A DNA stretch of 64,000 nucleotides, taken from the sequence record PZ386974.1, one strand, 5' to 3'. The stretch's first letter is position 1; each line of letters starts with the position of its first letter. Positions 1 through 64,000 of the stretch are shown one piece after another. The translations under genes and the position numbers were made by a program. The stretch comes from a phage. The notes below the pieces were generated by a model. It made no database searches and was not told where the DNA came from. It saw only the letters and a program-made list of their open reading frames with translations.

Positions 1-166
1 GTATACGGTCTTCGATAGATAAATTTCCGTCATTTTTAGGCATTTTAATTGACGTAACGTATGGTTCTAAACGGTTTTCTGCATAATATGGAAAAACGTC
101 TGTTACACGATAAGTAACTTCGATCATTTCCGTACCAAACAATTTCTGGATTAATTTATTCAACAT
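1..166 (-). CDS. hypothetical protein, 3' end beyond window start
   Basis: ATG at 166 on minus strand, open frame runs off left edge (55 codons seen); not in ORF track because under 60 aa. Confidence 0.3.
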   Translation of the reverse strand, partial: MLNKLIQKLFGTEMIEVTYRVTDVFPYYAENRLEPYVTSIKMPKNDGNLSIEDRI

Positions 167-353
167 GTTTCAACCCTTTAATAGGAGATAACTCTTTACC
201 CATACGTATGTCAGAAGTCCAATCAACCCATTGAACAGCATACGCTTCATTGATAATTCCAGCGGCGGTTTTAAATTCAGGGAGAACTTTAAAAATCACC
301 CCAGGAATTCCAACACCTTTTAATTGGACTGTTTGTGCTATTAAAAATTTCAT
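156..353 (-). CDS. hypothetical protein (65 aa)
   Basis: ORF track; co-oriented with neighbouring early genes. Confidence 0.4.
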   Translation of the reverse strand: MKFLIAQTVQLKGVGIPGVIFKVLPEFKTAAGIINEAYAVQWVDWTSDIRMGKELSPIKGLKHVE

Positions 354-407
354 ATTTTTCCACTTACTAAAGAAATCATTATACTCTAATCCGTCCTTGG
401 ATGTAAA

Positions 408-1022
408 CTACTTAATGAAATTAATTTCTACCGGATGAACAACAGGTTGAGCAGTGATATATTGAGTAATTGCTTTCATGACTAGAGCTTCAGAACCAGG
501 ATTTTTCTCAACGAATTCACGTGCTTGGTTATGAGCTTCAAGTTCACTTAGTAAACCACTTCGTTGACATCCACGGTCTTGAGTACCCTGTTCAGATAAA
601 AAGGCGACGATGTATTTTTCATCGTCATACGGTTTAGACGGTTGAGCAAATGTTCCTTTACTTCCAAAAGGAGAGTTATGACGCCACATCACGCCGTTAG
701 GAGTTTCAACCTTCGTATATTCGTGTGGGCCATTTTTCTTAGTTTCTTGATGTGGAACTTCATGGACCTTAGGGTTAGGACATTCAATAAAATGCTCATC
801 TAAATCAGTCGAGAATATTAAAGTAAAACAATTACTAAATTTACCAACACCTGCCTGATAAATTTTACCTTCAGACGTTCTAATTTCACAAACCGAGCCA
901 GCATCAGTAACTTCTAAAACTTCAAAAGGCTCGATAAGGTCATATGAGAACATGTTTTTAAGGCGTGGAGTAATATCCCCATTTTTAAAATTCATTTTAT
1001 AAAAAGTATTAACTTTAAACAT
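408..1022 (-). CDS. hypothetical protein (204 aa)
   Basis: ORF track; ATG start; followed by hairpin 1035..1050. Confidence 0.55.
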   Translation of the reverse strand: MFKVNTFYKMNFKNGDITPRLKNMFSYDLIEPFEVLEVTDAGSVCEIRTSEGKIYQAGVGKFSNCFTLIFSTDLDEHFIECPNPKVHEVPHQETKKNGPHEYTKVETPNGVMWRHNSPFGSKGTFAQPSKPYDDEKYIVAFLSEQGTQDRGCQRSGLLSELEAHNQAREFVEKNPGSEALVMKAITQYITAQPVVHPVEINFIK

Positions 1023-1034
1023 AATTTCCTCAAT

Positions 1035-1050
1035 GGGAGCCGAAGCTCCC
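1035..1050 (-). terminator. GC-rich hairpin GGGAGC-CGAA-GCUCCC (UUCG loop on the minus-strand transcript)
   Basis: Perfect 6-bp stem with tetraloop, 8 nt after stop of ORF 1058..1423; no strong U-run, so may be an RNA-stability hairpin rather than terminator. Confidence 0.45.
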
Positions 1051-1057
1051 AGTTAAA

Positions 1058-1423
1058 TTAGATATCAAATTCGTTAAGAACTACATCAAAGATTGCTTCG
1101 AGATGTTCAGGTTTAGCTCGGTTACTCAGGATATGACGAATCCAAGTTTTAACCAGAAGTTTACGATTAACACCATTCCAGCAAGGATGAGTACCTAAAT
1201 CACGTTGACGGAAATCATCATCTAATGCAATTTTGAAGTTGGAACCTTCCATTGTGATTGAAACCGTGATGCCATTTTCAAATCGCATATAAACATAATT
1301 AGGAGTCATATACTGCTCAATTTCACATACTGAACCATTTTTATGCTTCCACAAACAAACCATATCGATAGAACCAGCGATACCGTTAGAAACATATTTG
1401 CGTTCGAAGTTGGTGTAGTTCAT
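1058..1423 (-). CDS. hypothetical protein (121 aa)
   Basis: ORF track; ATG start; promoter-like element upstream. Confidence 0.55.
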   Translation of the reverse strand: MNYTNFERKYVSNGIAGSIDMVCLWKHKNGSVCEIEQYMTPNYVYMRFENGITVSITMEGSNFKIALDDDFRQRDLGTHPCWNGVNRKLLVKTWIRHILSNRAKPEHLEAIFDVVLNEFDI

Positions 1424-1464
1424 TTTATTCTCCAGATGTTTAAGTTGTTTGTTGGTACAGGTCT

Positions 1465-1493
1465 ATAATAACATAACCTGTACCAAAGTAAAC
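1465..1493 (-). promoter_or_regulatory. sigma70-type early promoter (-35 GTTTAC, 17-bp spacer, -10 TATTAT)
   Basis: Read on minus strand: GTTTAC at 1493..1488, TATTAT at 1470..1465, followed by conserved AGACCT box; embedded in inverted repeat ggtacagg/cctgtacc. Confidence 0.5.
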
Positions 1494-1497
1494 TGTT

Positions 1498-1866
1498 TTA
1501 TGCAACTTTAATCCAATTGTCTAAATTTAAAACACCTTTGGCTTTCATTTTTTCGATCAGGTTATCTGCTGTAATGCGTCCATTTTGATACCATGTAACA
1601 TCTTCAGAGTAACCAGTTTCTTCGTCAACATATGTTTCTGAACGAATTTTACCGGTAATAATAGTTTTTAATTCGTATGTGTCACCTGTGAAAAAGTTTG
1701 CTAACACAATTTTCCAAGAGAAATCATCTGAAGGACCTTCAGGGGTCATACAACTTACGATCTCAAATTGCTCTTTGTATAACATCCACTGGAATTCTTT
1801 AATTTCGATAGCTTTATAACCATCGTGGTCTTTACATTTGATGTATGAGTTCAGATTGATTTTCAT
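1498..1866 (-). CDS. hypothetical protein (122 aa)
   Basis: ORF track; ATG start. Confidence 0.55.
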   Translation of the reverse strand: MKINLNSYIKCKDHDGYKAIEIKEFQWMLYKEQFEIVSCMTPEGPSDDFSWKIVLANFFTGDTYELKTIITGKIRSETYVDEETGYSEDVTWYQNGRITADNLIEKMKAKGVLNLDNWIKVA

Positions 1867-1908
1867 TTTGTTCTCCAGGTTGTTTTATTGATTAGGTGGT
1901 ACAAGTCT

Positions 1909-1937
1909 ATAGTAACACATCCTACAGGAGAGTAAAC
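1909..1937 (-). promoter_or_regulatory. sigma70-type early promoter (-35 GTTTAC, 17 bp, -10 TACTAT)
   Basis: Minus-strand GTTTAC 1937..1932 and TACTAT 1914..1909 upstream of ORF 1498..1866. Confidence 0.5.
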
Positions 1938-1973
1938 ATCTTTTTAAACTTTTTCTGCCCTAAACGCACAAAA

Positions 1974-1989
1974 GGGAGCCGAAGCTCCC
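1974..1989 (-). terminator. intrinsic terminator hairpin GGGAGC-CGAA-GCUCCC plus U-run
   Basis: 6-bp GC stem, UUCG loop on minus transcript, A4 on plus strand just left of stem (U-run on the transcript); 5 nt after stop of ORF 1995..2174. Confidence 0.6.
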
Positions 1990-1994
1990 TAAAA

Positions 1995-2174
1995 TTATGC
2001 AACAACCTTTCCAAAACGAGAAGCATCATCTCGAAGAACTGCACGTGCTCTGCGCATGATCTTCTCAACTGTTTGATTAATACGAGAGTTCGACCCACGC
2101 TTGTATCCAGCGCGTTTAGAGGTACCATCAACTTTCTTTTCAACTGCTTTCTTTGCTTTAGCTTGTTTTGCCAT
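1995..2174 (-). CDS. small basic protein (59 aa, Lys/Arg-rich)
   Basis: Own translation: MAKQAKAKKAVEKKVDGTSKRAGYKRGSNSRINQTVEKIMRRARAVLRDDASRFGKVVA; ATG start, terminator immediately downstream; below ORF-track size cutoff. Confidence 0.4.
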   Translation of the reverse strand: MAKQAKAKKAVEKKVDGTSKRAGYKRGSNSRINQTVEKIMRRARAVLRDDASRFGKVVA

Positions 2175-2469
2175 TATAAATTCTCTTTAAATGAAAATGC
2201 AGGACTTATTGACATTGCCTGCGCAAGTCCTCAAGGGGAACATAGGTTTTGGATATTTAACGACAGGATAACCATAAACCCGTCATCATACCACCCACGA
2301 CTTAGACAGATAACCTTTTTCTGACGCGTGATAGTATAAAATACATTCAAGAGGTACACCGTAAAACTGCCGGGGTCTTAAAACTATAATGATTCGCAAA
2401 TCATTAATCAGACAGTTCGACGGCTCCTCGATTTTCTAGCCGCACTTAAGGTAGCGAATCACCTAAAAC

Positions 2470-2718
2470 TTATTTAAGGGTGATAACAAAATGACGTACT
2501 GCTTTACGAGCTGCAGAAGCCAAAGGCTTAGCGTATTTCAGTTCATCTTTTGCTTCCAGTTCAGAAGCCAAAGCTGCCTGTACCGGGTTCAGATGTTTGA
2601 AATATCGCAGGATTTCAAGAGCTTCGGCTTCAACATCAATAGATGCGCCATAGTTTTCGTGGCCGTTATTCCATGCGTTTCGTTGCAGTTCAAGAGCGTG
2701 TTGTAATTGTTTAATCAT
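2470..2718 (-). CDS. rIII: rIII-like lysis-inhibition accessory protein (82 aa)
   Basis: 82-aa ORF beside gene 31 on the same strand; size and position match T4 rIII as recalled. Confidence 0.5.
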   Translation of the reverse strand: MIKQLQHALELQRNAWNNGHENYGASIDVEAEALEILRYFKHLNPVQAALASELEAKDELKYAKPLASAARKAVRHFVITLK

Positions 2719-2834
2719 TTTAAATTCTCAATTCGAGATAATATTTAGTAGCCACGTTCGTCTGAATTTCACTTCCTTTCGACAAGTCTCTCAGTTGTAG
2801 GCTACCGCTTAGAAGAGTGTTCTCTTCATATAGT

Positions 2835-2842
2835 TATTTATA
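2835..2842 (-). promoter_or_regulatory. possible late promoter (TATAAATA on minus strand)
   Basis: Exact TATAAATA octamer just 3' of gene 31 stop, 117 nt upstream of the rIII ATG. Confidence 0.3.
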
Positions 2843-3175
2843 TCACTTATAAAGACACGGAATAGCTTTATAGTGGCATGTTACGAATTTCTGTTTAATT
2901 TCTTTAGGATGTTTAAGTCCCAAAGCCACAAATGGATGTGGAACATTTCGAATTTGTCCAACTGGTAGTGGAGTCAAATCACCGACTTCAACAAAACCTT
3001 CAGGAACATCAGGACCTACAGAATGAACTACACATAGTTCAGGAACTTCACCTTGAACACGTTTACCAATCACAAGTCCTGATTCGGTAACTTCTTCATC
3101 ACCTGCTTGAGCGGGTTCAGAAACCAGAATGACATATTCACCAACAGCACGAATTGGGAGTTGTACTTCAGACAT
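2843..3175 (-). CDS. 31: co-chaperonin gp31 (GroES analogue)
   Basis: 110-aa [31 protein letters not shown]..., near-identical to T4 gp31 as recalled; ATG start. Confidence 0.9.
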
Positions 3176-3232
3176 CTTATTTCCTTGTTGTTTGACGATA
3201 GATTAATAATACCATACTATTCGTAAAGCATA

Positions 3233-3541
3233 TTACATAAGAAGCAAACGTTCTACTGGAGTACCATCAACCGAAATTACTTTATCAAGGCGGAAAGAAC
3301 GCCACTGACCTAACTCGGTATCGAATGCTCGAACTGATTCACGAGGTTCAGAACGAACTTCTGTTGATGGGTTACTATTTTCATATTTGACTTCAAGTTC
3401 ATCGCGGGAGGCAAACATCGTACGAACATCACCGTTAGCCTTTTCAAATACAACACAATGAACGCCTACAGACAGAATAGTTTTAATACGTTCACGAAGA
3501 ACCATAGTTTCTCGTTCAGTTAAAATCATATTATTCACCAC
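3233..3541 (-). CDS. hypothetical protein (102 aa)
   Basis: ORF track; lies between cd and 31. Confidence 0.5.
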   Translation of the reverse strand: MVNNMILTERETMVLRERIKTILSVGVHCVVFEKANGDVRTMFASRDELEVKYENSNPSTEVRSEPRESVRAFDTELGQWRSFRLDKVISVDGTPVERLLLM

Positions 3542-4112
3542 AAAAGTTTCGGATTTGTTCCCAATTCAGAGAACGAAGATTATTACGAGAGTACTGAATT
3601 ACTTCAATACCGGCTTGTTTTAGAATTTCGGCCCAATTTTCAGGAGATCTGTCATATAATTCCGCGTATACAACCTTTTTAATACCTGACTGCGTAATAG
3701 CTTTAGTGCAATCAGGACACGGAGAAAGCGTAGTATATAACGTAGCACCTTCAATAGAATTACCTTTACGAGCTGCAAACAAAATTGCGTTCAGTTCCGC
3801 ATGGATTTCGTTATTAGCAGACCATGCACTATGAGCGGCCCGATGTTCTTTAGCCAAAACAAAATTATCCACCCGTCCAAATGCTGTAGTGCCTTCTTTA
3901 TGCCCAGCAACGATGACCGGGCTTGGTTTATTCTTCAACCAACCGTTTTCGGATGCATGTTCGCAACAGTTTGTACCACCTGAAGGAGAGCCATTATAAC
4001 CTGTAGAAATAATGCGTCCATCCTTTTCAATGACGGCACCAACTTTCCATGAACAACATTTTGATTCTTGAGAAATCAGATATGCAATCTGAAGGTATGT
4101 GCTAGCTTTCAT
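3531..4112 (-). CDS. cd: dCMP deaminase
   Basis: 193 aa; zinc-binding HAE and PCxxC motifs (HAELNAI...SPCPDC); size matches T4 Cd; ATG overlaps upstream stop (TAATG). Confidence 0.9.
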   Translation of the reverse strand: MKASTYLQIAYLISQESKCCSWKVGAVIEKDGRIISTGYNGSPSGGTNCCEHASENGWLKNKPSPVIVAGHKEGTTAFGRVDNFVLAKEHRAAHSAWSANNEIHAELNAILFAARKGNSIEGATLYTTLSPCPDCTKAITQSGIKKVVYAELYDRSPENWAEILKQAGIEVIQYSRNNLRSLNWEQIRNFCGE

Positions 4113-5104
4113 TATTGAACCTTATTAATATAAGTTAACAGCTCTTTAGTTTGTTCCCAACTGATGCACGCATCGGTAACGGAAACGCCATAGGACATAT
4201 TATCAGAAATTTTTTGATTTCCTTCATGTAGGAATGATTCTATCATAATTCCTTTGACCAAATCATTAGCTGCTAAATTTTTACCAATACCAATTTGATT
4301 GCTATAATGCCCATCAGCGTTTGCATGGCTACAGTCAACCATTACATAATGATTCAGACCTACTGCCCTTGCTTTGTTAGAAGCTTCTTGAATATCAGAA
4401 GAATGATAGTTCGGGCCGTTGGTCCCACCACGCAATACGATATGCGTATTCTGATTACCTTCAGCTTCAACAATGCCTACAGTACCATCGACGTCCATAC
4501 CCATATACCGATGAGGCCAGGCGGCACTATACATCGCGTCTGTAGCTACTTTAATAGAACCATTGGTTGCGTTCTTGAAGCCTACGCACATCGGTAGACC
4601 TGAAGCAATTTCACGATGTGTCTGACTTTCAGTCGTACGGGCGCCAATAGCAACCCATGAGAAAATACCAGAAAGATACTTAATCGTGAATGGGTCTAAT
4701 ACTTCAGTTGCTAATGGAAGTCCCATACGTAGAAGTTTACGACACAATGTTCGTGCAACTATAAGACCGTGGTTCATATCAAAACTTCCGTCAAGATATG
4801 GATCATTTACAAGACCTTTCCAACCTACGGTAGTTCGAGGCTTTTCAAAATAAACGCGCATCACTAACAGAACATTAGGAAGACGAGTTTGAAGTTCGGC
4901 CAGACGTTTGCCGTATTCAACAGCAGCAATAGGGTCATGAATTGAACAAGGACCTACAACAATAAGTTTGCGTGGGTCTTCACCGTTCATAATCGAATTA
5001 ACTTGTTCGCGATGAGAAGCCACTTGTGATGCGTAAGCTTCCGACAAAGGAATAATCTCAGCCAGTTCTTTTGGAGAAATAAGTTTTCCGACGACAGGTA
5101 ACAT
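4112..5104 (-). CDS. 3-deoxy-D-arabino-heptulosonate-7-phosphate (DAHP) synthase, AroG/F/H-like class I
   Basis: 330 aa; motifs VVGPCSIHD, FEKPRTTVGWKGL, IGARTTESQ, VMVDCSHAN collinear with E. coli AroG; ATG start. Confidence 0.85.
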   Translation of the reverse strand: MLPVVGKLISPKELAEIIPLSEAYASQVASHREQVNSIMNGEDPRKLIVVGPCSIHDPIAAVEYGKRLAELQTRLPNVLLVMRVYFEKPRTTVGWKGLVNDPYLDGSFDMNHGLIVARTLCRKLLRMGLPLATEVLDPFTIKYLSGIFSWVAIGARTTESQTHREIASGLPMCVGFKNATNGSIKVATDAMYSAAWPHRYMGMDVDGTVGIVEAEGNQNTHIVLRGGTNGPNYHSSDIQEASNKARAVGLNHYVMVDCSHANADGHYSNQIGIGKNLAANDLVKGIMIESFLHEGNQKISDNMSYGVSVTDACISWEQTKELLTYINKVQ

Positions 5105-5225
5105 AACAATCCTTAGGAGATATAAACAGATTCTGATTCAACAATACCTTTAACCGGACCACGCCAGGCTAAGTTGGTAGTGCTCAGATTTATGACCATT
5201 CTCGATAGTAATGAGATAGCTCTCA

Positions 5226-5462
5226 TTATAGTGTTCCATATACTCGAGTTGCTTCAACAAGACCATCACTGCCTAATTTAAGGCTAGTAATCTGGCCACC
5301 ATCTTTAGGATTAACGATTATGAGAAAAGAACGTGGAGATTCTTGAATAACTCGTAATGTTGCATCCTGGAAACGTTCAGACACTTTATTGATGAGTGCT
5401 TGAGCAAATTCTTTTACTTTAATCTGAAATTCGTGCACTGTAATTGGGTTTTCACTTAGCAT
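5226..5462 (-). CDS. hypothetical protein (78 aa)
   Basis: ORF track. Confidence 0.45.
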   Translation of the reverse strand: MLSENPITVHEFQIKVKEFAQALINKVSERFQDATLRVIQESPRSFLIIVNPKDGGQITSLKLGSDGLVEATRVYGTL

Positions 5463-5523
5463 TCTGTTTTCCTCATTGTGTTGGTAGAGTTATAGTATCA
5501 CAACTCTACCATGTTGTAAACCA

Positions 5524-5799
5524 TTAAATTGCTTTGCATTCAATTTTTTGTGTACCGAAATTGATATCACATTGGATAACTAAATCGCCGTCAAGATCAA
5601 ATACCACGATGACGTGTGCAGACCCAGGGAGAAGAGTAATAGCAATAGAATCTACTTGGTCTGGGAGCAAAGCATTGAGTACATGAGTTAGTTGAGCATG
5701 AACTCTGAGTTCGGCTGCATTATCAAGCACTTCAAACATATTATTAGCAATAATCTGACTGAAGACTACCTTTACAATTTCAGAATAAGTTGGGAACAT
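5524..5799 (-). CDS. hypothetical protein (91 aa)
   Basis: ORF track. Confidence 0.45.
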   Translation of the reverse strand: MFPTYSEIVKVVFSQIIANNMFEVLDNAAELRVHAQLTHVLNALLPDQVDSIAITLLPGSAHVIVVFDLDGDLVIQCDINFGTQKIECKAI

Positions 5800-5806
5800 A
5801 ATTACC

Positions 5807-6031
5807 TCAGTGTACAGTATTTACTTTAACTCGAACAACAAATCGCTCGGTCGGTTCACCTACAGGAACAAACTCTACATGATATTCGCCTTTGTAACGA
5901 GTATTCAGATCATTACGAATTCCTGCGAGTTTGTTGATTAATGTAGGACTCATATTAAGTCCCACTAGTTTACGAAGCATTTTGTATGCTTCATCTTCGA
6001 TTTCATGATGTTTATCGTACATAGTTTTCAT
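5807..6031 (-). CDS. hypothetical protein (74 aa)
   Basis: ORF track. Confidence 0.45.
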   Translation of the reverse strand: MKTMYDKHHEIEDEAYKMLRKLVGLNMSPTLINKLAGIRNDLNTRYKGEYHVEFVPVGEPTERFVVRVKVNTVH

Positions 6032-6202
6032 TTAACCATTCAATTGCCTGGTCGACGTTATCAAATATACCGCCGTCCAACCATTCTTCATGTTCATAGT
6101 CCAGCACATCAATACCGAACCGTCCATTTACTAAAGGCCATACTACAAACAAATATTCTTTATGCTGTTCGATGACCTCAATCACTTCATATAATCGTTT
6201 CA

Positions 6203-6203
<1 letters not shown>
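6012..6203 (-). CDS. hypothetical protein (63 aa)
   Basis: ORF track; start overlaps pseT stop. Confidence 0.45.
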
Positions 6204-7289
<1,086 letters not shown>

Positions 7290-7290
<1 letters not shown>

Positions 7291-7589
7291 TATTTGATTC
7301 CTAAGAAAGCTTCAAGAATACGAATGTTGAGTTCGCGCCGGTCTTTATTAATTTCAGCAACGTTTTTATTAATTGACGTACTTCTAACGTTTGAAGAAAT
7401 AAATTTAATCATATGACTTTTGAGTTGATGCAAATCCAACCCTTTTTCTTTAGCAGCTTTACGAAGAGCTTTACCTGCTTCATCTAGTGCTTTTGCCGCA
7501 TCTTTATCATAATTGCCAAGTGGCATTCCGCGGCAGATATCAATATACTCATCAGACCGTTTGATGTAATTCTCTAGTAATGTTTTCAT
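7290..7589 (-). CDS. hypothetical protein (99 aa)
   Basis: ORF track; ATG start; consensus promoter upstream. Confidence 0.5.
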
Positions 7590-7617
7590 TTAGATTTCCT
7601 CAATTATCCATAGGAGC

Positions 7618-7647
7618 ATTATACTCTGCTCCCGAGAGTTTGTAAAC
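7618..7647 (-). promoter_or_regulatory. sigma70-type early promoter (-35 GTTTAC, 18 bp, -10 TATAAT)
   Basis: Minus strand GTTTAC 7647..7642 and TATAAT 7623..7618; the -10 sits in the loop of inverted repeat ggagca/tgctcc. Confidence 0.55.
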
Positions 7648-7871
7648 TATTTTACTAAAGATTCAATATACTCATGAAGAGCTTTAGTCGCTACTGCCCA
7701 CTTATTCTGATATTCATTTTTCAGATTAGCACGAGACTGAACTAACAAGCGATCATTAGTCGGAGGCAAAGATTCTAATCGTTGAATCTGGCGTCCATAA
7801 ATCATAGCCGCCATTTCAGATTCATAGATAAGCCCTTTAATGTATTCATGCTGTTCTTTAGTCATTGGCAT
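7647..7871 (-). CDS. hypothetical protein (74 aa)
   Basis: ORF track. Confidence 0.45.
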   Translation of the reverse strand: MPMTKEQHEYIKGLIYESEMAAMIYGRQIQRLESLPPTNDRLLVQSRANLKNEYQNKWAVATKALHEYIESLVK

Positions 7872-8152
7872 TTTTCCTCTTTTAAACCACTACGATAATA
7901 ACATATCATAGTCTTCTGGTCGTGTACATATCTTTTTACGTCGTTTAACCAGATACGAAATTCTTGAGAGTCTTCAAATGGCATTCCGACCCACGGATTA
8001 CCATCAATAACCTTTACTTGCCATTTCTGGTTATATTCAGCAATAGATTCTGGCCATGGCGGATGTAAAGTTTCTTTAGGGCTTAAGGGCACATCCTGGG
8101 CACATCCGGCCAAAATGCCAATAGATAATACAACTGCGGTTAATTTAATCAT
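7862..8152 (-). CDS. outer-membrane spanin (lipoprotein, Rz1-like)
   Basis: 96 aa; signal peptide with lipobox LAGC; Pro/Trp-rich mature region; overlaps preceding i-spanin-like gene by 4 nt; position matches T4 pseT.2 as recalled. Confidence 0.55.
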   Translation of the reverse strand: MIKLTAVVLSIGILAGCAQDVPLSPKETLHPPWPESIAEYNQKWQVKVIDGNPWVGMPFEDSQEFRIWLNDVKRYVHDQKTMICYYRSGLKEEKCQ

Positions 8153-8505
8153 TCTGAGAGCTTCCTGAGGTCTTCTGCAAAGGAATCGAAGGACCTGTTG
8201 ATTTGTTTTTCGACCAATCCTGGCTTACTTGCCACCACGTTCTTCTTCTTCGAATCCTTACGGAGCTTTTCATTTTCGGCCTTAAGTTGGTCAACTAAAA
8301 CACGGTTCTTATAAGTCATTTCTTCGATTGACTGATATTGAACCTTGAAGTCGTCTAATACTTTAGCATTGTTTTTAGCGGTCTCTTTGACAGAAGCTAA
8401 TTCAGTATTCAACGAATCAACTTTGTTGTTTAAGACAACTATTGTTATCGTAGAAACTAGAGCAAAAGCTGCTACTATAGCATAAATCGGATTTACTTTA
8501 AGCAT
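8149..8505 (-). CDS. inner-membrane spanin (Rz-like)
   Basis: 118 aa; N-terminal TM segment then charged coiled-coil-like region; adjacent to lipoprotein ORF; position matches T4 pseT.3 as recalled. Confidence 0.55.
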   Translation of the reverse strand: MLKVNPIYAIVAAFALVSTITIVVLNNKVDSLNTELASVKETAKNNAKVLDDFKVQYQSIEEMTYKNRVLVDQLKAENEKLRKDSKKKNVVASKPGLVEKQINRSFDSFAEDLRKLSE

Positions 8506-8993
8506 GTTTTAATAATCTCAATGATTTCATCTCGGGATAATCCATTGATAAGAACGGTTTTCGGACCATCGCACTGGATTTTGTACGATTCAAACAATAC
8601 ACACAACTCTTCTGCTGTATGATACGGACTTGAGATTCCGAGACGGTTGAATTTGTCGGTAAGAGGGTCGCAAATAATGTAGAATTTTATACCTGAGATA
8701 TGTACGTTTGGTTGACTAATATTAATGAACACATTAGCGTCATATTTAGTCAAATTGTTTTGAAGAAATTCTACCATGGCATTAACTGCTTCCGGCATCG
8801 CTTCACGTTTCTCTTCGGTGTAACGTGTTGAATATTCCTTTTGCTTTAACTTCTTTTTAGCATTTTTCGCTAGAGTAACACGTAGGTCAGTAAGATAACC
8901 AACTGCACGGCCTTTCTTAAAGACCCTGATTCCGTCTGTAGAATCACCAAATGCTGCCACAACCATATCGTTAGTAATCAATTGCATATTCAT
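8493..8993 (-). CDS. alc: Alc-like protein (host transcription shut-off)
   Basis: Track ORF 8493..9056 trimmed to ATG at 8993 (SD GAGGAG 6 nt upstream) giving 166 aa; synteny rnlA-alc-pseT.3 as in T4; sequence homology not verified. Confidence 0.45.
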   Translation of the reverse strand: MNMQLITNDMVVAAFGDSTDGIRVFKKGRAVGYLTDLRVTLAKNAKKKLKQKEYSTRYTEEKREAMPEAVNAMVEFLQNNLTKYDANVFINISQPNVHISGIKFYIICDPLTDKFNRLGISSPYHTAEELCVLFESYKIQCDGPKTVLINGLSRDEIIEIIKTCLK

Positions 8994-9023
8994 AATTTTC
9001 TCCTCGTGTTGTTGATAAAAGCC

Positions 9024-9053
9024 ATAGTAACACCTTCCTTGGTGTTTGTAAAC
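9024..9053 (-). promoter_or_regulatory. sigma70-type early promoter (-35 GTTTAC, 18 bp, -10 TACTAT)
   Basis: Minus strand GTTTAC 9053..9048, TACTAT 9029..9024, upstream of the alc-like gene. Confidence 0.45.
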
Positions 9054-9055
9054 CA

Positions 9056-10189
<1,134 letters not shown>

Positions 10190-10205
10190 TCAGTTAGTTT
10201 TTTAA

Positions 10206-10235
10206 ATTGTACCACAATCCTTGTGGTATGTAAAC
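10206..10235 (-). promoter_or_regulatory. sigma70-type promoter (-35 GTTTAC, 18 bp, -10 TACAAT)
   Basis: Minus strand GTTTAC 10235..10230, TACAAT 10211..10206, upstream of rnlA; spacer contains palindrome ccacaa/ttgtgg. Confidence 0.45.
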
Positions 10236-10645
10236 TACTTTTTCTTATGTTGGATATTCCAAGGCGGGTTGAACTTTTTGATAAAAAGTGGTTCTTCAAG
10301 GTCCATTGTTGCGATGGTCATTGAACCAAGTTCGTTGGTGACTGAAAGGTCAAAACATTGGCGGGCCCAGAATTCAACCTTTTTGCCTTGCATTAAGGCA
10401 TCCAAAATCATAAGTGATTTTCTTGAATCTGAAGTCTGGTCTTTTCGATTTATGGCTGTTCGATAATAGTTAATGCGTTTCTTTAAATTCTTGGTTTTAC
10501 CAATATACACAAGTTCGTCATCTATAGCAATAGCGTATATGACATTTTTCTTATTAGGGACATCAACTGTTTTAATTGTTGCATCTTCTAATAGCTCCAA
10601 TTCTGTATATTTAATAAAGGAATATTCGGCGGCAATATCTTTCAT
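10235..10645 (-). CDS. denA: endonuclease II (GIY-YIG family)
   Basis: 136 aa; VIYAIAIDDELVYIGKTKNLKKRINYY GIY-YIG core; length and sequence match T4 DenA. Confidence 0.88.
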   Translation of the reverse strand: MKDIAAEYSFIKYTELELLEDATIKTVDVPNKKNVIYAIAIDDELVYIGKTKNLKKRINYYRTAINRKDQTSDSRKSLMILDALMQGKKVEFWARQCFDLSVTNELGSMTIATMDLEEPLFIKKFNPPWNIQHKKK

Positions 10646-10653
10646 AATAAAGT

Positions 10654-10667
10654 GGGACCGAAGTCCC
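10654..10667 (-). terminator. hairpin GGGAC-CGAA-GUCCC (UUCG loop on the minus-strand transcript)
   Basis: Between nrdB stop (10672) and denA start (10645); 5-bp GC stem, tetraloop. Confidence 0.4.
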
Positions 10668-10671
10668 GTCC

Positions 10672-11847
10672 TTAGAAATATTTTTTGTATGAATTGATTA
10701 CATTTTGGTCTACATCATTATCAATTTGTGCGACAAGATAAGAACTGATTTCAACTTCCTGAGGAGCTGCTTGAACTAAATCAGAGTTCAGATATTCACG
10801 AATCCAAGGATACGGATGCTTTGTCGGAGCATCAGTGATTGGGCATGGCAAACCACACTGTTTCATACGAGACACAGTCAAGTAATCAACAAAAGCACAC
10901 ATACTCTGTGTATTGATGCCTGGGCATGTACCGTCTTTAAAGAGGTGTGCAGCCCATTCCTTCTCTTGACTATTTACTTCCATAAAAATGTCAACTGCTT
11001 CTTGTTCACATTCTTTAGCAATTTGAACCCACTCATCACCGTCAGTACCAGATTGAAGTTGACGGATAATGTACTGAGTACCCTTGAGATGGAGTTGTTC
11101 GTCACGAGCAATGAACTTCATAATCTTTGCATTACCTTCCATAATTTCCATATTTTTATGGAAGTTGAAAGTACATGCAAATGATACGTAAAAACGAATA
11201 GCTTCTAAGGCGTTGATAACATGCAAACAGAGATAAAGAGACTTCATTAAATCACGCTTGGCGTTAAACATTATTTCTTCGTACATCTCAATATCATTCT
11301 GCTGGCATGAGCCTATTGAATACTCATAATTTTCCTTAGCATTTTCCCAATGACGAGTCTTGACTAGAACATCATCGTAATATTTACCTATTGATTCAGC
11401 TCGTTTCATGATTGCTTCGTCTAATACAATCTCATCAAATACCTTAGATGGGTCTGTATAAAGATTTCGCATAATATGAGTATACGAACGAGAGTGAATA
11501 GTTTCACTGAAAGTCCATGTTGCAACCCATGTATCTAATGAAGGGTCAGAAATCAGTGCCATAAGTACCGCAGATGGGGCCCTGCCTTGGATAGAATCTA
11601 ATAATGATTGATACTTAAGATTGTTTGTAAAGATGTCCTGTTGGAACTGAGGAAGCTTATTGAACTGCGCAGAGTCCAACATCAAGTTTACCTCTTCGGG
11701 GCGCCAGAAAAATGACAATTGCTTTTCGGTCAAATCTTCAAAAACTTTATGGCGTTGAATATCATAACGCGCAATACCAAGACCAGAACCAAAGAACATC
11801 GGTTCATTCAAAACATCGACTTGTTGTGTGTTAAAAACTGTACTCAT
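10672..11847 (-). CDS. nrdB: ribonucleotide reductase small (beta) subunit
   Basis: Ferritin-like RNR R2 fold with di-iron ligand motifs; track start 11859 is GTG, in-frame ATG at 11847 gives MSTVFNTQQ...; single uninterrupted ORF. Confidence 0.9.
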   Translation of the reverse strand: MSTVFNTQQVDVLNEPMFFGSGLGIARYDIQRHKVFEDLTEKQLSFFWRPEEVNLMLDSAQFNKLPQFQQDIFTNNLKYQSLLDSIQGRAPSAVLMALISDPSLDTWVATWTFSETIHSRSYTHIMRNLYTDPSKVFDEIVLDEAIMKRAESIGKYYDDVLVKTRHWENAKENYEYSIGSCQQNDIEMYEEIMFNAKRDLMKSLYLCLHVINALEAIRFYVSFACTFNFHKNMEIMEGNAKIMKFIARDEQLHLKGTQYIIRQLQSGTDGDEWVQIAKECEQEAVDIFMEVNSQEKEWAAHLFKDGTCPGINTQSMCAFVDYLTVSRMKQCGLPCPITDAPTKHPYPWIREYLNSDLVQAAPQEVEISSYLVAQIDNDVDQNVINSYKKYF

Positions 11848-11900
11848 TATATTTCTCACTTAGTTTTAACTCATCCATGAGTAAATTATAATCAAAAGTC

Positions 11901-14156
11901 TTAAAGCTTACAAGCAGAACAATCTTCAGCTTTAGGTGTTTCTAATTCATAGTCATCTGTACCCGACCCATCACGAGTGTTATGATAGTAGAGGTTTTTT
12001 CCGCCAAAGTACCAGAAGTAAAGCAGATCGTCAAGCATTACTGACATTGGCACTTTACCTTTCTCAAATACTGCAGGGTCATAGTAAGTATTAGCAGAAG
12101 CAGATTGGCACACCCATTTCAACATGATAGCAACTTGGGTCAAATAAGGTTTATTACCTTTCTTAGCAAGTTTCCACGCGTAGTCGTAAAGACTCATGTT
12201 ATGTTCGATATTAGGAACAACCTGTCGGAAGTTGCCTTCTTTAGATTCTTTAATACTTACTGGACCGCGCGGAGGCTCAATCCCGTTTGTAGAGTTCGAT
12301 ACTTGACTGCTTGACTCACAAGGCATGAGTGCAGACAACGTTGAGTTACGAATTCCATGTTCTTTGAGTTCAGCTCGAAGTTCTTCCCAGTCACAGACGT
12401 AGTTCGGGGCTGCGATTTGGTCAATCTTTTTATTGTACCAGTCGATAGGTAATTCGCCTCTAGACCATTTAGTGTCTGAATAATACTCGCAACGTCCTTT
12501 TTCTTTGGCGAGTTTGATTGAAGCTTTGATAAGGCCATATTGCAATCTCTCAAACAATTCATGAGTCAAATCGTTAGCGTCTTCATATGAAGCAAAGTTA
12601 GAAGCTAACCATGCAGCATAGTTCGTCACACCGACACCGAGGTTTCGACGCTTTTTAGCTTTTAAAGCTTCTGGAACCGGATAATCTTGATAGTCTAACA
12701 GGTTATCAAGTGCACGTACTTGTACTTCAGCAAGTTCATTAATTTTATCTTGGTCTTGCCAATCAAATTTATCTAATACAAAAGCAGATAATGTGCATAA
12801 ACCGATTTCAGCGTCAGGTCCATTCACATCATTAGTTGGAATAGCGATTTCACAACATAAGTTACTTTGACGAATTGGAGCTTTTTCACGAATAAATGGA
12901 GTGTAGTTATTCGTGTTATCAACAAACTGCGGATAAATTCGAGCAGTGCCAGAACGTTCAGTCATGAACAATTCAAAGAGTTCTAGTGCTTTGATTCTTT
13001 TCTTTCTGATTGTTGGGTCTTTTTCAGCTTTCTCATAAAGCTCACGGAATTTATCTTGATCTTCAAAGAACGAGTAGTATAGTTCGCCTGACATTTCGTG
13101 AGGGCTAAATAAAGTAATATAATCATTTTTGCCAAGGCGTTCCATCATGAGGTCATTAATCTGAATTCCATAGTCCATATGTCGAATACGGTTTTCATCC
13201 ACGCCTTTGTTATTTTTCAGAACTAATAGGTTCTCTACTTCTAAGTGCCACATCGGATAATACGCTGTAGCAGCACCGCCACGAATACCACCTTGAGAAC
13301 AAGATTTTACTGCAGTTTGGAAATGTTTCCAGAATGGAATAACACCTGTATGTCGAACTTCACCCATACCGATCTTAGAACCTTCTGCACGAAGCATACC
13401 AACGTTGATACCGATACCAGCTCGTTTAGAAATATATTCAATAATTGATGCTGAAGTTTTGTTAATAGATTTTAACGAATCACCGGCTTCAATAACTACA
13501 CAACTAGAGAACTGGCGAGTCGGAGTACGAGCACCTGCCATAATTGGGGTTGGCAATGAAACTTGATGAGTAGAAACGGCATCATAAAAACGAATAATAT
13601 GTTTCAAACGGTCATGAGTTTCGTTTTGGTGTAAGGCCATGCCAATAGCCATGATAGCAAACTGGGGAGTTTCATAAATCTTCCCAGTTGTTTTATCTTT
13701 AACTAGATATTTTTCTTTAAGCTGCATAGCACCAGCATAAGTCAGGTCAAAGTCTCGTCCATGTTTAATCTGTGAATCGAGATAAATGATTTCTTCTGCT
13801 GAATATTGAGACAACAGCTCAGGGTCATATTTGCCTTCATTAACACAATAAGAAATATGGTCGATAAAAGCAGGCGGTTCAAACTGCCCATATACATCTT
13901 TACGAAGTGCAAACATTAGCCCTTTGGCGGCGACATACTGATAATCAGGTTCTTCGACAGAAATCGAGTTAGCTGCAACTTTAATACAAATCTTCTGAAT
14001 ATCTTTGGTGCTCATCCCGTCAACAAGATGGGTCTTAATTTCTTCGTACAATTCATATGGGTCAATTTGTGTTCCTTCACATTGCCAAGTTAAGACTTGA
14101 ATAATTTTCTGTGCATCAAAATTTTGGGATACACCACTGCTCTTAGTTACTTGCAT
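11901..14156 (-). CDS. nrdA: ribonucleotide reductase large (alpha) subunit
   Basis: 751 aa class Ia RNR R1; ATG start; adjacent to nrdB. Confidence 0.93.
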   Translation of the reverse strand: MQVTKSSGVSQNFDAQKIIQVLTWQCEGTQIDPYELYEEIKTHLVDGMSTKDIQKICIKVAANSISVEEPDYQYVAAKGLMFALRKDVYGQFEPPAFIDHISYCVNEGKYDPELLSQYSAEEIIYLDSQIKHGRDFDLTYAGAMQLKEKYLVKDKTTGKIYETPQFAIMAIGMALHQNETHDRLKHIIRFYDAVSTHQVSLPTPIMAGARTPTRQFSSCVVIEAGDSLKSINKTSASIIEYISKRAGIGINVGMLRAEGSKIGMGEVRHTGVIPFWKHFQTAVKSCSQGGIRGGAATAYYPMWHLEVENLLVLKNNKGVDENRIRHMDYGIQINDLMMERLGKNDYITLFSPHEMSGELYYSFFEDQDKFRELYEKAEKDPTIRKKRIKALELFELFMTERSGTARIYPQFVDNTNNYTPFIREKAPIRQSNLCCEIAIPTNDVNGPDAEIGLCTLSAFVLDKFDWQDQDKINELAEVQVRALDNLLDYQDYPVPEALKAKKRRNLGVGVTNYAAWLASNFASYEDANDLTHELFERLQYGLIKASIKLAKEKGRCEYYSDTKWSRGELPIDWYNKKIDQIAAPNYVCDWEELRAELKEHGIRNSTLSALMPCESSSQVSNSTNGIEPPRGPVSIKESKEGNFRQVVPNIEHNMSLYDYAWKLAKKGNKPYLTQVAIMLKWVCQSASANTYYDPAVFEKGKVPMSVMLDDLLYFWYFGGKNLYYHNTRDGSGTDDYELETPKAEDCSACKL

Positions 14157-14243
14157 ATATTCCTCAGTATAGGTTGATAGACATTACTCCAAACGGGATA
14201 GTATTTATCCCGTTAATTTATTATACACCTTTAAACTGAAGCG

Positions 14244-14498
14244 TTAATTATCCTTAGCAATAATTTCTTCGTATTCTTTAGGTGTCAAGACTGTGATATT
14301 GAAATAAACCAACGGTTCTTTTTCCATACCGAATCCACCACAGAATTCACGATATTCATAAATTCGTTCATGTGAATAACAAATGAATCGTTCACCTTTA
14401 ACTGTGATTTCACTATTTGGTGAAGGGATATCCAGTTCACTTGGATTTTTCATTTCAAAAATTGTGGTGCCATATGAATTAATAAAACGTAAAATCAT
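14244..14498 (-). CDS. hypothetical protein (84 aa)
   Basis: ORF track; between nrdA and td. Confidence 0.5.
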   Translation of the reverse strand: MILRFINSYGTTIFEMKNPSELDIPSPNSEITVKGERFICYSHERIYEYREFCGGFGMEKEPLVYFNITVLTPKEYEEIIAKDN

Positions 14499-14499
14499 T

Positions 14500-16185
<1,686 letters not shown>

Positions 16186-16187
16186 AA

Positions 16188-16436
16188 TTATTTCCTCAGA
16201 TTTTTCTTAACAACTTTCCAATCAGCTTTAAACTGATCGACGTCAGAATGATAAATCCAGAATCCTGCACTTTCACCATCTTCGTAGAGTGGACATCCAT
16301 CACATTCTTCGTTCCAACCCATTTCGCGTAAAGCTTCTTCAGCTTGTTCAAGGAGTTCAGCGTCTTTACCAACAATGTTGAAGTACCATTTACCTCTAAC
16401 TTCAGAATCTTTGATGCTCTGGCGTTGCAATCTCAT
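16188..16436 (-). CDS. hypothetical protein (82 aa)
   Basis: Track ORF starts with GTG at 16451; in-frame ATG at 16436 has strong SD GAAGGAG. Confidence 0.5.
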   Translation of the reverse strand: MRLQRQSIKDSEVRGKWYFNIVGKDAELLEQAEEALREMGWNEECDGCPLYEDGESAGFWIYHSDVDQFKADWKVVKKNLRK

Positions 16437-16498
16437 TTTATTCTCCTTCACTTTTGATTTGATAGGGCTACTATAACATAACCCTATCTGATTGTATA

Positions 16499-16903
16499 CT
16501 ACTTTTTAAAAGTTTTTTGCAAAAGTTTGATGATTTCGTCGACGTTGGTTTCATCTACGATACAATGGATTTTTGTTACACCTAAAGTTATACCTTCGTT
16601 AGTAGGTTGAGGCTTTACTAAATCTACCTCAGTAAAGTACTCAATAAAGTATTTGAACTCGTCAGGATAAATCTCAAAATAAGTTTCAATTTCACCACCG
16701 GCAGAACATACAGTACCATCTTCCATAGTTACACTTACTACGTTTGACGTATCGCTATCATAATCAGGTTCCATTCCGTTTACAACAAAACTAGGCCCGT
16801 GGAGTTCAATCAATTTTAACATCTTAGCGTTATTATGTGGTGCTTCTTGAACAAAGTCGTCTTTAAATAAAGGGTTAATGATATAAGATTTTCCGATTTC
16901 CAT
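16499..16903 (-). CDS. hypothetical protein (134 aa)
   Basis: ORF track; ATG start; promoter upstream. Confidence 0.5.
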   Translation of the reverse strand: MEIGKSYIINPLFKDDFVQEAPHNNAKMLKLIELHGPSFVVNGMEPDYDSDTSNVVSVTMEDGTVCSAGGEIETYFEIYPDEFKYFIEYFTEVDLVKPQPTNEGITLGVTKIHCIVDETNVDEIIKLLQKTFKK

Positions 16904-16932
16904 TTTGATTTCCTCATGTTGTTGATATGACT

Positions 16933-16961
16933 ATACTAACACATCTAGTGAAGAAGTAAAC
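16933..16961 (-). promoter_or_regulatory. sigma70-type early promoter (-35 GTTTAC, 17 bp, -10 TAGTAT)
   Basis: Minus strand GTTTAC 16961..16956 and TAGTAT 16938..16933, between gene 32 terminator and next ORF. Confidence 0.45.
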
Positions 16962-16992
16962 AACTTTTTCGGTAATTTATAGATACTCAAAA

Positions 16993-17010
16993 GGGAGACC
17001 GAAGTCTCCC
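16993..17010 (-). terminator. intrinsic terminator GGGAGAC-CGAA-GUCUCCC plus U-run (gene 32 terminator)
   Basis: 7-bp stem, UUCG loop on transcript, A-run on plus strand left of stem; 6 nt after gene 32 stop. Confidence 0.65.
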
Positions 17011-17016
17011 GATTTA

Positions 17017-17919
17017 TTATAGACCAGCTAACAGGTCATCGAGGTCGCCATCATCAGAGGATGAGGTAGAGCTCATGAAGTCATCTTCAGTTTTTGCAGA
17101 ACTAAAGGCTTCCATGTCTTTATCAAAATCGTCAAGGTCAGAAGCAACTTTATCTGCAACAGAAGCTGCGGCAGCTGCTGCACCACCAAGAGCGGCAGTA
17201 CCAAGAACCTTAGCGAAAGATTCATTTAATTTTTCAAATGATTTGAACTGGTCTTTAGCCGTCAAAGTAGTAAGGTCTACCATCTGGTCATATAGTTCTT
17301 TCTGGAATGCTTCGTCATTAATACGAGGAATTTCAGACTGACCCAAGAATTTAGATTCGTCATAGTTGCTAAAACCGGAAACCTGCTTAGCTTTCAGAAC
17401 GAAGTTAGCACCTTCAAACGGACAAGTAACATCAACTGGAGTTTCACCCATTTCGGTATCAACTGCAATCATTGCATTGATTTTGTCCCAAATCTTTTTA
17501 CCGAAACGATATTTAAATACTTTACCTTCGTTATCTGGAGCTTGAGGATCTTTAACAACCAGAATATTAGCCCAATAAGAAGTTTTACGTTTCAGTTGAG
17601 AATATTCAGCTTTGTTGGTATTGTACAGGTCATTTTTACTAATGTACTGACATACAGGACAAGAGTCATAATCACCATGTGTAGAAGAGCAATTTTCAAT
17701 ATACCATTTACCATTTTTCTTGAAACCATGGTTAACAAGAATTGCAAATGGTAGTGCATCATCAGTTTTTGCTGGCAAGAAACGAATTACCGCTTGACCA
17801 TTACCGGATGCATCTAGCTTCAGCTTCCATTCGCCTTTATCTTCTGAAGAGAAACCTTTGTTACCATTCAGTTTAGCCATTTGAGCAGCGAGGTCAGCAG
17901 TAGATTTACGTTTAAACAT
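17017..17919 (-). CDS. 32: single-stranded DNA-binding protein gp32
   Basis: 300 aa; zinc-binding H..C..C..C region ([11 protein letters not shown]) and acidic Ser/Asp-rich C-tail; matches T4 gp32. Confidence 0.93.
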
Positions 17920-18037
17920 GGATTATTACCTTTTATTTAGATTATTTAATTTATTTACAGTTGGTTGCTACGACACTTATACCTCGTAGCTGGTATGATT
18001 TATTTATAAAGTAATTTTAACACACAAGAAATAAAGC

Positions 18038-18691
18038 TTAATACTTACATGATTTGATTGTTTCTATGAACAATTTCTTAGCAGCATTTCCATCGATTTG
18101 AAGTATTTTTCGATATGCCTTTAATTTGGTAGAATAATTTTGCCAGACTAAGTTATCGGTGAGTTCGTCGTGCTTATCTATAATATTCAAAAATGAATCT
18201 AACAACAAGAAGGTTTCAAATGAAATTACATTGCTTTGTAGCAATTTAAATATGTAGCTCGACTGAACTTTATTATTATAATCAAATATCTCTTGAAGCG
18301 CGCTAACTTCAACTTTCTTACTGAAATAGTAGATGTTACGTACATCTTCAGCAAACGTCTCCTTGGCTTGTTTGAGACGTCCAATATATTCCCTATAGAA
18401 AACTAATGCATCAGCGTCTGATATCTCACCAATCCATGCGTCTTGGTTAGCAACTAAGTTGCTTATGAATATCAAGGTGAGTTCCTTCAATTTATATTTC
18501 TCTGCTAGTTTTTCAAAGAAATATTTATCTCGGCGTTTTTGATACGCATTATCCGAAACACGCATGCACCAGTTATATTTGATTACGTCATACCGACCAT
18601 TAAAATGTTGTTTGCACATCAAGTATAGTTTGTATACCGATTTTCCGTTAATATAACGTTCTCCATCAGGAGGCATGCGTATTTTAATCAT
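18038..18691 (-). CDS. 59: helicase loader gp59
   Basis: 217 aa, same length and collinear with T4 gp59 as recalled. Confidence 0.88.
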   Translation of the reverse strand: MIKIRMPPDGERYINGKSVYKLYLMCKQHFNGRYDVIKYNWCMRVSDNAYQKRRDKYFFEKLAEKYKLKELTLIFISNLVANQDAWIGEISDADALVFYREYIGRLKQAKETFAEDVRNIYYFSKKVEVSALQEIFDYNNKVQSSYIFKLLQSNVISFETFLLLDSFLNIIDKHDELTDNLVWQNYSTKLKAYRKILQIDGNAAKKLFIETIKSCKY

Positions 18692-19026
18692 AATAAGAAA
18701 TCTAACGTATTAGTTTTTTCACCACGAGCAACTGATGGGCGAAGCATATTTTCGTCAATTGCTTCGCTTGTAATTTTTTCAACAATTCCTGTAGGAATAA
18801 ATTTAGCAAATTGTGTTTCTGGGATAGAATTTTCTTCCAAGAAAGCAGTTGTTGCTTCTAAATAAGACATACCAAATTGTTCAACCATGGATTCGATAAT
18901 GAATCCGTTTTCTTGTCGGTCAAGCAATTTAGCGATATCATCTTTATCGTGTTTTACTGCTAATTCTTGTTCAGATAAACCGGCCTCATCAACCGGTTTA
19001 ATATCACTTAGTGAAAACTGTGTCAT
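18688..19026 (-). CDS. 33: late transcription accessory protein gp33
   Basis: 112 aa, same length and collinear with T4 gp33 as recalled; ATGA overlap with gene 59. Confidence 0.8.
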   Translation of the reverse strand: MTQFSLSDIKPVDEAGLSEQELAVKHDKDDIAKLLDRQENGFIIESMVEQFGMSYLEATTAFLEENSIPETQFAKFIPTGIVEKITSEAIDENMLRPSVARGEKTNTLDFLL

Positions 19027-19273
19027 AAAGCTCGACTACCTCTTCGTTTTCAGCTTCAAATTGGTCACGAGCGTCTTTATGATAAAGAGCTAACAAACGA
19101 TTAAACATTTTTCCATCGACACCAAGCTCTTCTTTAGCACGAGTACGAATGTCTTTAATCAGTTCATTATAACCAGAAATTTTAAGTTTGTTATCGGAAG
19201 CTTCCTTGACTAGTTTAGCCAGTTCTTCACCATGCACATCTTGATTAAATTCAACTGCTTCTTTCTTAGCCAT
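19004..19273 (-). CDS. dsbA: dsDNA-binding protein DsbA
   Basis: Track ORF 19004..19291; ATG at 19273 has SD GAGGT and gives 89 aa as in T4 DsbA; the longer start would overlap rnh. Confidence 0.7.
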   Translation of the reverse strand: MAKKEAVEFNQDVHGEELAKLVKEASDNKLKISGYNELIKDIRTRAKEELGVDGKMFNRLLALYHKDARDQFEAENEEVVELYDTVFTK

Positions 19274-19280
19274 GTTTACC

Positions 19281-20198
19281 TCAGAATTCATTAATTACAC
19301 TTGTTAATTTAGAAAGGCCAGATTTTACAAAGTATGAATAAATCTTGCCTTTAGGTTGTTGTTTATATGAGTTATAATACTCTATAATGGTTGAAGCAAT
19401 ATTATCAGGGATATAATCAAAATCAATGAGAACCAAATTTTCTTGATACCGTTTATATTCTTCTGCACTTAATAATACTTCAGCTTGAGAACGGTCATTA
19501 GCAATTGCTTCAATAATTGATGTTTTCATGCTTGGAGTTCGTTCACCATCAACTCTGGTAAACCAGAAGTCGCCACGAACTCGAACAGATGCAACGCCGT
19601 CTTTACGGTCACCTTTAAGAATTTTAGTCATGCAATCAATTTCAGCAGAACCGTTCTTAATTTTAACCCATTTTTTCTGTGGTGGCGACCACTGTTTAAC
19701 GTTAGGATATTTGTGTAATTGTGTAAAGTCACCATCTGATGCAACAATACATACCTTATGACCAGCTAATGACAAATATTTAGTTAATACACCGATATGG
19801 TCGTCCGCTTCATACTTGTCAATATCCATTACAACGTATGGCATGTATTTCTTAATCTCATCAACAACTTGATGGAGTGCAGTAAAATATCCTTCCCAAT
19901 CCCACTTTGAAGCTTCACGATCGGTTTTACGATTTTTCTTGTAATAGTAAGCAAAGTCACGACGCCAATAACCTGAAGTAGCATTATCCATACACAATAC
20001 AAATTTTGTATAGCCTTGCTTACGGAACATCACTACGTTTTTACGAATTGAATTCAAGATTACATGTCGAACCATTGGAACAGTAATTTTATCACCGTCT
20101 TCAAAGTTGTTTAATGCGGCTGCCAACGCAATGTTACTAAAGTCGGCAAGTGCAATACCTTCTTTGTAATCTTCATCCAACATCATTTCTAAATCCAT
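19281..20198 (-). CDS. rnh: RNase H (5'-3' exonuclease, FEN-1 family)
   Basis: 305 aa, same length and collinear with T4 RNase H as recalled; ATG start. Confidence 0.9.
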   Translation of the reverse strand: MDLEMMLDEDYKEGIALADFSNIALAAALNNFEDGDKITVPMVRHVILNSIRKNVVMFRKQGYTKFVLCMDNATSGYWRRDFAYYYKKNRKTDREASKWDWEGYFTALHQVVDEIKKYMPYVVMDIDKYEADDHIGVLTKYLSLAGHKVCIVASDGDFTQLHKYPNVKQWSPPQKKWVKIKNGSAEIDCMTKILKGDRKDGVASVRVRGDFWFTRVDGERTPSMKTSIIEAIANDRSQAEVLLSAEEYKRYQENLVLIDFDYIPDNIASTIIEYYNSYKQQPKGKIYSYFVKSGLSKLTSVINEF

Positions 20199-20230
20199 AT
20201 GAACCTCTTGTTCAGTTAGTCAACTTGTCT

Positions 20231-20260
20231 ATAGTAACACACTCATTTGAAAGCGTAAAC
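20231..20260 (-). promoter_or_regulatory. sigma70-type promoter for rnh (-35 GTTTAC, 18 bp, -10 TACTAT)
   Basis: Minus strand GTTTAC 20260..20255, TACTAT 20236..20231, about 33 nt upstream of the rnh ATG. Confidence 0.5.
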
Positions 20261-20263
20261 TGG

Positions 20264-20271
20264 TATAAATA
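20264..20271 (+). promoter_or_regulatory. late promoter TATAAATA for gene 34
   Basis: Exact T4 late-promoter octamer on plus strand, 30 nt upstream of gene 34 ATG (20302). Confidence 0.6.
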
Positions 20272-20301
20272 AGTATTATTGAAACAATAAAGGAAAAACG
20301 A

Positions 20302-23300
20302 ATGGCCGACATCAAACGTAAGTTCAGAGCCGAAGACGGTCTGGACGCCGGTGGCGACAAGATTGTTAACGTAGCATTAGCCGACCGTACAGTAGGTACT
20401 GATGGCGTAAACGTTGACTTCCTGGTACAAGAAAACACCGTTCAAGTATATGATTCTACGCGTGGATATAACAAAGGATTTGTTGTTCTTTATGACAACC
20501 GTTTATATCAAGCAATAAATGATATCGTGTCTCCTTCCGGGGCATTTAACCTTTTACAATGGCGTGCAGTTCGTACCGATGCACAATGGATAACTGTAGC
20601 TTCTGGGACTTATCAACTTTCTTCAGGTGAATCGATTTCGGTTAACACCAGTGCCGGCAATGATATGGTTTTCACGTTGCCAAATGCGCCGGTTGATGGT
20701 GACACTATTGTTTTGGCTGATATTGGTGGAAGAACCGGGGCAGTTAAAGTACAGATTAACGCGTCTGTGCAGAGTATTTTAAACTTTAGAGGCGAACAAG
20801 TTCGTACAGTTTTAATGACGCGTCCGCGTTCACAACTAGTGTTTGTGTTTAGTAATCGTTTGTGGCAGATGTATATCATTGATTACGGTAAAGAATCAAT
20901 CACTGTTACACCTGCTACACCATATCAAGCGCAAGCAAACGATTTTATTGTTCTTCGTTTTACTAGTGCAGCACCAATCAACATTACACTTCCACGTAAT
21001 GCTAACAATGGTGATATAATCAGCCTAGTTGATTTAGATAAATTAAACCCACTGTATCATACGATTATTAAAACATTTGATGATACAACGTCTATTGGCG
21101 AAGTCGGGACTCATATCGTCGAAGGTAGAACTTCTTCTGACGCGTTTTTTGTTTTTGATGCTGCAAATAGTTTATGGCGTATATGGGAAGGCGACCAGAA
21201 ATCACGTCTTCGTATTATCCGTACAGATTCAAATATTCGCCCAAATGAAGAAGTTCTTATTTTTGGTACAAATAACGCTACAGCAGAAACTATTAACCTT
21301 ACGCTTCCTACAGGAATTTTGACCGGTGACACTGTTAAAATTTCAATGAACTACATGCGTAAAGGCCAAACAGTAAAAATTAAAGCTGCCGAAGGTGATA
21401 CAATTGCTTCTTCTGTCGCATTACTTCAGTTCCCTAAACGTTCTGAATATCCACCTGATACTCAATGGGTCTCTGTTACTGAACTAGAATTCAATGGCAC
21501 TACTTCATATGTTCCTGTATTAGAATTAGCGTATATCGAAGACACCGATTCTGACACTCATTATTGGGTTGTGCAACAGAATGTCCCTACAGTAGAACGT
21601 GTTGATGCCGGAACTGATGCTACACGAGCTCGTTTAGGTGTTATTGCTCTTGCTACTCAAGCGCAAGCAAATGCTGATTTAGAGAATACTCCAGCTAAAG
21701 AAGTGGCTATTACTCCTGAAACGTTGGCAAATCGTACAGCAACTGAAGCTCGACGTGGTATCGCTAAAATTGCTACAACAGCACAAGTTAACCAGAATTC
21801 CACAGCATCATTTGTGGACGATACTGTTGTTACGCCTAAAAAACTAAATGAGCGTACAGCAACTGAAACTCGTCGTGGTCTTGCTGAAATTGCTACTCAG
21901 ACTGAAACCGATGCTGGTCTTGATGACACAACGATTATTACACCTAAGAAATTGCAGGCACGTCAGGGTTCTGAAACACTATCTGGTATAGTTAAATATG
22001 TATCAACTACTTCTGCTACTCCGGCTGCATCTCGTGGAGCTGCAGGCACTAATGTTTATAATAAAGACACAACCACGTTAACTATTTCTCCTAAAGCCCT
22101 TGACCAATATAAAGCAACTTATGCTCAACAAGGTGCAGTAATTTTAGCTGTTGATAGTGAAGTAATTGCTGGTCAATCACAAGCAGGTTATTCTCATGCT
22201 GTAGTAACTCCTGAAACACTACATAAGAAAACTTCTACTGATGGACGTATTGGTTTAATTGAAATTGCTACGCAAGCAGAAACTAATGCTGGGACTGATT
22301 ATACGCGGGCAGTAACGCCTAAGACGTTAAATGATAGGAAAGCTACGGAAGGATTATCCGGCATAGCCGAACTTGCTACGCAAGTTGAATTTGATACTGG
22401 AACTGATGATACTCGTATCTCGACTCCACTGAAAATTAAAACTCATTTTGATTCTTCTGACCGTACCAGTGTTAATTCTGATTCCGGACTTATTGAAGAA
22501 GGAACCTTGTGGAACCATTATACTCTTGATATTTCTAAAGCAAATGAAACACAACGTGGTACACTTCGCGTAGCGACTCAGGCAGAATCTAATGCAGGAA
22601 CTTTAGATGATGTTCTTATTACTCCTAAAAAGCTTTTAGGGACTAAGTCCACTGAAACGTCTGAAGGTGTAATTAAGGTTGCTACTCGGGCTGAAACTGT
22701 AACAGGAACTTCTGCTAATACTGCTGTATCGCCTAAGAATTTAAAATGGATTGTCCAGAATGAACCAACATGGGCTGCTACTACGGCAATTCGTGGATTC
22801 GTTAAAACTTCATCCGGTTCTATTACATTCGTTGGTAATGATACAGTTGGTTCAACACAACCTTTAGAATCATATGAGAAAAATAGTTATGCGGTATCAC
22901 CATATGAATTAAACCGTGTACTTGCTAACTATTTGCCATTAAAAGCAAAAGCTGCTGACTCAAATTTATTAGATGGCCTAGATTCATCTCAGTTCATTCG
23001 TAGGGACATTGCACAGACGGTTAATGGTTCACTAACCTTAACCCAACAAACGAATCTGAGTGCCCCTCTTGTATCATCTAGTACTGCTACGTTTGGTGGT
23101 TCAGTTTCGGCAAATAGTACATTAACTATTTCTAATACTGGAACGGCAACTCGTCTGATTTTTGAGAAAGGACCTCAAACTGGAACTAACCCAGTGCAGA
23201 CGATGACTATCAGAGTTTGGGGAAATCAGTTTGGTGGCGGTTCAGATACAACACGTTCTACTGTATTTGAGGTTGGTGATGAAACATCTAATCACTTTTA

Positions 23301-24177
23301 TTCTCAACGTAATAAAGATGGGAATATAGCGTTTAGCATTAATGGCACTGTAATGCCAATAAACATTAACGCTTCCGGTTTGATGAATGTTAATGGCGTT
23401 GCAACATTCGGTCGTTCAGTTACTGCTAATGGCGAATTTATCAGTAAATCATCAAATGCTTTTAGAGCAATAAATGGAAATTACGGATTCTTTATTCGTA
23501 ATGCTGGTAATGACACTTATTTTATGCTCACTGCAGCTGGTGATCAGAACGGTGGATATAATGGATTACGTCCATTATCAATTAATAATCAATCCGGTCA
23601 AGTTACAATCGGTGAAAGCTTAATTATTGCCAAAGGTGTTACTATAAATTCAGGTGGTTTAACTGTTAACTCGAGAATTCGTTCTCAGGGTACTAAAACA
23701 TCTGATTTATATACCCGTGCACCAACATCTGATACTGTAGGATTCTGGTCAATCGATATTAACGATTCAGACACTTATAACCAGTTCCCAGGTTATTTTA
23801 AAATGGTTGAAAAAACTAATGAAGTGTCTGGACTTCCATACTTAGAACGTGGTGAAGAAGTTAAATCTCCTGGTACTTTGACTCAATTTGGCAATACTCT
23901 TGATTCACTTTACCAAGATTGGATTACTTATCCAACAACTCCAGACGCACGTACCACTCGCTGGACACGTACATGGCAGAAAACTAAAAATTCTTGGTCA
24001 AGTTTTGTTCAAGTATTTGATGGCGGAAACCCTCCTCAACCTTCTGATATTGGCGCTTTACCTTCTGATAATGCAACAATCGGAAACTTGACAATACGGG
24101 ATTTCTTAAGGATTGGTAATGTCCGCGTTATTCCAGACCCTGTGAATAAATCTGTTAAATTCGAGTGGATTGAATAA
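20302..24177 (+). CDS. 34: long tail fibre proximal subunit gp34
   Basis: 1291 aa; position at head of the fibre operon; extensive collinearity with T4 gp34 as recalled. Confidence 0.93.
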   Translation: MADIKRKFRAEDGLDAGGDKIVNVALADRTVGTDGVNVDFLVQENTVQVYDSTRGYNKGFVVLYDNRLYQAINDIVSPSGAFNLLQWRAVRTDAQWITVASGTYQLSSGESISVNTSAGNDMVFTLPNAPVDGDTIVLADIGGRTGAVKVQINASVQSILNFRGEQVRTVLMTRPRSQLVFVFSNRLWQMYIIDYGKESITVTPATPYQAQANDFIVLRFTSAAPINITLPRNANNGDIISLVDLDKLNPLYHTIIKTFDDTTSIGEVGTHIVEGRTSSDAFFVFDAANSLWRIWEGDQKSRLRIIRTDSNIRPNEEVLIFGTNNATAETINLTLPTGILTGDTVKISMNYMRKGQTVKIKAAEGDTIASSVALLQFPKRSEYPPDTQWVSVTELEFNGTTSYVPVLELAYIEDTDSDTHYWVVQQNVPTVERVDAGTDATRARLGVIALATQAQANADLENTPAKEVAITPETLANRTATEARRGIAKIATTAQVNQNSTASFVDDTVVTPKKLNERTATETRRGLAEIATQTETDAGLDDTTIITPKKLQARQGSETLSGIVKYVSTTSATPAASRGAAGTNVYNKDTTTLTISPKALDQYKATYAQQGAVILAVDSEVIAGQSQAGYSHAVVTPETLHKKTSTDGRIGLIEIATQAETNAGTDYTRAVTPKTLNDRKATEGLSGIAELATQVEFDTGTDDTRISTPLKIKTHFDSSDRTSVNSDSGLIEEGTLWNHYTLDISKANETQRGTLRVATQAESNAGTLDDVLITPKKLLGTKSTETSEGVIKVATRAETVTGTSANTAVSPKNLKWIVQNEPTWAATTAIRGFVKTSSGSITFVGNDTVGSTQPLESYEKNSYAVSPYELNRVLANYLPLKAKAADSNLLDGLDSSQFIRRDIAQTVNGSLTLTQQTNLSAPLVSSSTATFGGSVSANSTLTISNTGTATRLIFEKGPQTGTNPVQTMTIRVWGNQFGGGSDTTRSTVFEVGDETSNHFYSQRNKDGNIAFSINGTVMPININASGLMNVNGVATFGRSVTANGEFISKSSNAFRAINGNYGFFIRNAGNDTYFMLTAAGDQNGGYNGLRPLSINNQSGQVTIGESLIIAKGVTINSGGLTVNSRIRSQGTKTSDLYTRAPTSDTVGFWSIDINDSDTYNQFPGYFKMVEKTNEVSGLPYLERGEEVKSPGTLTQFGNTLDSLYQDWITYPTTPDARTTRWTRTWQKTKNSWSSFVQVFDGGNPPQPSDIGALPSDNATIGNLTIRDFLRIGNVRVIPDPVNKSVKFEWIE

Positions 24178-24185
24178 GAGGTATT

Positions 24186-25313
24186 ATGGAAAAATTTATG
24201 GCTAAGTTTGGACAAGGATACGTCCAAACGCCATTTTTATCGGAAAGCAATTCGGTACGATTTAAATTAAGCATAGCGGGCTCTTGTCCGCTATCAACAT
24301 CTCCTGCCTATATTAAGTTCCAAGATAATCCACTTGGGTCCCAGGTTTTTTCTGTTGGATTAAACGTTCGTGTAATAAATCCTACAACAGGTGCAGTAGT
24401 TGAATCTAAGTCATATAATTTCTCTACTGAAAACGACGCCACGTCAAGTGCATTTGTTACTTTCATGGACACATATGCTTCAAATTTTATATTTGCTCTT
24501 GTTACTAACGCTAAAACAAACTTTCCACCCGAAGTTCTTACATGGTTTAATAAAGCCGGAAGTTCTGCTATTCCATTAGCTCAACAAGTTTTAAATATAG
24601 TGGACATTTCTTATTCTGCGTTTTATATTTCTGGTAAGAATGCTATAGCACTAGAACATATTAAGTATAGTAATAAGAAAACTTCAACCGACTATAGTAC
24701 ACCACTTGATGTTGTGTACGACACGATCGATGATATTGGTGCTACCGGCTTCCCTAGACGTACGTACGAATCGACAGACACATTTTTATCTGCTGTTGGA
24801 GGTGCTAATAATGAAATTAAAAGGATGCCTACAACGTCCGTTATTACACCTCTCACTGGGTATAAATTGAAGCCTGGAGATTTCCTTTATATGAAATTCC
24901 AACTAATGGCCGATGCCGATTTGTTAGCACAAGGGACGACACGACTTTCTATTCGTTTCTTTAAATCTCCTTCTACTTCACCTATTTCATTTAAGGATAT
25001 AAACTTTGATGGGGCTGCAGGTGAATGGAAGATATATGAAGACTACATAGAAATTCCTGCTGGTGCTGACGGGTTCACGATTTATTGTTATCGTACAGCT
25101 CCAGTCGGGCAAGGTGGATTAAGAAACGTTATATTCACTGAAGTATCATGTAATGGAAGCGTTTCAAAACCTGCCGAGTTTGGTATAAATGGTATTCGTG
25201 TAAATTATGTTTCAGAATCTTTAAGTGCCCCAGACATAATGACATTACCTACTCAATCTTCAACCGATACTGGTAAGGTATTTGGTCAAGAATTTAAAGA
25301 AGCATCAGAATAA
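24186..25313 (+). CDS. 35: long tail fibre hinge protein gp35
   Basis: 375 aa ORF immediately after gene 34; size and order as in T4. Confidence 0.88.
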   Translation: MEKFMAKFGQGYVQTPFLSESNSVRFKLSIAGSCPLSTSPAYIKFQDNPLGSQVFSVGLNVRVINPTTGAVVESKSYNFSTENDATSSAFVTFMDTYASNFIFALVTNAKTNFPPEVLTWFNKAGSSAIPLAQQVLNIVDISYSAFYISGKNAIALEHIKYSNKKTSTDYSTPLDVVYDTIDDIGATGFPRRTYESTDTFLSAVGGANNEIKRMPTTSVITPLTGYKLKPGDFLYMKFQLMADADLLAQGTTRLSIRFFKSPSTSPISFKDINFDGAAGEWKIYEDYIEIPAGADGFTIYCYRTAPVGQGGLRNVIFTEVSCNGSVSKPAEFGINGIRVNYVSESLSAPDIMTLPTQSSTDTGKVFGQEFKEASE

Positions 25314-25318
25314 ATTTA

Positions 25319-25342
25319 GGGAGACTTCGGTCTCCCATTTTT
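25319..25342 (+). terminator. intrinsic terminator GGGAGAC-UUCG-GUCUCCC plus U-run
   Basis: 7-bp stem with UUCG tetraloop followed by ATTTTT; 5 nt after gene 35 stop. Confidence 0.65.
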
Positions 25343-25343
25343 G

Positions 25344-25351
25344 TATAAATA
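25344..25351 (+). promoter_or_regulatory. late promoter TATAAATA for gene 36
   Basis: Exact octamer 25 nt upstream of gene 36 ATG, immediately after the terminator hairpin. Confidence 0.6.
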
Positions 25352-25375
25352 TGGTATACATATAAGGAGACAACT

Positions 25376-26041
25376 ATGGCCGATTTAAAAGCTGGTAGTA
25401 CAACTGGCGGTGCTGTCATATGGCATCAAGGTAATTTCCCTTTAATGCCAGCAGGTGATGACGTCCTGTATAAAACGTTTAAACTCTATTCAGAATATAA
25501 TAAACCACAAGCTGCTGATAACGATTTCGTTTCTAAAGCTAATGGTGGTACGTATGCCGCTCGAGTAACATTTAATAATGGTGTGCAAGTACCTTATGCC
25601 GTAAATAACACAAATCAAAGTGGTATTTATCCTGGCAATGGCGATGCTGCTACTTTTGATACAGCAAATATTGATATTGTTTCATGGTATGGCATTGGTT
25701 TTAAATCATCACAAGGATCTGCAGGTAGAACTGTTGTTGTTAACACTCGTACTGGTGATATCAGCACTAAAGGTGGTATTTATGCAACTGGTCCTGTCCG
25801 TTCTAATGCTACTGCTCCGGTTGCAGCAAATGATCTCACAAGAAAAGATTATGTTGATGGACGAATAAATATTGTTACGGATAACGCAAATTCCCGTGTA
25901 TTGCGTAAAGGCGATACCATGACTGGTACTTTAACAGCACCAAACTTTTTCTCACAGAATCCGGCGTCTGAGGCTAATCATGTTCCTCGTTTCGACCAGA
26001 TTGTAATTAAAGATTCTGTTCAAGATTTCGGCTATTATTAA
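25376..26041 (+). CDS. 36: long tail fibre distal connector gp36
   Basis: 221 aa, same length as T4 gp36; operon position. Confidence 0.88.
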
Positions 26042-26049
26042 GAGGACTT

Positions 26050-29000
26050 ATGGCTACATTAAAACAGATACAATTTAAAAGAAGCAAAGTAGCAGGAGTT
26101 AATCCTACTGCAGCACAATTAGCCGAAGGCGAATTAGCGATAAACTTAAAAGATCGAACTCTTTTTACTAAAGATGACCTCGGTAATATTATTAGCCTAG
26201 GCTTTGCTAAGGGTGGGGATATTAACGGTAATGTAACTCAAAATGGTGATTATTTACAAAACGGCACATTTAACCTCAATGGAAATCAGTTTGTTTATGC
26301 AGGAAAATACATTGAATTTTTACCTAAAACCACTGGAAATGGCGCTTGGGCTAACCAACATTCGAATAAAGCCCCTATCTTTACAGATTTGAGTTCAACT
26401 ACTTCTATTTCAGAATACCACCCTTTGATTAAACAACGCTATAAAGATGGAACTTTTTCTGCTGGTACATTAGTAAACGAAGGTAGTTTTAAATTCCATT
26501 ATATTGATGAAACCGGGACTTCAAAATACTGGACTTTTAATCGAAACGGTAATTTTCAAGTTGATTCTGGAAGTTTATTAGTATCTAATGGATATTTAGT
26601 TACTCAAAGTAATATTGAAACTAAAGCTGGTTCTTTAATTGGTCCTAAAGTTATTACCAAAAATATCAATGTGAGCACTAAATCTTGGGGCACTAATATT
26701 GATACTGCATATGATTTAGTTTCATTACCGACTTGGCACTATACTCCAACCGAAACAGATTTGGATACTAATGGTATAAACTACCTTCGTAAATTCCGCG
26801 GACATGTTTCTTCTGCTATTTTCCATGAAGTTGCTGATGCTCGTTCAGGTAAACCACAGAATATTTCGTATTGGACGGGACGTAATGCTGAAGTTTATCA
26901 ATGGTCTTATACCACAGATGGGCGTATGTCTGTTGCTAATTCGATAGGTATAGGTCTTGCTGATGTTGGTGACCAAGGACGTTATCCATTGGTTTCGTTT
27001 GGTAAAGGTATTGCAATTGGTGACAATGATACTGGTATTAAATGGGTTCGTGACGGGGTTATCGATTTAGTTGCGAATGGTATTTCTGCCGGCACTATTC
27101 TTAATAACGGCATTAACAGTACTAAAAAATTGATGGTTGGTTATAGTCGAGATTCTGGTTCTACTTGGGATTACCCAAATAACAACCAAGCAATGTTTAC
27201 TGCGCGTACCGATGTTGATGGTAATAATAACGGTGACGGTCAGACTCATATTGGTTATAGCAGCAATGCCAAGATGTATCACTATTTCCGTGGCACTGGT
27301 CGTATGTCCGTTAGTATGGGCGATGGACTTCTTGTTGAGCCTGGCATTTTAGATATTAAAACTGGTTCAAATTCGTTAAATTTGCGTGCTGATGGTACCA
27401 TCGCTTCCGTTCAAACGTTAAAACTTAATAATGGATTATATTTTAATGGCGATGGAACTAATGCTTCTCTAGTTTTTAAAGCAGCTTCAGGTATTGATGG
27501 CACTAAGCAAATCATGTGGGAAGGCGGTACTCGAGCAGGTCAGAATAAGAGTTATGTAACGGCTAAAGCATGGGGTAATTCATTTAATGCCACTGGTGAT
27601 AAATCTCGTGAAACTGTATTTGAAGTTAGTGACGGGCATGGATACCATTTTTATTCTCAACGTGTAGCTCCTGCGCCTGGTTCTACCGTCGGACCTATTC
27701 AATTTCGAGTTAATGGTGGTTTATTAACTTCAGGTAGTATTGTTACTTCTGGTTCTATTACAACTGAATCTTCTTTAAGTGTTAATAATGGCATGTCAGT
27801 AAATGGACAAGCTAAATTCGGTGGAACTGCTGATGCATTAAGAATTTGGAATGCTGAATACGGTGCTATTTTCCGTCGTTCAGAGGCGGCATTGCATATT
27901 ATTCCAACTCCTAAAGATGCAGGTGAATCTGGCGGAATAAGTAATCTTCGCCCATTAAGTATCAGCCTTAATAATGGTATGGTGCAAATGCGTCATTCTG
28001 TCACGTTAGGTGACGATGGTGCTGGCGGTAATATGATTACAGTGGACAATGATAACAAACTTGTTGTTGTTACTAGTAATAGTCGCATTTCTCCTAATTT
28101 CAGAATGCAGATAGGTCAGTCGGCATACATTGATGCAGAATGTACTGATAGAGCACGTCCGGCCGGAGCGGGTTCTTTTGCTTCCCAAAATAATGAAAAT
28201 GTACGTGCGCCGTTCTATATGAATATTGATAGAACTGATACTAGTACATATGTTCCTATTTTGAAACAACGATATGTTCAAGGAAATAGCTGTTATTCTT
28301 TAGGAACTCTAATTAATGGTGGTAACTTTAGAGTTCATTATCATGAAGGTGGTGATAATGATTCGACGGGCCCTTTAATTAAGGACTTCGGGTGGGAATT
28401 CAATAGAACCGGTGATTTTATTTCCCCTGGTAAATTAGGCGCTGGTACGGTTCGTATTGGTACTGACGGTAACATCACAGGTGGTTCTGGTAATTTTGCC
28501 AACTTAAATAGTACAATTGAATCACTTAAAACTGATATTGTCTCAAGTTATCCAATTGGTGCTCCGATTCCATGGCCTACTGATACACCTCCTGAAGGTT
28601 ATGCCATAATGGAAGGTCAAACATTTGATGCTGGCTTGTATCCTAAGTTAGCTGCGGTGTATCCTTCCGGCTCTCTGCCTGATATGCGTGGTCAAACTAT
28701 CAAGGGTAAACCATCTGGGCGTGCTGTATTGAGTACAGAAGCAGACGGTGTTAAGTCACATAGCCATAGTGCAAGTGCATCAAGCACAGATTTGGGTACT
28801 AAGACCACTTCTAGTTTTGATTACGGTAGCAAAACGACTTCAAGCTTTGATTATGGTACTAAGACCAGTAATACCACTGGCAACCATAACCATACAGTGA
28901 GTGGTAATACTAGTTCCGCAGGAGCTCACCACCACGCGCGTTCAGGTCCTCAGGTACAAGGCGGCATACCCACTAGCGTATTCTATGATGGATACAATAG

Positions 29001-29304
29001 TGCTGGTCCAAACGGCAACGCTAAATTCACTGCAACCGTGAGCGGTGCTACTGCATCGTCGAATATGGCCAAAACTTCTTCAGACGGTGCCCACACCCAT
29101 AGTTGGTCAGGAACTACTAGCTCTACGGGTAACCACGCGCATACTGTAGGTATCGGTGCCCATAGCCATTCGGTCGGTATTGGTGCTCATACCCACACGG
29201 TAGCTATTGGTTCGCACGGTCATACTATCACTGTAAATAGTACAGGAAATACAGAAAACACAGTTAAAAACGTTGCTTTTAACTATATCGTTCGTTTAGC
29301 ATAA
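26050..29304 (+). CDS. 37: long tail fibre distal subunit gp37 (receptor-binding tip)
   Basis: 1084 aa; N-terminal region shares repeats with gp34; C-terminus has tandem [11 protein letters not shown] repeats and seven or more HxH boxes (HSHS, NHNH, AHHH, HTHS, NHAH, HSHS, HTHT, HGH). Confidence 0.92.
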
Positions 29305-29310
29305 GGAGAA

Positions 29311-29329
29311 GGGACCTCAGTCCCTTTTT
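29311..29329 (+). terminator. hairpin GGGAC-CUCA-GUCCC plus U5 between genes 37 and 38
   Basis: 5-bp stem, U-run; lies between the SD-like AAGGAG (29303..29308) and the gene 38 AUG. Confidence 0.55.
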
Positions 29330-29334
29330 ATAAT

Positions 29335-29886
29335 ATGAAACTCTATCATTATTATTTTGACACTAAAGAATTTTACAAAGAAGAAAATTATAAACCATTA
29401 AAAGGCGTAGGATTTCCGGCTCATTCGACACCAAAAAAACCTTTAGACCCTAAAGAAGGCTATGCTGTTATATTTGATGAACGCGAACAAGAATGGGTAT
29501 ATGTTGAAGACCATCGTGGAAAAACGGTATGGACTTATGATAAGCAAAAAATTGTTATTGACACTCCAGGTGCTCTTCAAAATGTTACTACAGAAGAACC
29601 TGGTGAATTTGACATTTGGACCGACGACGGGTGGAAGGAAGATGAAGCATATAAACGTGTAGTTCAACGTGATAAGAAAATTCATGAACTCTATAAATTA
29701 TTCAGTGTTTTAAGTTCTCTTATTGATGCAGAGGTTGCTAATAGAGAAGAAAAACGAAAATTTAAAGAGCTCAAAAAATTCTTTGCCCTTTTAGAAAAAC
29801 ATGAACATCTTGGCGGCGAATTCCCTAAATTCCCTGACCTTGAAAGCAAATCACTTGTTAAACGAATTATAAATATCTTTAAGTAA
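29335..29886 (+). CDS. 38: tail fibre assembly chaperone gp38 (T4-type)
   Basis: 183 aa, same length as T4 gp38 and collinear with it as recalled (MKLYHYYFDTKEFYKEENYKP...). Confidence 0.88.
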   Translation: MKLYHYYFDTKEFYKEENYKPLKGVGFPAHSTPKKPLDPKEGYAVIFDEREQEWVYVEDHRGKTVWTYDKQKIVIDTPGALQNVTTEEPGEFDIWTDDGWKEDEAYKRVVQRDKKIHELYKLFSVLSSLIDAEVANREEKRKFKELKKFFALLEKHEHLGGEFPKFPDLESKSLVKRIINIFK

Positions 29887-29895
29887 GGAGGTATT

Positions 29896-30555
29896 ATGGC
29901 AACACCAAAAGTGTCATTTTCGCCTAGTGATATTCTATTTGGGTTGCTAGATCGTATTTTCAAAGATAACGCTACTGGAAAGGTTTTAATGTCCCGAGTA
30001 GCGGTAATTATTCTTTTGTTCCTAATGGCACTAATATGGTACAAAGGAAGTATTTTGCTGGATTATTATGTAAGAGCTAAGTATGATACTTATACTGAAA
30101 TAATCCAAAAAGAACGAGCTTTACGTTTTGAATCTGCGGCTCTAGAACAACTGCAAATAGTTCATATCTCATCTGGTGCAGATTTTAGTGCTGTGTATTC
30201 TTTCAGACCTAAAAACTTAAATTATTTTGTCGACCTTATAGCTTATGAAGGCAAACTACCTAGCACAATTTCTGAAAAGTCCCTTGGCGGATTCCCGGTG
30301 GATAAAACGGCCAATGAATATATAATTCATTTAAGCGGCCGTCATTTCTCATCTAAATCAGAATTTGCATTTTTGCCTACAAAATCTAAGACTGCCGAAC
30401 TTTCTTATATGTATAGCTGTCCATACTTTAATTTGGATAACATCTATGCTGGAACTGTGACGATGTATTGGTATAAGGGGAATAATATACTTGAGGAGGA
30501 CCGCTTAGCGGCTATATGCAACCAAGCGGTCCGAATACTAGGAAGGGCTAAATAA
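29896..30555 (+). CDS. t: holin T
   Basis: 219 aa; single N-terminal TM helix and large periplasmic domain; matches T4 holin T; SD AAGGAGG upstream. Confidence 0.9.
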   Translation: MATPKVSFSPSDILFGLLDRIFKDNATGKVLMSRVAVIILLFLMALIWYKGSILLDYYVRAKYDTYTEIIQKERALRFESAALEQLQIVHISSGADFSAVYSFRPKNLNYFVDLIAYEGKLPSTISEKSLGGFPVDKTANEYIIHLSGRHFSSKSEFAFLPTKSKTAELSYMYSCPYFNLDNIYAGTVTMYWYKGNNILEEDRLAAICNQAVRILGRAK

Positions 30556-30828
30556 TTAGTTGTTAGAATACATCGCTAAATGACGATAAATATTTTCAAA
30601 ACCTTCATTGAATTCACTAATCAGTGTTTTCTTTTCTTCGGCAGTTAAATTTGTAATTAGTTTTCTAAAAGAATTCTGATTTAGCTGCCGACCATCTTTT
30701 TTAATTCCAATCTCATTCAAGAATCCGATGAAACTTGCTCGGTCTTCAACAATATCTTCCCTAGAGAATTTAATCAAAATAGAAGCAATAGTAATAATTT
30801 CACGTACGATTTCAATGTCTTTATTCAT
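30556..30828 (-). CDS. asiA: anti-sigma70 factor AsiA
   Basis: 90 aa, same length and collinear with T4 AsiA as recalled; convergent with t. Confidence 0.85.
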   Translation of the reverse strand: MNKDIEIVREIITIASILIKFSREDIVEDRASFIGFLNEIGIKKDGRQLNQNSFRKLITNLTAEEKKTLISEFNEGFENIYRHLAMYSNN

Positions 30829-30874
30829 AACGTTTTATTCATTCCACTTAGTTGATATGGATATAGTACCATTA

Positions 30875-31036
30875 TCAGTGTTGATTGTAAACGGCTTTTT
30901 CTACGCTTTTAACGTAATTGGTATAGTCTTCCTGTTCGTACGAGTGTAAGGCTAAGAACAGAGCTAATAATTCATTATAGACTAAAGCCTCACGCTCACG
31001 TTCGGCCTCTACTACGTTCTGAAGATTATGACTCAT
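30875..31036 (-). CDS. hypothetical small protein (53 aa from ATG 31036; 71 aa if track start 31090 is used)
   Basis: ORF track; SD AAGGA precedes the ATG at 31036. Confidence 0.35.
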   Translation of the reverse strand: MSHNLQNVVEAEREREALVYNELLALFLALHSYEQEDYTNYVKSVEKAVYNQH

Positions 31037-31412
31037 ATCGTTCCTTATAACTATCAATATAGTCCTGTATGTCGAAAAACGACATTTCATATTCTAGGGC
31101 GTTAAGAGCCCGTTCTTCAGTATAGTCAGAACCAAAGACGATAGTGATTTCGCCAGGCTTCATGTGATTGAAATCGACACTAAAAGGAATACGAGAACAT
31201 ACTTCGTCTGCCATATCTACGATAACACTACGACACACTTCTCGGTTAACCCGATAAAGCTCTGCAAGTTCTTCACATCGAATAACAAGTTCAGTGGCAG
31301 GATTTTCTTTGATTTTAGTAAGCATAGTCTTTACCCTTATGTTTTTGTTTACGTTTAGATTGAAGTTCTGATTTCTTTTTGTCCTTATGGACGGAAGCCT
31401 TATTGAAATCAT
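31026..31412 (-). CDS. hypothetical protein (128 aa)
   Basis: Track start 31424 is TTG; ATG at 31412 forms ATGA overlap with upstream ORF stop. Confidence 0.4.
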   Translation of the reverse strand: MISIRLPSIRTKRNQNFNLNVNKNIRVKTMLTKIKENPATELVIRCEELAELYRVNREVCRSVIVDMADEVCSRIPFSVDFNHMKPGEITIVFGSDYTEERALNALEYEMSFFDIQDYIDSYKERYES

Positions 31413-31627
31413 GTTTTGCCACAAGATTGTTCATAATGCTTTATAACCTCGTTTAAACATTTACTAGTGAAAGAAAACTTTTTAGCCACAGAACATTCGA
31501 TAATGTGCTCTTTCAAATCTTTAGAGTCGGTATAACCCATCTCAATAATAAAGTGGCGAATTAAAGCTTTATTCTTATCATTAACAGAATTAAAATAATC
31601 TGCTTTAGAATCAATTATTCTCATCAT
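31409..31627 (-). CDS. hypothetical protein (72 aa)
   Basis: ORF track. Confidence 0.45.
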   Translation of the reverse strand: MMRIIDSKADYFNSVNDKNKALIRHFIIEMGYTDSKDLKEHIIECSVAKKFSFTSKCLNEVIKHYEQSCGKT

Positions 31628-31892
31628 CTAATTTCCTTAATTGATATTGCAACGAGCTAATAATTTCTTCGTTCATTTTAATATACATGTCACGCAAGAA
31701 AGGTTTTAATCCATCACGAATAATTGCTAACGTATCACCTTTACATAAATTAACCAAATAAGGATGGTCTAAAGCGTCCCAACCAGGCTGATTAGCATAC
31801 ATACCATAGTTTTCTTCCATCATAGCATTCAGGCGTTTGATATGATTAATGTGGGCTTCAATAGCATCAATCTGGAGTTGTTTAAGATTCAT
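31611..31892 (-). CDS. hypothetical protein (93 aa)
   Basis: ORF track; lies in the asiA-motA interval where T4 carries arn; identity not established. Confidence 0.45.
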   Translation of the reverse strand: MNLKQLQIDAIEAHINHIKRLNAMMEENYGMYANQPGWDALDHPYLVNLCKGDTLAIIRDGLKPFLRDMYIKMNEEIISSLQYQLRKLDDENN

Positions 31893-32353
31893 TAGTAAAG
31901 GTCCTCAGAGTAAAGTTCTTTTTCATTACCACCACGTTCAATACGTACTTGTCCAGCGTAAGTTGCAATAATCATTGCTTCTTCACGTGTCCAGTAATTA
32001 CTATATTGGTCAATAAATCCTTGGTCATCATCACAAACTTGTTGAGTAACTAATTGAGGTTTAACTACATCTAAAACTTCTGCCATATCTTTAGAATAAT
32101 GGCGAGCACCTGGAATAATAAGAGTTCGTCCATCTTTTAATTTAAAACGATTAGCTGCACAGACAATTCGTCGTTGATACTTTTGGTTTTCATCCCAATA
32201 CAGAGTCTGCCAACAGATTTCAGGAACTTCATCTAAAACATTTTGTTCTGTATATTCACCGCCGTAAGAAGCTAATTTAGCAGCCAGACTTTCCGGAGTC
32301 TCACGCGACAAAGCTTTATCTAACAGAGCTAAACGTTCTTTAAAAGTTTTCAT
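31892..32353 (-). CDS. hypothetical protein (153 aa)
   Basis: ORF track. Confidence 0.5.
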
Positions 32354-32679
32354 TTAAACCATCCTTTAATACGTTGCCAAATAGATTTTTGTGCTTGTTT
32401 ATTTACACCAATCGAACGAATAACCGGTTGTGACTGCTGATATTCTTTATAATCTTCTTTATAGATTTCGTAAGCTGCATCAACAAATGAACTGATCGCT
32501 GCCATGTAGTTTTTACGAAGGCCAAATGGCGCGTCATTATTTTCACGAATAACCGTATATTGGCCTGCTTTAATCTTTACAATTGTCCCTAAATAAGCCC
32601 CGTGGTACCAAATATCCCATCCTTCTTGAGTAGGTTCTGCACATTTACGAAGTTCGTTAATAATATTCAGCTTATTCAT
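32350..32679 (-). CDS. hypothetical protein (109 aa)
   Basis: ORF track. Confidence 0.5.
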
Positions 32680-32689
32680 TATGTATTCC

Positions 32690-33322
32690 TCACAGTACGT
32701 TAGTTACAAGGGTAATGATTTCTTTGGACACATTAGGGAAGTCAATGTAAGTATATTTACCACCGATCTTAATCTTAACATCATTTTCAAGAGAAGTAAA
32801 CAGCTTTGATTCAGTTTCTGACATGTTGTATGCAAAGATTCTAAGAGAACCATCTCGACGAATTTCGATCTGACGAATACCTAGAACTCGTTTAGCGAAT
32901 CGAACTTCTAAGTTACTACGGTTTTCACCAATTTCTTTAACTTCAACTTTATCTTTAATATTTTCAAAAACAAAGTTTGCTAATTCATGCATTTCAGGAG
33001 TAACTCCACGTGCTTTTCTAGTGTTACGTTTCTGAAGAAGTTCTGGAGCATTTTCTTGGGCAAAGAGGTCTGCAGCTTTTTGGATAATATCCATTGCTTC
33101 GCCTGTTGCTACAAGTCCATCACCGGATTTTTCGACTAAACCTTTCTTAATCAATACACCAATGTTAGAGTTAACAACCGATGCATTGTATTCTGCTTCC
33201 AGAGCTTCACGGACATTGGCAGCAGTGGTGAAGTTGTTCTTAATGATATAAACCATTATTGCAGCAGTTTTTTCATTCAGAGCGTTTTCAGAAGCTTTGA
33301 TGATGTAAGTAACTTTAGACAT
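32690..33322 (-). CDS. motA: middle-transcription activator MotA
   Basis: 210 aa; collinear with T4 MotA as recalled (MSKVTYIIKAS..., VLIKKGLVEKSGDGL); ATG start. Confidence 0.85.
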   Translation of the reverse strand: MSKVTYIIKASENALNEKTAAIMVYIIKNNFTTAANVREALEAEYNASVVNSNIGVLIKKGLVEKSGDGLVATGEAMDIIQKAADLFAQENAPELLQKRNTRKARGVTPEMHELANFVFENIKDKVEVKEIGENRSNLEVRFAKRVLGIRQIEIRRDGSLRIFAYNMSETESKLFTSLENDVKIKIGGKYTYIDFPNVSKEIITLVTNVL

Positions 33323-33361
33323 TTTATTTCTCCAATTTGGGTGTTTTGTTTTGATAGGTCT

Positions 33362-33390
33362 ATACTATCATGTTTGAAGCAAAAGTAAAC
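33362..33390 (-). promoter_or_regulatory. sigma70-type early promoter for motA (-35 GTTTAC, 17 bp, -10 TAGTAT)
   Basis: Minus strand GTTTAC 33390..33385, TAGTAT 33367..33362; part of a 78-bp element duplicated at 33635..33712. Confidence 0.5.
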
Positions 33391-33427
33391 TTTATTTTGG
33401 GCTCTTTTTCAAAAGCCCTGGTAAAAT

Positions 33428-33643
33428 TTACAAACTCATTTCTTTAATAAGGCTAATAAGTTTTGCCTTTTTAGAACGAAGCTTTTCTAAATGATGTCCA
33501 TTTGAACCGCGAACCACTAAAGAATTGATTTCAACTTCTAAGAAATTTAATTCTTCAACAAGTGCTTTACGTGGAGCATTCATACCAGGTTTAACTTTAC
33601 CGAAACGAGTAGTTGTGTTTTGGGTTAATTTCATTTTAGACAT
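33428..33643 (-). CDS. hypothetical protein (71 aa, basic)
   Basis: ORF track; ATG start; shares promoter/leader/first three codons (MSK) with motA. Confidence 0.5.
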   Translation of the reverse strand: MSKMKLTQNTTTRFGKVKPGMNAPRKALVEELNFLEVEINSLVVRGSNGHHLEKLRSKKAKLISLIKEMSL

Positions 33644-33682
33644 TTTATTTCTCCAATTTGGTTGTTTTGTTTTGATAGGTCT

Positions 33683-33711
33683 ATACTATCATGTTTGAAG
33701 CAAAAGTAAAC
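33683..33711 (-). promoter_or_regulatory. sigma70-type early promoter (duplicate of the motA promoter)
   Basis: Minus strand GTTTAC 33711..33706, TAGTAT 33688..33683. Confidence 0.5.
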
Positions 33712-33736
33712 TGTTTTGTGAGAAAAATGCACAAAA

Positions 33737-33752
33737 GGGAGCCGAAGCTCCC
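33737..33752 (-). terminator. intrinsic terminator GGGAGC-CGAA-GCUCCC plus U-run
   Basis: Downstream of gene 52 stop; A4 on plus strand left of stem gives the U-run on the transcript. Confidence 0.6.
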
Positions 33753-33828
33753 TAATCATGTTTGTCCAACCAATACAGCCAAATCACTAGTACAGCTATT
33801 GCACCGAGAAATCCTAAGGCTAGGGCAC

Positions 33829-35154
33829 TCAAAGTGCCTCCAAGTCTTTAGTGTACTCGGTCACAACATCAGTAGACTTCCAATACTCATTTTCTTCTTT
33901 CTTAGCTTTAGCTTCTTCTGCTAGTTTACGTGCTTCGTCGGAAGTGATATGGAAGATGTTAAGACCTACCAGTTTATCGACATGTTCTTTATACATTTCG
34001 ATTTGTGCTAGCTCTTCAGTCAAAGCTTTACGAGTCTTGCCCTGAATCACAATTTCACCTGTAATAACTTTTTTGATGAAGTGTGCCTTAGCAAAAGCCA
34101 GTTTAAATGCTTTTTCAGATTCAAGGATTTTGTTGTCAATACGTTTCTGAACGTAAGTCTTACGGACTTCAACAAAATCTTTGATTAAGTCCACTACGTT
34201 ATCGTAGACAGCTAATTTACCCTTTTCATTAATCACTGTGATGTTTTGAGAACGGCGTTCGATGAGACTAAAATCTTTCATGATTTTTTCATGACGTAGC
34301 TCTTCATCATCAGGAAGCGAGTACTCTTTACGGAACTTCACTTTAAACCCAAAGCCGTGTTCACCACAATCATCTTCCCAAGAGATTAGACCTTTGTCTT
34401 CCAACGGGTCAAGAACCTTACTCACATACGTTTCACGGTCGAATTTATATGGGATTTCAGTTATCTGCATTTGAGTGCGAGATGTGAACTTATATGTTCC
34501 GTGAATCTCATAACGCCCATCAACTTCATGTACTTCACCACGGAATTCCGGGAATTCAACTTTTGGCTTAGTGACATTTTTACCTTGAAGAGCTTGTAAT
34601 ACAGCCTTTTTGACTGATTTAAAACTATGAGGCAGAATATTTGTTGCGTAACCGGTTGCAATACCAGAAACACCATTCAAAAGAACTGTCGGAATAATAG
34701 GAAGATAGAATTTTGGTGGAATGTGTTCTTTATCTTCATGAGCTGGAGCATATTCAGTATCTTTATATACGTTATAGAAATTTTTACTTACACGAGCAAA
34801 AATATAACGAGATGCTGCAGCTTTTTGGACTGTTCTAGAACCAAAGTTGCCTTGGCCATCTAACAGTGGATAGTTGTTGTTCCATGTGTTAGCCATCAAT
34901 GCACCTGCATCTTGTGCAGAAGATTCACCATGGTGATAACCTAAATCTGCAACACCACCTGCAATTGACGCAAGTTTATGAAATTTTTCTTTATTACCAC
35001 GAGCCAAATCTAACGCACGATGAACCACAAAACGTTGAACCGGCTTAAATCCATCAATCATGTTTGGGATTGCACGGTTTTCAACGGTGTACATCGCATA
35101 TGCTAAGGCTTCGTTATCAATAATACTTTTTAGATTACGAGAATTCAATTGCAT
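33829..35154 (-). CDS. 52: DNA topoisomerase II medium subunit gp52
   Basis: 441 aa; GyrA-like cleavage/religation core (active-site Tyr region); matches T4 gp52; ATG start. Confidence 0.93.
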   Translation of the reverse strand: MQLNSRNLKSIIDNEALAYAMYTVENRAIPNMIDGFKPVQRFVVHRALDLARGNKEKFHKLASIAGGVADLGYHHGESSAQDAGALMANTWNNNYPLLDGQGNFGSRTVQKAAASRYIFARVSKNFYNVYKDTEYAPAHEDKEHIPPKFYLPIIPTVLLNGVSGIATGYATNILPHSFKSVKKAVLQALQGKNVTKPKVEFPEFRGEVHEVDGRYEIHGTYKFTSRTQMQITEIPYKFDRETYVSKVLDPLEDKGLISWEDDCGEHGFGFKVKFRKEYSLPDDEELRHEKIMKDFSLIERRSQNITVINEKGKLAVYDNVVDLIKDFVEVRKTYVQKRIDNKILESEKAFKLAFAKAHFIKKVITGEIVIQGKTRKALTEELAQIEMYKEHVDKLVGLNIFHITSDEARKLAEEAKAKKEENEYWKSTDVVTEYTKDLEAL

Positions 35155-35158
35155 ATTT

Positions 35159-35299
35159 TCACCATATTAATGAACGAATAGCCATTATAACATCTGAAAT
35201 GAAAAGCACTACTTTGATTAGTCCAAACATCACACCATAGTACAGAACCGTAAGCAACAACAAGAGCCCGAAGGCTCCTGCTAAGATTTTCTTAATCAT
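35159..35299 (-). CDS. small hydrophobic protein (46 aa)
   Basis: Own translation MIKKILAGAFGLLLLLTVLYYGVMFGLIKVVLFISDVIMAIRSLIW; TAATG coupling to upstream ORF; TGA 4 nt before gene 52 ATG. Confidence 0.35.
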   Translation of the reverse strand: MIKKILAGAFGLLLLLTVLYYGVMFGLIKVVLFISDVIMAIRSLIW

Positions 35300-35445
35300 T
35301 ACTCGCCTTTTAATACGTTAAGAAGAGCTAAGACCGCTAAGGTACCTTGTGATACGGCCTGTTGAAATACTGTTGTTTCACCTGTAACTAAAGTGTTAAC
35401 GAATAAAAACGACCAACACAGCAATGCAATAATCCATGCTACCAT
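35299..35445 (-). CDS. small hydrophobic protein (48 aa)
   Basis: Own translation MVAWIIALLCWSFLFVNTLVTGETTVFQQAVSQGTLAVLALLNVLKGE; in the 52-ndd interval where T4 has ac and stp. Confidence 0.35.
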   Translation of the reverse strand: MVAWIIALLCWSFLFVNTLVTGETTVFQQAVSQGTLAVLALLNVLKGE

Positions 35446-35497
35446 TTTAATTACCTCAAAAATAAATTAAAGGCCTATTAAGCTAGGCCCGTATAAA

Positions 35498-35944
35498 TTA
35501 GTAACTCTGCAGAATGAATTTGAAATTATCTGCCAGAAGACGGTTCATTTCAGTGAGTGTTTGATATTCTGATGTATGGTTGCGAGTGAATGCCAGAGCC
35601 AATTGTCCTTTACCATAACCAGTAGTCAGTGGTTTCATGTTCTTAGCTGCAACAAAGATTACATCATATTCAATATTGTTAGTGCCCATGGTACGGGCTA
35701 GTTGCGAACGGCCTTGACGAATGTGAGAAAGAATTGCATCCAACCCTTGTTTAGAACGTTGACGTCCTACAAAGAATCGTGCTGCTACTTGTCGCCAATC
35801 AGATGAACCTTTAACAAAGAAGTAAAAACCTTCGCGAGAACGAAACTCTTTAGAAACTTCAGAACCGTATTCGCCATTACGAACTACTGCAACAACTTCA
35901 CCACCAACTGCCAGAAGGTCTTTACGAGTTAAATATTTGGACAT
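35498..35944 (-). CDS. ndd: nucleoid disruption protein Ndd
   Basis: 148 aa; position downstream of rIIB/denB and C-terminal ...[12 protein letters not shown] resemble T4 Ndd as recalled. Confidence 0.55.
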
Positions 35945-35988
35945 GCTAATTTCCTCAATTGATTAATGTTTTTGTAATCCATGAGAGC

Positions 35989-36018
35989 ATTATACTCTGC
36001 TCTCAAGAGTTTGTACAA
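35989..36018 (-). promoter_or_regulatory. sigma70-type early promoter for ndd (-35 TTGTAC, 18 bp, -10 TATAAT)
   Basis: Near-identical to the 7618..7647 element including hairpin gagagca/tgctctc around the -10. Confidence 0.5.
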
Positions 36019-36020
36019 TT

Positions 36021-36221
36021 TTATTCGGCTATATCAGAACGTTCAAAAAGCTCTTCAACAGTTAAACATTCAGTGTCATCTTCAATAAAGAATCGAGTCC
36101 AACACGTTGGGGCGATACAGTTATGAGTTTGTCCGGCGATAGAAGCTACACGAATAAGCTGCTGACCATTATTCAGAACAAATTTTTCACCAATTTCAAC
36201 ATCTTTAAAAAGCTTAGCCAT
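36021..36221 (-). CDS. hypothetical protein (66 aa)
   Basis: ORF track. Confidence 0.45.
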   Translation of the reverse strand: MAKLFKDVEIGEKFVLNNGQQLIRVASIAGQTHNCIAPTCWTRFFIEDDTECLTVEELFERSDIAE

Positions 36222-36471
36222 TTTGTGTTCCTCGTGTTTCAGTAGGACTACTATACCATAATCCTACCTTGATGTAAACAATTAAATTACATTAAAATAT
36301 GTTAAAGCCAACCATGTTCCAGTGAACGAACATGCGATGTAAAAACCCGTATCACAAATTGTTCTTAGTACAATAAGAAGTGCATTTTTCATAAGTACCT
36401 CAATACAATTGAAAATATTATACAAATCATAGGGATACTAAGCAACCATATTCCGATCCACATTTTAGAGC

Positions 36472-36735
36472 TCATATCTCAACTTCCGCGAGTTCCATAT
36501 ATCCTTTGTTGATAACCTCTTTAAGGTCTTTAGAAAGAATAACACTAAAATGGTCGTTCATATGCCCATTAACCAGACGAGTTATTTCGGCTTCAGATGA
36601 CATATAAGGCACGTCTGAGTCCCAATGAGATAGACCCAAATGGGTATAAATCATCCCTTCGTCATCTGCAGTGTTGTACATTGAAACAAATTCGCCTGTT
36701 ACTTTATGTTTTGCGTAGAAAAATTTAAATTTCAT
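36472..36735 (-). CDS. hypothetical protein (87 aa)
   Basis: ORF track. Confidence 0.45.
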   Translation of the reverse strand: MKFKFFYAKHKVTGEFVSMYNTADDEGMIYTHLGLSHWDSDVPYMSSEAEITRLVNGHMNDHFSVILSKDLKEVINKGYMELAEVEI

Positions 36736-36803
36736 GATGTTATCCTCTTTTAGATAGGACTACTATATCATAGTCCTACTTAGTTGTAAACACTTTTATG
36801 AAA

Positions 36804-37361
36804 TTAAAGTTGAAGATACCACCCGTTGTAGTTGCTCTTGCGGACGATTTTCTTTAGGTCTTCATGGTCTCCCACAAACTTTATAGAATAAGAGAAGACG
36901 TCAGGTGAGGTTTCTTTGGCATCTAATATAATAATGCAATCTGCGACTCGATGGTTCAAGAAGGGGCCTATATTGATTCCATTACCACCCGGATAATCAC
37001 CACTGTATCCTGTGGTAACCGAAATCCATTTAGAATCCATCTGATGTGTCTTGACTTCTACACGAATTCCACAATATTTGGGATGGGCTAACACGTCCCA
37101 TGCATACGTGTACGGGTCTTCTACATCTTCAATACCTTTATTAACATATCCGTCTAGCCAATTTGCTACTACATACTCTGCAAAGACCGCAACCTTACAA
37201 CGTCGAACTACATCTTCTTTGTTTTGGTCAGGATTTTGGCTCAGGGAATACCGAGCCGTGTCAGCAATCTTCACCTTCATTTCACTAGTCAAAAACTCAT
37301 TCGACAGGATAAATGTCGGAAGATTCTTCAGTCTCAACAGTCCCAAGTTCGTCTTTACCAT
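36804..37361 (-). CDS. denB: endonuclease IV (DenB)-like
   Basis: Track ORF 36804..37424; ATG at 37361 with SD AGAGG gives 185 aa, the length of T4 DenB; lies next to rIIB as in T4. Confidence 0.5.
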   Translation of the reverse strand: MVKTNLGLLRLKNLPTFILSNEFLTSEMKVKIADTARYSLSQNPDQNKEDVVRRCKVAVFAEYVVANWLDGYVNKGIEDVEDPYTYAWDVLAHPKYCGIRVEVKTHQMDSKWISVTTGYSGDYPGGNGINIGPFLNHRVADCIIILDAKETSPDVFSYSIKFVGDHEDLKKIVRKSNYNGWYLQL

Positions 37362-37584
37362 AGATACCTCTGATGTGTAGTTCGCCAAAATAAATGCGGT
37401 CACCTTCTTCAAGATATTCTGCATCTACAGGCGGAATTTCAATAACAACTTCGTCGCATTCTAACCAGCCGTAGTGTGCATCGCCGGGATGTTTTACCAA
37501 TTTAGCACAATAAACTGATTTACACTTATGATGACCACGAAGACTAGCAATTTTGGATTCTGATACGTCAAATGGATGAATCAT
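37297..37584 (-). CDS. hypothetical protein (96 aa)
   Basis: Track ORF 37297..37635 would span the terminator hairpin; ATG at 37584 lies downstream of it; overlaps the denB start in another frame. Confidence 0.35.
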   Translation of the reverse strand: MIHPFDVSESKIASLRGHHKCKSVYCAKLVKHPGDAHYGWLECDEVVIEIPPVDAEYLEEGDRIYFGELHIRGIYGKDELGTVETEESSDIYPVE

Positions 37585-37603
37585 AATTACCCCTAAAGAA
37601 AAA

Positions 37604-37619
37604 GGGGACCGAAGTCCCC
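37604..37619 (-). terminator. intrinsic terminator GGGGAC-CGAA-GUCCCC plus U-run
   Basis: 6-bp GC stem 6 nt after rIIB stop; A5 on plus strand left of stem. Confidence 0.65.
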
Positions 37620-37624
37620 AATTA

Positions 37625-38560
37625 TTATTCTGCAAACAATTCAGTAACGTCTGAAATTACTTCATAACGACATGTACGCATCTTAGCATCACCATAGTCA
37701 ACTGGGATGGACACAACATCACGTGGATGAACTTTAACCTTAACAACTTTATCTGAGCTAGAACCAAAGTAACGAATATATGATTTAGCACAAACATGTA
37801 GACCGCGAGAACAAGTTTGTGTATCATCGTCGTTAACTCGAGTACGAGGCATTGAAACAACTTTACCTGGGGAGTTATCAAATGTACCACTATAGCAGTC
37901 TAAATAGTCCTTACGAACTACTTTCCACGCATAGAAATGACCATCTTCAGTGATTTCAATATCGTTTGCAACCAAGAAGTCGAATAAACGTTGTACAGCT
38001 TTTTCGCTTGGGTTTTCTAACAGGTTTTCAAGGAATGGCAGATAGAATTTAAAGTCTTCACCTTTTTCCATGGAATCAATAATACGGTTAACCAGCCCTG
38101 AACGAATCTCTATACCTTGATAAAATAAACTACCACCTTCAATAGTAACATTACCATCAACAAACTTAGTAATAGCTTTCTTGACGTTAATAAGTTCGAC
38201 AGCTTTACTAAGGTTTCCTGCGACCAAATTAGCTTTAATTTCTTCAAAATTTGCATGACTTGATGGGGTCGCATTGTATGCTACGCGTCCTTCAATGATT
38301 GAGATAAATTTAGATGACGCGTTCCATACGATTTCTGGACGATGTCCGCCGATAATAGGTTCATCATTTTCTGGGACCTGTTCTTCGTCTTCAAATTCAG
38401 CTGCTTTCTCTTCAGCTTTAAAATTCTTAACAATCTTACGAAGAGTATCTGTTGAAATGTCGAAGTAATCGGCAATTTCTTTACGGGTCCATTTGCCTGA
38501 TTTGACCAGGTCGTAAGCTTCTAACTGTTCTTCTTGGGACAAGCATTTGATATTGTACAT
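37625..38560 (-). CDS. rIIB: rIIB protein
   Basis: 311 aa; long conserved C-terminal block (GGSLFYQ...TQTCSRGLHVC...RTCRYEV) as in T4 rIIB. Confidence 0.9.
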   Translation of the reverse strand: MYNIKCLSQEEQLEAYDLVKSGKWTRKEIADYFDISTDTLRKIVKNFKAEEKAAEFEDEEQVPENDEPIIGGHRPEIVWNASSKFISIIEGRVAYNATPSSHANFEEIKANLVAGNLSKAVELINVKKAITKFVDGNVTIEGGSLFYQGIEIRSGLVNRIIDSMEKGEDFKFYLPFLENLLENPSEKAVQRLFDFLVANDIEITEDGHFYAWKVVRKDYLDCYSGTFDNSPGKVVSMPRTRVNDDDTQTCSRGLHVCAKSYIRYFGSSSDKVVKVKVHPRDVVSIPVDYGDAKMRTCRYEVISDVTELFAE

Positions 38561-38569
38561 AATGTTTCC

Positions 38570-40783
38570 TTATTTGGCCGCTTCCACGGCCTTCATGAAT
38601 TTAACGATTTGAGCGACCTGTTCTTTAGAAAGAGTACCACGTCGTCCCATGTATTCTGACACAATATGATAATTGGTTTCAAATTCAATAACCATTTTAT
38701 CATCATTATCGTAAGCATTATCTTTAAGCTTATCGAAAATTTTAGCACACAATTCTAACTTCTTATTCAGATCTCTGTTAGTAGCACCTGAGAATCGATT
38801 CCATCCCCAACGATTATTTACTGTTGAAAGTTTTGCAAAATCTTTACTGATTTCTTTGTTCTTAGAGCTAAAATACTTACTAAGGAAGTTGAGCTCTTCA
38901 TTACGAGTAATATGATTCAAATAAGGCTGTGCTCTACGACTTGGTGATACATACTCATCATAATCTACTTTATCGATTAGCATAATATAGTCATTAATTG
39001 ATTTTTCAAACAAACATTCTACTTCACCAAGTTTACGAACTTTCTTAGCAATCTGTGGACGGACTACAGTGAACTCTTTAATACCTGACAAATCAGCAAT
39101 ACGGGTCAAGAAATTGGAGTCATAGTTCAACCAACCTTTATCTGCGTCAAGACATTCAGCATTAGAACGATTACGAACTATAGCATAACCTTGGATTTCA
39201 TCAGCTTCACTCGCCGGAATAAAGAGATCTTCTGATACCCAAACATCGTTTTCATTCTTAAAGAACCGATGAGCACTCGGGGATTTAGGACGAGGCCCAT
39301 TAGAACGAGTCTTGACTTCAATCCATGGCTTAACGATTTGTAAAAGCTCTGAAGTCTTGTACATGTTAATGTTGTCGCCATCAAAGATAACTTTAAGGCG
39401 TTCCAGAAGTTTCATTGCGTCTTCGTCTGTAGGGTCAACGAATAGTACGCTTTTACCAAAACCACGTGGGACTTTACCGGTTAATTTAACCTCGTCTTTA
39501 GACATTTCAATTGAATTAAGAGCTCGCATTAATGGAACACGTCCCTTAACGTCATCAATAACAATTTCAACGTTTTTAATGTTAATGCCAATCAGACTGT
39601 TAATTGAAATAGTTGCAGATGAGCTACCACTTTCACGAATACGACGAAGACGAGGGTCTTCAATGATATCGTATACGACGCCGAGATTACACCATTCGGG
39701 TCCCATTTTAAAACGTTTGTACAACTCAGAATAAGTTAGTTGTTCTTTAGAATATTTCAGAGATTCAATATTAGACCCAGCCTTTTCCATGTATTTGCGA
39801 GCGGTATAGCCAAGAGAATCAATTTCACGGAACACATGGCGCGGGTATTTACAATCAATCCATTTCTTAGAATCTTCAGCGAACAATTTAGCATCGATTT
39901 CTGCAACGCGTTTATGGATATTTGCTACTGTACGTTTATCAAATGACAATGCTTCACGAGACGGGGCTACATCTAGTTCACCCATAGGGAATTTAATATA
40001 AGCTGTAGTGCATCGCGTCATCATCCATGTTTGTTCTTTAATAACACTTCCGATTGGATATACAATACCACCATAAACAGCCATGATATTACCACGTTCA
40101 CCCCATGGAGCTTCCTTGGCCAAATATACATCGTCAAATTCAGGGAAGTATTTGATATCTTTAACACCGCGAACTTCTGCAATATCACCTAGAGGACGCA
40201 TAACATATGCAATTTCAGATGCGAACTTTTCAAAATCTTCTGGGTTAACCGGTACAACTACTTCTACACCCGTACGGTCATCAGGGCCCATCTTATCTAC
40301 GAAGGTTGGCTTAATCTGTGGACCACTGTCATCTTGATAAATTACATAACCACGAACTTCACCGTTGTGATAAGATGTAAGGTTAAACGTATCGGTATAT
40401 GCTAGTGGAGCTTTAGAGCCGAGTCCGAATCCACCAATGAAATCGTTACTCGATGTTTTAGTTGAAGCAAAATATGAGTTATAGATTCCTGGCTCTTCGT
40501 CATTACCTCGAATGGTGAAATCACTCATACCAGGACCAAAGTCTCGAACTACAAAACGCGGGTCTAAACGACCTGGAGCCTGAACAATAAACTTATCAGT
40601 GCAACCATTAAGAATTTGTCCATCGATACAGTTTGTGATTAATTCACGTACACAAGCCAATTCTTTGTTTGTATAAAGGTCATTAGACAAAATCTTATAA
40701 ACTTTGCTATTGCCTTGAATAGTAAATGCTGTGCTCTTACCGCCTGAACCAATAATCGTTTCTTTAGCCGTTTCAATAATCAT
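38570..40783 (-). CDS. rIIA: rIIA protein
   Basis: 737 aa; N-terminal GHKL-type ATPase-like region; adjacent to rIIB. Confidence 0.92.
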   Translation of the reverse strand: MIIETAKETIIGSGGKSTAFTIQGNSKVYKILSNDLYTNKELACVRELITNCIDGQILNGCTDKFIVQAPGRLDPRFVVRDFGPGMSDFTIRGNDEEPGIYNSYFASTKTSSNDFIGGFGLGSKAPLAYTDTFNLTSYHNGEVRGYVIYQDDSGPQIKPTFVDKMGPDDRTGVEVVVPVNPEDFEKFASEIAYVMRPLGDIAEVRGVKDIKYFPEFDDVYLAKEAPWGERGNIMAVYGGIVYPIGSVIKEQTWMMTRCTTAYIKFPMGELDVAPSREALSFDKRTVANIHKRVAEIDAKLFAEDSKKWIDCKYPRHVFREIDSLGYTARKYMEKAGSNIESLKYSKEQLTYSELYKRFKMGPEWCNLGVVYDIIEDPRLRRIRESGSSSATISINSLIGINIKNVEIVIDDVKGRVPLMRALNSIEMSKDEVKLTGKVPRGFGKSVLFVDPTDEDAMKLLERLKVIFDGDNINMYKTSELLQIVKPWIEVKTRSNGPRPKSPSAHRFFKNENDVWVSEDLFIPASEADEIQGYAIVRNRSNAECLDADKGWLNYDSNFLTRIADLSGIKEFTVVRPQIAKKVRKLGEVECLFEKSINDYIMLIDKVDYDEYVSPSRRAQPYLNHITRNEELNFLSKYFSSKNKEISKDFAKLSTVNNRWGWNRFSGATNRDLNKKLELCAKIFDKLKDNAYDNDDKMVIEFETNYHIVSEYMGRRGTLSKEQVAQIVKFMKAVEAAK

Positions 40784-40795
40784 ATTTTTCTCTCA

Positions 40796-40996
40796 TCACA
40801 AGTTACGTTTAAAAATTTCTGCTACTTCAAGAAGTTCTTCTTTAGTAGCTGTATCGGTTTGTATTTTATATCGAATTTCTTTAAAGCGTTCTTTAAAGGA
40901 CTCTGCTGACTCGATATCAAAAAATCTTTGGATAAGCCGGAATTCCCGGAGCACTGCTTTATCAAAAAGTTCCAAGTCCACGTTATATGTTCTCAT
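40796..40996 (-). CDS. hypothetical protein (66 aa)
   Basis: ORF track; immediately upstream of rIIA. Confidence 0.5.
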   Translation of the reverse strand: MRTYNVDLELFDKAVLREFRLIQRFFDIESAESFKERFKEIRYKIQTDTATKEELLEVAEIFKRNL

Positions 40997-41088
40997 AATA
41001 TTCTCTTCAGTAGATTCCTAGGGCACTATTACTAAAGACCATATAATCTATCATCTTATGTGTAATAGTGCCTCAGGCGATTCAGGAT

Positions 41089-42189
41089 TTACGCTGTGAA
41101 GATTTTATCCCACATCGCAACAACTGCATCTCGATTATACTTCTTCCATACTGCTTCAGCACGTTTAACTCGAGCTTCGTATGTGTCAGTGAATTCTAAT
41201 ACAGCTTTTGTGTAAAGCGCAACTACTTCTTTCTTAGGAGTAGAGGAATCAATTTCTACACGCACAGTATCTGGGTCATATTCGAATGTCGCGTGCGGAT
41301 AATCCTTAAAAACTAACTGGATTACAGGGACACCTTTAGAGATGGCTTCAATAGAACTATTCTCTACCGTACCTGTGTCAGGACACGTATTAATAAGTGC
41401 TTTAGCTGTTTTAAGACGTTCCATAATTTCACTGTGTGGAGCATCAATAATAACAGGATATTTAGCCGGTGGTGCCCATTTACTAGGACAGTATCCTACA
41501 CCATTTTCGCCTAGTGCTTTAATCGCTTCAAGAGCAACATCAGTACGACGCATTTTAGTGTCATAACGTTGTGCACTAATAATCAGATCAGTCGCCGGAA
41601 GAACTTCAGGTTTCTCATTCAAACAAATAACCGGATAATCTTCGGCTTCAAACAACGGATTTGCTCGCCAATAATCATAATCAATTTTGTCAGTCAGACC
41701 CGAAGTCATATAACAATATTTACGTTCAAATTCACGGAAGGCTTTAGTAGGAGCATAACTCTTACCACCATTCTTATGAATTTGAATAGTCTGGTCCCAA
41801 ATTTGAACAATGCCACGAGATACCGGTTCAAATGGTGTTGCCATAAAATTCTTATGAACTTTAGAGAGACCTGCGTCTTTAATTGCCTGAACGGTTAGTT
41901 TGGTCGGTTCCATTGTAACAACGAAATCATACTCATTAATGCCGGCTAGTTCAACAATCTTACGAGCCATAGTATAACTCATACCTAGACTGAATTTAGT
42001 CAGATGACCAACAGGATGATGATTAACTTTCCAATCACCAAATGTGTCATTATCAAAACCGATATAATCAATATCGGCACCGATGGACACAAGATATTTC
42101 AACACATTTAAATGTACTGCTTCAAGACCACCTTGTACACGTTCTGGGTTAAATGGGACTGCGCGAGATGGGATAAACATAACTTTCAT
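41089..42189 (-). CDS. GT-B fold glycosyltransferase (GT4-like)
   Basis: 366 aa; N-terminal MKVMFIP...GGLEAV and C-terminal E-x7-E-type motif TGTVENSSIEAISKGVPVI typical of retaining GT-B enzymes; ATG start. Confidence 0.7.
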   Translation of the reverse strand: MKVMFIPSRAVPFNPERVQGGLEAVHLNVLKYLVSIGADIDYIGFDNDTFGDWKVNHHPVGHLTKFSLGMSYTMARKIVELAGINEYDFVVTMEPTKLTVQAIKDAGLSKVHKNFMATPFEPVSRGIVQIWDQTIQIHKNGGKSYAPTKAFREFERKYCYMTSGLTDKIDYDYWRANPLFEAEDYPVICLNEKPEVLPATDLIISAQRYDTKMRRTDVALEAIKALGENGVGYCPSKWAPPAKYPVIIDAPHSEIMERLKTAKALINTCPDTGTVENSSIEAISKGVPVIQLVFKDYPHATFEYDPDTVRVEIDSSTPKKEVVALYTKAVLEFTDTYEARVKRAEAVWKKYNRDAVVAMWDKIFTA

Positions 42190-42215
42190 AATTAAGCCTT
42201 ATTAAAATTAAAATG

Positions 42216-42233
42216 AAGCTCCCGAAGGAGCTT
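42216..42233 (-). terminator. hairpin AAGCUCC-CGAA-GGAGCUU overlapping the gene 39 stop codon
   Basis: 7-bp stem, UUCG loop on transcript, between gene 39 and the glycosyltransferase gene. Confidence 0.45.
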
Positions 42234-44049
42234 AGGACATCCATTCTTTACGAAGTTCTGAATCATCACCCATCAACATTTCAAAGAGTTCTTTCCAATT
42301 TTCAGGAAGTTTAACTACGTCGTACACAGGGTTCTGAATCATTTCACGATATTCTGACTTTTCAAGGGAGCCTAATCCCTTGATGTATCGAATACTATGC
42401 TTAGGCAGTGTATATTTAACTTCTTCATACTCAGCTACAGTATAAAACCATTTTTGAGTTTTGCCAATTTGTGCAATAATTACAGGTGTTTTAACAAAGC
42501 GAATACGTCCTTGTTCAAACAATTCAGGCCAATTACTAAAGAAAGCAAGCAAAGCTGGATAAATGCTTCCAAGACCGTCATGATCGGCATCAGTCATAAT
42601 TGCAATATTACGATAGTTCGTATTCTCTGCCTTTTCACCAAGAATAAGACCTGTGATAGCACAGATATCAAAGAGCTCTTTGTTCTTCATCATATCAGCA
42701 TATGACATACCCCAGCTATTCATCACCTTACCACGTAATGGGAATCCACCATGTAGTTCACGGTCACGAACATCAATGAGATAACCAATTGCCGAATCAC
42801 CTTCTGTTAAGAACAATGTCGTATCTGCATCTTTACCACATTGGTTAGCTTTAATATGCTTATGAACCTTAGCTTTAGTTGCCTTTTTAGCTGCTTTAGT
42901 TTCTGCAGCCTTTTCTGCCGCCAATTTACGAGCTAATGCTGCTTCAACAATAGGCATAATCAAGGCTTCGTTTTTAAGAAGTGCCTGAGCAATTTTCTTA
43001 GCATCTAATTGGATATGATTACGAATATCACCATATGTTGACGTTAAACGTTCTTTAGTCTGAGAATCAAAACGCATGTTGCTCATGTCTCTAATAAACA
43101 TCAACATTGTGAGACATTCTTTAACACGAGCTTTAGTGACTTCAATACCCTTATATTTCTTTTTAATACCGGGCAAAAGATGTTCGCAGATATCATCCAT
43201 TACACATTCAACATGATGACCACCATTTTTAGTATGGATGTTATTCACATAAGTTAAATGACGGAAGCCATCTGGTGATGTTGTGAATGCTATAGAGACT
43301 TTATCATTTTCTTGAATGATGTTATCTTCGCCAAATTGTTTAGCAAATCGTTTAAAATTACCATCAACCTTTTTACCATTAAATGTGAACTTGATATCAG
43401 GATAAACGACTGCCAACGTTTGAAGTCGGTCTAAAGTAATATCTAAATAAACTTGAGATAAATTATGCTCTTCAAATGAAGAGAAATCAGGAGTGAAGAT
43501 TACTTTAGTGCCTTTACCTTTAGATTTCTTAGAAGACCATGATTTGTTTTCCATTCCGTTTGAACAGTTAACAGTGATTTCATTTTCGCCATCTGACGTG
43601 ATGCCTGTAAACAACGTAGAGAAGATATTAGTTAAACTACTCCCGACGCCGTTCATACCACCAGTCTTGCGTTCAGAGTCATCACCAAAGTTACCACCGG
43701 CCTTTGGAATAGTCCAGGCTGCTACAGGCCCAGGAATTTGTTCACCTGTTTGGTCTGTAACTAAACCTTGAGGAATACCACGTCCGTTATCTTCCACCGA
43801 AACTTGATTATTTTTAATTTGCACATCAATTTTATTTGCAAACTTAAATGATGTACGAATAGCTTCATCAACCGAGTTGTCAATAATCTCATCGATTAAT
43901 TTAACCAGACCAGGAACATATTCAACTTGCTGATATTTACCAAACAAAAAACGCTCATGTGCTTCTTTGGCCGAAGAACCAATATACATACCACTGCGTT
44001 TCTTAATATGTTCTACATCTGACAATACCTTAATTTCATTTTTAATCAT
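42232..44049 (-). CDS. 39: DNA topoisomerase II large subunit gp39 (single ORF covering the T4 gene 39 + gene 60 equivalent)
   Basis: 605 aa uninterrupted; GHKL ATPase (Bergerat) motifs in the N-terminal half and a TOPRIM region at the C-terminus; ATG start. Confidence 0.92.
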   Translation of the reverse strand: MIKNEIKVLSDVEHIKKRSGMYIGSSAKEAHERFLFGKYQQVEYVPGLVKLIDEIIDNSVDEAIRTSFKFANKIDVQIKNNQVSVEDNGRGIPQGLVTDQTGEQIPGPVAAWTIPKAGGNFGDDSERKTGGMNGVGSSLTNIFSTLFTGITSDGENEITVNCSNGMENKSWSSKKSKGKGTKVIFTPDFSSFEEHNLSQVYLDITLDRLQTLAVVYPDIKFTFNGKKVDGNFKRFAKQFGEDNIIQENDKVSIAFTTSPDGFRHLTYVNNIHTKNGGHHVECVMDDICEHLLPGIKKKYKGIEVTKARVKECLTMLMFIRDMSNMRFDSQTKERLTSTYGDIRNHIQLDAKKIAQALLKNEALIMPIVEAALARKLAAEKAAETKAAKKATKAKVHKHIKANQCGKDADTTLFLTEGDSAIGYLIDVRDRELHGGFPLRGKVMNSWGMSYADMMKNKELFDICAITGLILGEKAENTNYRNIAIMTDADHDGLGSIYPALLAFFSNWPELFEQGRIRFVKTPVIIAQIGKTQKWFYTVAEYEEVKYTLPKHSIRYIKGLGSLEKSEYREMIQNPVYDVVKLPENWKELFEMLMGDDSELRKEWMS

Positions 44050-44100
44050 GTTGTCTCCTCGTTATGAAGGTATTCTATCATCCGAAATCTAAAGCAAAAA

Positions 44101-44112
44101 GGGCCGAAGCCC
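44101..44112 (-). terminator. hairpin GGGC-CGAA-GCCC flanked by A5/T-rich runs
   Basis: Between ORF 44113..44535 stop and gene 39 start. Confidence 0.45.
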
Positions 44113-44535
44113 TTATTTAAATTTAATTTTCTGAAGTGCATCAATTGCAGCCAAACGCCCTTGTTCACTTTTAACTGTAATGACCACATCGCCTGATACG
44201 ATCACCGAACCATCAACAAATTCTATAGAGCCTTTTTTGAAATCGACAGCTGTATCTGGTTCCGGAACTTCTTCAAAGAATTTAAATTCTGCACCATAAA
44301 GCAGAATATCACCTTGCATACTAATGATTGTACGTCCAGGTCCATCGGTTTCAGCGGCAATCATTGAAACACCGTAACCAATCATCTCTTCTACAATAAA
44401 ATCTCTTGATAATAAAACTGTATGCAGAGTAGTGTTAAGACGTTTACCAGTTGTATTAAGAATTCTCAAGAAATTATCTTCTTGACCTTTGATAATACGA
44501 TATTTCTTACCAACTTCAAAACCTTTAAAAGCCAT
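44113..44535 (-). CDS. hypothetical protein (140 aa)
   Basis: ORF track; ATG start; occupies the slot upstream of gene 39 where T4 has goF/39.x. Confidence 0.5.
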   Translation of the reverse strand: MAFKGFEVGKKYRIIKGQEDNFLRILNTTGKRLNTTLHTVLLSRDFIVEEMIGYGVSMIAAETDGPGRTIISMQGDILLYGAEFKFFEEVPEPDTAVDFKKGSIEFVDGSVIVSGDVVITVKSEQGRLAAIDALQKIKFK

Positions 44536-44537
44536 AA

Positions 44538-44717
44538 TTAACCCTTCTTAAGTAAGTCGTAAAAACCACCGTTCACATGTTTAGGAGCAGAAACCCGACG
44601 AGTAGACAGACGATGACATTCAGGGCAAACATCGTTTTCTCGTTCAGAAATCCTTTTAATTTTTTCATATTCATGGCCACAATCTTCAGATTGGCATTTA
44701 TAGTCGTATAACGGCAT
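44538..44717 (-). CDS. FmdB-family zinc-ribbon protein (59 aa)
   Basis: Own translation [41 protein letters not shown]...; CxxxxC...CxxC pattern; TAATG coupling upstream. Confidence 0.45.
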   Translation of the reverse strand: MPLYDYKCQSEDCGHEYEKIKRISERENDVCPECHRLSTRRVSAPKHVNGGFYDLLKKG

Positions 44718-45130
44718 TATTGTTCCTTAAAGTGAGCTTTCAACATTTGATACAAAGACCATGCCTGGTCATTATTTTCGATAGTAATCGTCATCACAGG
44801 AAATTCAGACAATTCGTCAAGTTCACCAGAATCTTGCTCTTCGGACGCTTGATATGGATTTCCAACTTCGTCAAAGAACTCTGCTTCATTCGTGGAGAGC
44901 CAGATAAAGTTTTCATCAAGGATATCACCACCTGTTGCGTATCCAACCATGCCAGTAGATGTCACAATTTTAGTAGGACGACCAAGATGGTCAACATCTA
45001 ATACTTTAAATGGTTCCATGCCAAGACGTCGTGCATAAATCCCATTATCAGTGTGGTCTTTAATAAACTCTTCTTGGGCACGTTTATCTATGAACTGATA
45101 CCATTTATTAACTTCAAATTTATTAGCCAT
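44717..45130 (-). CDS. hypothetical acidic protein (137 aa)
   Basis: Track start 45148 is TTG; ATG at 45130 forms TAATG overlap with upstream stop. Confidence 0.5.
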
Positions 45131-45357
45131 TAGTAAGTTTCCTTCCAATAAGTTGTGCCGTTTTCAGTGATTTCACGGAAGATACCATAGATAGGCATTT
45201 CATCGCCGAGTTTTTCGTAAACGTAAACCACTTCGGTGTAGCATAAAAATTCGGTCCAGTTTTTCTGTACAACAACTAAATCAGGATTAAACAGAACATC
45301 TTCAAACTCATCAATGTTTGAATCAGTAGTTACGTTTTTAATGATTTGACGTTTCAT
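45130..45357 (-). CDS. hypothetical protein (75 aa)
   Basis: Track ORF 45130..45402; ATG at 45357 has strong SD AGAGGAG and lies downstream of the promoter box. Confidence 0.4.
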
Positions 45358-45385
45358 AATATTCTCCTCTTGTTTTGATAGGTCT

Positions 45386-45414
45386 ATAGTATCATAGGCC
45401 ATAGTTGTTGTACA
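45386..45414 (-). promoter_or_regulatory. sigma70-type early promoter (-35 TGTACA, 17 bp, -10 TACTAT)
   Basis: Carries the conserved TACTATAGACCTATCAA box seen at other early promoters. Confidence 0.4.
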
Positions 45415-45939
45415 TCATTTTAGCAAAATAAAATCAACTTGTTCTGCCAATGAACGTCTAAACATTAATTGACAACTTCCGAGGATGAAATCAGGTGCTT
45501 CATAGACAGCGATGTAGTATCCTTTAGCTTTCAAGAGTTCAACATCCACCTGGTCATCAAACCATGCATAAACCGCGTCAACACTTTCAAATCCAAAATA
45601 GAACCCTTGAGCCCAATCTTCACTCAATTCAAATGTGTGCTCAATTCTATGGTATCTTAAGATATTTTGTTCAAGGAGTTTGTCTTCATTTACTGTAGGA
45701 CGATTAGGGACATTATAGTTGTCGCCGTGATGGTAGAAGTTACCTGAGATTATTCCGTGTTTATCAAGGAACTCCCATGTTTCTTCAGAGTTGTCGGTGC
45801 CAGACCAACCGTATGGCGAGCGAGGTTCTTTATTCCAAGAGGTTTCCCAAATTCTGACGGCTTTACCGTCTTCGATAGCAATTCCTGGTAATGATTCACG
45901 TTGAGTACAAAAACTACGTTCTACGCGGTAAACTAACAT
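45415..45939 (-). CDS. hypothetical protein (174 aa)
   Basis: ORF track. Confidence 0.5.
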   Translation of the reverse strand: MLVYRVERSFCTQRESLPGIAIEDGKAVRIWETSWNKEPRSPYGWSGTDNSEETWEFLDKHGIISGNFYHHGDNYNVPNRPTVNEDKLLEQNILRYHRIEHTFELSEDWAQGFYFGFESVDAVYAWFDDQVDVELLKAKGYYIAVYEAPDFILGSCQLMFRRSLAEQVDFILLK

Positions 45940-45998
45940 ATTATTCTCCTCTGGTTGATAGGTCTATAATACCAAAACCAGAGGAGAAGTAAACAACT

Positions 45999-46418
45999 TT
46001 ATGCGAAAGCCGCTGGGCTATATTTTTTAATTTGGAATTCAGGAACTACCATGAACTGTCCAGCAAAAACAATATTGTAGAGCTTGACGCCATCTTCTAT
46101 CCAACGGTCGCTAATAAATCCGGCGATTTGCTTAGTTTTCCATGGCGTTCCATCAGTTGCCGCAGCAATAGTGAATTCATGGTCTTTTTCAACAGAAACT
46201 GATCTGCATAGTCCCCATTTGAACGCACGTTCTTCTGGCTCAATGAACTGGCTTGAGACGTAGCCAATATTACCATTGGCATCACGAACTTTAACTTGGT
46301 TACGACCAAAAACCGGATCACTCACAGAAAGAACTTCAACCAACTTCCCGGCAACTTTAGAGCGAGAAGCAACAGATACATATACGTAATCACCTGTAGA
46401 GAGATTTACAATATTCAT
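45999..46418 (-). CDS. hypothetical protein, paralog family member A (139 aa)
   Basis: Shares N-terminal SVASRSKVAGKLVEV and C-terminal GFISDRWIEDGVKLYNIVF blocks with the next two ORFs. Confidence 0.55.
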   Translation of the reverse strand: MNIVNLSTGDYVYVSVASRSKVAGKLVEVLSVSDPVFGRNQVKVRDANGNIGYVSSQFIEPEERAFKWGLCRSVSVEKDHEFTIAAATDGTPWKTKQIAGFISDRWIEDGVKLYNIVFAGQFMVVPEFQIKKYSPAAFA

Positions 46419-46427
46419 AATAATTCC

Positions 46428-46892
46428 TTAAGCTTTACGAGGAGACACATAGCGAGTGATTTCAGATTCTTTAACAACTCGGAAGTCACCTAAGAATACG
46501 ATATTGTATAACTTTTCACCATCTTCAACCCATTGGTCACTAATGAAGCCACACATAGTATCAGTTTTGCTTGGATAACCGTATTCATCGATGAAGTCAA
46601 ATTCTTTATCGGTTATAAATTCAACGCCTTTGCAAAGGGCCCATTTGAACTGTGTAGTAGGCTCAACGATATCGCTTGAAGCAAAGTGGGCACTTACACG
46701 AGTTTCCAAGAATTTAGGACTTACATAGGCGAACTGAGTTTCAGTTTTTCCAGAACTAGGAATGATTCGAACTTTAACTTCTTTAATACGTCCCATGCCA
46801 TTTGTGCGAAGTCCGACAACTTCAACCAGACGACCTGCGGCTTTAGAACGGGATGCAGTTGATACACGCTTAATTTCACCAATATTAATCAT
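46428..46892 (-). CDS. hypothetical protein, paralog family member B (154 aa)
   Basis: Track ORF 46428..46955; ATG at 46892 gives an N-terminus MINIGEIKRVSTASRSKAAGRLVEV aligned with paralog A. Confidence 0.55.
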   Translation of the reverse strand: MINIGEIKRVSTASRSKAAGRLVEVVGLRTNGMGRIKEVKVRIIPSSGKTETQFAYVSPKFLETRVSAHFASSDIVEPTTQFKWALCKGVEFITDKEFDFIDEYGYPSKTDTMCGFISDQWVEDGEKLYNIVFLGDFRVVKESEITRYVSPRKA

Positions 46893-46954
46893 ATTTTTTC
46901 TCTCTTTGTTTAAATTGAATTCATTATACTCCATCCATCCTTGGATGTACAACA

Positions 46955-47449
46955 TTAATTTAGAATATTAACCATAGCACTACGTGGAACTACACTAAAA
47001 TCACCTGCATGAACAACGTTCAGAAGTTCAACACCGTCTTCAATCCACTGATCAGTTACCCATCCACTCACTGGACCTGCGAACGGACGTCGAATTGAAA
47101 CAGCTTTACACAACAAATCAGTAGGCTCAATAGGCTTAATCAGAGTACCGTACATACAAGCGATATCCATATCAATACAGATGTCTTTAACGGGTTCTAC
47201 TTCTTCAATCAACAGTTCAAAGTCAGTGCTTGGAATGGCGGTAGTAGAAATTGTACCGTGTGAATTTTTAATTTCTAAGAATAACCAAGGGCCTTCAGCT
47301 TGTTTGATGAAGTTAACAATAGTGAAACTATTACCTTGAGTGGCACCTAAAATTTCACAAAACTTTTCATAAGCTCGCACTGAAGCACCGTACCAGTTGA
47401 TTTGTTTTTCGTCTTTCATGATGTAAGTAGCCGTAGTATTGATGTTCAT
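46955..47449 (-). CDS. hypothetical protein, paralog family member C (164 aa)
   Basis: C-terminal block GWVTDQWIEDGVELLNVVHAGDF homologous to paralogs A/B; sits in the dexA-proximal slot where T4 has motB/dexA.x. Confidence 0.55.
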   Translation of the reverse strand: MNINTTATYIMKDEKQINWYGASVRAYEKFCEILGATQGNSFTIVNFIKQAEGPWLFLEIKNSHGTISTTAIPSTDFELLIEEVEPVKDICIDMDIACMYGTLIKPIEPTDLLCKAVSIRRPFAGPVSGWVTDQWIEDGVELLNVVHAGDFSVVPRSAMVNILN

Positions 47450-47515
47450 AATGTTTTTCCTGTTTGGTTAAGATAGAAAGATTATACTCCAACCATCCTT
47501 GGTTGTAAACTGATT

Positions 47516-48193
47516 TTATCGCTGTTTTACACTTAACGGGTCAGGATTCTCAGGGACATCTTCAAGGCCAAGCGCATAACGCTGAGCATATTTTAACATC
47601 AAAATATCTTTAGCACAATCATGAATACTATCATGAGCAACGAATCCTTTTAGCGTACCCATCGGTAATGGACACATACTTAATCCTCGTGTCAACGAGT
47701 AAGCTTCGATTGCCGTACGAATATCACGTTGAGCCCAGAATTTAACCGGTTCTAATTTATCAGTATCAATCTCTGGTTCAAGAACACCTTCATCACGATA
47801 GAGGTCACGAATCAAATCGACCAAGATCGGGAAGTCAAAGCTCATACCGCGGCACCACATCTGTGATTTCCATTGGTCAACTTTATTAGCTCGACAATAA
47901 TCTAAAAAGATTTTAATGCCTTCAAGCGTAGTGACATCGTCTTCAGACGGAGCCAAGTTTTTACGCGCTTCAGCCGATTGTTCTTTCCACCATTTCATAG
48001 TGGATTTAGCGAAAACTCGCTTCCCTTTCTGAGAAGCTAAATTAAATTTAATTCGCTTACCTCGTTGAACAAGTTCTTCAAATGATTCAACAACTTCAGG
48101 GTCGGAATTATATGCAATAACCGCAAGGTCAATAACAGCCGCTTTTGATGTATTGCCGAATGTTTCAAAATCTATAATAACATCAGTGCTCAT
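47516..48193 (-). CDS. dexA: exonuclease A (DEDD 3'-5' exonuclease)
   Basis: 225 aa; N-terminal IIDFETFG Exo I motif and C-terminal H-x4-D; size and position match T4 DexA. Confidence 0.85.
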   Translation of the reverse strand: MSTDVIIDFETFGNTSKAAVIDLAVIAYNSDPEVVESFEELVQRGKRIKFNLASQKGKRVFAKSTMKWWKEQSAEARKNLAPSEDDVTTLEGIKIFLDYCRANKVDQWKSQMWCRGMSFDFPILVDLIRDLYRDEGVLEPEIDTDKLEPVKFWAQRDIRTAIEAYSLTRGLSMCPLPMGTLKGFVAHDSIHDCAKDILMLKYAQRYALGLEDVPENPDPLSVKQR

Positions 48194-48202
48194 AATTTTC
48201 TC

Positions 48203-49516
48203 TCAAATAAAATGGACGTCAAACCGGCCACGAGTTGTGCCGACATACAATAACTGTTTAGCTAATTCCGAATCAGCATAATGGATACACGGTGTATAAA
48301 CAAAGGCCGTGTCAACAGACATACCCTGGGCCTTATGGAAGGTTGATACTGGTAGTGCCTTCACCTTAGTGAACATACGTTTAGCATCCCAGAATTCGCT
48401 CCATGGAGCTTTACCACCTTTATTCCAGAATTTGTATGTTTCTGCGGCCTTAGCCAAAAACAAATTGAATTTATAAAGCTCTTCTTCTGAAGAAATAACC
48501 TTTATATCTTCGCGGATGTATTCTTCATCATCCCCATATGTTTCTACTGTAAGATTCCAGTATCGTATCATATATTCGCCTGAAACACCACGTGCTTTAA
48601 CGAATGTAGACGTTTCTACAGCATCTCGAATACGAACGAATTGCCCGTTATTGAAAAGCATTTCGGTCATATTTTTACAATCTAGCTTATATGTCTTAGT
48701 AAATGGCTCTTGTAGAACAATGACTTCGTCTTTAATAAATGGTTTTTCTGTTTCAAGAAGTTTTCGGCGAATAATTGAATTTAACTTGTCCACCGACTTA
48801 TTTGTGAATGCCATCATTCGATTTTCGAAAAGGTCTTCAGGAGTTTTAACGACATTAAAATAGTTCGTCATATACGATTTAAGGTCTGTATATCCATGAA
48901 CACCATGCCCGTCAACTACTTTATCGTAAATCCATTTGCCATTACGAATATCAGTCGCAACATCAATAATTGGTGCATTGCTACGTTTAACTTCTGTAAG
49001 GTTGCATTGCACGAAGTCTTTGTGAGTGAAGAAAGGACTTAGATACGCAGTTGATTCGCCTGGATCTACCGGACGAATCTGGCATCGGTCGCCGATTCCA
49101 ATTACTGTACACCATTTAGGGATACTAGCTAACATTATTTTAAACAGAGAACGGTCGCACATTGACGCTTCATCAAATAACAGTACACGACACAAGGCTA
49201 AGTCGGGAACCTTTTTCTGTTCAAACAATACGTTTTCTTCGTATGTAGTTGGGTTGATTTTAAGAATGCTATGAATAGTCGATGCTTCTTGACCAGCAAG
49301 TTTGCTTAGAACCTTTTTAGCAGCATGTGTAGGGGCTGCTAAAATAATGCCTGATTCTCCGGCAGAAATAAGAGCTTCAACGATGAATCTAGTAAGGGTT
49401 GTTTTACCTGTACCAGCAGGCCCATTAATAGTTACGTGATGTTTCTTTTCTTTAATAGCTTTCATAACAACGTTGAAGGCGTTTTTCTGGCCTTCAGTCA
49501 AATCATCAAATGTCAT
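48203..49516 (-). CDS. dda: Dda DNA helicase (SF1B)
   Basis: 437 aa; Walker A GPAGTGKTT, Walker B LFDEASM; collinear with T4 Dda as recalled. Confidence 0.92.
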   Translation of the reverse strand: MTFDDLTEGQKNAFNVVMKAIKEKKHHVTINGPAGTGKTTLTRFIVEALISAGESGIILAAPTHAAKKVLSKLAGQEASTIHSILKINPTTYEENVLFEQKKVPDLALCRVLLFDEASMCDRSLFKIMLASIPKWCTVIGIGDRCQIRPVDPGESTAYLSPFFTHKDFVQCNLTEVKRSNAPIIDVATDIRNGKWIYDKVVDGHGVHGYTDLKSYMTNYFNVVKTPEDLFENRMMAFTNKSVDKLNSIIRRKLLETEKPFIKDEVIVLQEPFTKTYKLDCKNMTEMLFNNGQFVRIRDAVETSTFVKARGVSGEYMIRYWNLTVETYGDDEEYIREDIKVISSEEELYKFNLFLAKAAETYKFWNKGGKAPWSEFWDAKRMFTKVKALPVSTFHKAQGMSVDTAFVYTPCIHYADSELAKQLLYVGTTRGRFDVHFI

Positions 49517-49824
49517 CGTAAAGTCCCTGCAATTGGAATACTAACAATACGGCCTGTGTCCAGGATTCGTTGATACAATCTTTGCGTCTCCGCATCTAGT
49601 TTAATGTGTTTCATTTCGAGCTTATTAAACCAGAACTTACGCGGAGTTTCGACCATTCTTAGAACTCCCATTTTTAAATCTGTTTTATACTGTGTTTTCA
49701 AAGTATCGAAAACTTTATCTGCAATATCCTTTCTAAAAAATACTGCAGGACGATGCTCATCAAGTGGAACCGGGACAGTAAATCCTTCCATATCTCGATA
49801 AACTATTGCATATACATAAACCAT
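49513..49824 (-). CDS. hypothetical protein (103 aa)
   Basis: ORF track; ATGA overlap with dda. Confidence 0.5.
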   Translation of the reverse strand: MVYVYAIVYRDMEGFTVPVPLDEHRPAVFFRKDIADKVFDTLKTQYKTDLKMGVLRMVETPRKFWFNKLEMKHIKLDAETQRLYQRILDTGRIVSIPIAGTLR

Positions 49825-49826
49825 AA

Positions 49827-50573
49827 TTAACCTTTAATCAGTTGGAATAATGATGCGCTAAGTGGTAGGCCACGTTTCAATTTTAATTTACCAATGAAAC
49901 CAATCTTTTCAAAACGTTGCAGACCTTGGATAACTTTATCATATGTATCGAAAAGCGATTCAGCGTCAGTTAATTTAGTTTTAGTTTTCCAGTCAGAGCC
50001 TTTAAGAAGAACATTGAGTTTAGTAAGTTCATGGCCTTCTGCTTGATGTGAGCCATTAATGCGTGCTTTCAAAGCAACAATTCTAAGTTTAGATTCGTTA
50101 GATAAAGGTTGATTTTTCATCATGTTCGCCATATGCTTAACACGATTTTCACGTTTTGCTCGGATTTTTAAAATAGTGCCATAAACCTTTTTAATTTGGG
50201 CCCATTTCTTCTCGTCGAGATTAAGTTTCTCTACTTTACGGGCAGAAGGATTAGCGATACGTCTTGCAATGGCATCACGTTTCTCAATAAGTTCTTCTAA
50301 TGTTAAATCAGAACGAGCCGTGTTATATTTTTTCTTAACTGGGATGACATTACCTTTAATGTAGCCTATATCATTATTAAAACGTTCTAAGGATAATTTC
50401 TCACCTTCAACAGAGTTATTAAAAGATTCACCTGAGTAAGCGCAGACCTTTTGATCAAGAATGTTTTTAAGGTAATTAAAGTCTAAGTTAAAATCCTTAG
50501 AGCGTCTCTTCGCAGAAGCTCTGGTGTGGTCAAGACGACGATTGATTTTGTTAATTTTATTATTTGATAACAT
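49827..50573 (-). CDS. srd: Srd-like protein
   Basis: 248 aa basic protein between dda and the mod genes; size and position match T4 Srd; homology not verified. Confidence 0.5.
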   Translation of the reverse strand: MLSNNKINKINRRLDHTRASAKRRSKDFNLDFNYLKNILDQKVCAYSGESFNNSVEGEKLSLERFNNDIGYIKGNVIPVKKKYNTARSDLTLEELIEKRDAIARRIANPSARKVEKLNLDEKKWAQIKKVYGTILKIRAKRENRVKHMANMMKNQPLSNESKLRIVALKARINGSHQAEGHELTKLNVLLKGSDWKTKTKLTDAESLFDTYDKVIQGLQRFEKIGFIGKLKLKRGLPLSASLFQLIKG

Positions 50574-50725
50574 AATATTTTCCTCTGTCTTACGGACGTT
50601 AGGTCATTTAGCTGATAGGTCTATAATATCATGCCCTCAGGTAGTGTACACTCTTTTTTCGTAAAATGCTTTAATTTTTTATGTGTTATAATGGTTCTGA
50701 GTTCCATCCGGTTATTCCAATCCAG

Positions 50726-51334
50726 TCAGTAACTGACAATAGACAGATTCCAAATTGTATAACGTCCATCTTGAATAATAGAATCTACACGCAGTGTAGT
50801 CCCTATAGGGAGCATAAATTCACATTCGTCAGATATAAGTCTAGCATTAGACCGTCTTGTCGCTTCAGGGAAAGCTCCATTGAACTCACAAGATGGCGCA
50901 GCCAGAATCATGTTAAGCATATGTTCACGGAAGTTGAAAGCAAATGATGCATCTTTGATGCAGAACATATTAAATGTTCCATAAAAATTATATGAAGCGA
51001 AGTTACGTGCTACACCAAACACCGGACTAAAGCTCATTACTCTGTCAAATTTAATAATACTACCAATGCCTTTATCATCAAGTGTGGCCATAGTTTTCTT
51101 AGAGATTCCACGATACATTGTCTCAGGAACAGAAGACGTCCAATTTCTACGAACGATTGAACTTAACTCCTGTTGAATACAGTCTGGCTTGTTTTCCATA
51201 CACTGCCAAAGGATGCTTTGTTCATTATCGTTGAATTGACTATCAATTTCGTACTGCAATACATCTTGATATTCGGGGTTTTGAGCACGACGAACCATTT
51301 CTTCAATTTCACACTCGTTATACGGCATAAACAT
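50726..51334 (-). CDS. modA: ADP-ribosyltransferase (ModA-like)
   Basis: 202 aa; R-S-ExE signature (YRG..., SFS, ECE); paralog of the next gene; A/B assignment by order only. Confidence 0.6.
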   Translation of the reverse strand: MFMPYNECEIEEMVRRAQNPEYQDVLQYEIDSQFNDNEQSILWQCMENKPDCIQQELSSIVRRNWTSSVPETMYRGISKKTMATLDDKGIGSIIKFDRVMSFSPVFGVARNFASYNFYGTFNMFCIKDASFAFNFREHMLNMILAAPSCEFNGAFPEATRRSNARLISDECEFMLPIGTTLRVDSIIQDGRYTIWNLSIVSY

Positions 51335-51362
51335 TTAGGTTTCTCCTCTGGTTGATAGGTCT

Positions 51363-51391
51363 ATAGTATCATCGTCCTTGTTGTTTGTACA
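51363..51391 (-). promoter_or_regulatory. sigma70-type early promoter (-35 TGTACA, 17 bp, -10 TACTAT)
   Basis: Conserved TACTATAGACCTATCAACC box directly upstream of the modA-like SD/ATG. Confidence 0.45.
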
Positions 51392-51973
51392 CTAAAAATT
51401 CAACATTTTCAAATGAATGATTTTGTATAATCGAGATAAAGGGTCATATTCTAAGTCTTCAATTTCAACAATCTCAAATCTAGAGATACCTGAGACCATG
51501 TACTCTTGTTCAGATTCAATCATATCTAGGACGTCAACACGCTTTTCTTCCATAACATGCTTAGGGTTCTTTCCGGCGAGTACAATGTTAACCATGTTTT
51601 GGTAGTAATCAAAAATGAATGGAGCATTCCTGAGACTAAGAATAGTGTACGTCTGATATTCCCAACTCCCAGAGAATTGACGAGCTGTACTGAAATCAGT
51701 TGTGAACGATGTTACTCGTCCAGGAGACCAATGGCATCCAACAGAAAGAAGTGAAAGACGTTCTACTTCTTCTGGAGTTACACCACGGTAGAGTTCTACT
51801 GGTACTGTAGAAGTCATATGCTTACGAACAAGATGGTCTAATTCATAGTGGAAATCCGGGTCTTCCTTAGAATCGGTGCAAGCCCAGAGAATGTTTTGTT
51901 CTTGGCGGGTGAATTTGCTATCAATCAGATTTGTTAGGTATTCACGTTCTTGAAGTTCAGATTGACATGTCAT
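51392..51973 (-). CDS. modB: ADP-ribosyltransferase (ModB-like)
   Basis: 193 aa; R-S-ExE signature (YRG..., SFT, EQE); paralogous to the preceding gene. Confidence 0.6.
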   Translation of the reverse strand: MTCQSELQEREYLTNLIDSKFTRQEQNILWACTDSKEDPDFHYELDHLVRKHMTSTVPVELYRGVTPEEVERLSLLSVGCHWSPGRVTSFTTDFSTARQFSGSWEYQTYTILSLRNAPFIFDYYQNMVNIVLAGKNPKHVMEEKRVDVLDMIESEQEYMVSGISRFEIVEIEDLEYDPLSRLYKIIHLKMLNF

Positions 51974-52189
51974 GATAGACCTCCATTTAAAGATAAGCCT
52001 ATCATAACACGAGAGGAGGGAATGTAAACTACTTTTTAAGCTTTCCTACTAAAGGTCCATCAGGGCCAGGTTGTTCTAACATGAATAACGATGCTTTAAA
52101 AAGCAATGTCAACCCTTTCACCATTCGATACCATGTCTCAAAGTCTTTTTCCTTGATTTCTAGTAAGAATTTCTCTTTCAATTTCTCTT

Positions 52190-52378
52190 TCATTTCCAAG
52201 GACTCCATGGTGGAGGGTCATCATAATAAGAGGCGAGGTCTTTCAGGACATCTAATGGTAAACTAAAGCCATGACGCTGTATAATACTATCTAGTTCATC
52301 AACAAGTTCACTACGATGCACTTTAGGAGCCTCAACTTCAGGCTCGTCAAACATACTCATAAGGTCCATATTATTCAC
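52190..52378 (-). CDS. hypothetical protein (62 aa)
   Basis: ORF track. Confidence 0.4.
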   Translation of the reverse strand: MNNMDLMSMFDEPEVEAPKVHRSELVDELDSIIQRHGFSLPLDVLKDLASYYDDPPPWSPWK

Positions 52379-52835
52379 CTAAATAAAAACTAGCAGGTTC
52401 AGAGAATGTTTCTAGTGCTACACCTTTTGTCTTAAAAAATTTCCAAATAGCTCGTTGCAAATGGATTAAATCTGCTAATGATGTAATAAAGTATTTTTTG
52501 GCAAAATACGTATGGTCTCGCTTTTCAAACAGGTCTAAACGCTTTTCAGGATTCACATAAACCGCATTTTCTGTGGATTCATACCCTAAGTCCTTTATGC
52601 CTTCTTCAAGACTAAACGGAGAATTTTTAGAACGAGTAATAGCTCCAACTCGCTCTACACGAATTTTGTAACCTTTAGGAATCTGCAATTTGCAGAATTC
52701 TTCTACGATATATTGCGGATTATTTAGACTTTTGTTAATGAGAATAGCTATTTCTAGTGGAGTCTTATCTTCTACTGGTATATGTTTAAACGACTTGGCT
52801 TCAAGCAAGTACATTTTAAATAACATAGCATCCAT
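52371..52835 (-). CDS. hypothetical protein (154 aa)
   Basis: ORF track. Confidence 0.5.
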   Translation of the reverse strand: MDAMLFKMYLLEAKSFKHIPVEDKTPLEIAILINKSLNNPQYIVEEFCKLQIPKGYKIRVERVGAITRSKNSPFSLEEGIKDLGYESTENAVYVNPEKRLDLFEKRDHTYFAKKYFITSLADLIHLQRAIWKFFKTKGVALETFSEPASFYLGE

Positions 52836-53041
52836 TATAATTTCCTCGATGGTTCACCCATATAAAGTTTTACAATACGTTCGCCTTCATCTTCGACGAG
52901 CTTTTCTTCATGTTTCTGGAATTCTTTAGCCATATTCTCTTCAAGAACATCCAGCCAATCTTCTGGACCGACACCATAGTCCCAGCTTTTAAACCATTTA
53001 ACTATCTTGTTCATTCGCAGCTCCCTGAGCTTGAACCACAA
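52835..53041 (-). CDS. hypothetical protein (68 aa)
   Basis: ORF track. Confidence 0.45.
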   Translation of the reverse strand: MWFKLRELRMNKIVKWFKSWDYGVGPEDWLDVLEENMAKEFQKHEEKLVEDEGERIVKLYMGEPSRKL

Positions 53042-53259
53042 TCAGAATAACTTGACCCAGAATCACCAGGCCAAGACGATACGTATGAATGATTATAACT
53101 TGAAGAGCTTGAAGCATTAATCTGTTTTGTTTTTGGACGAACAACTTCTTCCATCATTCCGTCACCAATGTATTCCCAACTTTTTTCGTGTGTATCAGGA
53201 ATAGGCATCATACCTTCGCCTGGTTTAACAGCAAATAACTTCTTCAGTATCGTAAGCAT
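53011..53259 (-). CDS. hypothetical protein with Ser/Cys-rich C-terminus (82 aa)
   Basis: Track ORF 53011..53331 overlaps the next ORF; ATG at 53259 has SD GAGGA. Confidence 0.35.
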   Translation of the reverse strand: MLTILKKLFAVKPGEGMMPIPDTHEKSWEYIGDGMMEEVVRPKTKQINASSSSSYNHSYVSSWPGDSGSSYSDCGSSSGSCE

Positions 53260-53452
53260 TAATTGTTCCTCGAACAAAACGAACACCACCATCATCCCAG
53301 CGGATTTCGGCATTAAATTTGATGTCTTCACCGTCCATCATGAAAGAATGTACCACAACATCATCATAGTATCCAAGACCGTACTTTAATGAAACTTCTT
53401 GAGCAATCAAAGCGCCTAATGTGTTATTAGGTTTAATCCAACGATTTAACAT
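53225..53452 (-). CDS. hypothetical protein (75 aa)
   Basis: ORF track. Confidence 0.45.
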   Translation of the reverse strand: MLNRWIKPNNTLGALIAQEVSLKYGLGYYDDVVVHSFMMDGEDIKFNAEIRWDDGGVRFVRGTINAYDTEEVICC

Positions 53453-53525
53453 ATTGTTCTCCTCTTGAGTAAGTAAGAATATCTTAACACAGTTTTTAGT
53501 GGTTGTAAACTCTAGAAACGAAAAA

Positions 53526-53545
53526 AGGAATCCCGAAGGATTCCT
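53526..53545 (-). terminator. intrinsic terminator AGGAAUCC-CGAA-GGAUUCCU plus U-run (after soc)
   Basis: 8-bp stem, A6 on plus strand left of stem; 9 nt after soc stop. Confidence 0.65.
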
Positions 53546-53553
53546 TAAATTAT

Positions 53554-53790
53554 TTAACCACTTACTGGTGTAGGGGTAAACATTGCAGCGTTCTTAGTTT
53601 TCCAAGTTGCTGCGTCAGAAACGACATCAGAATAAGCTGCCTTTTCTGACGGAAAGATTTGGTAATGGGAATCTGCAATTCGATGTTCGTTTGAATAAAT
53701 CTCAAACGGTACAGAAACTTCCATACCTTTAACTTCTTTACCTTCACCAGCTGGACGTGTAAAGGTTTTGATATTAACGTAACCACCCAT
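53554..53790 (-). CDS. soc: small outer capsid protein Soc
   Basis: 78 aa; GYVNIKTF...HYQIFPSEKAAYS matches T4 Soc as recalled; late promoter upstream. Confidence 0.8.
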   Translation of the reverse strand: MGGYVNIKTFTRPAGEGKEVKGMEVSVPFEIYSNEHRIADSHYQIFPSEKAAYSDVVSDAATWKTKNAAMFTPTPVSG

Positions 53791-53821
53791 AATTAACTCC
53801 TTTGTTGTTTAATTACAGGTG

Positions 53822-53829
53822 TATTTATA
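53822..53829 (-). promoter_or_regulatory. late promoter TATAAATA for soc
   Basis: Exact octamer on minus strand about 32 nt upstream of soc ATG, in the 56-soc intergenic gap. Confidence 0.55.
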
Positions 53830-53835
53830 ACTTAA

Positions 53836-54357
53836 TTAGTAACCATTATCCTGGCGTTCAAAGTTGTGTTGGTTTTTCAAGTAGTAAAGTTTAAAGATTT
53901 CTTCAGCAGTAAGACCAAGACCTTGGAACATATTCAGAACAAAGTGGAGGATATCAATCATTTCAAATTTAATTTCAAGCTGGTCTTCAGGAGACAGTTC
54001 ATCGATACGACGATTTCGATATTCAGCATGTTGTGCCTTCCACGGCTTCCATACACTGCTGGCGGCTTTTTCACCATTGCTCATACCACCAAGTGAAGTC
54101 AGCAGTTCACGAAATTCATCATCAATATAATCTTTCTGATTACGCAGCCAATCAACAACATCACCAGCAGTGGCCAATTCATCAGGATGTTTGTTATGTT
54201 CAGGCTTGTCATTTGCCAGACGAACCTGTAAAGATTTCTGCATATCAAGCATTACCTGCAGTGGGTCTTTATCTTCGTGAATCAGAGCATTAAAATAAGC
54301 TTCTTCTGCTTTATCAACACCAGAAATAAGTTGTGAACATTCGTTAAAGTGTGCCAT
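53836..54357 (-). CDS. 56: dCTP pyrophosphatase gp56 (MazG-like)
   Basis: Track start 54372 is TTG; ATG at 54357 with SD AAGGA gives 173 aa MAHFNECSQL...; matches T4 gp56 as recalled. Confidence 0.85.
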   Translation of the reverse strand: MAHFNECSQLISGVDKAEEAYFNALIHEDKDPLQVMLDMQKSLQVRLANDKPEHNKHPDELATAGDVVDWLRNQKDYIDDEFRELLTSLGGMSNGEKAASSVWKPWKAQHAEYRNRRIDELSPEDQLEIKFEMIDILHFVLNMFQGLGLTAEEIFKLYYLKNQHNFERQDNGY

Positions 54358-54445
54358 TATTTTTCCTTTCAATTCAGTATAAGAGAGTTAATTCTAACAT
54401 TAATTTTATAAAGCGTAATAAATAATAGGTAACTAAGGAGATATT

Positions 54446-54643
54446 ATGTTTAAACTTCCATCGTTAATCAACGCTATTAAAGGCAATAAAAAGAAAACTG
54501 CTATCGCTGCAATAGTTGTAGGTGGCATTATTTCATGGAACTTCGGGATTGCACCATTGTTAGTTGCCCATGGTATTATAGTTCCTTCTGTTCCATTGGA
54601 TACTGTAGTTGATTTGGCCTTTGCTATTATAGGGCTTGTTTAA
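54446..54643 (+). CDS. small membrane protein (65 aa, two predicted TM segments)
   Basis: Plus-strand ORF with strong SD AAGGAG 5 nt before ATG; stop overlaps the gene 61 stop convergently. Confidence 0.5.
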   Translation: MFKLPSLINAIKGNKKKTAIAAIVVGGIISWNFGIAPLLVAHGIIVPSVPLDTVVDLAFAIIGLV

Positions 54644-55662
54644 ATCTTCGAATAACGAGATAATCTCATTTTAGCATGCAACCCACTTGAAATATTCTGT
54701 TTCATATATTCTAAAATTTCTTGTGGTGTTGCATTTTCTTTCATTACCATATCATTCACATCCTTTGATCTCCATGGAGCTCGATCCCAGAACATGACAC
54801 GTTCGCCTGCATCAACTAATCGCTTCATGCGAGCTATAGTATCCGGATGCCTAGGTTCATTATCCATTACCCATACCCGACGCTCTTTAAATGGTACCAC
54901 ATCTAAATCTATTGAGCCGCCTGTAATAGCGATTGCGTTGGGTATGAATAAACTATCAATAGGACCTTCCATTACCCAGACGTCCCCTTCCTTAACACGT
55001 TCAACACCATAAATTTTTGTTGCAGACTCAAACGCTTTAATAGTGATATATTTCTGAGGAGCATCTTTACGAAGTGCACGTCCTTGGAACGACTCTGCCT
55101 TCCCATCTTTATTAAAAATAGGAATCACTAAACGCGGTTCAGGAATCTCTTTCTTATACGTACCCGGTTGAATCTTGTTGACCAATTTAGGCCATTCTAA
55201 TGTGAACCATAATCTGTTCCATGATTCTTTAGGAATGCATCGAGACTTAACATATTTCACAATAGGATGCTCTTCAGGCAGCTTGTCCAGACGAGAACAA
55301 GACGGCAAAGAATTTATAGTCTTTTTCTCCGGTTCTGGTTTATGTTCAGGAACCTTTTCAATCTTTGGTTCCATTCTAGCTTTTTCTTTACGAACTTCCA
55401 TTAGATACTCACGATAAAGCTCTTCATCATACTCTTTTAAGTATCCGGAAATTGTATTGTGGTATTGACAGTTATAGCAATGTACATTACCAGGAGTACC
55501 GCCATAATACCACCCGCGAGCTTTCATTGCATCTGTCTGGGAGTCGCCACAAACTGGACATCGAAACGTTAATTTAAATGTGCTTGAATTATTGATTTGT
55601 CTAAAACGAGGGAGGTGAGAAAACGCACGATAAGCAAATTCATTATCTATCCATTCAGCCAT
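54640..55662 (-). CDS. 61: DNA primase gp61
   Basis: 340 aa; N-terminal zinc ribbon CPVCGDS...CYNC and TOPRIM core; matches T4 gp61; ATG start. Confidence 0.9.
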   Translation of the reverse strand: MAEWIDNEFAYRAFSHLPRFRQINNSSTFKLTFRCPVCGDSQTDAMKARGWYYGGTPGNVHCYNCQYHNTISGYLKEYDEELYREYLMEVRKEKARMEPKIEKVPEHKPEPEKKTINSLPSCSRLDKLPEEHPIVKYVKSRCIPKESWNRLWFTLEWPKLVNKIQPGTYKKEIPEPRLVIPIFNKDGKAESFQGRALRKDAPQKYITIKAFESATKIYGVERVKEGDVWVMEGPIDSLFIPNAIAITGGSIDLDVVPFKERRVWVMDNEPRHPDTIARMKRLVDAGERVMFWDRAPWRSKDVNDMVMKENATPQEILEYMKQNISSGLHAKMRLSRYSKI

Positions 55663-55701
55663 AGTATTCTCCAGAGGCCTTAAATTAATAAGGCCATCTT
55701 A

Positions 55702-56196
55702 TCACAACTTATTAATATTTACTTTAATTCGCTTTCTTTTCTTGGAAGGAATTTGTTCTGGACCTTTATTTACGACTGCACCCGTAGTTGTTCCTGATGC
55801 AATAGCTTGAGGACTGCCGCCTGAATCACCAGCAACCATATCCTCAAATAAAGGGAGTTCTTTAAATATTTCTTTCTGTTGTTCTTCCGTAATGTTATAG
55901 CGTGAAGCTACAGCACTCCAAGCAGACATCATTGATGCCATTCCATTAAGACCTGGAACAGTGCTCATCATTCGCTTCATTGAACGAACTGAAGCATGAA
56001 AAGGTGTATACGCCGCTTTTTCTTCGGGAGTAGAAGGACGTTTAAGAACACTTCCACGTTCATCGATGATTTTGGCTTCGTATGCTTTCCATTCGGTAAA
56101 AGGTTTTTGCATTAGTCGAATAAACTTATATGCATAAACAGAATCTATTGCAGTGTTAATAATACCCATAGGTACCTCCTGAGTATATTTAATCAA
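55702..56196 (-). CDS. hypothetical protein (164 aa)
   Basis: ORF track; 61-proximal ORF of the 41-61 interval. Confidence 0.5.
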   Translation of the reverse strand: MIKYTQEVPMGIINTAIDSVYAYKFIRLMQKPFTEWKAYEAKIIDERGSVLKRPSTPEEKAAYTPFHASVRSMKRMMSTVPGLNGMASMMSAWSAVASRYNITEEQQKEIFKELPLFEDMVAGDSGGSPQAIASGTTTGAVVNKGPEQIPSKKRKRIKVNINKL

Positions 56197-56386
56197 TTAC
56201 AAAGATTGCTTTGGCACCATTTATATCTGTGACTTCATATGTAGTGCCTTCATACTGTGGAATATTCCAAATTACACCATCATTAGCTTTTACGCTAATA
56301 TGGTATTGGTGTTTTGAAACAACTTCATAATCTTCAAAACTTGTAAAAACACTAATTTTAGAACCAGTGCAAATTGCAGTAGTCAT
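56189..56386 (-). CDS. hypothetical protein (65 aa)
   Basis: ORF track. Confidence 0.45.
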   Translation of the reverse strand: MTTAICTGSKISVFTSFEDYEVVSKHQYHISVKANDGVIWNIPQYEGTTYEVTDINGAKAIFVID

Positions 56387-56387
56387 T

Positions 56388-57047
56388 TTAACCTCGATTC
56401 ATAAATGCATTAAATATTTGGTCATCAACAGAAATTTCTAATTCGACTTCAATTGCTTCAGCCTTTTCTTCAGGTGGTAATTCGTATCCACACACTACAA
56501 TTTTTTCATCGATATCAAAATATACAGAAGCAATACGATTAATGTTATTTTCAGTTAAGTCCAAATCAACATCAACGTCTTTTTGGCCTACACTTAGAGG
56601 ATAACTAATACGGGTTATTTTATTATCTTTAACAAAGAGTCCACCAACATACTCTGTACTACGTTTGAAGTCTACACGTTTCCGAATTGAAAGATATGAT
56701 ACATCTTTACCGTGAGCTCGGCTCATAGGACATAATGAATAACTAGAATAAGAGATGTCAAATCCTACACCTTCAATATGAGCCAACGCGTCATGATTAA
56801 ACCAATTATAATCATATGCCAAATCCATTATATTGTAATATGTGAAAGGCACAGGATTAACATCATATGTTGTACCTTTAAAATCTGCCCAGGCAACGAT
56901 TTCGTTATCTTTAACAATTACAAAAATTACACCGAGATGGTATCCGTTATTATTTTCATTAGGCGTTATATTATAACATTGTGCATTAGGAAATTTACCA
57001 TATTTAAATGGTGCGTTTTTGTGCATATAATAAATCATATTATTCAC
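56388..57047 (-). CDS. hypothetical protein (219 aa)
   Basis: ORF track. Confidence 0.5.
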   Translation of the reverse strand: MNNMIYYMHKNAPFKYGKFPNAQCYNITPNENNNGYHLGVIFVIVKDNEIVAWADFKGTTYDVNPVPFTYYNIMDLAYDYNWFNHDALAHIEGVGFDISYSSYSLCPMSRAHGKDVSYLSIRKRVDFKRSTEYVGGLFVKDNKITRISYPLSVGQKDVDVDLDLTENNINRIASVYFDIDEKIVVCGYELPPEEKAEAIEVELEISVDDQIFNAFMNRG

Positions 57048-57333
57048 CTGTGATTTCGGTTACGATATCTTTGTTATCGAAATTAGGGTCACAATACAAG
57101 ACATAGTTGTACTGCATGATACCACCAGACTTAAGTTGTTCAACAACTTTATTAACCATATTAGGACGGTCTCGTTTAGTGATGTTCATGATATCAGAGA
57201 AGATTTGTTGTTCAACATCTTCTTGATTTGCAGTCATTGACCACTCACAGAGGTCTTTATCATAACCTGCCGTAACTGGAGCCGGTGTACATGATACTGC
57301 AAGTAAGATTGCTGCCAATGATAACTTTTTCAT
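57040..57333 (-). CDS. sp: Spackle-like periplasmic protein (superinfection exclusion / lysozyme inhibitor)
   Basis: 97 aa; signal peptide, mature region GYDKDLCEWSMTA...GGIMQYNYVLYCD resembles T4 Sp (61.3) as recalled. Confidence 0.6.
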   Translation of the reverse strand: MKKLSLAAILLAVSCTPAPVTAGYDKDLCEWSMTANQEDVEQQIFSDIMNITKRDRPNMVNKVVEQLKSGGIMQYNYVLYCDPNFDNKDIVTEITGE

Positions 57334-57396
57334 TTTAACTCCTTAGTTGATTTGATAGGACTACTATACTATAGTCCATCTATAATGTAAACAAGT

Positions 57397-57645
57397 TTAT
57401 TCTTTTTCGCGAATAATAATTACTTGTTGAGGCTGCTGAGCAGATTTCTTTTCGGCAACGATAGACCAAATTAAAGTTCCAATCCAACCAACCATCGTCC
57501 AGTTAAAGAGTAAAGATACAAAGAAGATTGCTGTTGTGCTTTTTGTGCCACGAATAAGTGCGATTATCCAAGGCAACATGTAAATGATGATTGAACCAAT
57601 ACCTGCGATTAAAACTGCTACTGAACTAGCTACGAATAATTCCAT
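57397..57645 (-). CDS. small integral membrane protein (82 aa)
   Basis: Two hydrophobic helices (VAVLIAGIGSIIIYMLPWIIALI; AIFFVSLLFNWTMVGWIGTLIWSIV) and charged C-tail. Confidence 0.5.
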   Translation of the reverse strand: MELFVASSVAVLIAGIGSIIIYMLPWIIALIRGTKSTTAIFFVSLLFNWTMVGWIGTLIWSIVAEKKSAQQPQQVIIIREKE

Positions 57646-57706
57646 GTTAATTTCCTCTTGATTTGTTATGTTTATAGTATCTTATTTTAACTTTGGTGTA
57701 AACCAA

Positions 57707-58075
57707 TTAGTTAAATTTGTTTAAACGTTCAATACACTGGATGTAGTTATTCGCTATTTGTTTCTGGGTAGGCTCTTTACCGGTTGTTTCAACATAGCGA
57801 ATGAATGCGATTTCAGTAGCCTGTAAGCAATGTTCTTTAACGCGTTGTTCTTTTGACAATGCTACAGTATCAGAGTCACGATACCGTTGAGCATGAGCAT
57901 CAGCTTGAATCATTCGATTACCTACAGTAACCGGGTCTTCCACTTCAACTTTAGGTTGGTCATACTGTTTAACATTCGGATTGTAAATCAATTGGCCAAC
58001 GTTATTAGGGATAAAGCCATGGGCACCACATCCGGTTAATCCGAATACCATTGCTAAAGCGATTAATTTTTTCAT
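57707..58075 (-). CDS. predicted lipoprotein (122 aa)
   Basis: Signal peptide with lipobox LTGC (MKKLIALAMVFGLTGC). Confidence 0.55.
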   Translation of the reverse strand: MKKLIALAMVFGLTGCGAHGFIPNNVGQLIYNPNVKQYDQPKVEVEDPVTVGNRMIQADAHAQRYRDSDTVALSKEQRVKEHCLQATEIAFIRYVETTGKEPTQKQIANNYIQCIERLNKFN

Positions 58076-58146
58076 TTCAATTTCCTCTGTAGTTGATAGA
58101 AAGATAGTAACACAGTATGCGGTGCTTGTAAACAGTTTATTTAAAA

Positions 58147-58335
58147 TTATCGAAAATCTGCTTCGAAAACTTTCTCGTCATTAACAAATGCTTTAACCAG
58201 TGCACTGTTCACTTCAGCAAGTTGTACCGTAACCCACTCGATTTCTTCGCGATCACCTGATAACATGATATCTTTAGTGAACATCTCACCGCTTTTAAAC
58301 CAGCCAATAAAAGTAACTTTAGTTAATTTGCTCAT
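58147..58335 (-). CDS. hypothetical protein (62 aa)
   Basis: ORF track; size and location compatible with a dmd-like gene, not verified. Confidence 0.4.
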   Translation of the reverse strand: MSKLTKVTFIGWFKSGEMFTKDIMLSGDREEIEWVTVQLAEVNSALVKAFVNDEKVFEADFR

Positions 58336-58649
58336 ATTTCCTCACAGAATGCCCATTCAGCATGATAAACTGTAGCACCTTTAGTATCATTCATTTGAAC
58401 TACATCTACCGGAGAAATTACTCGATAGAGACGTGGTTCACCTCCATAAGAGCGTGCTGCTCGTCCTGCATAAATCTTTGCTAAACCGATATCTTCAGTA
58501 AAGAATACACGATCCAAGTTTTTCTTACGTCCAGTTTCAGACAGAACTCCTGTTTCCTCAGGAGGACAAAGCATGTTTTCGATGTTAGCTGAACTACTTG
58601 AACCGTGATAAAAAATCTTAAATTCTGCTTTACAATCGATGGTTTTCAT
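58332..58649 (-). CDS. hypothetical protein (105 aa)
   Basis: ORF track. Confidence 0.5.
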   Translation of the reverse strand: MKTIDCKAEFKIFYHGSSSSANIENMLCPPEETGVLSETGRKKNLDRVFFTEDIGLAKIYAGRAARSYGGEPRLYRVISPVDVVQMNDTKGATVYHAEWAFCEEI

Positions 58650-58704
58650 TTTGTTCTCCAGTAGTTGATAGGTCTATAATAACACAACTACTGGAGAAGT
58701 AAAC

Positions 58705-59079
58705 TTAAAAATGTAATTTAGATACATCTGCGTTGATTTCACTTTGGTTTGCGTCATATGCAATTAAACGAACCGCTTTAGATGGGTCATTCAATGCATA
58801 GAAATGATGGAACATTGCTCGAACGATATCACCATTTACGAGTTCTACCTGGATAGGAGAACCTTTTTCGAGTTGGAAATGTTCATAAGCTTTGATGGTT
58901 CGCAGATAATCAAGTTTTTGATTTCCGGCTCCAACGATTTGTACGATACGTTTGCCCATGTTTTCCATACGAGATACAATAGATTTAGGAGCAAGAATAA
59001 CGTAGGTTGCCAGCGGAGAAACTACTTCAACAGTTGTGTTTTCGGTGATTGCAGTAAAAATTGCTTGAGACATATTCAT
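58705..59079 (-). CDS. hypothetical protein (124 aa)
   Basis: ORF track; ATG start. Confidence 0.5.
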   Translation of the reverse strand: MNMSQAIFTAITENTTVEVVSPLATYVILAPKSIVSRMENMGKRIVQIVGAGNQKLDYLRTIKAYEHFQLEKGSPIQVELVNGDIVRAMFHHFYALNDPSKAVRLIAYDANQSEINADVSKLHF

Positions 59080-59142
59080 AATGTTTTCCTCTTGGTTGGT
59101 GTAAGTACATCATATCATGCCTAGAGGAAGATGTAAACCCCG

Positions 59143-59164
59143 AAAGGAGACCGAAGTCTCCTTT
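59143..59164 (-). terminator. intrinsic terminator AAAGGAGAC-CGAA-GUCUCCUUU (after gene 41)
   Basis: 9-bp stem with UUCG loop on transcript, 4 nt after gene 41 stop. Confidence 0.6.
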
Positions 59165-59167
59165 TTA

Positions 59168-60610
59168 TTAAAATTTTAACTCATTGGCTAAGCTATCTAG
59201 GTCAGCACGTGTTGCTTTGGCTTTACCTACGCGTTCCGTACGATTCACCTCTGCCTGACGCATCTGAGCACCTGCGTTTTCATTTACTGTGTTAGGTGTG
59301 TTCATGCCTTCTTGCTCAATCTCGATCCATTTCTGGTTGCCTTTACGTACACCCATCAGGAATTTATTCCACTTATTCTTATCACCATATCGTGATTTTA
59401 TTTGTTTGATAAGTTGTTGTTCAGCTTGTGCAAGTTCTTCGGTTTCAATTACGGCCAACATGAAATCTGCCGTTGCTGGTAAACCTGCTGATTCTGCGAT
59501 ATCACTCATGTTCATGTCTGAAGCATCCCATGCTGCACGTCCTACTTGAGCTGCAGTCCATAGAACTGTTTCAGATTCTACTGCTAATGCACGAAGTTCT
59601 TCTGCGATAGCTTTAACTAATGTGTAGCTATTTTCAGTGTAAACTCTGATACGACAAGACCCACAAATACCTAAGTAATCAACCATGATTACAGACGGCA
59701 CAAAGTTCTTCTTAAGTTTTAACTCATTAAGCAATGCACGAAATGTATTAGCATTAGCTCCACCAGTAGGATACTGTTTAACTACTAAACGTCCTAATGT
59801 GGATTTTGAACGCCATTTTTCCATCTTGGCTTTATATTCAGCATAAGATACGTTACCATCATCGATATCATCGAGTGATACGTCAAGCATGTTTGCATCT
59901 ATACGCTTAGCACAAACTTCTTCAGCCATTTCCATGGAAATATAAAGAACATTATGACCTGTTTGAAGATAATCTGCAGCAAGTGAACAAAGGCCTAAAG
60001 ATTTACCAACGTTAACACCGGCCATTAAAACATTCAGTGTACCGGTTTCAGCACCACCTTTAGTGATTTTATTCAGAATGTTTAATTTGAACGGGACCTT
60101 ACGTGCTTTATTTAGATAAGAAAGCCAGCGTGCTTCGTAGTCTTCCATCCAGTCATGTCCAACATAACTATCAAACGAAATTGAAAGTGCTTGACGCATA
60201 ATATCAGGAATAGCTCCTACGTCAGGCATTTTCTTGTTACGTTGTTCTGGAGGTAGTTCAGCATTAGACTGAATCTCAATGATTTTGGATGTAGCATTAT
60301 ACATCGCTTTTTGCTGGACATATTTCTCAGTTTCTTTAACCAACCATTCATGGTCTTCAGGAGTATCAGCCAATTTTTCAATTAGGTCTGAAGTTCCTTT
60401 ATATTCTGCTTCAGTTAAAGAACTATTATCTAAAGCCACCTTTAATGCATTGATAGATGGCATTGCATTATATTCGTTAACGTGGCTCTTTATAATTTTA
60501 AAGACGTTTTTTGCCGGTCCACGCTCAAAATACTCAGAATCCATATAAGGCCAGACCTTAGAAAAATAAGCCTGGTCATATACTAGATGAGACAAAATAA
60601 TTTCTACCAC
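59168..60610 (-). CDS. 41: replicative DNA helicase gp41 (DnaB-like)
   Basis: 480 aa; Walker A GVNVGKS and RecA-like core; GTG start with SD AAGGAG. Confidence 0.92.
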   Translation of the reverse strand: MVEIILSHLVYDQAYFSKVWPYMDSEYFERGPAKNVFKIIKSHVNEYNAMPSINALKVALDNSSLTEAEYKGTSDLIEKLADTPEDHEWLVKETEKYVQQKAMYNATSKIIEIQSNAELPPEQRNKKMPDVGAIPDIMRQALSISFDSYVGHDWMEDYEARWLSYLNKARKVPFKLNILNKITKGGAETGTLNVLMAGVNVGKSLGLCSLAADYLQTGHNVLYISMEMAEEVCAKRIDANMLDVSLDDIDDGNVSYAEYKAKMEKWRSKSTLGRLVVKQYPTGGANANTFRALLNELKLKKNFVPSVIMVDYLGICGSCRIRVYTENSYTLVKAIAEELRALAVESETVLWTAAQVGRAAWDASDMNMSDIAESAGLPATADFMLAVIETEELAQAEQQLIKQIKSRYGDKNKWNKFLMGVRKGNQKWIEIEQEGMNTPNTVNENAGAQMRQAEVNRTERVGKAKATRADLDSLANELKF

Positions 60611-60619
60611 GATAACTCC

Positions 60620-60961
60620 TTAAAAGAATTTAAATTTTTTCTTGGTCCGTTCATTAAAAGCTTGTTGTACTTGCATTGTAACACATTTTTCAACATGTGG
60701 TGCAAGTTCTGCTTTTCTGTCCTGATCAAGAACTGCAAAGTCCATTACGATTTTACCATCAACCCAGTCTAGTTTTGTAATATAGACTATATGATGGGAA
60801 CCGTCTTCAAGTGTAATCAGAATCTCTTGAATGACATTTTCCATTGCTGAACGGACAATTTTAAGAGATTCATTAAACACTCGTTCTTTGCGAATGTCTT
60901 CCCCTTCCGAAGAAGGGGATTCATCAACGATTTCTAGATTTAAATCATCGAGATTATTCAT
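60620..60961 (-). CDS. 40: gp40-like protein (head vertex assembly chaperone in T4)
   Basis: Track start 60982 is TTG; ATG at 60961 overlaps the uvsX 3' end; assignment rests on the uvsX-40-41 order. Confidence 0.45.
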   Translation of the reverse strand: MNNLDDLNLEIVDESPSSEGEDIRKERVFNESLKIVRSAMENVIQEILITLEDGSHHIVYITKLDWVDGKIVMDFAVLDQDRKAELAPHVEKCVTMQVQQAFNERTKKKFKFF

Positions 60962-62126
60962 CGAAATCTTCCATTTCGTCAAGGTCGTTTTCTATATCTG
61001 CTGCAGATGGAGCATCAGAAGTTTTAACCGGAACTTTAGTTGTTGCTTTGCAATTAATAAGGTCGTTAACAGCGTCATCAACTTCTTTAATAGAAGAGAT
61101 AGCACCTAGTTTATATTTAGTTTCAATTGCATCTCGGAAAGGTTTGTGTTTAAACAAAGGTCCCCAGAATTCTACACAATCAGTAGCTTTAGCACGCCAT
61201 GATTTTTCTTCACGAATCATTTCACCTGTTTCTTCGTCAAGGAATTCACGAGCATACCAACCGGCTTTAGGCTTAACTACAAAACCAATTTCAGTTGCCA
61301 TTTCTAACAAGCCACTGAATGGGTCAATACCGCCATCAAAATTAACCGTGATTGGGAAAGTAGATTTCTCTTTAACTGTACGAGATTTTTCTGCTTTCAA
61401 CGTGAAGTCATAACCGGTCAATTCTGTACCTTCTTTAACCTGACGTTTAGAGATAAAGAATACAGTGTTAGCAGAGTAAAGAATACCTGTACCACCACCC
61501 ATAATCTCTTTAGGATACAATCCGCCGATTTCCATTGCTGTATGGTTGATTGCAACACACGGAATATCTTTAATAGTCAGATAAGGAGTCACAATGCGGA
61601 ACAGAGATTTAAGTGCCTTAGCACGAGACATATCACCTACAACTTTCTCGTTCAACGCATCTTCGGTTTCTTTCTTAGATGCAGTATTACCAATCGAGTC
61701 AATAAAGATAATAACTTTATCACCGCGTTCAATAGCATCAAGCTGATTAGTCATATCAACTTTAAGTTGTTCGACAGATTGAATCGGAGTATGAACTACA
61801 CGGTCTAAATCAACACCCATTGAACGAAAATAAGATTCTGAAGCACCAAATTCCGAATCATAGAACAAACAAATTGCATCTTTATATTTCTTCATATATG
61901 CTGCAACCATGGTCAGTCCAAACAATGTTTTAAAATGTTTAGAAGGAGCAGCAAAAATAGTTAAGCCTGATTGCAACCCGGCATTCAGTGCACCACCTAA
62001 TGCAATATTCAACATCGGAATACGAGTAGGGACTTCATCACGATTATTAAACAGCTTAGACTTAGTCAAGTCTGCAGTCATTTTAGAAGTAGAAGCTTTA
62101 ATCAGACGAGATTTTAAATCAGACAT
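60954..62126 (-). CDS. uvsX: UvsX recombinase (RecA/Rad51 family)
   Basis: 390 aa; Walker A/B and collinearity with T4 UvsX as recalled; ATG start. Confidence 0.92.
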   Translation of the reverse strand: MSDLKSRLIKASTSKMTADLTKSKLFNNRDEVPTRIPMLNIALGGALNAGLQSGLTIFAAPSKHFKTLFGLTMVAAYMKKYKDAICLFYDSEFGASESYFRSMGVDLDRVVHTPIQSVEQLKVDMTNQLDAIERGDKVIIFIDSIGNTASKKETEDALNEKVVGDMSRAKALKSLFRIVTPYLTIKDIPCVAINHTAMEIGGLYPKEIMGGGTGILYSANTVFFISKRQVKEGTELTGYDFTLKAEKSRTVKEKSTFPITVNFDGGIDPFSGLLEMATEIGFVVKPKAGWYAREFLDEETGEMIREEKSWRAKATDCVEFWGPLFKHKPFRDAIETKYKLGAISSIKEVDDAVNDLINCKATTKVPVKTSDAPSAADIENDLDEMEDFDE

Positions 62127-62224
62127 TGTATTTTTCCATAGGCATCATTATATTTTACTCATGTTTAAAAGATAAGACGATTATATACTAAGGGTTATAC
62201 AGCATTTAAAACTTTAAATGGCTC

Positions 62225-62773
62225 TTAACGAGCCCATTTGATGATTTCTGTAATCAAACCATTACGTTCGCTTGCATTAAATCCTATAACTTTGTTAGCA
62301 CCATCATGATTAAGTAATTGATACGTTTGGATTTTGTTATGAATTGCAAACTCTTCAAAATGTGAAATGACTGTATTAAAACCGAATGAAGACAAAGTAA
62401 TAAGGTCGTCTTCAAAACTTTCAGTCATTTCGTTACGTGTTAAAATAATTGTGAACACATCATGGTTTTGGCAAAGACGAACATAATCCTGTTCATAAAC
62501 ATCAAGAACCGAGTCCGCATCTTGTCGAATACGTCCATAAACCCAGTTACTAATATATCCACGGTCTAACAGATAAATCTTAGTAGGGTCTAAATAATTC
62601 AACATCGTTTCGAAACAGCCAACTTCATTTCGAGACTTAACATCGAAACGTCCATCAACCGTTCGTTTAGGGAAATCAATCTTTACATATCTTTCACTAA
62701 TTTCCATTATGTCATTAATGAAAGTTGTTTTACCAGCATTATCCGGGCCATCTACTAAAATAATTTTAGCCAT
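62225..62773 (-). CDS. P-loop NTPase / nucleotide kinase-like protein (182 aa)
   Basis: Walker A at N-terminus (ILVDGPDNAGKTTF), Walker B-like YLLDRG; ATG start. Confidence 0.55.
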   Translation of the reverse strand: MAKIILVDGPDNAGKTTFINDIMEISERYVKIDFPKRTVDGRFDVKSRNEVGCFETMLNYLDPTKIYLLDRGYISNWVYGRIRQDADSVLDVYEQDYVRLCQNHDVFTIILTRNEMTESFEDDLITLSSFGFNTVISHFEEFAIHNKIQTYQLLNHDGANKVIGFNASERNGLITEIIKWAR

Positions 62774-62774
62774 T

Positions 62775-63674
62775 TTATTCCTCGATTACGACATCTTCGT
62801 ATTTAGGTATATTATACGGCGAAGAAATTAAAGCATTAAAGTAGATGAACTCACCAAGACCTGGATGGAATACTTCTTCAGGATTTTCGAAATATTGAAT
62901 CTTCGGACGTCCTTTAAGAATTTGATAGTACTCAGTTTTAGTTGGTTTAAAAATTCGAATCAGCGCTTCTTCAGGATACTTATTTCTGTCGAAGCTATTA
63001 TTTGGATCGGTTATATAAAGCGGTTGGCCTAATTGAATTGCACATTCAACCACTTGTTCAAAACGATAGCATGGGTCACTAATTCGAAATGGATGAAAAA
63101 TACCATCTAGATGAATAGGAGCCAAATCACCTACAAGACGCTGCATGATGGAAGGACGTATAACTTTCTGCGTTACGATAATCTTATTACCATCTGCACC
63201 TGCGTTAACCAGCACTTCTTTTTGACGTTCATTCAACACAGTAGTTTGAAGTGAACGATTAACAGACAACATGTCGGTTTTTAAGAATTCATCAATATAA
63301 AAACGTGGTTTATTAGGGTCTGCAGTGATATTGAAATTGAATTCTACGTCAAAAGCGCCATCATATCCAGTGATATCTGTGATTAGAAAATCACAATCAT
63401 AATAAGCAATTAATGAATCAACCACAAATTCATTTTCAGACCAGAAATATTTACGAGTGTTATACGCGTTATCTTTATACCATAATGGAACAAACTTAAA
63501 TTCTGGGAAAAGACGTTCACATTCTTTAATATCAGATGCATTACGTGGATATGTAATCACATCGCCTGGATTAGCACGGTGCAAATGAAGTTGGAAGTTG
63601 CCATCCTTAAGGATAGCATACTGTCCAGTTTCATAAGACCGCATACTCAAAATAGGTACGCGGAAAATAGCCAT
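62775..63674 (-). CDS. hypothetical protein (299 aa), possible nucleotide-sugar transferase
   Basis: ORF track; hydrophobic stretch followed by DCD (LIAYYDCDFLITD) resembling a GT-A DxD motif; weak evidence. Confidence 0.5.
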   Translation of the reverse strand: MAIFRVPILSMRSYETGQYAILKDGNFQLHLHRANPGDVITYPRNASDIKECERLFPEFKFVPLWYKDNAYNTRKYFWSENEFVVDSLIAYYDCDFLITDITGYDGAFDVEFNFNITADPNKPRFYIDEFLKTDMLSVNRSLQTTVLNERQKEVLVNAGADGNKIIVTQKVIRPSIMQRLVGDLAPIHLDGIFHPFRISDPCYRFEQVVECAIQLGQPLYITDPNNSFDRNKYPEEALIRIFKPTKTEYYQILKGRPKIQYFENPEEVFHPGLGEFIYFNALISSPYNIPKYEDVVIEE

Positions 63675-64000
63675 TAGTCAAGAAATCCTTTAACATAATC
63701 AAAATCACGTTCAAACACATGGGCACTTACCATGGTATGAGTATAATCACCAACTTCTACACCACATTCGTTAGCGATATAATGAAGTAATTTTCCTTGG
63801 AGATAAAAATCCAACTGCATAACAACAGCACAGTTCTGAGAACGCATATGACAGTGGGTATAAAGCTTACCATCGCGAATATAATAAGTCACTGAGTCAG
63901 TACATGGATATTCAAGCGTTTCGTCCGAATCAAGCAAAGCCTGATCAGAACTTTCTAGAATTTGGAACACAACTCTTCGAGAGTTAGGCTTCTCTTTAAG
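63674..64000 (-). CDS. 42: thymidylate-synthase-family enzyme, gene 42 (dCMP hydroxymethylase)-like, 5' end beyond window
   Basis: Frame open to the right edge (track start is an internal GTG); C-terminal domain with YPCTDSVTYYIRD and MRSQN resembles the catalytic-Cys region of dCMP hydroxymethylase. Confidence 0.5.
   Translation of the reverse strand, partial: LKEKPNSRRVVFQILESSDQALLDSDETLEYPCTDSVTYYIRDGKLYTHCHMRSQNCAVVMQLDFYLQGKLLHYIANECGVEVGDYTHTMVSAHVFERDFDYVKGFLD

Follow-up and report, generated by a model that had tools for sequence, protein, structure and literature searches.

C(UUCG)G hairpins in transcripts of phage T4 were reportedly described by Tuerk et al. in 1988 (PNAS 85:1364). 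The description of the class (Tuerk et al. 1988) is summarised in PMC8948821. Three further systems are close to the elements considered here: the intrinsic terminators of E. coli and its phages; the PeSL cassettes (Arbiol 2010, PMC2839356; Comeau 2014, PMC4122927), in which the stem-loop lies mostly between −35 and −10 or overlaps −10, and for which TTTAC-N17-TAnnAT is the promoter consensus of the T4/PST pair; and the split ribosome-binding sites (RBS) of T4 genes 38 and 25 (Nivinskas and colleagues; PMC3014915). At T4 gene 38 the structure cuts the spacing from 22 to 5 nt, and destabilising mutations lower initiation (PMC3014915).

The window, that is, the whole stretch of 64,000 nt that was analysed (record PZ386974.1), comes from an RB69-like T-even phage (Mosigvirus) with ~97% identity to GADS24. 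Its twelve hairpins listed in a first-pass annotation are members of the long-known extra-stable C(UUCG)G class, which T4-type phages place just 3′ of stop codons; that assignment was correct. All twelve were found within 1–2 nt of the positions given there, the offset reflecting whether terminal A-U pairs are included, and RNA folding, the check proposed with them, returned each structure as drawn (−9.4 to −15.5 kcal/mol; z-scores −1.7 to −4.0). The annotation had counted ten UUCG loops; there are eleven on the transcribed strand (25319 and ten that read CGAA on the plus strand), each with a C-G closing pair, and the twelfth, at 29311, is C(CUCA)G as it had reported. A stop codon does stand next to each hairpin: at 11 sites it ends 3–7 nt before the stem or overlaps it by 2 nt. 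At 33736 (33737 without the terminal pair) the adjacent stop is that of an unannotated ORF with a TTG start on the minus strand, the gp52 stop being 75 nt away.

Table. Hairpins of the window and an associated promoter motif; sequences of hairpins are given 5′ to 3′ on the transcribed strand, with the loop in brackets.
Feature	Coordinates	Strand	Sequence	Position	Proposed role
1034	1034..1051	-	UGGGAGC[UUCG]GCUCCCA	starts 6 nt past stop of 30.7-like ORF (1058-1423)	classed as non-terminator: 3′-end stabiliser or insulator
Early promoter	1909..1937	-	GTTTAC-N17-TACTAT	downstream of hairpin 1973	T4-type motif
1973	1973..1990	-	AGGGAGC[UUCG]GCUCCCU then UUUGUGCGUUU	4 nt past stop of 30.9-like ORF (1995-2174)	putative terminator-type hairpin, early promoter motif after it
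10654	10654..10667	-	GGGAC[UUCG]GUCCC	between nrdB (stop 10672-10674) and denA (AUG 10643-10645)	probably, by analogy, a new candidate split-RBS bridge and weak attenuator
16993	16993..17010	-	GGGAGAC[UUCG]GUCUCCC then UUUUGAGU	6 nt past gene 32 (ssb) stop	putative gene 32 terminator, early promoter 16933-16961 downstream
23673	23673-23686		weak UUCG hairpin, A-U closing pair	within gp34	probably chance
25319	25319..25336	+	GGGAGAC[UUCG]GUCUCCC then AUUUUUG	5 nt past gene 35 stop	putative terminator plus gene 36 late promoter
29311	29311..29324	+	GGGAC[CUCA]GUCCC	between gene 37 stop and gene 38 AUG (29335)	split-RBS hairpin by analogy with T4 gene 38
33736	33736..33753	-	AGGGAGC[UUCG]GCUCCCU then UUUGUGCAUUUUU	overlaps TAG of 26-codon motA.1-like ORF (33752-33832)	putative terminator, early promoter 33683-33711 downstream
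35258	35258..35283	-	UAGCAGGAGCC[UUCG]GGCUCUUGUUG	21 nt past ac stop, in start of 52.1-like 46-codon ORF	
37604	37604..37619	-	GGGGAC[UUCG]GUCCCC then UUUUUCUUU	5 nt past rIIB stop	putative within-operon terminator or attenuator
42216	42216..42233	-	AAGCUCC[UUCG]GGAGCUU, tail CAUUUUAAUUUU	2-nt overlap with stop of fused gene 39 (42232-44049)	putative weak terminator or 3′-end element
44099	44099..44114	-	AAGGGC[UUCG]GCCCUU then UUUGCUUUAG	2-nt overlap with stop of 39.1-like ORF	putative terminator
53525	53525..53546	-	AAGGAAUCC[UUCG]GGAUUCCUU then UUUUCGUUU	7 nt past soc stop	putative terminator, early promoter 53481-53510 downstream
59143	59143..59164	-	AAAGGAGAC[UUCG]GUCUCCUUU then CGGGG	3 nt past gene 41 stop	presumed poor terminator: 3′-end element or part of a promoter cassette
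60900	60900..60919	-	UCCCCUUC[UUCG]GAAGGGGA, 8 bp	within gene 40 (codons 15-21), 34 nt past uvsX stop	putative conserved, covarying structural element inside coding sequence

The hairpins of T4 resemble those of this phage in loop, closing pair and intercistronic location, and UUCG is found at six of the twelve orthologous T4 sites (30.9, 35, 37/38, 39.1, soc and, with a stem of 3 bp only, rIIB) as well as inside gene 40. The two phages differ at gene 32, motA.1, nrdB and 30.7, where T4 has another loop; at gene 41, where no hairpin occurs at the T4 position orthologous to 59143; and at 37/38, where T4 has UUCG in place of CUCA. Across ~150 T4-like loci the loop was kept in 114 of 173 distinct orthologous hairpins while the stems covaried, with 11–21 different stems per site. 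The stem begins between −2 and +7 nt from the stop in the window, and a median of 4 nt from it (interquartile range 2–6) among the 114 UUCG hairpins. Individual sites vary in depth of conservation: a hairpin is present at the end of soc in 38/38 sequences (UUCG in 29), of gene 32 in 29/30 (UUCG in 19; five of eight pairs covary) and of rIIB in 12/16 (UUCG in 11, the tails differing between lineages); UUCG makes up 13 of 21 orthologous hairpins at gene 35, on 12 different stems, and 17 of 38 at gene 41; and the hairpin at 42216 was not conserved beyond the closest relatives when orthologous sites were compared. The GADS24 stem at 1973 is GGGAGAC/GUCUCCC, a two-sided compensatory difference from the window, and the T4 soc stem differs from 53525 by a compensatory A-U to C-G replacement. 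The T4 counterparts of 1973 and 44099 are AGGACUCC[UUCG]GGAGUCCU, with a U-run next, and AAAGGCC[UUCG]GGCCUUU; that of 1034 has a UUCA loop on another stem (GGGGC/GCCCC) and likewise has no U-tract.

These C(UUCG)G hairpins right at stop codons very probably act in the RNA and serve several functions rather than one, which may be divided among intrinsic terminators or attenuators, bridges within ribosome-binding sites, and 3′-end elements.

The bridging role would apply to 29311 and probably to 10654, where the Shine-Dalgarno sequence overlaps the upstream stop, the AUG lies 8–10 nt past the stem, and folding would shorten a Shine-Dalgarno-to-AUG spacing of ~23–26 nt to a usable length. The hairpin at 29311, whose stem extends to 10 bp over 29306-29329 when G-U pairs are counted, follows AAGGAG (29303-29308), which overlaps the gene 37 stop. 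By position it is orthologous to the T4 gene 38 hairpin (UAAGGAGAG-GGGC[UUCG]GCCC-N8-AUG), so that it is taken by analogy as the same split-RBS hairpin. The layout at 10654 is like that of T4 gene 38: AAGGA (10669-10673) overlaps the nrdB stop, the denA AUG lies 8 nt past the hairpin, and the spacing of ~23 nt would fall to ~9 nt once folded. No Shine-Dalgarno sequence other than this AAGGA, which lies upstream of the stem, was found for denA. Of 20 distinct T4-like sequences, 19 share the arrangement (17 with UUCG), and four of its six pairs show compensatory changes; a description of denA as a split ribosome-binding site was not found in the searchable literature. Both hairpins also carry U-rich tails, which set them apart from the sites at T4 genes 38 and 25, so that the functions of terminator and bridge are not mutually exclusive here.

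Termination-reinitiation, in which a ribosome at the UAA melts the stem and the 30S subunit slides to the AUG, would account for the Shine-Dalgarno-like sequence overlapping the upstream stop, for an AUG just 25–30 nt downstream and for lineage L032, in which nrdB and denA overlap as ATGA without a hairpin. We nevertheless consider it unlikely for 10654 and 29311: the destabilising mutations at T4 gene 38 reduce the efficiency of initiation (PMC3014915), and a stem kept with compensatory changes in 19 lineages would not be needed for simple reinitiation.

Intrinsic termination or attenuation is proposed for seven to ten hairpins, namely 1973, 16993, 25319, 33736, 37604, 44099 and 53525, and more weakly for 42216, 10654 and 29311, each combining a hairpin with a U-rich tail. 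Like E. coli and phage terminators, the structures have a G+C-rich stem of 5–9 bp, a tetraloop and, at 8–10 sites, a U-rich tail. The first-pass annotation had held that only some were followed by a U-run and that several were thus probably processing or stability elements rather than terminators. This division has to be revised: in 8–10 of the twelve, 5 or more of the 8 nt past the G+C core are U, and only 1034 (2 U) and 59143 (3 U) clearly lack a U-tract. Hairpins 29311 and 10654 are better read as Shine-Dalgarno-to-start bridges, and annotation as rho-independent terminators exists for the orthologs of 16993, 25319 and 33737. Several of the tracts are interrupted (e.g., UUUGUGCG, ACUUUAUU), and efficiency is not predictable from them.

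It might be argued that all twelve are rho-independent terminators and that nothing further is to be explained. Apart from the tails, WebGeSTer and TransTermHP calls in the Mosigvirus record OL960576 cover the orthologs of 16993 (identical in sequence to the annotated terminator), 25319 (annotated together with a late promoter), 33736 and 35264, the core of 35258 (its small ORF being uncalled there), and a scan of the window flags 16993 and 10654. This reading is quite improbable, however. Hairpins 1034, 59143 and the related 60900 and 35258 lack a U-run (two to four hairpins differ from intrinsic terminators in this respect), and efficient termination at 29311 or 10654, which stand before an AUG whose sole Shine-Dalgarno sequence precedes the stem, would cut the downstream gene from the transcript. 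The stems also begin 0–7 nt past the stop, inside the ribosome footprint and unlike those of intrinsic terminators, where masking by the ribosome is to be expected; such a position nearly abolishes termination in an E. coli reporter, the efficiency of the tR2 terminator falling from ~90% to <10% when the stop was moved from 28 to 5 bp before it (PMC4824070).

Since the stem starts within the footprint of a ribosome at the stop codon, tight coupling should hide its 5′ arm under the ribosome, and RNA polymerase should read through. By analogy with that one reporter study, on a different E. coli terminator, and judging from position, termination would in that case be largely confined to transcripts that are uncoupled, and on the finished mRNA the hairpin would then form and act as a stabiliser. 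At 37604 the AUG of the following ORF lies 19 nt downstream.

Promoter motifs follow several of the putative terminators. Hairpins 1973, 16993, 33736, 53525 and 59143 may each form a composite terminator/promoter unit with GTTTAC-N16-18-TAnnnT within 4–35 nt (59109-59138 for the last, beginning 4 nt downstream), and 25319 may do so with the late-promoter motif TATAAATA directly downstream (25344-25351). Early-promoter matches number 25 across the window (expected, 3.0 ± 1.7), and the leftward strand carries 23 of these; downstream of 44099 we read a MotA-box-like TGCTT with TAGAAT. The units share with PeSL cassettes the intergenic location, a near-identical recurring element and, at five hairpins, TTTAC-N17-TAnnAT within 4–35 nt, but the UUCG hairpins lie upstream of −35.

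For the hairpins without a U-tract, 1034, 59143 and the previously unlisted 60900 and 35258, the most likely role would be to block 3′-to-5′ exonucleases and so define stable 3′ ends once transcripts have been read through and cleaved. At 1034 (−14.1 kcal/mol, z −3.1) GAGG and the AUG of the next ORF follow within 11 nt; 35258 folds with −16.5 kcal/mol around a core at 35264-35277, 11 bp with G-U pairs counted. The gene 40 hairpin is held at the same codons in ~20 distinct sequences while stem, loop and amino acids vary, and T4 differs from 60900 by one synonymous compensatory pair. According to a passage in PMC12152347 that cites Hinton 1989, an in vivo T4 RNA 3′ end lies immediately past a stem-loop upstream of gene 41. 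Judging from folding energies, the stem-loop of that passage appears to be the UUCG ortholog of 60900, the sole strong one in the 358 nt that precede T4 gene 41 (−16.7 kcal/mol, against −7.1 kcal/mol or weaker for others), which would lend indirect support, by analogy, to a stability or 3′-end element without a U-run.

A function of the palindromes at the DNA level, whether as cruciforms or as sites of protein binding or recombination, is very improbable. Identical stems do recur (GGGAGC, GGGAGAC or GGAGAC, and GGGAC or GGGGAC, three times each), recombination has been proposed to take place at PeSL stem-loops (PMC2839356), and window and GADS24 at 1973 differ by a swap between two stem types. 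Against this, UUCG is on the mRNA strand in 14/14 perfect hairpins, its orientation tracks transcription, and the plus-strand loop switches to TTCG exactly within the rightward-transcribed block 20302-30555; CUUCGG hexamers belong to a stem with 5 bp or more in 13/16 cases in mRNA sense and in 0/16 in antisense; G-U pairs lengthen stems on the sense strand only; and the stems covary around a fixed, asymmetric loop.

Chance or base composition, which has nothing in its favour except the shortness of some stems (5–6 bp), is already refuted by that strand bias, by conservation at orthologous sites in ~150 loci and by the count of perfect-stem (at least 5 bp) UUCG hairpins, of which the window has 14 and 200 dinucleotide-preserving shuffles gave 0.68 ± 0.79 (maximum 3). 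UUCG is the sole over-represented tetraloop (at most 3 for any other). The window also contains stem-loops of the published PeSL type, between −35 and −10 or over −10, which form a class of their own.

All twelve gene-end hairpins reported in the first-pass annotation were found where it had placed them, and each folded as drawn (-9.4 to -15.5 kcal/mol, z -1.7 to -4.0; energies are nearest-neighbour predictions). Eleven of them, not ten as had been counted, carry UUCG on the transcribed strand, every one closed by C-G; the exception at 29311 was read correctly as C(CUCA)G. Hairpins are denoted here by their start position, which varies by 1-2 nt with the number of pairs counted. A stop codon does lie near each of them, that at 33737 (33736 below) belonging to a 26-codon ORF that is not annotated. 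Assignment to the T4-type C(UUCG)G class, which is marked by exceptional heat stability and by stopping reverse transcriptase, was likewise correct: by sequence, 11 of the 12 sites are members, 29311 falling outside, and two further hairpins at 60900 and 35264 are added to them. Two members are intragenic; the other eleven stand between genes or overlap a stop codon, in keeping with the mainly intercistronic location typical of the class.

Perfect UUCG tetraloop hairpins with a stem of at least 5 bp occurred 14 times in the window, against 0.68 ± 0.79 (maximum 3) expected from two hundred dinucleotide-preserving shuffles, and any other tetraloop at most three times. CUUCGG hexamers were enclosed by a stem of 5 bp or more in 13 of 16 cases in the mRNA sense and in 0 of 16 in the antisense; this contrast and the excess over the shuffles exclude chance as the source. 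The loop reads CGAA on the plus strand in all leftward regions and TTCG in the rightward block, and the G-U pairs that lengthen the stems are possible on the sense strand alone. Since the loop is asymmetric, with an orientation that tracks transcription, and the G-U extensions are confined to the sense strand, the gene-end hairpins belong to the RNA and not to the DNA. A sliding MFE scan (32 nt, both strands) was too unspecific, with 302 matches at -9 kcal/mol or below, so that a scan anchored on stop codons was used instead; in an Rfam scan of the whole window no family reached its gathering score. A third unlisted hairpin, in gp34, was left out as probably due to chance, being A-U closed, with a z score of -1.65, and embedded in coding sequence identical in T4.

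Hairpins, ORFs and repeats of the window
Feature	Position	Strand	Remarks
Unlisted hairpin	60900-60919	minus	8 bp, within gene 40
Unlisted hairpin	35264-35277 (35258-35283)	minus	UUCG, 11 bp with G-U pairs, -16.5 kcal/mol
Unlisted hairpin	23673-23686		in gp34; weak, A-U closing pair, z -1.65
Second hairpin class	1454-1484	minus	
Second hairpin class	5482-5511	minus	
Second hairpin class	7607-7637	minus	
Second hairpin class	16461-16488	minus	
Second hairpin class	about 36225-36280	minus	
Second hairpin class	36762-36791	minus	
Second hairpin class	57354-57380	minus	
86-nt direct repeats	33314-33399, 33635-33720		95 % identical, 321 nt apart
GAAA-loop hairpin	33399-33418		between the repeats
71-codon ORF	33428-33643		flanked by the repeats; phrog_6200, unknown function
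motA.1-like ORF	33752-33832	minus	26 codons (MSALALGFLGAIAVLVIWLYWLDKHD); TTG start overlaps gp52 TGA; TAG inside hairpin 33736
52.1-like ORF	35159-35299		46 codons, membrane protein
Gene 39	42232-44049	minus	one ORF of 605 codons
Gene 40	60620-60961		

The window was assigned by megablast to the RB69/HX01-like T-even phages (genus Mosigvirus, Tevenvirinae), and Escherichia phage GADS24 (OQ703618.1, roughly 68.1-132 kb) was ~97 % identical to it. The 30.x/rIII/gene 31 region stands at its start, followed by pseT, rnlA, denA, nrdB/A, td, frd, 32, 59, 33 and rnh; the middle holds the rightward late block 34-35-36-37-38-t, and the end asiA, motA, 52, ndd, denB, rIIB/A, 39, dexA, dda, modA/B, soc, 56, 61, 41, 40 and uvsX. 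In a simple ORF map all genes read leftward except for the block 20302-30555. In T4 this topoisomerase subunit is divided between genes 39 and 60, with mobA inserted and a bypass hairpin in gene 60; here gene 39 forms one unsplit ORF, and the window therefore contains no gene 60 bypass element.

For comparison, gene ends in some 150 T4-like loci (gp32, gp41 and rIIB regions) were located by way of the C-terminus of each upstream protein. Across orthologous sites, 173 distinct hairpins adjoined stop codons, 114 of them (66 %) with UUCG, five with UCCG and only four with GNRA loops. From the stop codon to the UUCG stem the median distance was 4 nt (interquartile range 2-6), and it was 10 nt or less in 108 of 114. 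The stems vary freely among lineages: each well-sampled site had 11-21 different 5′ arms. At the nrdB site, 4 of 6 pairs showed compensatory double changes in RNAalifold, as did 5 of 8 pairs at the gene 32 site; for 29311, the gp37 C-terminus and gp38 yielded three comparable loci, too few for covariation. As stems differ and covary while UUCG persists, structure and loop are under selection and stem sequence is not, which makes this an unusually clean natural case of one selected tetraloop on drifting stems.

T4 itself has UUCG hairpins after 30.9, 35, 37, 39.1 and soc, on stems that partly differ from those of the window; at soc, the T4 stem AAGGACUCC/GGAGUCCUU and the window stem AAGGAAUCC/GGAUUCCUU are one compensatory pair apart. 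After rIIB, T4 carries UUCG on a 3-bp stem, after 30.7 a UUCA loop, after nrdB a GCAA loop, and after gene 32 and motA.1 hairpins with non-UUCG loops; after its gene 41 there is no hairpin, and a promoter with an embedded stem-loop starts directly. That T4 has C(UUCG)G hairpins between its cistrons has been textbook knowledge since 1988, when the class was described by Tuerk et al. (summarised in PMC8948821). The finding of the hairpins is already known and lies wholly within known T-even biology.

Intrinsic terminators consist of a G+C-rich stem-loop followed by a U-rich tract, at which RNA polymerase alone makes 3′ ends. The 8 nt past the last G-C pair contained 5-7 U at 1973, 16993, 25319, 29311, 33736, 37604, 42216, 44099, 53525 and 10654, several of these tracts being interrupted, and two and three U past the G+C core at 1034 and 59143, respectively. 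U-tails were recounted from the G+C core and not from terminal A-U pairs; a terminator scanner run on 1-20000 had called 16993 and 10654, had not called 1034 and 1973, and had missed 1973 because a terminal A-U pair was counted as stem, shortening the U-tract. Seven to ten hairpins are probably terminators or attenuators, 42216, 10654 and 29311 being the weaker candidates. In the sister Mosigvirus record OL960576 (vB_EcoM_SA79RD), several of the same hairpins are annotated as "rho-independent terminator; WebGeSTer and TransTermHP", those after gene 32, gene 35 and the motA.1-like ORF being identical and one at 35264 closely similar; at gene 35 a late promoter (TATAAATA) overlapping the U-tract is annotated as well. 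With near-identical hairpins already recorded there as terminators, their presence here carries little weight as a discovery. No usable Term-seq or transcript-end map for this phage or T4 was found in the literature searched.

The window has 25 copies of the T4-type early promoter motif GTTTAC-N16-18-TANNNT, against 3.0 ± 1.7 expected. Five hairpins, 1973, 16993, 33736, 53525 and 59143, have a copy 4-35 nt downstream and can on this account be regarded as composite units of terminator and promoter; the consensus of these promoters is that given by Comeau et al. for the T4/PST pair (PMC4122927). In this arrangement the five resemble PeSL, the promoter/stem-loop cassettes published for T4-like phages, but the UUCG stem-loop stands upstream of the -35 element and not within the promoter. 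Intergenic hairpins of a second class, with energies of -11 to -17 kcal/mol and with arms on either side of the -10 element (TATAGT, TATAAT, TACTAT) of GTTTAC-type early promoters, match the published cassettes (PMC2839356, PMC4122927); in OL960576 these hairpins are labelled 'terminators' by WebGeSTer.

At one site, hairpin 33736, the gene-end hairpins also share the PeSL habit of flanking variable ORFs and marking indel boundaries. Each of the two 86-nt direct repeats comprises a motA early promoter, leader, Shine-Dalgarno sequence and first three codons (ATGTCTAAA), and they include the promoter downstream of this hairpin. GADS24 has a 187-nt gap here and hence does not carry the cassette with the 71-codon ORF, which is found in many other Mosigvirus records. 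The locus looks like a cassette insertion or deletion of the PeSL type.

Two hairpins, 29311 and 10654, have the geometry of a split ribosome-binding site, in which the hairpin bridges a Shine-Dalgarno sequence and an AUG more than 20 nt apart, and at neither does anything purine-rich stand between the stem and the start codon. The order at 29311 is AAGGAG, 2 nt, 14-nt hairpin, 10 nt, AUG, and the only Shine-Dalgarno sequence of gene 38 overlaps the gene 37 stop; T4 has UAAGGAGAG-GGGC[UUCG]GCCC-N8-AUG at this junction. Destabilising the intervening structure in T4 genes 38 and 25 is reported to lower translation initiation (PMC3014915). Hairpin 29311 is the ortholog of the characterised gene 38 element, which also explains why its loop is able to drift (CUCA in the window, UUCU in GADS24, UUCG in T4). 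At 10654, between nrdB and denA, the order is AAGGA, 1 nt, 14-nt UUCG hairpin, 8 nt, AUG, with UAAGGA overlapping the stop; T4 has UAAGGAG-U-GGGCC[GCAA]GGCCC-A-N7-AUG, and of 20 distinct sequences from T4-like phages, 19 share the layout. By analogy, the nrdB/denA hairpin is probably a split ribosome-binding site related to the gene 38 type; termination-reinitiation at this junction, in place of bridging, is a live alternative. The conserved split-site geometry at denA is a mildly new point. No description of a translational hairpin there was found in the literature searched, absence from it being no proof of novelty.

The stem of the 30.9 terminator (1973-1990) reads GGGAGC/GCUCCC here and GGGAGAC/GUCUCCC in GADS24; both arms have changed, and in a way that corresponds to another stem family in the genome. 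Together with the loop differences at gene 38, this switch points to hairpin copies having been exchanged, or else to rapid compensatory turnover. At soc, one T4-like contig (L126), alone among 38 sequences, has kept the stem AGGGACUCC/GGAGUCCCU with the sense-strand loop inverted to CGAA.

A U-tract is absent at 1034 and 59143 and at the unlisted hairpins 60900 and 35258 (core at 35264). The functional split of the first-pass annotation needs revising: most of the listed hairpins are terminator-type, two are probably bridges within ribosome-binding sites, and only two of those listed have no U-tract. Hairpin 60900 lies 34 nt past the uvsX stop, in codons 15-21 (SPSSEGE) of gene 40, and some 20 different gene 40 sequences of T4-like phages retain a G+C-rich stem-loop in exactly this place despite changes in stem, loop and amino acids: UCCCCCUC[UUCG]GAGGGGGA in T4, with a synonymous compensatory pair relative to the window, and elsewhere CCCCCUC[UCAG]GAGGGGG, UCUCCCUC[GGAA]GAGGGAGA and UCCUCCCC[UUCG]GGGGAGGA. 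In the 358 nt upstream of T4 gene 41 its T4 ortholog is the sole strong stem-loop (-16.7 kcal/mol, all others -7.1 kcal/mol or weaker). With reference to Hinton 1989, Kim et al. 2025 (PMC12152347) place an in vivo RNA 3′ end directly after a stem-loop upstream of T4 gene 41, and report more RNA ending there in rho mutant hosts. Being the only strong candidate, the T4 ortholog of hairpin 60900 appears to be the stem-loop meant in that text; if so, it supports the idea in the first-pass annotation that RNA 3′ ends are defined by those hairpins that have no U-run.

The unvarying placement of the hairpins beside stop codons, itself a mildly new point, suggests a testable link between translation and the termination of transcripts. 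The stems begin within the stretch of mRNA covered by a ribosome on the stop codon. T-even phage transcripts are polycistronic and overlapping, and gating by ribosomes would suit them. In an E. coli reporter with the tR2 terminator, a stop codon 5 bp instead of 28 bp ahead of the terminator lowered termination efficiency from about 90 % to under 10 %, and uncoupling translation restored it (PMC4824070). By analogy, a lead ribosome close behind RNA polymerase would mask the hairpin and permit read-through, mainly uncoupled polymerases would terminate, and the hairpin could then fold on the finished mRNA and serve as a 3′-end stabiliser. That stop-adjacent placement is functional, that translation-gated terminators turned 3′-end stabilisers occur throughout the Tevenvirinae, and that nrdB/denA is a third split ribosome-binding site (at least 19 lineages) is a tentative proposal, rather unlikely to hold in all its parts. 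If true, translation-gated termination could contribute to the dependence of delayed-early T4 RNA on protein synthesis, an old observation (PMC2988021). Many 5′ arms contain GGAG, possibly a RegB cleavage site, which would be hidden inside the stem.

For annotation, the hairpins are reliable gene-end markers and expose small ORFs. A distance of 21 nt separates the ac stop from hairpin 35258, which lies in the first codons of the 52.1-like ORF and is labelled an intergenic terminator in OL960576 because the small ORF is uncalled there. The motA.1-like ORF, annotated in neither GADS24 nor OL960576, has GGAGG 5 nt upstream of its TTG and a hydrophobic product; it sits where motA.1 does in T4, and both begin on the gp52 stop codon.

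Follow-up and report, generated by a model that had tools for sequence, protein, structure and literature searches.

Repeated leftward motifs of an RB69-like phage are probably sigma70-type early promoters, often with the -10 element in a hairpin loop

Why does a leftward promoter-like motif recur along one strand of this phage DNA, and what does its conservation beyond the promoter hexamers signify? A preliminary description of the window (the whole stretch of DNA analysed here, 64,000 nucleotides of sequence record PZ386974.1) had listed at least eleven leftward promoters with a -35 of GTTTAC or TGTACA and a 17-18 bp spacer. Their -10 elements were described as embedded in local palindromes and followed by a conserved block, and an extra layer of recognition or regulation was proposed. 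Our reading, to which we assign a probability of roughly 0.75, is that the motif represents the strong sigma70-dependent early promoters of an RB69-like phage (T4-type, Mosigvirus), with the -10 often lying in a hairpin loop. The window was ~97-98% identical to published genomes of Mosigvirus (RB69-like) phages.

The leftward promoters described earlier were recovered as part of a larger set (Table 1). We found 29 leftward modules in the window, all on the early-gene strand, and the family extends beyond 1465..51391, with members at 378 and at 52001-59109. A regular expression that specified -35, spacer and -10 but nothing of the block, and that required a Shine-Dalgarno (SD) sequence and ATG downstream, matched 31 sites on the minus strand versus 1 on the plus strand. 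The top dispersed repeat families returned by an unbiased repeat finder were the promoter modules. Elements occur in the order A-rich UP element, -35 (GTTTAC/TGTACA), spacer of 17-18 nt, TGn, -10 (TAnnnT), a block from -6 to +5, SD and ATG, and most modules have 25-34 nt between -10 and ATG. The information profile peaked at the UP element (A-rich at -40..-44), the -35, TGn (-15/-14), the -10 and -6..+5. Orthologues of the T4 early genes motA, asiA, motB, srd, modA/B, ndd, imm, sp, alc and rnlA lie downstream, which supports the earlier view of the modules as sigma70-type early promoters of a T4-like phage. Each cassette is compact (~90 bp), running from UP element, -35 GTTTAC, spacer, TGn and -10 through the start region and a short, A/C-rich leader to SD and ATG. 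In phage vB_EQ1, a 204-nt ORF insertion abuts the UP element of promoter 58093..58133.

Table 1. Predicted early-promoter modules and upstream terminators of the window. Rows are early promoters, named by the downstream gene, unless stated otherwise.
Coordinates	Strand	Feature	Measure or basis
59143..59161	-	terminator-like hairpin GGAGAC-TTCG-GTCTCC + TTT, directly 5' of -35 of module 59109	sequence reading
59098..59138	-	124-aa ORF without T4 homologue (module 59109), weak class II; spacer CTTCCTCT pairs with SD AGAGGAA	duplex z -3.7, fold z -1.8
58665..58704	-	module 58676, exact AGACCTATCAA block; class II pairing of spacer TTCTCCAGTAG to CTACTGGAGAA, SD included	-21.1 kcal/mol, z -4.9
58093..58133	-	imm.1-like gene, block CTTTCTATCAAC, no hairpin	
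57663..57703	-	imm; no block, no hairpin	
57352..57392	-	sp, block AGTCCTATCAA, class I, -10 TATAGT in loop	z -2.9
53525..53546	-	intrinsic terminator AAGGAATCC-TTCG-GGATTCCTT then TTTTCGTTT, directly 5' of module 53481	terminator scan
53470..53510	-	mrh.2-like (module 53481), preceded by terminator 53525-53546	
51961..52029	-	ADP-ribosylase, modB-like (module 52001); -10 region GTGTTATGATAGGC pairs with GGTCTATCATGAC spanning SD and AUG	-22.5 kcal/mol, z -5.1
51352..51392	-	second ADP-ribosylase gene, -35 GTGTAC, exact AGACCTATCAA, no hairpin	
50612..50651	-	srd, -35 GTGTAC, block AGACCTATCAG	
47470..47510	-	motB.1-like, TATAAT, class III AACCA-AGGA-TGGTT	repeat family D13, sequence reading
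46912..46952	-	motB, TTGTAC/TATAAT, class III ATCCA-AGGA-TGGAT	repeat family D13
45955..45994	-	motB.2-like (module 45966), exact block, class II; TTCTCCTCTGG pairs with CCAGAGGAGAA (SD)	-23.2 kcal/mol, z -5.7
45375..45415	-	cef (module 45386), -35 ATGTAC, exact block	
36751..36791	-	87-aa ORF without T4 homologue, block AGTCCTATCTA, class I	z -3.1
36239..36279	-	ndd.1-like, class I GTAGGATT/AGTCCTAC, one G.U pair	z -3.9
35978..36018	-	ndd, second sub-family GAGAGC-agagTATAAT-GCTCTC	D8, z -4.0
33714..33755	-	terminator GGGAGC-TTCG-GCTCCC + TTTTG, 5' of module 33683	repeat family D19
33635..33720	-	promoter, leader and first codons, 71-aa ORF, exact block; copy 2 of 86-nt repeat	
33314..33399	-	promoter, leader and first codons, motA, exact block; other copy of 86-nt repeat	
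30852..30892	-	asiA, block ATCCATATCAAC	
20220..20260	-	rnh, block AGACAAGTTGA	
16922..16961	-	frd.2-like, block AGTCATATCAA, weak spacer-to-SD pairing	z -1.2
16459..16499	-	frd.1, -35 GTATAC, block AGCCCTATCAA, class I ATAGGGTT/AGCCCTAT	-16.3 kcal/mol, z -6.3
10195..10235	-	rnlA, class III CCACAA-GGA-TTGTGG	
9013..9053	-	alc, class III ACACC-AAGGAA-GGTGT, block GGCTTTTATCAAC	
7607..7647	-	second sub-family GGGAGC-agagTATAAT-GCTCC	D8, z -2.9
5481..5521	-	cd.2, class I GGTAGAGTT/AACTCTACC; orthologue of T4 Pe133295	-17.2 kcal/mol, z -5.4
1898..1937	-	30.8-like, block AGACTTGTACC	
1454..1493	-	30.7, class I GGTACAGGT/ACCTGTACC, kept in T4	-17.9 kcal/mol, z -4.7
367..408	-	30.5-like, TATAAT, class III-like spacer ATCCA-AGGA-CGGAT	

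The consensus of the block at -6..+5 was AGACCTATCAA. With at most one mismatch it was found 9 times, always on the minus strand, versus 1.4 matches expected, and 0 of 100 shuffles reached 9. Copies with at most two mismatches directly after a -10 hexamer numbered 11 in the window, nine of them within 1465..51391 and the others at 57352 and 58665. The 11 columns after the -10 held 5.01 bits in the regular-expression set (about 5-6 overall), whereas 11-mers following random TAnnnT gave 0.08 ± 0.21 bits and at most 1.06 over 5000 draws. Conservation thus lies well above AT-rich background and runs past the hexamer into the initial transcribed region, as had been claimed. The most informative positions were C residues, contrary to what an AT bias would give; in the hand-curated set (28 promoters, the 29 minus one near-duplicate copy) the counts were 21/28 for C-3, 23/28 for T-1 and 23/28 for A+1.

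Position +1 was assigned by analogy with T4 Pe133295, whose annotated start is the 7th nucleotide after the -10 (the A in CTCTACC), and is to be taken as probable. So numbered, the block would comprise the discriminator (G at -5), C-rich -3/-2, a start site at T-1/A+1 and AUCAA as the first bases of the transcript, and on that ground may be regarded as part of an extended early-promoter consensus. The core recognition element prefers G at +2; the block has T+2, so contact with RNA polymerase is a weak explanation for +2..+5. Early promoters of T4 reportedly resist AsiA for the most part, and AsiA/MotA, proposed earlier as a check, are therefore not the relevant test of an extra recognition factor.

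Comparison with T4 indicated a shared architecture with a different block. Its early promoters have the same UP element, -35 GTTTAC, TGn and -10 upstream of the same early genes, and 'additional regions of consensus' have been noted in them (Hinton 2010, PMC2988021). Our computations added a common -6..+6 register, A..(A/C)CTATCAAC, the hairpin classes described below and a TATAGT/ACTAT sub-family. In contrast, T4 favours ACAACTATCAAC or TACCCTATCAAC over the AGACCTATCAA of the window, an excess of G at -5 and of C at -3 is seen in the window but not in T4, and orthologous genes often carry another cassette type. The exact 11-mer AGACCTATCAA occurred six times in the window versus once in 129 kb of T4, and ACAACTATCAA 0 times in the window versus six times in T4. 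Judged from sequence, T4's own version of the block within the same architecture points to homogenisation of promoter cassettes within each genome; the exact 11-mer may be a genome-specific form that recombination between cassettes, or their duplication, keeps uniform.

For RB69, 57 early promoters were predicted in the text and 58 sites appear in the supplementary list, with -40..-44 rich in A and C preferred at -3..-1 (Nolan 2006, PMC1524935). Sites Pe:6863 and Pe:7443 of that list correspond to modules 45386 and 45966, the two phages belonging to the same genus. The published 51-nt model ends at about the start site and leaves TCAA(C) at +2..+6 outside it, and a term search of the paper's main text returned no mention of palindromes or of a link to the SD.

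The palindromes around the -10 likewise proved to be no chance occurrence. When partners were permuted, 0 of 20,000 permutations matched the native spacer-to-downstream complementarity in the window, and likewise in T4; native duplexes averaged -9.46 kcal/mol versus -6.62 ± 0.43 for shuffled partners, and the significant individual hairpins had fold z-scores of -2.9 to -6.3. Three classes were distinguished. The stem of class I (~8 promoters) begins exactly at -17/-6 and its loop is the extended -10, the spacer of class II (3-4 promoters) pairs with the SD, and the hairpin of class III (5 promoters) is internal to the spacer. About 12 of the 29 promoters had no significant hairpin and about half lacked the full block, so a promoter can do without either. 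At least five consecutive pairs in the (-17,-6) register were found in 8/28 window and 6/33 T4 promoters (~3% expected), the loop in this fixed register being exactly N4 plus the hexamer. The second sub-family, with TATAAT inside the loop of a short inverted repeat, was as previously described at 7618-7647 and 35989-36018.

Because the arm sequences differ from promoter to promoter (GGTACAGGT, GGTAGAGTT, TAGGACT, GAGAGC), the covarying inverted repeats indicate a nucleic-acid hairpin rather than a protein operator. Orthologues in other T4-like phages keep the hairpin, but its sequence, register and G.U pairs differ. T4 stems had 27 G.U pairs in the sense strand versus 5 in the antisense, and the sense RNA folded better (p = 0.0005); the same test was neutral in the window (11 versus 14 G.U pairs, p = 0.7), where most stems are perfect Watson-Crick. 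Judging from T4 and a few orthologues, the hairpins most likely act at the RNA level. The 5' arm lies in the spacer and would thus precede the start site; the promoter's own transcript would lack the hairpin, which could form only in RNA reading through from an upstream promoter. It is on such RNA that the hairpins most likely act. In class I the 3' arm is the -6..+3 block, and the hairpin lies immediately 5' of a ribosome-binding site that is open; its most plausible role is to insulate cistrons from one another, to stabilise the RNA or to attenuate.

Could block and palindromes have come about passively, as cassettes were duplicated, recombined and subjected to gene conversion (PeSL-type shuffling, see below), on otherwise ordinary strong promoters? 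We consider this unlikely, although the window does contain traces of copying. Block versions are genome-specific, the 71-aa ORF and motA cassettes form a tandem duplication (86-nt direct repeat, 95% identical copies, 321 nt apart), dispersed repeat families of 54-58 nt with 60-85% identity occur among the modules, and T4 and the window share cassette types at non-orthologous genes. The terminator at 33714..33755 has an 86% identical copy at 1951-1992, 5' of module 1909. However, the core CTATCAAC is common to T4 and the window although its flanks differ, and duplication makes no inverted repeats in fixed register around the -10. Moreover, stems of differing sequence covary at paralogues and orthologues alike, with G.U<->A-U exchanges among the changes, a pattern not predicted by simple copying.

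Promoter-early stem-loop cassettes (PeSLs) of RB49/phi1, PST/T4 and nt-1/KVP40 (Arbiol 2010, PMC2839356; Comeau 2014, PMC4122927) resemble the modules in combining an AT-rich region, a sigma70-like promoter, a stem-loop, SD and ATG, and in being repeated and occurring in tandem around small ORFs. Those PeSL stem-loops that lie between -35 and -10 match class III of the window, those that overlap the -10 match class I, and those 5' of the -35 match the upstream terminators; RB69 is not mentioned in the 2010 paper (PMC2839356). Among the differences, only one of three breakpoints seen on comparison with a close relative lies next to a module, and terminator activity or mini-circle formation by the window modules would be hypothetical. 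The -10-spanning stem-loops might accordingly be terminators or attenuators that insulate cassettes from upstream transcription, as suggested and in part measured for RB49/phi1, where the PeSL211/210 stem-loop cut downstream lacZ about as much as rrnB T1 and -10-overlapping stem-loops are a common subclass (Arbiol 2010, PMC2839356). For the window this seems doubtful: no class I/II hairpin has a T-run after it or was called by the terminator scan, and canonical terminators exist separately, just 5' of some -35 boxes. The stems are also AT-richer than the G4...C4-rich stems of RB49. Since class I/II hairpins have no U-tract, the terminator role measured for one RB49 PeSL is not simply transferable.

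It is very improbable that the repeats act as DNA, either as a cruciform or single-strand hairpin presenting the extended -10 to sigma70 or as dimeric operators for a phage regulator such as the early shut-off factor. The fixed register with a loop that is exactly the extended -10 would suit such a role, the mostly perfect Watson-Crick stems of the window allow DNA pairing, and how early shut-off works is reportedly not understood. Yet half-sites vary from one promoter to the next, which speaks against a single DNA-binding protein, and short stems (5-10 bp) around 10-nt loops form cruciforms poorly. The sense-strand G.U bias of T4 and orthologues points to RNA, and the register has a simple explanation, in that bases of the extended -10 are unavailable for pairing. 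Lastly, the notion that the block is an artefact of AT-rich background (38% GC) or of alignment on the -10, with which the lack of enrichment in a generic sigma70 scan would agree (65 matches versus 53.8 ± 8.4 in shuffles), is refuted by the strand-limited excess, the information above the null and the C-rich positions.

Within the preferred reading, early promoters whose hairpins act on read-through RNA, a subset may control translation. The 3' arm is the ribosome-binding site in modules 58676, 45966, 52001 and weakly 59109 (3-4 of 29), where the site is predicted to be masked in read-through RNA and open in locally initiated RNA. Its computed unpaired value was 0.63 in the module's own transcript versus 0.20 in read-through RNA for module 58676, and 0.61 versus 0.19 for module 52001. 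Masking was not family-wide: the read-through value was 0.50 with native, 0.49 with chimeric and 0.51 with shuffled upstream sequence. In T4, a promoter lies inside a hairpin sequestering the ribosome-binding site of e, soc, 49, I-TevI and segB (Edgell 2010, PMC2988022). The four modules (59109 weakly) resemble this control in that SD/AUG forms the 3' arm while the 5' arm precedes the start site; only read-through RNA could then mask the site. They differ in that the internal promoter is of the early sigma70 type and the effect is predicted, for 3-4 of 29 modules only.

What, then, of the proposed extra layer? Conservation beyond the hexamers is upheld, but our sequence analysis gave no evidence of a dedicated extra recognition factor. 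The extra layer is partly supported, and the extended conservation has three separable sources: RNA polymerase contacts, cassette homogenisation and covarying inverted repeats. The first is known (UP at -40..-44, TGn, G at -5, C-rich -3/-2, T-1/A+1). Promoter activity, read-through, action at the RNA level and physiological role are what we infer for these modules. The motif is a real but mostly ordinary feature, its promoter class being already known from T4-type phages, and the detailed anatomy is a modest addition. As a component of the extended early-promoter consensus, the block would help the phage promoters to outcompete those of the host.

A 7-kb piece of the window was 97-98% identical to many RB69-like coliphages (genus Mosigvirus, family Straboviridae). 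Read from the annotation of a collinear relative, the - strand carries T4 early and middle gene blocks (cd, pseT, alc, rnlA, nrdAB, td, frd, 32-59-33, rnh, asiA, motA, 52, ndd, rIIB/A, 39, cef, motB, dexA, dda, srd, two ADP-ribosylases, mrh, soc, 61, sp, imm, dmd, 41 and uvsX), and the + strand carries tail-fibre genes. The modules, which are the - strand promoter cassettes denoted here by their window positions, were co-oriented with early-gene orthologues and lay 5' of them, as expected of T4-type early promoters. Genes served include motA, asiA, motB, srd, mod, ndd, imm, sp, alc, rnlA, cef and frd.1; five of the 28 downstream ORFs had no T4 homologue. No module was found in the + strand tail-fibre block (20.4-30.6 kb).

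The modules showed the -35 box GTTTAC(A/T), 17-18 nt gap and -10 box TAnnnT of T4-type early promoters, a pattern that was itself the search criterion and is hence circular for counting modules. A promoter definition independent of the conserved block downstream (-35-like hexamer, 16-19 nt, TAnnnT, Shine-Dalgarno (SD) sequence and ATG downstream) gave 31 sites on the - strand versus 1 on the + strand of the whole window. This 31:1 strand bias, together with the position 5' of SD and ATG, lends independent support to the T4-type identity. A generic sigma70 scan was discarded as evidence because it showed no enrichment (65 sites versus 53.8 in shuffles); only the T4-type pattern was informative. 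An extended -10 element (TGn) was present, with T-15 and G-14 each in 22/28, as was an A-rich UP element at about -40 to -44, where five positions held only A or T and the position 4 nt 5' of GTTTAC was A in 24/28. The reading of these sites as early promoters in the preliminary description was therefore upheld. The promoter class is already known: T4 early promoters combine UP, -35, TGn and -10 elements with "additional regions of consensus" (Hinton 2010, PMC2988021), and for RB69 the parts of Nolan 2006 (PMC1524935) that treat early promoters give 57 predictions, 58 sites in a supplementary list, and a preference for C at -3 to -1. By coordinate, RB69 Pe:6863 corresponds to module 45386 and Pe:7443 to module 45966.

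Conservation continued past the -10 box through a block (-6 to +5) that by position takes in the discriminator, the start site and the initial five bases of the transcript. In the block-independent promoter set, the 11 columns after the -10 box totalled 5.01 bits, compared with a null of 0.08 ± 0.21 bits and a maximum of 1.06 over 5000 draws. The most informative columns were C-3 (21/28), T-1 (23/28) and A+1 (23/28), followed by T+2, C+3 and A+5; C is a rare base in the window and yet among the most informative, the reverse of what AT bias would produce. At one mismatch or fewer, the 11-mer AGACCTATCAA occurred nine times, always on the - strand (expected 1.4; nine reached in 0/100 shuffles). 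Thus, the block is conserved above AT-rich background, as had been proposed. At least eleven promoters with the block had been placed between 1465 and 51391; at two mismatches or fewer, 11 copies stood directly after a -10 hexamer, nine of them inside that range and those at 57352 and 58665 beyond it. The RB69 promoter model, in the part of Nolan 2006 (PMC1524935) that presents it, stops at about +1, whereas the window block runs on to +5.

An extra recognition or regulatory layer had been suggested for this conservation. This is partly right: conservation beyond the hexamers was confirmed, and the layer resolves into known RNA polymerase contact regions, homogenisation of cassettes, and hairpins. 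A G two bases after the -10 box and a pyrimidine/purine step at -1/+1, 7 nt past the -10 box, fit start-site choice and contacts of sigma region 1.2; T at +2 is a poor match to the core-recognition-element preference for G. By analogy only, window promoters would start about 7 nt after the -10 box, the parallel being T4 Pe133295, the orthologue of module 5492, in which the annotated +1 is the 7th nt after the -10 box. Register and core, A..(A/C)CTATCAAC, are shared with T4. The exact version of the block differs between genomes: AGACCTATCAA has six copies in the window versus one in 129 kb of T4, and ACAACTATCAA has none in the window versus six in T4.

The modules match, on sequence-level criteria, the promoter-early stem-loop (PeSL) cassette, described as an AT-rich region, sigma70-like promoter, stem-loop, SD and ATG, with the stem-loop between -35 and -10, overlapping -10, or 5' of -35 (Arbiol 2010, PMC2839356; Comeau 2014, PMC4122927). 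Each comprises about 100 bp with an AT-rich upstream region, a sigma70-like promoter and a 3' SD and ATG. In most modules the ATG lies 25-34 nt past the -10 box, making each a compact promoter and ribosome-binding-site (RBS) cassette. About 17 of the 29 hand-curated modules had a stem-loop in or beside the promoter (classes I, II and III below, plus upstream terminators), as PeSL cassettes do, and about 12 had no significant hairpin. RB69 is absent from the 2010 PeSL paper (PMC2839356).

PeSL cassettes have been proposed as mediators of modular shuffling (PMC2839356; PMC4122927). An unbiased repeat search showed that the cassettes are the largest dispersed repeat families of the window (D1, D2, D3, D6, D8 and D13). 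Cassette types often differ at orthologous genes of T4 and the window; the type GGGACC-agagTATAAT-GGTCCC serves motB in T4, and ndd and an unrelated ORF in the window. Furthermore, an 86-nt direct repeat (95% identity, copies 321 nt apart) duplicates the whole promoter, leader and first codons (MSK), before a 71-aa ORF and before motA. According to the PeSL papers, an ORF enclosed in this way can be excised as a mini-circle. Genome-specific blocks, mixed cassette types and this duplication indicate that mobile promoter cassettes have evolved in concert on top of an older functional core, which accounts for part of the apparent conservation.

PeSL cassettes go with indels or replacements among close relatives and with small ORFs lacking a known function. 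The association with indels was only weakly seen: one of three breakpoints against one close relative, vB_EQ1 (PQ516281.1), adjoined a module. There, at window position about 58154, an insert of 204 nt in vB_EQ1 contains an ORF of roughly 70 aa and brings an SD of its own but no promoter; it separates the A/T-rich UP element of promoter 58104 from the end of the gene upstream. No module adjoins the nrdA-td replacement (about 92 nt in the window versus about 300 nt in vB_EQ1) or that in the distal tail-fibre gene. Inside the gp34 orthologue, the proximal tail-fibre gene, lie four to five degenerate repeats, each 44-47 nt long (families D4 and D5).

We compared pairing of each promoter's spacer with its own downstream region against pairing with the downstream regions of other promoters. 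Results showed a mean of -9.46 kcal/mol for native duplexes and -6.62 ± 0.43 for permuted partners, with 0/20,000 permutations as low; z-scores of individual hairpins against dinucleotide shuffles ranged from -2.9 to -6.3. In class I, the stem begins exactly at -17 and -6, the loop consists of four TGn-region bases and the hexamer, and the 3' arm is the -6 to +3 part of the block. The sub-family singled out earlier as having its -10 box in a hairpin loop (7618 and 35989) belongs here. At this fixed register, five or more consecutive pairs were present in 8/28 promoters compared with about 3% of mismatched partners; the T4 set for this test included the cd.2 promoter (Pe133295), added by hand after the automatic filter had missed it. 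The paired-cell fraction over all window promoters was only modestly above the column-shuffle null (326/5000). Because the signal is bimodal, run length is the better measure. In class II, the 5' half of the spacer, rich in pyrimidines, forms a duplex with the SD region (TTCTCCAGTAG/CTACTGGAGAA, -21 to -23 kcal/mol); in module 52001, the -10 region itself pairs with SD/AUG (-22.5 kcal/mol). Class III is a small spacer-internal hairpin with a conserved SD-like AGGA loop (CCA-AGGA-TGG) and, from sequence reading and the duplex test, covarying stems (AACCA/TGGTT, ATCCA/TGGAT, CCACAA/TTGTGG, ACACC/GGTGT). Two T4 promoters also have this type (CCACA-AGGA-TGTGG). No Rfam family matched at gathering thresholds.

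Positions of hairpins and other features in the window
Feature	Position	Strand	Remark
Class I hairpin	57363	-	-10 TATAGT
Class I hairpin	36762	-	-10 TATAGT
Class I hairpin	36250	-	-10 TATAGT
Class I hairpin	35989	-	
Class I hairpin	16470	-	-10 TATAGT
Class I hairpin	7618	-	
Class I hairpin	5492	-	
Class I hairpin	1465	-	
Class II hairpin	58676	-	
Class II hairpin	45966	-	
Class II hairpin	59109	-	weak
Class II hairpin	16933	-	weak
Class III hairpin	47481 (47470-47510)	-	
Class III hairpin	46923 (46912-46952)	-	
Class III hairpin	378 (367-408)	-	
Class III hairpin	9024 (9013-9053)	-	
Class III hairpin	10206 (10195-10235)	-	
Pseudo-promoter	379-409	+	
Pseudo-promoter	7619-7648	+	
Pseudo-promoter	10207-10236	+	
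Pseudo-promoter	35990-36019	+	
Pseudo-promoter	47482-47511	+	
86-nt direct repeat	33314-33399		before motA
86-nt direct repeat	33635-33720		before 71-aa ORF
Composite terminator	1951-1992		promoter 1909
Composite terminator	33714-33755		promoter 33683
nrdA-td replacement	14158-14251		versus vB_EQ1
Distal tail-fibre gene replacement	26574-28548		versus vB_EQ1
Tail-fibre internal repeats	21646-22577	+	

The unusual -10 variant TATAGT (G at -8) was found in 4/28 window promoters, and only where ACTAT, or a G.U variant such as ATTAT/GTTAT, at -21 to -17 pairs with the hexamer's ATAGT, so that the class I stem reaches into the -10 box. This sub-family also occurs in T4 (L056 20583 and L057 7961), and the pairing is absent at three other T4 TATAGT promoters. 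On the + strand, the mirror-image pattern TTATAC-N18/19-TAAACT is probably an artefact, since TATAAT and GTTTAC, when reverse-complemented, look like weak -35 and -10 boxes.

The arm sequences vary between promoters while complementarity is kept, which argues for a hairpin and not a site for a single DNA-binding protein. Orthologous promoters in other T4-like phages likewise keep a -10-spanning hairpin, of differing register, sequence and wobble pairing. In front of the frd.1 orthologue the hairpin is AGGCTAT...ATAGCCT, or GGGGCTAT...ATGGTCCC with two sense-strand G.U pairs; for the ORF that 58676 serves, the hairpin before its orthologue is GGGAC...GTCCC or GGGGCT...AGTCCC. The T4 orthologue of module 5492 has a G.U-to-A-U change in the stem; for the cd.2-like ORF, only two related loci were found. 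In T4 the stems have 27 G.U pairs in the sense and 5 in the antisense orientation, and sense RNA folds better (p = 0.0005). The window showed no significant bias (11 vs 14 G.U pairs, p = 0.7), as its stems are nearly all Watson-Crick. Because the 5' arm precedes the start site, the hairpin is absent from the locally initiated transcript and can form only in RNA reading through from upstream. Hence the hairpins probably act on read-through RNA.

One such action would be masking of the RBS. For 58676, 45966 and 52001, the predicted unpaired probability of the RBS was about 0.6 in the module's own transcript versus about 0.2 in read-through RNA, and predicted masking was partial for 59109. Only these four modules, 59109 weakly, place SD/AUG and the promoter start inside an RBS-sequestering hairpin. 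Masking was rejected as a family-wide function, since the RBS was equally unpaired in native read-through RNA (0.50), chimeric RNA (0.49) and RNA with shuffled upstream sequence (0.51); over the family, the spacer-RBS duplex had a mean z of -0.6 (p = 0.10). Class I showed the reverse of masking: in read-through RNA the RBS was unusually open (0.73-0.82 vs 0.43-0.53 in chimeras), the spacer being tied up in a hairpin of its own. Class II hairpins would be an early-promoter version of the T4 device in which a promoter lies inside an RBS-sequestering hairpin, and class I and III hairpins may be intercistronic structures serving as insulators, stabilisers or attenuators. The T4 device (e/soc/I-TevI type) is known for late genes (Edgell 2010, PMC2988022). 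Its internal promoter is late (TATAAATA, gp55) and serves a late gene, whereas those of the masking modules are sigma70-type with a -35 box and lie 5' of early-gene orthologues. These modules would work like the e/soc/I-TevI system but do not belong to it.

A terminator role was measured for one RB49 PeSL (Arbiol 2010, PMC2839356), but it cannot simply be assumed here, because no T-run or U-tract follows the -10-spanning stems and a terminator scan called none of them; as intrinsic terminators they are unsupported. Canonical terminators do lie just 5' of the -35 box at 53481, 1909 and 33683, with a weaker form at 59109. In two unrelated promoters a GGGAGC-TTCG-GCTCCC stem with TTTTG (86% identity over 42 nt) stands about 15 nt 5' of the -35 box, as a terminator-plus-promoter composite. 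It is very improbable that the block, possibly with the fixed-register hairpin, is the target of a mechanism that abruptly silences T4-type early promoters minutes after infection; the block versions (AGACC... here, ACAAC... in T4) would then reflect co-evolution with a phage factor or phage-modified RNA polymerase, and nothing in the present data points specifically to such a role. An operator for a protein dimer was rejected, as the half-sites are unlike from promoter to promoter.

A literature search for earlier reports of inverted repeats spanning the -10 box of T4 early promoters produced no relevant paper; the 1989-1994 Rueger-lab papers and the T4 genome review (PMC150520) may mention them. 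No description was found in the cited papers of the fixed -17/-6 register, hairpin classes with opposite predicted effects on RBS accessibility, or RBS-sequestering hairpins at early rather than late promoters, some of which the older T4 literature may cover.

In the annotation of RB69-like phages, the modules flag true start codons and early transcription units, and they explain the top dispersed repeats of the window. The present picture of T4-type transcription is unchanged by the hairpin and block findings. Of possible interest to T4 specialists are the statistically solid fixed-register hairpin around the extended -10 element, in about a quarter of the early promoters of T4 and the window, and the few early promoters inside RBS-sequestering hairpins, so far described for late promoters. 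If it is true that the hairpins restrict translation of a cistron, or cutting by RegB, to its own early transcript, they would provide a simple cis-acting timer.

Follow-up and report, generated by a model that had tools for sequence, protein, structure and literature searches.

ToxI is a pseudoknot RNA that binds and silences ToxN, the endoribonuclease of plasmid-borne type III toxin-antitoxin (abortive infection) systems. The contest between ToxIN and T4-type phages is a leading arms-race model of toxin-antitoxin defence and phage counter-defence, and the accepted counter-measure of T-even phages is the protein TifA. The closest known counterparts of the element described here are the ToxI RNAs of ToxIN from P. 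atrosepticum plasmid pECA1039 and of E. coli ToxIN, complexes of which have been solved (PDB). The published H-type pseudoknot is held by stems S1 (AGGU/ACCU) and S2 (UYGC/GCRG) and has conserved residues G5 and A6 (PMC8860590). An RNA mimic of ToxI, pseudo-ToxI, has been described only in the Pectobacterium phage phiTE, an rV5/PVP-SE1-like myovirus (Blower et al. 2012, PMC3475682). Pseudo-ToxI suppresses ToxN, and antitoxin mimicry has been proposed for it; wild-type phiTE, with 1.5 units, is still aborted, and escape took 4.5–5.5 units (PMC3475682). The anti-ToxIN factor known from T-even phages, TifA (T4 gp61.4), acts by trapping ToxN on 16S rRNA (PMC9391042, PMC10853763). T4, T2, and T6 are sensitive to plasmid-borne toxIN, and RB69 is less sensitive (PMC9391042). 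We found no report in the literature of a pseudo-ToxI in T-even phages.

The DNA analysed here is a stretch of 64,000 nt (the window) from a Mosigvirus (T4-like) genome. It is 98–99% identical to Mosigvirus genomes and agrees with them in the gene order cd-31.1-31-rIII-30.9-30.8. The genes lie on the minus strand, as do all features described below. The gene for the lysis-inhibition accessory protein, rIII, occupies 2470..2718 (an 82-aa ORF, annotated as rIII in near-identical Mosigvirus, T4, and RB69). The homologue of T4 gene 30.9, which encodes a 59-aa Lys/Arg-rich protein (MAKQAKAKKAVEKK...), occupies 1995..2174, and the two genes are separated by a leader of 295 nt (2175..2469). A consensus scan detects a sigma-70-like promoter on the rIII side (2766..2738) and no promoter inside the leader on the sense strand; reading by eye reveals no convincing T4 early, middle, or late promoter motif in the leader. 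The rIII-30.9 unit ends in an intrinsic terminator at 1968..1989 (GGGAGC-UUCG-GCUCCC-UUUUGU, a hairpin with a U-run), which is annotated (−16.3) in the near-identical phage G53 and has an equivalent hairpin plus U-run in T4. The small ORF does have a canonical terminator of its own, as had been claimed. We read the 295 nt, which have no promoter-like site inside and one terminator after 30.9, as a transcribed intercistronic leader, probably made up of RNA hairpin cassettes. The rIII gene of T4 has early, middle, and late promoters (PMC9409239). T4 rIII and 30.9 RNAs are classed as early. A tRNA/tmRNA scan returned none. The Lys/Arg-rich ORF, the terminator, the leader, and its stems all lie where the original prediction had placed them, on the minus strand.

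The first cassette of the leader, module C, is a single ToxI-type (type III antitoxin) RNA unit of the pseudo-ToxI kind, which begins 5 nt past the rIII stop codon. It spans 2430..2468 with its leading UUUU (UUUU-AGGUGAUUCGCUACCUUAAGUGCGGCUAGAAAAUC); the ToxI unit proper is 2430..2464. When the leader is compared with 5,426 E. coli genomes by blastn, 54 records match, at 2–4 places per record, all at leader nucleotides 1–45, and 137 of the 141 places are on plasmids. The same picture emerges from PLSDB, where pECA1039, the original ToxIN plasmid of P. atrosepticum, is among the matches. On all four plasmids inspected, the matches are located immediately 5′ of a gene annotated as "type III toxin-antitoxin system ToxN/AbiQ family toxin". 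The unit shares the 35–36-nt sequence of ToxI, being identical at 33 of 35 nt to repeats on pU90-1 and on a Hafnia plasmid, and also matches repeats on pMB9_2, a Yersinia plasmid, and pECA1039. These plasmid counterparts are 35–37-nt tandem repeats 5′ of toxN in Escherichia, Hafnia, Yersinia, and Pectobacterium. An nhmmer search with a ToxI profile gives one match in the 64-kb window, at 2427..2467. The suggestion that the leader encodes a small RNA was partly right, in that its first 35–40 nt are homologous to the ToxI antitoxin small RNA.

The unit also has the features that define the ToxI fold. We took the pseudoknot from the published description (PMC8860590) and scored its pairing on sequences only, in 12 phage copies and 6 plasmid units. 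All eight S1 and S2 pairs form in module C. In the 18 sequences, standard pairs fill 94% of the S1/S2 cells, compared with 30–50% in slid controls. Compensatory changes comprise C-G/U-A and G-C/A-U switches in S2, plus one S1 pair. The columns of the conserved G5, A6, and G21/U22 (U:U:G triple) are invariant or nearly so, and the window copy has these residues. Its 3′ overhang, GCUAGAA, is that of canonical ToxI and is followed by the AAAU motif at which ToxN cleaves (AA^AU; GCUAGAAAAUC).

The differences from ToxI concern copy number, context, and the 5′ flank. The phage carries one unit, whereas ToxI genes have 3–6.5 in tandem, and no array of at least two units is present in the window. No cognate toxN follows the unit; the next gene is the 59-aa 30.9, and the neighbours are ordinary T4-type genes. 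The unit sits in an intercistronic region with neither a dedicated promoter nor a dedicated terminator. The 4 nt before AGGUG are UUUU instead of the canonical AUUU/AUUC, and the closest AAAU on the 5′ side is 9 nt away, within UUAAAUAAG at the stop codon of rIII. No canonical AA^AU is present at −4, so assembly of the closed 3:3 ToxIN ring may be poor. Module C, as we read it, is an orphan antitoxin-like element and not a toxin-antitoxin locus. With a single unit it does not qualify as a bona fide toxI gene, but it can be placed in the pseudo-ToxI class, because wild-type phiTE has 1.5 units.

We favour, with a probability of roughly 55%, a reading in which the leader is a row of hairpin cassettes and the first of them, a complete ToxI unit, is a putative orphan antitoxin decoy against ToxN. 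Upon infection by a T4-type phage, host transcription would be shut off, the unstable host ToxI would decay, and the released ToxN would cleave phage mRNAs. The ToxI unit in an abundant phage mRNA would then be excised, or at least bound, by ToxN at flanking A-rich AA^AU sites and would hold ToxN inhibited. The unit is in sense orientation within the rIII-30.9 transcription unit; we infer that it is expressed and processed, binds ToxN, and protects the phage. The phiTE element provides the precedent, being likewise phage-borne, orphan, intergenic, and of low copy number in the wild type. The phage here belongs to the T4-like Straboviridae, however, and its one unit is nearer to genuine ToxI than the 1.5 units of phiTE. 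For phiTE, expanded arrays are active and escape variants are known, whereas the candidate activity of the present unit is read from its sequence. TifA occurs in the same phage group and its target, ToxN, is the presumed target of the unit, but it is a protein, whereas the unit would be an RNA mimic. The tifA gene was not found in the 64-kb window.

Further observations temper the decoy reading. The window has a single unit, whereas phiTE needed 4.5–5.5 units to escape. In addition, RB69 is less sensitive to toxIN and lacks the unit, and T4 is sensitive and has a degenerate copy, indicating that the unit is not necessary for resistance, nor sufficient in its T4 form. Alternatively, the unit could be an inert relic, left as a single copy in a tolerant intergenic region by past recombination with a toxIN plasmid, once or more, and decaying slowly without effect on ToxN. 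Besides the single copy and the expanded array required for escape of phiTE (PMC3475682), the dependence of T-even phages on the protein TifA against ToxIN (PMC9391042, PMC10853763) would agree with a relic, as would the fate of the unit in relatives. In T4, only two of the four S1 pairs survive and loop 2 is shortened, and since the T4 copy lacks any plasmid relative, the idea that it mimics another ToxI cluster was rejected. RB69 differs by an indel of 33 nt that takes out precisely the ToxI unit; the unit is also gone from many other relatives, so that presence and absence are polymorphic among close relatives.

The wider distribution is harder to reconcile with decay. No position that defines the ToxI fold is damaged in the window copy, which is 100% identical in the five Mosigvirus records listed at full identity and is matched at ≥99% by 37 phage records; among the Mosigvirus and Klebsiella T4-like phages sampled, most have an intact unit. 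Every phage copy is sense-oriented in an operon presumed to be expressed. Moreover, ToxI-like units are present in 292 phage records, unrelated families among them: a Kuravirus has one unit with a terminator, and a T5-like Sugarlandvirus has two units in tandem. Two such unrelated families show canonical flanks or a tandem arrangement, and repeated neutral relics of this kind are not expected. We regard an inert relic as rather unlikely. The S2 compensatory variants of the phage copies mirror two plasmid ToxI types, and may have arisen by separate captures instead of by selection within phages.

If the decoy reading holds, an unannotated ToxI-like RNA unit in many sequenced T-even-type genomes would add a layer of RNA mimicry to the ToxIN model and might account for part of the variation in ToxIN sensitivity between close relatives. 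The natural alleles, intact, decayed (T4), and deleted (RB69), permit direct tests. The units in unrelated coliphage and Klebsiella phage families suggest that orphan antitoxin RNAs may be a common, unrecorded anti-defence device.

The leader as a whole had been described as structured and as lacking a credible ORF. A conserved ORF was looked for, and none was found: ORFs of 37 and 42 aa with GTG/TTG starts are broken by indels in T4 and RB69, several relatives have no leader ORF of at least 25 aa, and no leader ORF is conserved among relatives, which rules out hidden coding. In minimum free energy, the whole leader is close to chance (z = −1.07; 18 of 100 shuffles fold equally well). Structure predicted by energy alone being no better than chance, the evidence for a structured leader is comparative, and it upholds the original prediction: compensatory base changes occur in modules A, X, and C. 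The leader contains several covariation-supported RNA structures that are missing from Rfam. An Rfam 15 scan of the window at gathering scores gave no matches, scans at E ≤10 over 1850..2900 and 2400..2490 gave no credible match, and E-value scans of eight related loci gave nothing relevant. The canonical ToxI on pMB9_2, used as a control, is likewise unrecognised, indicating that the lack of an Rfam match says little on antitoxin RNAs.

The fold energy could also be taken to mean that the region is hyperplastic and the leader a filler without function, composed of recombination scars, decayed gene fragments, and fortuitous hairpins; the heavy indel polymorphism and the short spurious ORFs annotated in some genomes would fit. 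This account was already disfavoured because of the covariation in modules A, X, and C, and the absence of a conserved leader ORF also stands against it. Moreover, module A is 93% identical to its Gelderlandvirus copy, while rIII is only 69% identical there, and the figure for third positions of synonymous codons is 55%. We consider filler very improbable.

Instead, the leader appears to be a mosaic of independent conserved RNA hairpin cassettes, whose presence and order vary among Tevenvirinae. The rIII-30.9 region of T4 resembles that of the window in its orthologous protein, synteny, modules X, A, D1, and H2, and terminator, but its ToxI copy is decayed where the window copy is intact. Next to module C lies module X (2351..2429), a long interrupted hairpin (GAGGAGCCGUC...GACGGUGUACCUC) with GGAG at its start and an inner AAUGAUU-UGCG-AAUCAUU hairpin. 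RNAalifold on 12 variants finds 24 pairs in it, four of them with compensatory changes. Its basal stem is kept in deletion variants, and the module X hairpin is also the centroid structure in the whole-leader fold. Module E (2295..2331), recognised in an alignment of 32 intergenic regions, is the hairpin UCACG-CG-UCAGA-AAAAGGUUA-UCUGU-CUAAGU-CGUGG. Its inner stem, as read from the alignment, is CAGA/UCUG here and CAGC/GCUG in two relatives (loci L011 and L032). T4 has nothing in the slot of module E, and other phages carry a structured RNA of 145 nt (module B) there.

Module A (2241..2292) is supported by covariation. It consists of a hairpin, whose stem pairs 2279..2284 with 2262..2267, and a tail (GUUAAAUAUCCAAAACC); both the tail and the 11-nt loop of the hairpin (GUUUAUGGUUAU) are conserved. 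Of the 32 distinct rIII-30.9 intergenic regions in the first alignment, 31 contain the module, the exception being L028. Two stem pairs switch among 19 sequences (A-U/U-A and C-G/G-C/U-A) with no breaks, giving a covariation score of 0.454 against 0.16 in shuffles and at most 0.12 in slid controls. A covariance model of module A (R1) has a single match of 69 bits in the 64-kb window and matches 20 further loci; with one match per 64 kb, module A is not a dispersed repeat. A loop-tail pseudoknot was checked by eye and receives no support from covariation. A degenerate module-A pattern run against 185,579 species genomes gave 30 single matches, compared with about 17 expected by chance; there were no arrays and no matches in enteric bacteria, and many matches formed a cluster in methanotroph genomes, the others being scattered as chance would give. 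One pattern scan of viral contigs gave a chance match within a jumbo-phage gene.

The stretch 2199..2238 holds module D1 (CCCC-UUGA-GG), which is weak here, and module H2 (GCAGG-14 nt-CCUGC), with AUUUUCAUUU after them. It also holds the two stems named in the original prediction. The gcagg/cctgc stem, which is H2 (within 2199..2222), is paired in all seven sequences and has one compensatory pair. The aggactt/aagtcct stem (7 bp; 2225..2231 with 2201..2207) is 92% paired in the same seven; none of its changes is compensatory, and the two most distant relatives disrupt it. Both stems are present as described, but the support for them is weaker than for any other part of the case. What had been overlooked is the ToxI-like unit, together with the better-supported hairpins farther upstream.

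For modules X, E, A, D1, and H2, blastn finds no relatives among PLSDB plasmids or complete E. coli genomes. The possibility that A, X, E, D, or modules B and F of relatives mimic plasmid or chromosomal repeat RNAs was rejected, as blastn matched the ToxI unit only. Nothing in these sequences appears to link X, E, A, D1, and H2 to ToxIN, and the most economical reading is that they serve mRNA stabilisation or processing, or control 30.9 translation. More speculatively, and in our view improbably, the rIII-30.9 leader could be a collecting site for exchangeable RNA decoy cassettes, in which A, E/H2, and X (in relatives, the multi-helix B, and F) would mimic or sponge other host targets and the array would be shuffled as hosts change. 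The ToxI unit would then simply be the cassette whose bacterial original is known, and the other targets would be RNA-controlled host defences or host RNA-binding proteins.

Control of 30.9 could extend to the entire leader. It might primarily be a cis-acting 5′ UTR setting 30.9 translation or mRNA stability, with an incidental ToxI-like piece and perhaps with feedback by the 30.9 protein through binding to the hairpins, in the manner of ribosomal proteins acting on their own leaders; the protein is very basic. A long gap (120–416 nt) is present in every sampled Tevenvirinae locus with 30.9 downstream of rIII, and in Acinetobacter phages that have rIII and lack 30.9 the gap is short or absent. 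The leader modules persist in Yersinia phage TG1, where the first ~16 codons of 30.9 are fused to an unrelated protein, as if leader and start region travelled together. In most relatives, CUCC...GGAAG anti-SD/SD pairing lies directly before the AUG. In the window, by contrast, the translation initiation region (AAAGAGAAUUUAUA-AUG; 2172..2188), read from the sequence, is A/U-rich with a weak GAG Shine-Dalgarno and no visible sequestration. Cassette order and content differ freely among phages, which is unusual for a single folded regulatory leader, distant 30.9-like genes are preceded by short plain leaders and a promoter of their own, and no Rfam leader or riboswitch matches. A primarily regulatory leader seems to us rather unlikely.

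The downstream ORF is, as had been proposed, a genuine gene for a small basic protein, with homologues in ~1000 phage records. From its sequence and its position directly downstream of rIII within the 31-rIII-30.9-30.8 cluster, we assign the 59-aa protein to the T4 gp30.9 family (phrog_1427). It matches phrog_1427 at E 2.4e-31, is 96% identical to T4 gp30.9 over residues 1–56, and has the invariant SKRAxYKRxSNxR motif and the C-terminal RARAVLR helix. The MAKQ start is kept in all relatives; in-frame ATGs further upstream are not conserved. The protein is not a relative of TifA (hhalign probability 0.05%). It has no relative in Pfam or, by sequence and by profile, in the PDB, and together with AlphaFold and a profile search of 1.84 billion proteins these comparisons revealed no family members beyond small basic proteins of T4-like phages. 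The proposed nucleic-acid- or ribosome-binding role is a guess. The profile search recovered only 18 clusters; the 12 more distant ones inspected are small basic proteins, except for one spurious repeat protein. The AlphaFold model, with a pLDDT of 68, has a single long C-terminal helix preceded by a low-confidence basic N-terminus.

By its sequence, the window belongs to a T4-like Mosigvirus. Phages vB_EQ1, a20, moskry, and mar005P1 match a 1.1-kb query around the leader at 98-99% identity, and cd, 31.1, 31, rIII, 30.9, 30.8, and 30.7 are annotated in this order in those Mosigvirus genomes, T4, and RB69. The 59-aa ORF, terminator, leader, and stems of the original prediction are all found where it had placed them. 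The ORF (1995..2174, minus strand, as are the other features of the unit) is the orthologue of T4 gene 30.9, and the leader is the 295-nt intergenic region (2175..2469) between it and rIII (2470..2718; 82-aa ORF). The terminator GGGAGC-UUCG-GCUCCC-UUUUGU (1968..1989), annotated as such in one deposited genome, lies 3' of 30.9. In a consensus scan, rIII is preceded by a sigma-70-like promoter (2766..2738), but the sense strand of the leader has none. Given this promoter, its lack of a counterpart inside the leader, and the terminator after 30.9, rIII and 30.9 are most simply a single transcription unit. Early, middle, and late promoters have been reported for T4 rIII (PMC9409239). In a T4 transcriptome and proteome study, 30.9 RNA is early and 30.9 protein is given no infection phase.

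The first hairpin cassette of the leader, module C (2464..2430, in the sense of the rIII-30.9 transcript; AGGTGATTCGCTACCTTAAGTGCGGCTAGAAAATC), is in all likelihood a unit of ToxI, the RNA antitoxin of the ToxN endoribonuclease in the type III toxin-antitoxin system ToxIN. When the leader is compared with all complete E. coli genomes by sensitive blastn, matches are found solely for its first 45 nt. They fall in 54 records, at two to four places per record, and 137 of the 141 places are on plasmids. PLSDB gives the same pattern on plasmids of Escherichia, Salmonella, Klebsiella, Yersinia, Hafnia, and Pectobacterium, including pECA1039, the plasmid of the ToxIN discovery. On all four plasmids inspected, the matches are 35-37-nt tandem repeats directly upstream of a terminator and a toxin gene, the latter annotated 'type III toxin-antitoxin system ToxN/AbiQ family toxin'. 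The window unit is identical at 33 of 35 nt to each plasmid repeat type, AGGTGATTTGCTACCTT(T)AAGTGCAGCTAGAAATTT (pMB9_2, Yersinia plasmid, pECA1039) and AGGTGATTCGCTACCTT(T)AAGTGCGGGACGAAAATC(C/T) (pU90-1, Hafnia plasmid).

The ToxI fold is a pseudoknot with stems S1 (AGGU/ACCU) and S2 (UYGC/GCRG) (PMC8860590). In the window unit, all eight stem pairs form, and the conserved G5, A6, and GU of the triple are present. The 3' overhang GCUAGAA is that of canonical ToxI and is followed by AAAU, matching the AA^AU cleavage motif of ToxN. Across 12 phage copies and six plasmid units, the pseudoknot positions form standard pairs in 94% of cells, compared with 30-50% when partners are slid by one to three columns, and S2 shows double changes (C-G/U-A and G-C/A-U). 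Rfam finds no match for the window unit and misses the genuine ToxI array of pMB9_2 too. We put the probability that module C is homologous to ToxI at about 0.9. The earlier suggestion that the leader may hold a small RNA can thus be narrowed to its first cassette and to an antitoxin-like RNA.

Compared with a toxI gene or a toxin-antitoxin locus, the window element is a single unit (one profile match in the window) without toxN, and its 5' side, compared with canonical ToxI, has no cleavage site at the canonical distance; as such, it falls outside the definition. It fits a pseudo-ToxI, an orphan antitoxin-like sequence on a phage. One case of this class has been described, Pectobacterium phage phiTE, whose wild type has 1.5 units and does not escape abortive infection by ToxIN; in escape mutants the array has grown to 4.5-5.5 units or toxI has been captured, and the expanded RNA suppresses ToxN (PMC3475682). 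A study of T4-family Serratia phages names phiTE as the sole case with an understood escape mechanism (PMC5449768). The papers on T4 and ToxIN identified the protein TifA and mention no ToxI-like sequence (PMC9391042, PMC10853763), and we found no earlier report of such a sequence in T-even phages in the open-access papers searched. This puts a putative pseudo-ToxI among phages that rank with the most intensively studied, and its naturally occurring alleles (intact, decayed, and deleted) allow direct tests.

ToxIN fires because ToxI is unstable and decays once the phage shuts off host transcription (summarised in PMC10853763). If carried in a phage message that is transcribed abundantly, a ToxI unit would replenish the antitoxin exactly during host shut-off, and ToxN itself could cut the phage unit at flanking A-rich sites and remain bound. 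We rate a real advantage for the window phage on toxIN hosts at slightly under an even chance, lower than homology, because one unit is possibly too few, because the 5' overhang is non-canonical, and because of the sensitivity pattern of T-even phages. T2, T4, and T6 are sensitive to toxIN and RB69 is least sensitive (PMC9391042); the former three have decayed copies and RB69 has none. Therefore, TifA, not the ToxI unit, dominates in these four phages. The main rival explanation is that the unit of the window phage is a relic.

In phage comparisons, the ToxI unit behaves like a cassette. The close relative RB69 is without exactly this unit, a 33-nt difference directly after the rIII stop codon. 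The copy in T4 and its close relatives has lost two of the four S1 pairs, has a shortened loop 2, and has no plasmid relative. Intact copies are present in mar005P1-like Mosigvirus, Yersinia phage TG1, and Klebsiella T4-like phages (163 of 292 records). A ToxI-like unit occurs in 292 phage records, and a two-unit query is covered by 24. In Escherichia Kuravirus vB-EcoP-XT18 (L074 ~701-740), one unit lies between the terminase and portal genes; its 5' flank, GAA^AUUC, is fully canonical, and it is accompanied by a terminator of its own. In Klebsiella T5-like Sugarlandvirus PWKp9S (L073 ~701-770), two tandem units lie within a tRNA cluster. This independent occurrence in several phage families, some unrelated to T4, argues that ToxI-like units are useful rather than accidental. 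In Erwinia phage IT22, a ToxI-like match (H317) lies beneath a feature annotated tRNA-Ser.

The leader as a whole has no conserved ORF. Indels interrupt its two short GTG/TTG ORFs in T4 and RB69, and in several relatives the leader contains no ORF of at least 25 aa, bearing out the original prediction on this point. The folding energy of the whole leader is indistinguishable from that of shuffled sequence (z = -1.07); therefore, claims of structure must rest on comparison with relatives, here 60-odd loci from phage records, IMG/VR contigs, and metagenome contigs. In every sampled Tevenvirinae locus having both genes, 30.9 is downstream of rIII, separated from it by 120-416 nt. An alignment of 32 distinct rIII-30.9 gaps contains short, highly conserved blocks, not one conserved sequence, and their presence and order vary among phages: C, X, E, A, D1, H2 in the window; the same without E in T4; X, E, A, D1, H2 without C in RB69; D1-A-C-H2 in TG1; and F-A-C-B-D1-H2 in Klebsiella-type phages.

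Several of these blocks are predicted RNA structures that are not in Rfam. Module A (2241..2292, minus strand), a hairpin whose 11-nt loop and tail are both conserved, is present in 31 of the 32 gaps (the exception is L028). Two stem pairs switch (A-U/U-A and C-G/G-C/U-A) and are never unpaired in 19 sequences, and the covariation score of 0.454 exceeds those of column shuffles (0.16) and slid partners (0.12 or less). Its covariance model scores 69 bits in the window and finds the element in 20 further loci; the absence of a second match in the 64-kb window rules out a dispersed repeat. Between the window phage and a Gelderlandvirus, module A is 93% identical, compared with just 69% for rIII (55% at third positions of synonymous codons). 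Module X (2351..2429, minus strand) is a long interrupted hairpin with 24 pairs predicted by RNAalifold, four of them with compensatory changes, and a basal stem kept in natural deletion variants. Neither plasmids nor E. coli genomes contain relatives of modules X, E, A, D1, or H2, and a search for bacterial arrays of module A found none.

The two alternative stems originally proposed are both present in the D1/H2 region. The stem gcagg/cctgc (within 2199..2222) is paired in all seven sequences of this architecture, with one compensatory pair, and in the two most distant members it reaches 7 bp; aggactt/aagtcct (2225..2231 with 2201..2207) is 92% paired, with no compensatory change and with mismatches in those same two members. 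The former is slightly preferred, a choice that seven sequences leave undecided.

In many other T4-like phages, the slot of module E is filled by module B, a multi-helix RNA of ~145 nt in the rIII-30.9 gap (L009 ~737-880, L016 ~1247-1390, L059 ~625-770; also L017, L018, L020, L021, L023, L025-L028, L030, L033, and L035). The structure predicted by RNAalifold has 43 pairs, of which 20 show compensatory changes, and long single-stranded stretches (GGCAAGUGCAUG, GCUAACGGUGUGCAACAGAU) are invariant. Module B matches nothing in Rfam at E <=1, has no blastn relative among plasmids or in E. coli genomes, and is a candidate new structured RNA class.

Three observations tie the leader to the downstream 30.9, not to rIII. 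Acinetobacter phages with rIII and without 30.9 have a short gap or none. In Yersinia phage vB_YenM_TG1 (L008 1599..2225), the gene after rIII begins like 30.9 for ~16 codons (MKLSKAKAKTAVKETV) and then becomes an unrelated ~208-aa protein, and cassettes D1, A, ToxI-like C, and H2 are retained upstream, which looks like recombination sparing the leader and start region. In most relatives in the 32-gap alignment, CUCC pairs with the GGAAG Shine-Dalgarno sequence. A cis-regulatory or mRNA-stabilising role for X, E, A, D1, and H2 is plausible.

Judged by conservation, the 59-aa ORF is a real gene. It is encoded by ~1000 phage records, belongs to phrog_1427 (a family with no annotated function), and is limited to T4-like phages. 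S19-K-R-A, Y24-K, S28-N, and R42-A are among the residues invariant in 28 diverse members. In the predicted fold, the basic N-terminus is of low confidence and a single C-terminal helix is confident, and the protein has no similarity to Pfam, PDB, or TifA. Distant 30.9-like proteins (44-55% identity, motif TSKRAGYKRKxNxRV) are encoded away from rIII on metagenome contigs (L061, L063, L064, L062), with a sigma-70-type promoter of their own and a leader that is short and unstructured; therefore, the protein family is wider than the structured leader. In T4 (L004 1709..1751), an ATG lies upstream in frame, and older annotation stretched 30.9 to 72 or 97 aa ('11.1 kDa protein in Gp30-rIII intergenic region'). 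A 1-nt difference from T4 puts this ATG out of frame in the window (2175..2216), which favours the short start at MAKQ and accounts for the misleading product name since copied into some genomes.

Upstream of the homologues of 30.7 and 30.8, the short gaps (~1440..1500 and ~1885..1930, minus strand) share the motif GTTA(T/C)TATAGAC(C/T)TGTACCA, preceded by a GTTTAC-like -35 element, with a terminator before each. They resemble the 'PeSL' cassettes (terminator plus early promoter) of T4-type phages (PMC2839356, PMC4122927). On the opposite strand, TATAAATT (2167..2174, plus strand) overlaps the 30.9 start codon and is one base from the T4 late-promoter consensus TATAAATA; this candidate late promoter would drive antisense transcription through the leader. 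Finally, a 330-aa ORF (4112..5104, minus strand), annotated in close relatives as phospho-2-dehydro-3-deoxyheptonate aldolase (DAHP synthase), places an enzyme of the aromatic-amino-acid pathway next to dCMP deaminase in a T4-like phage.
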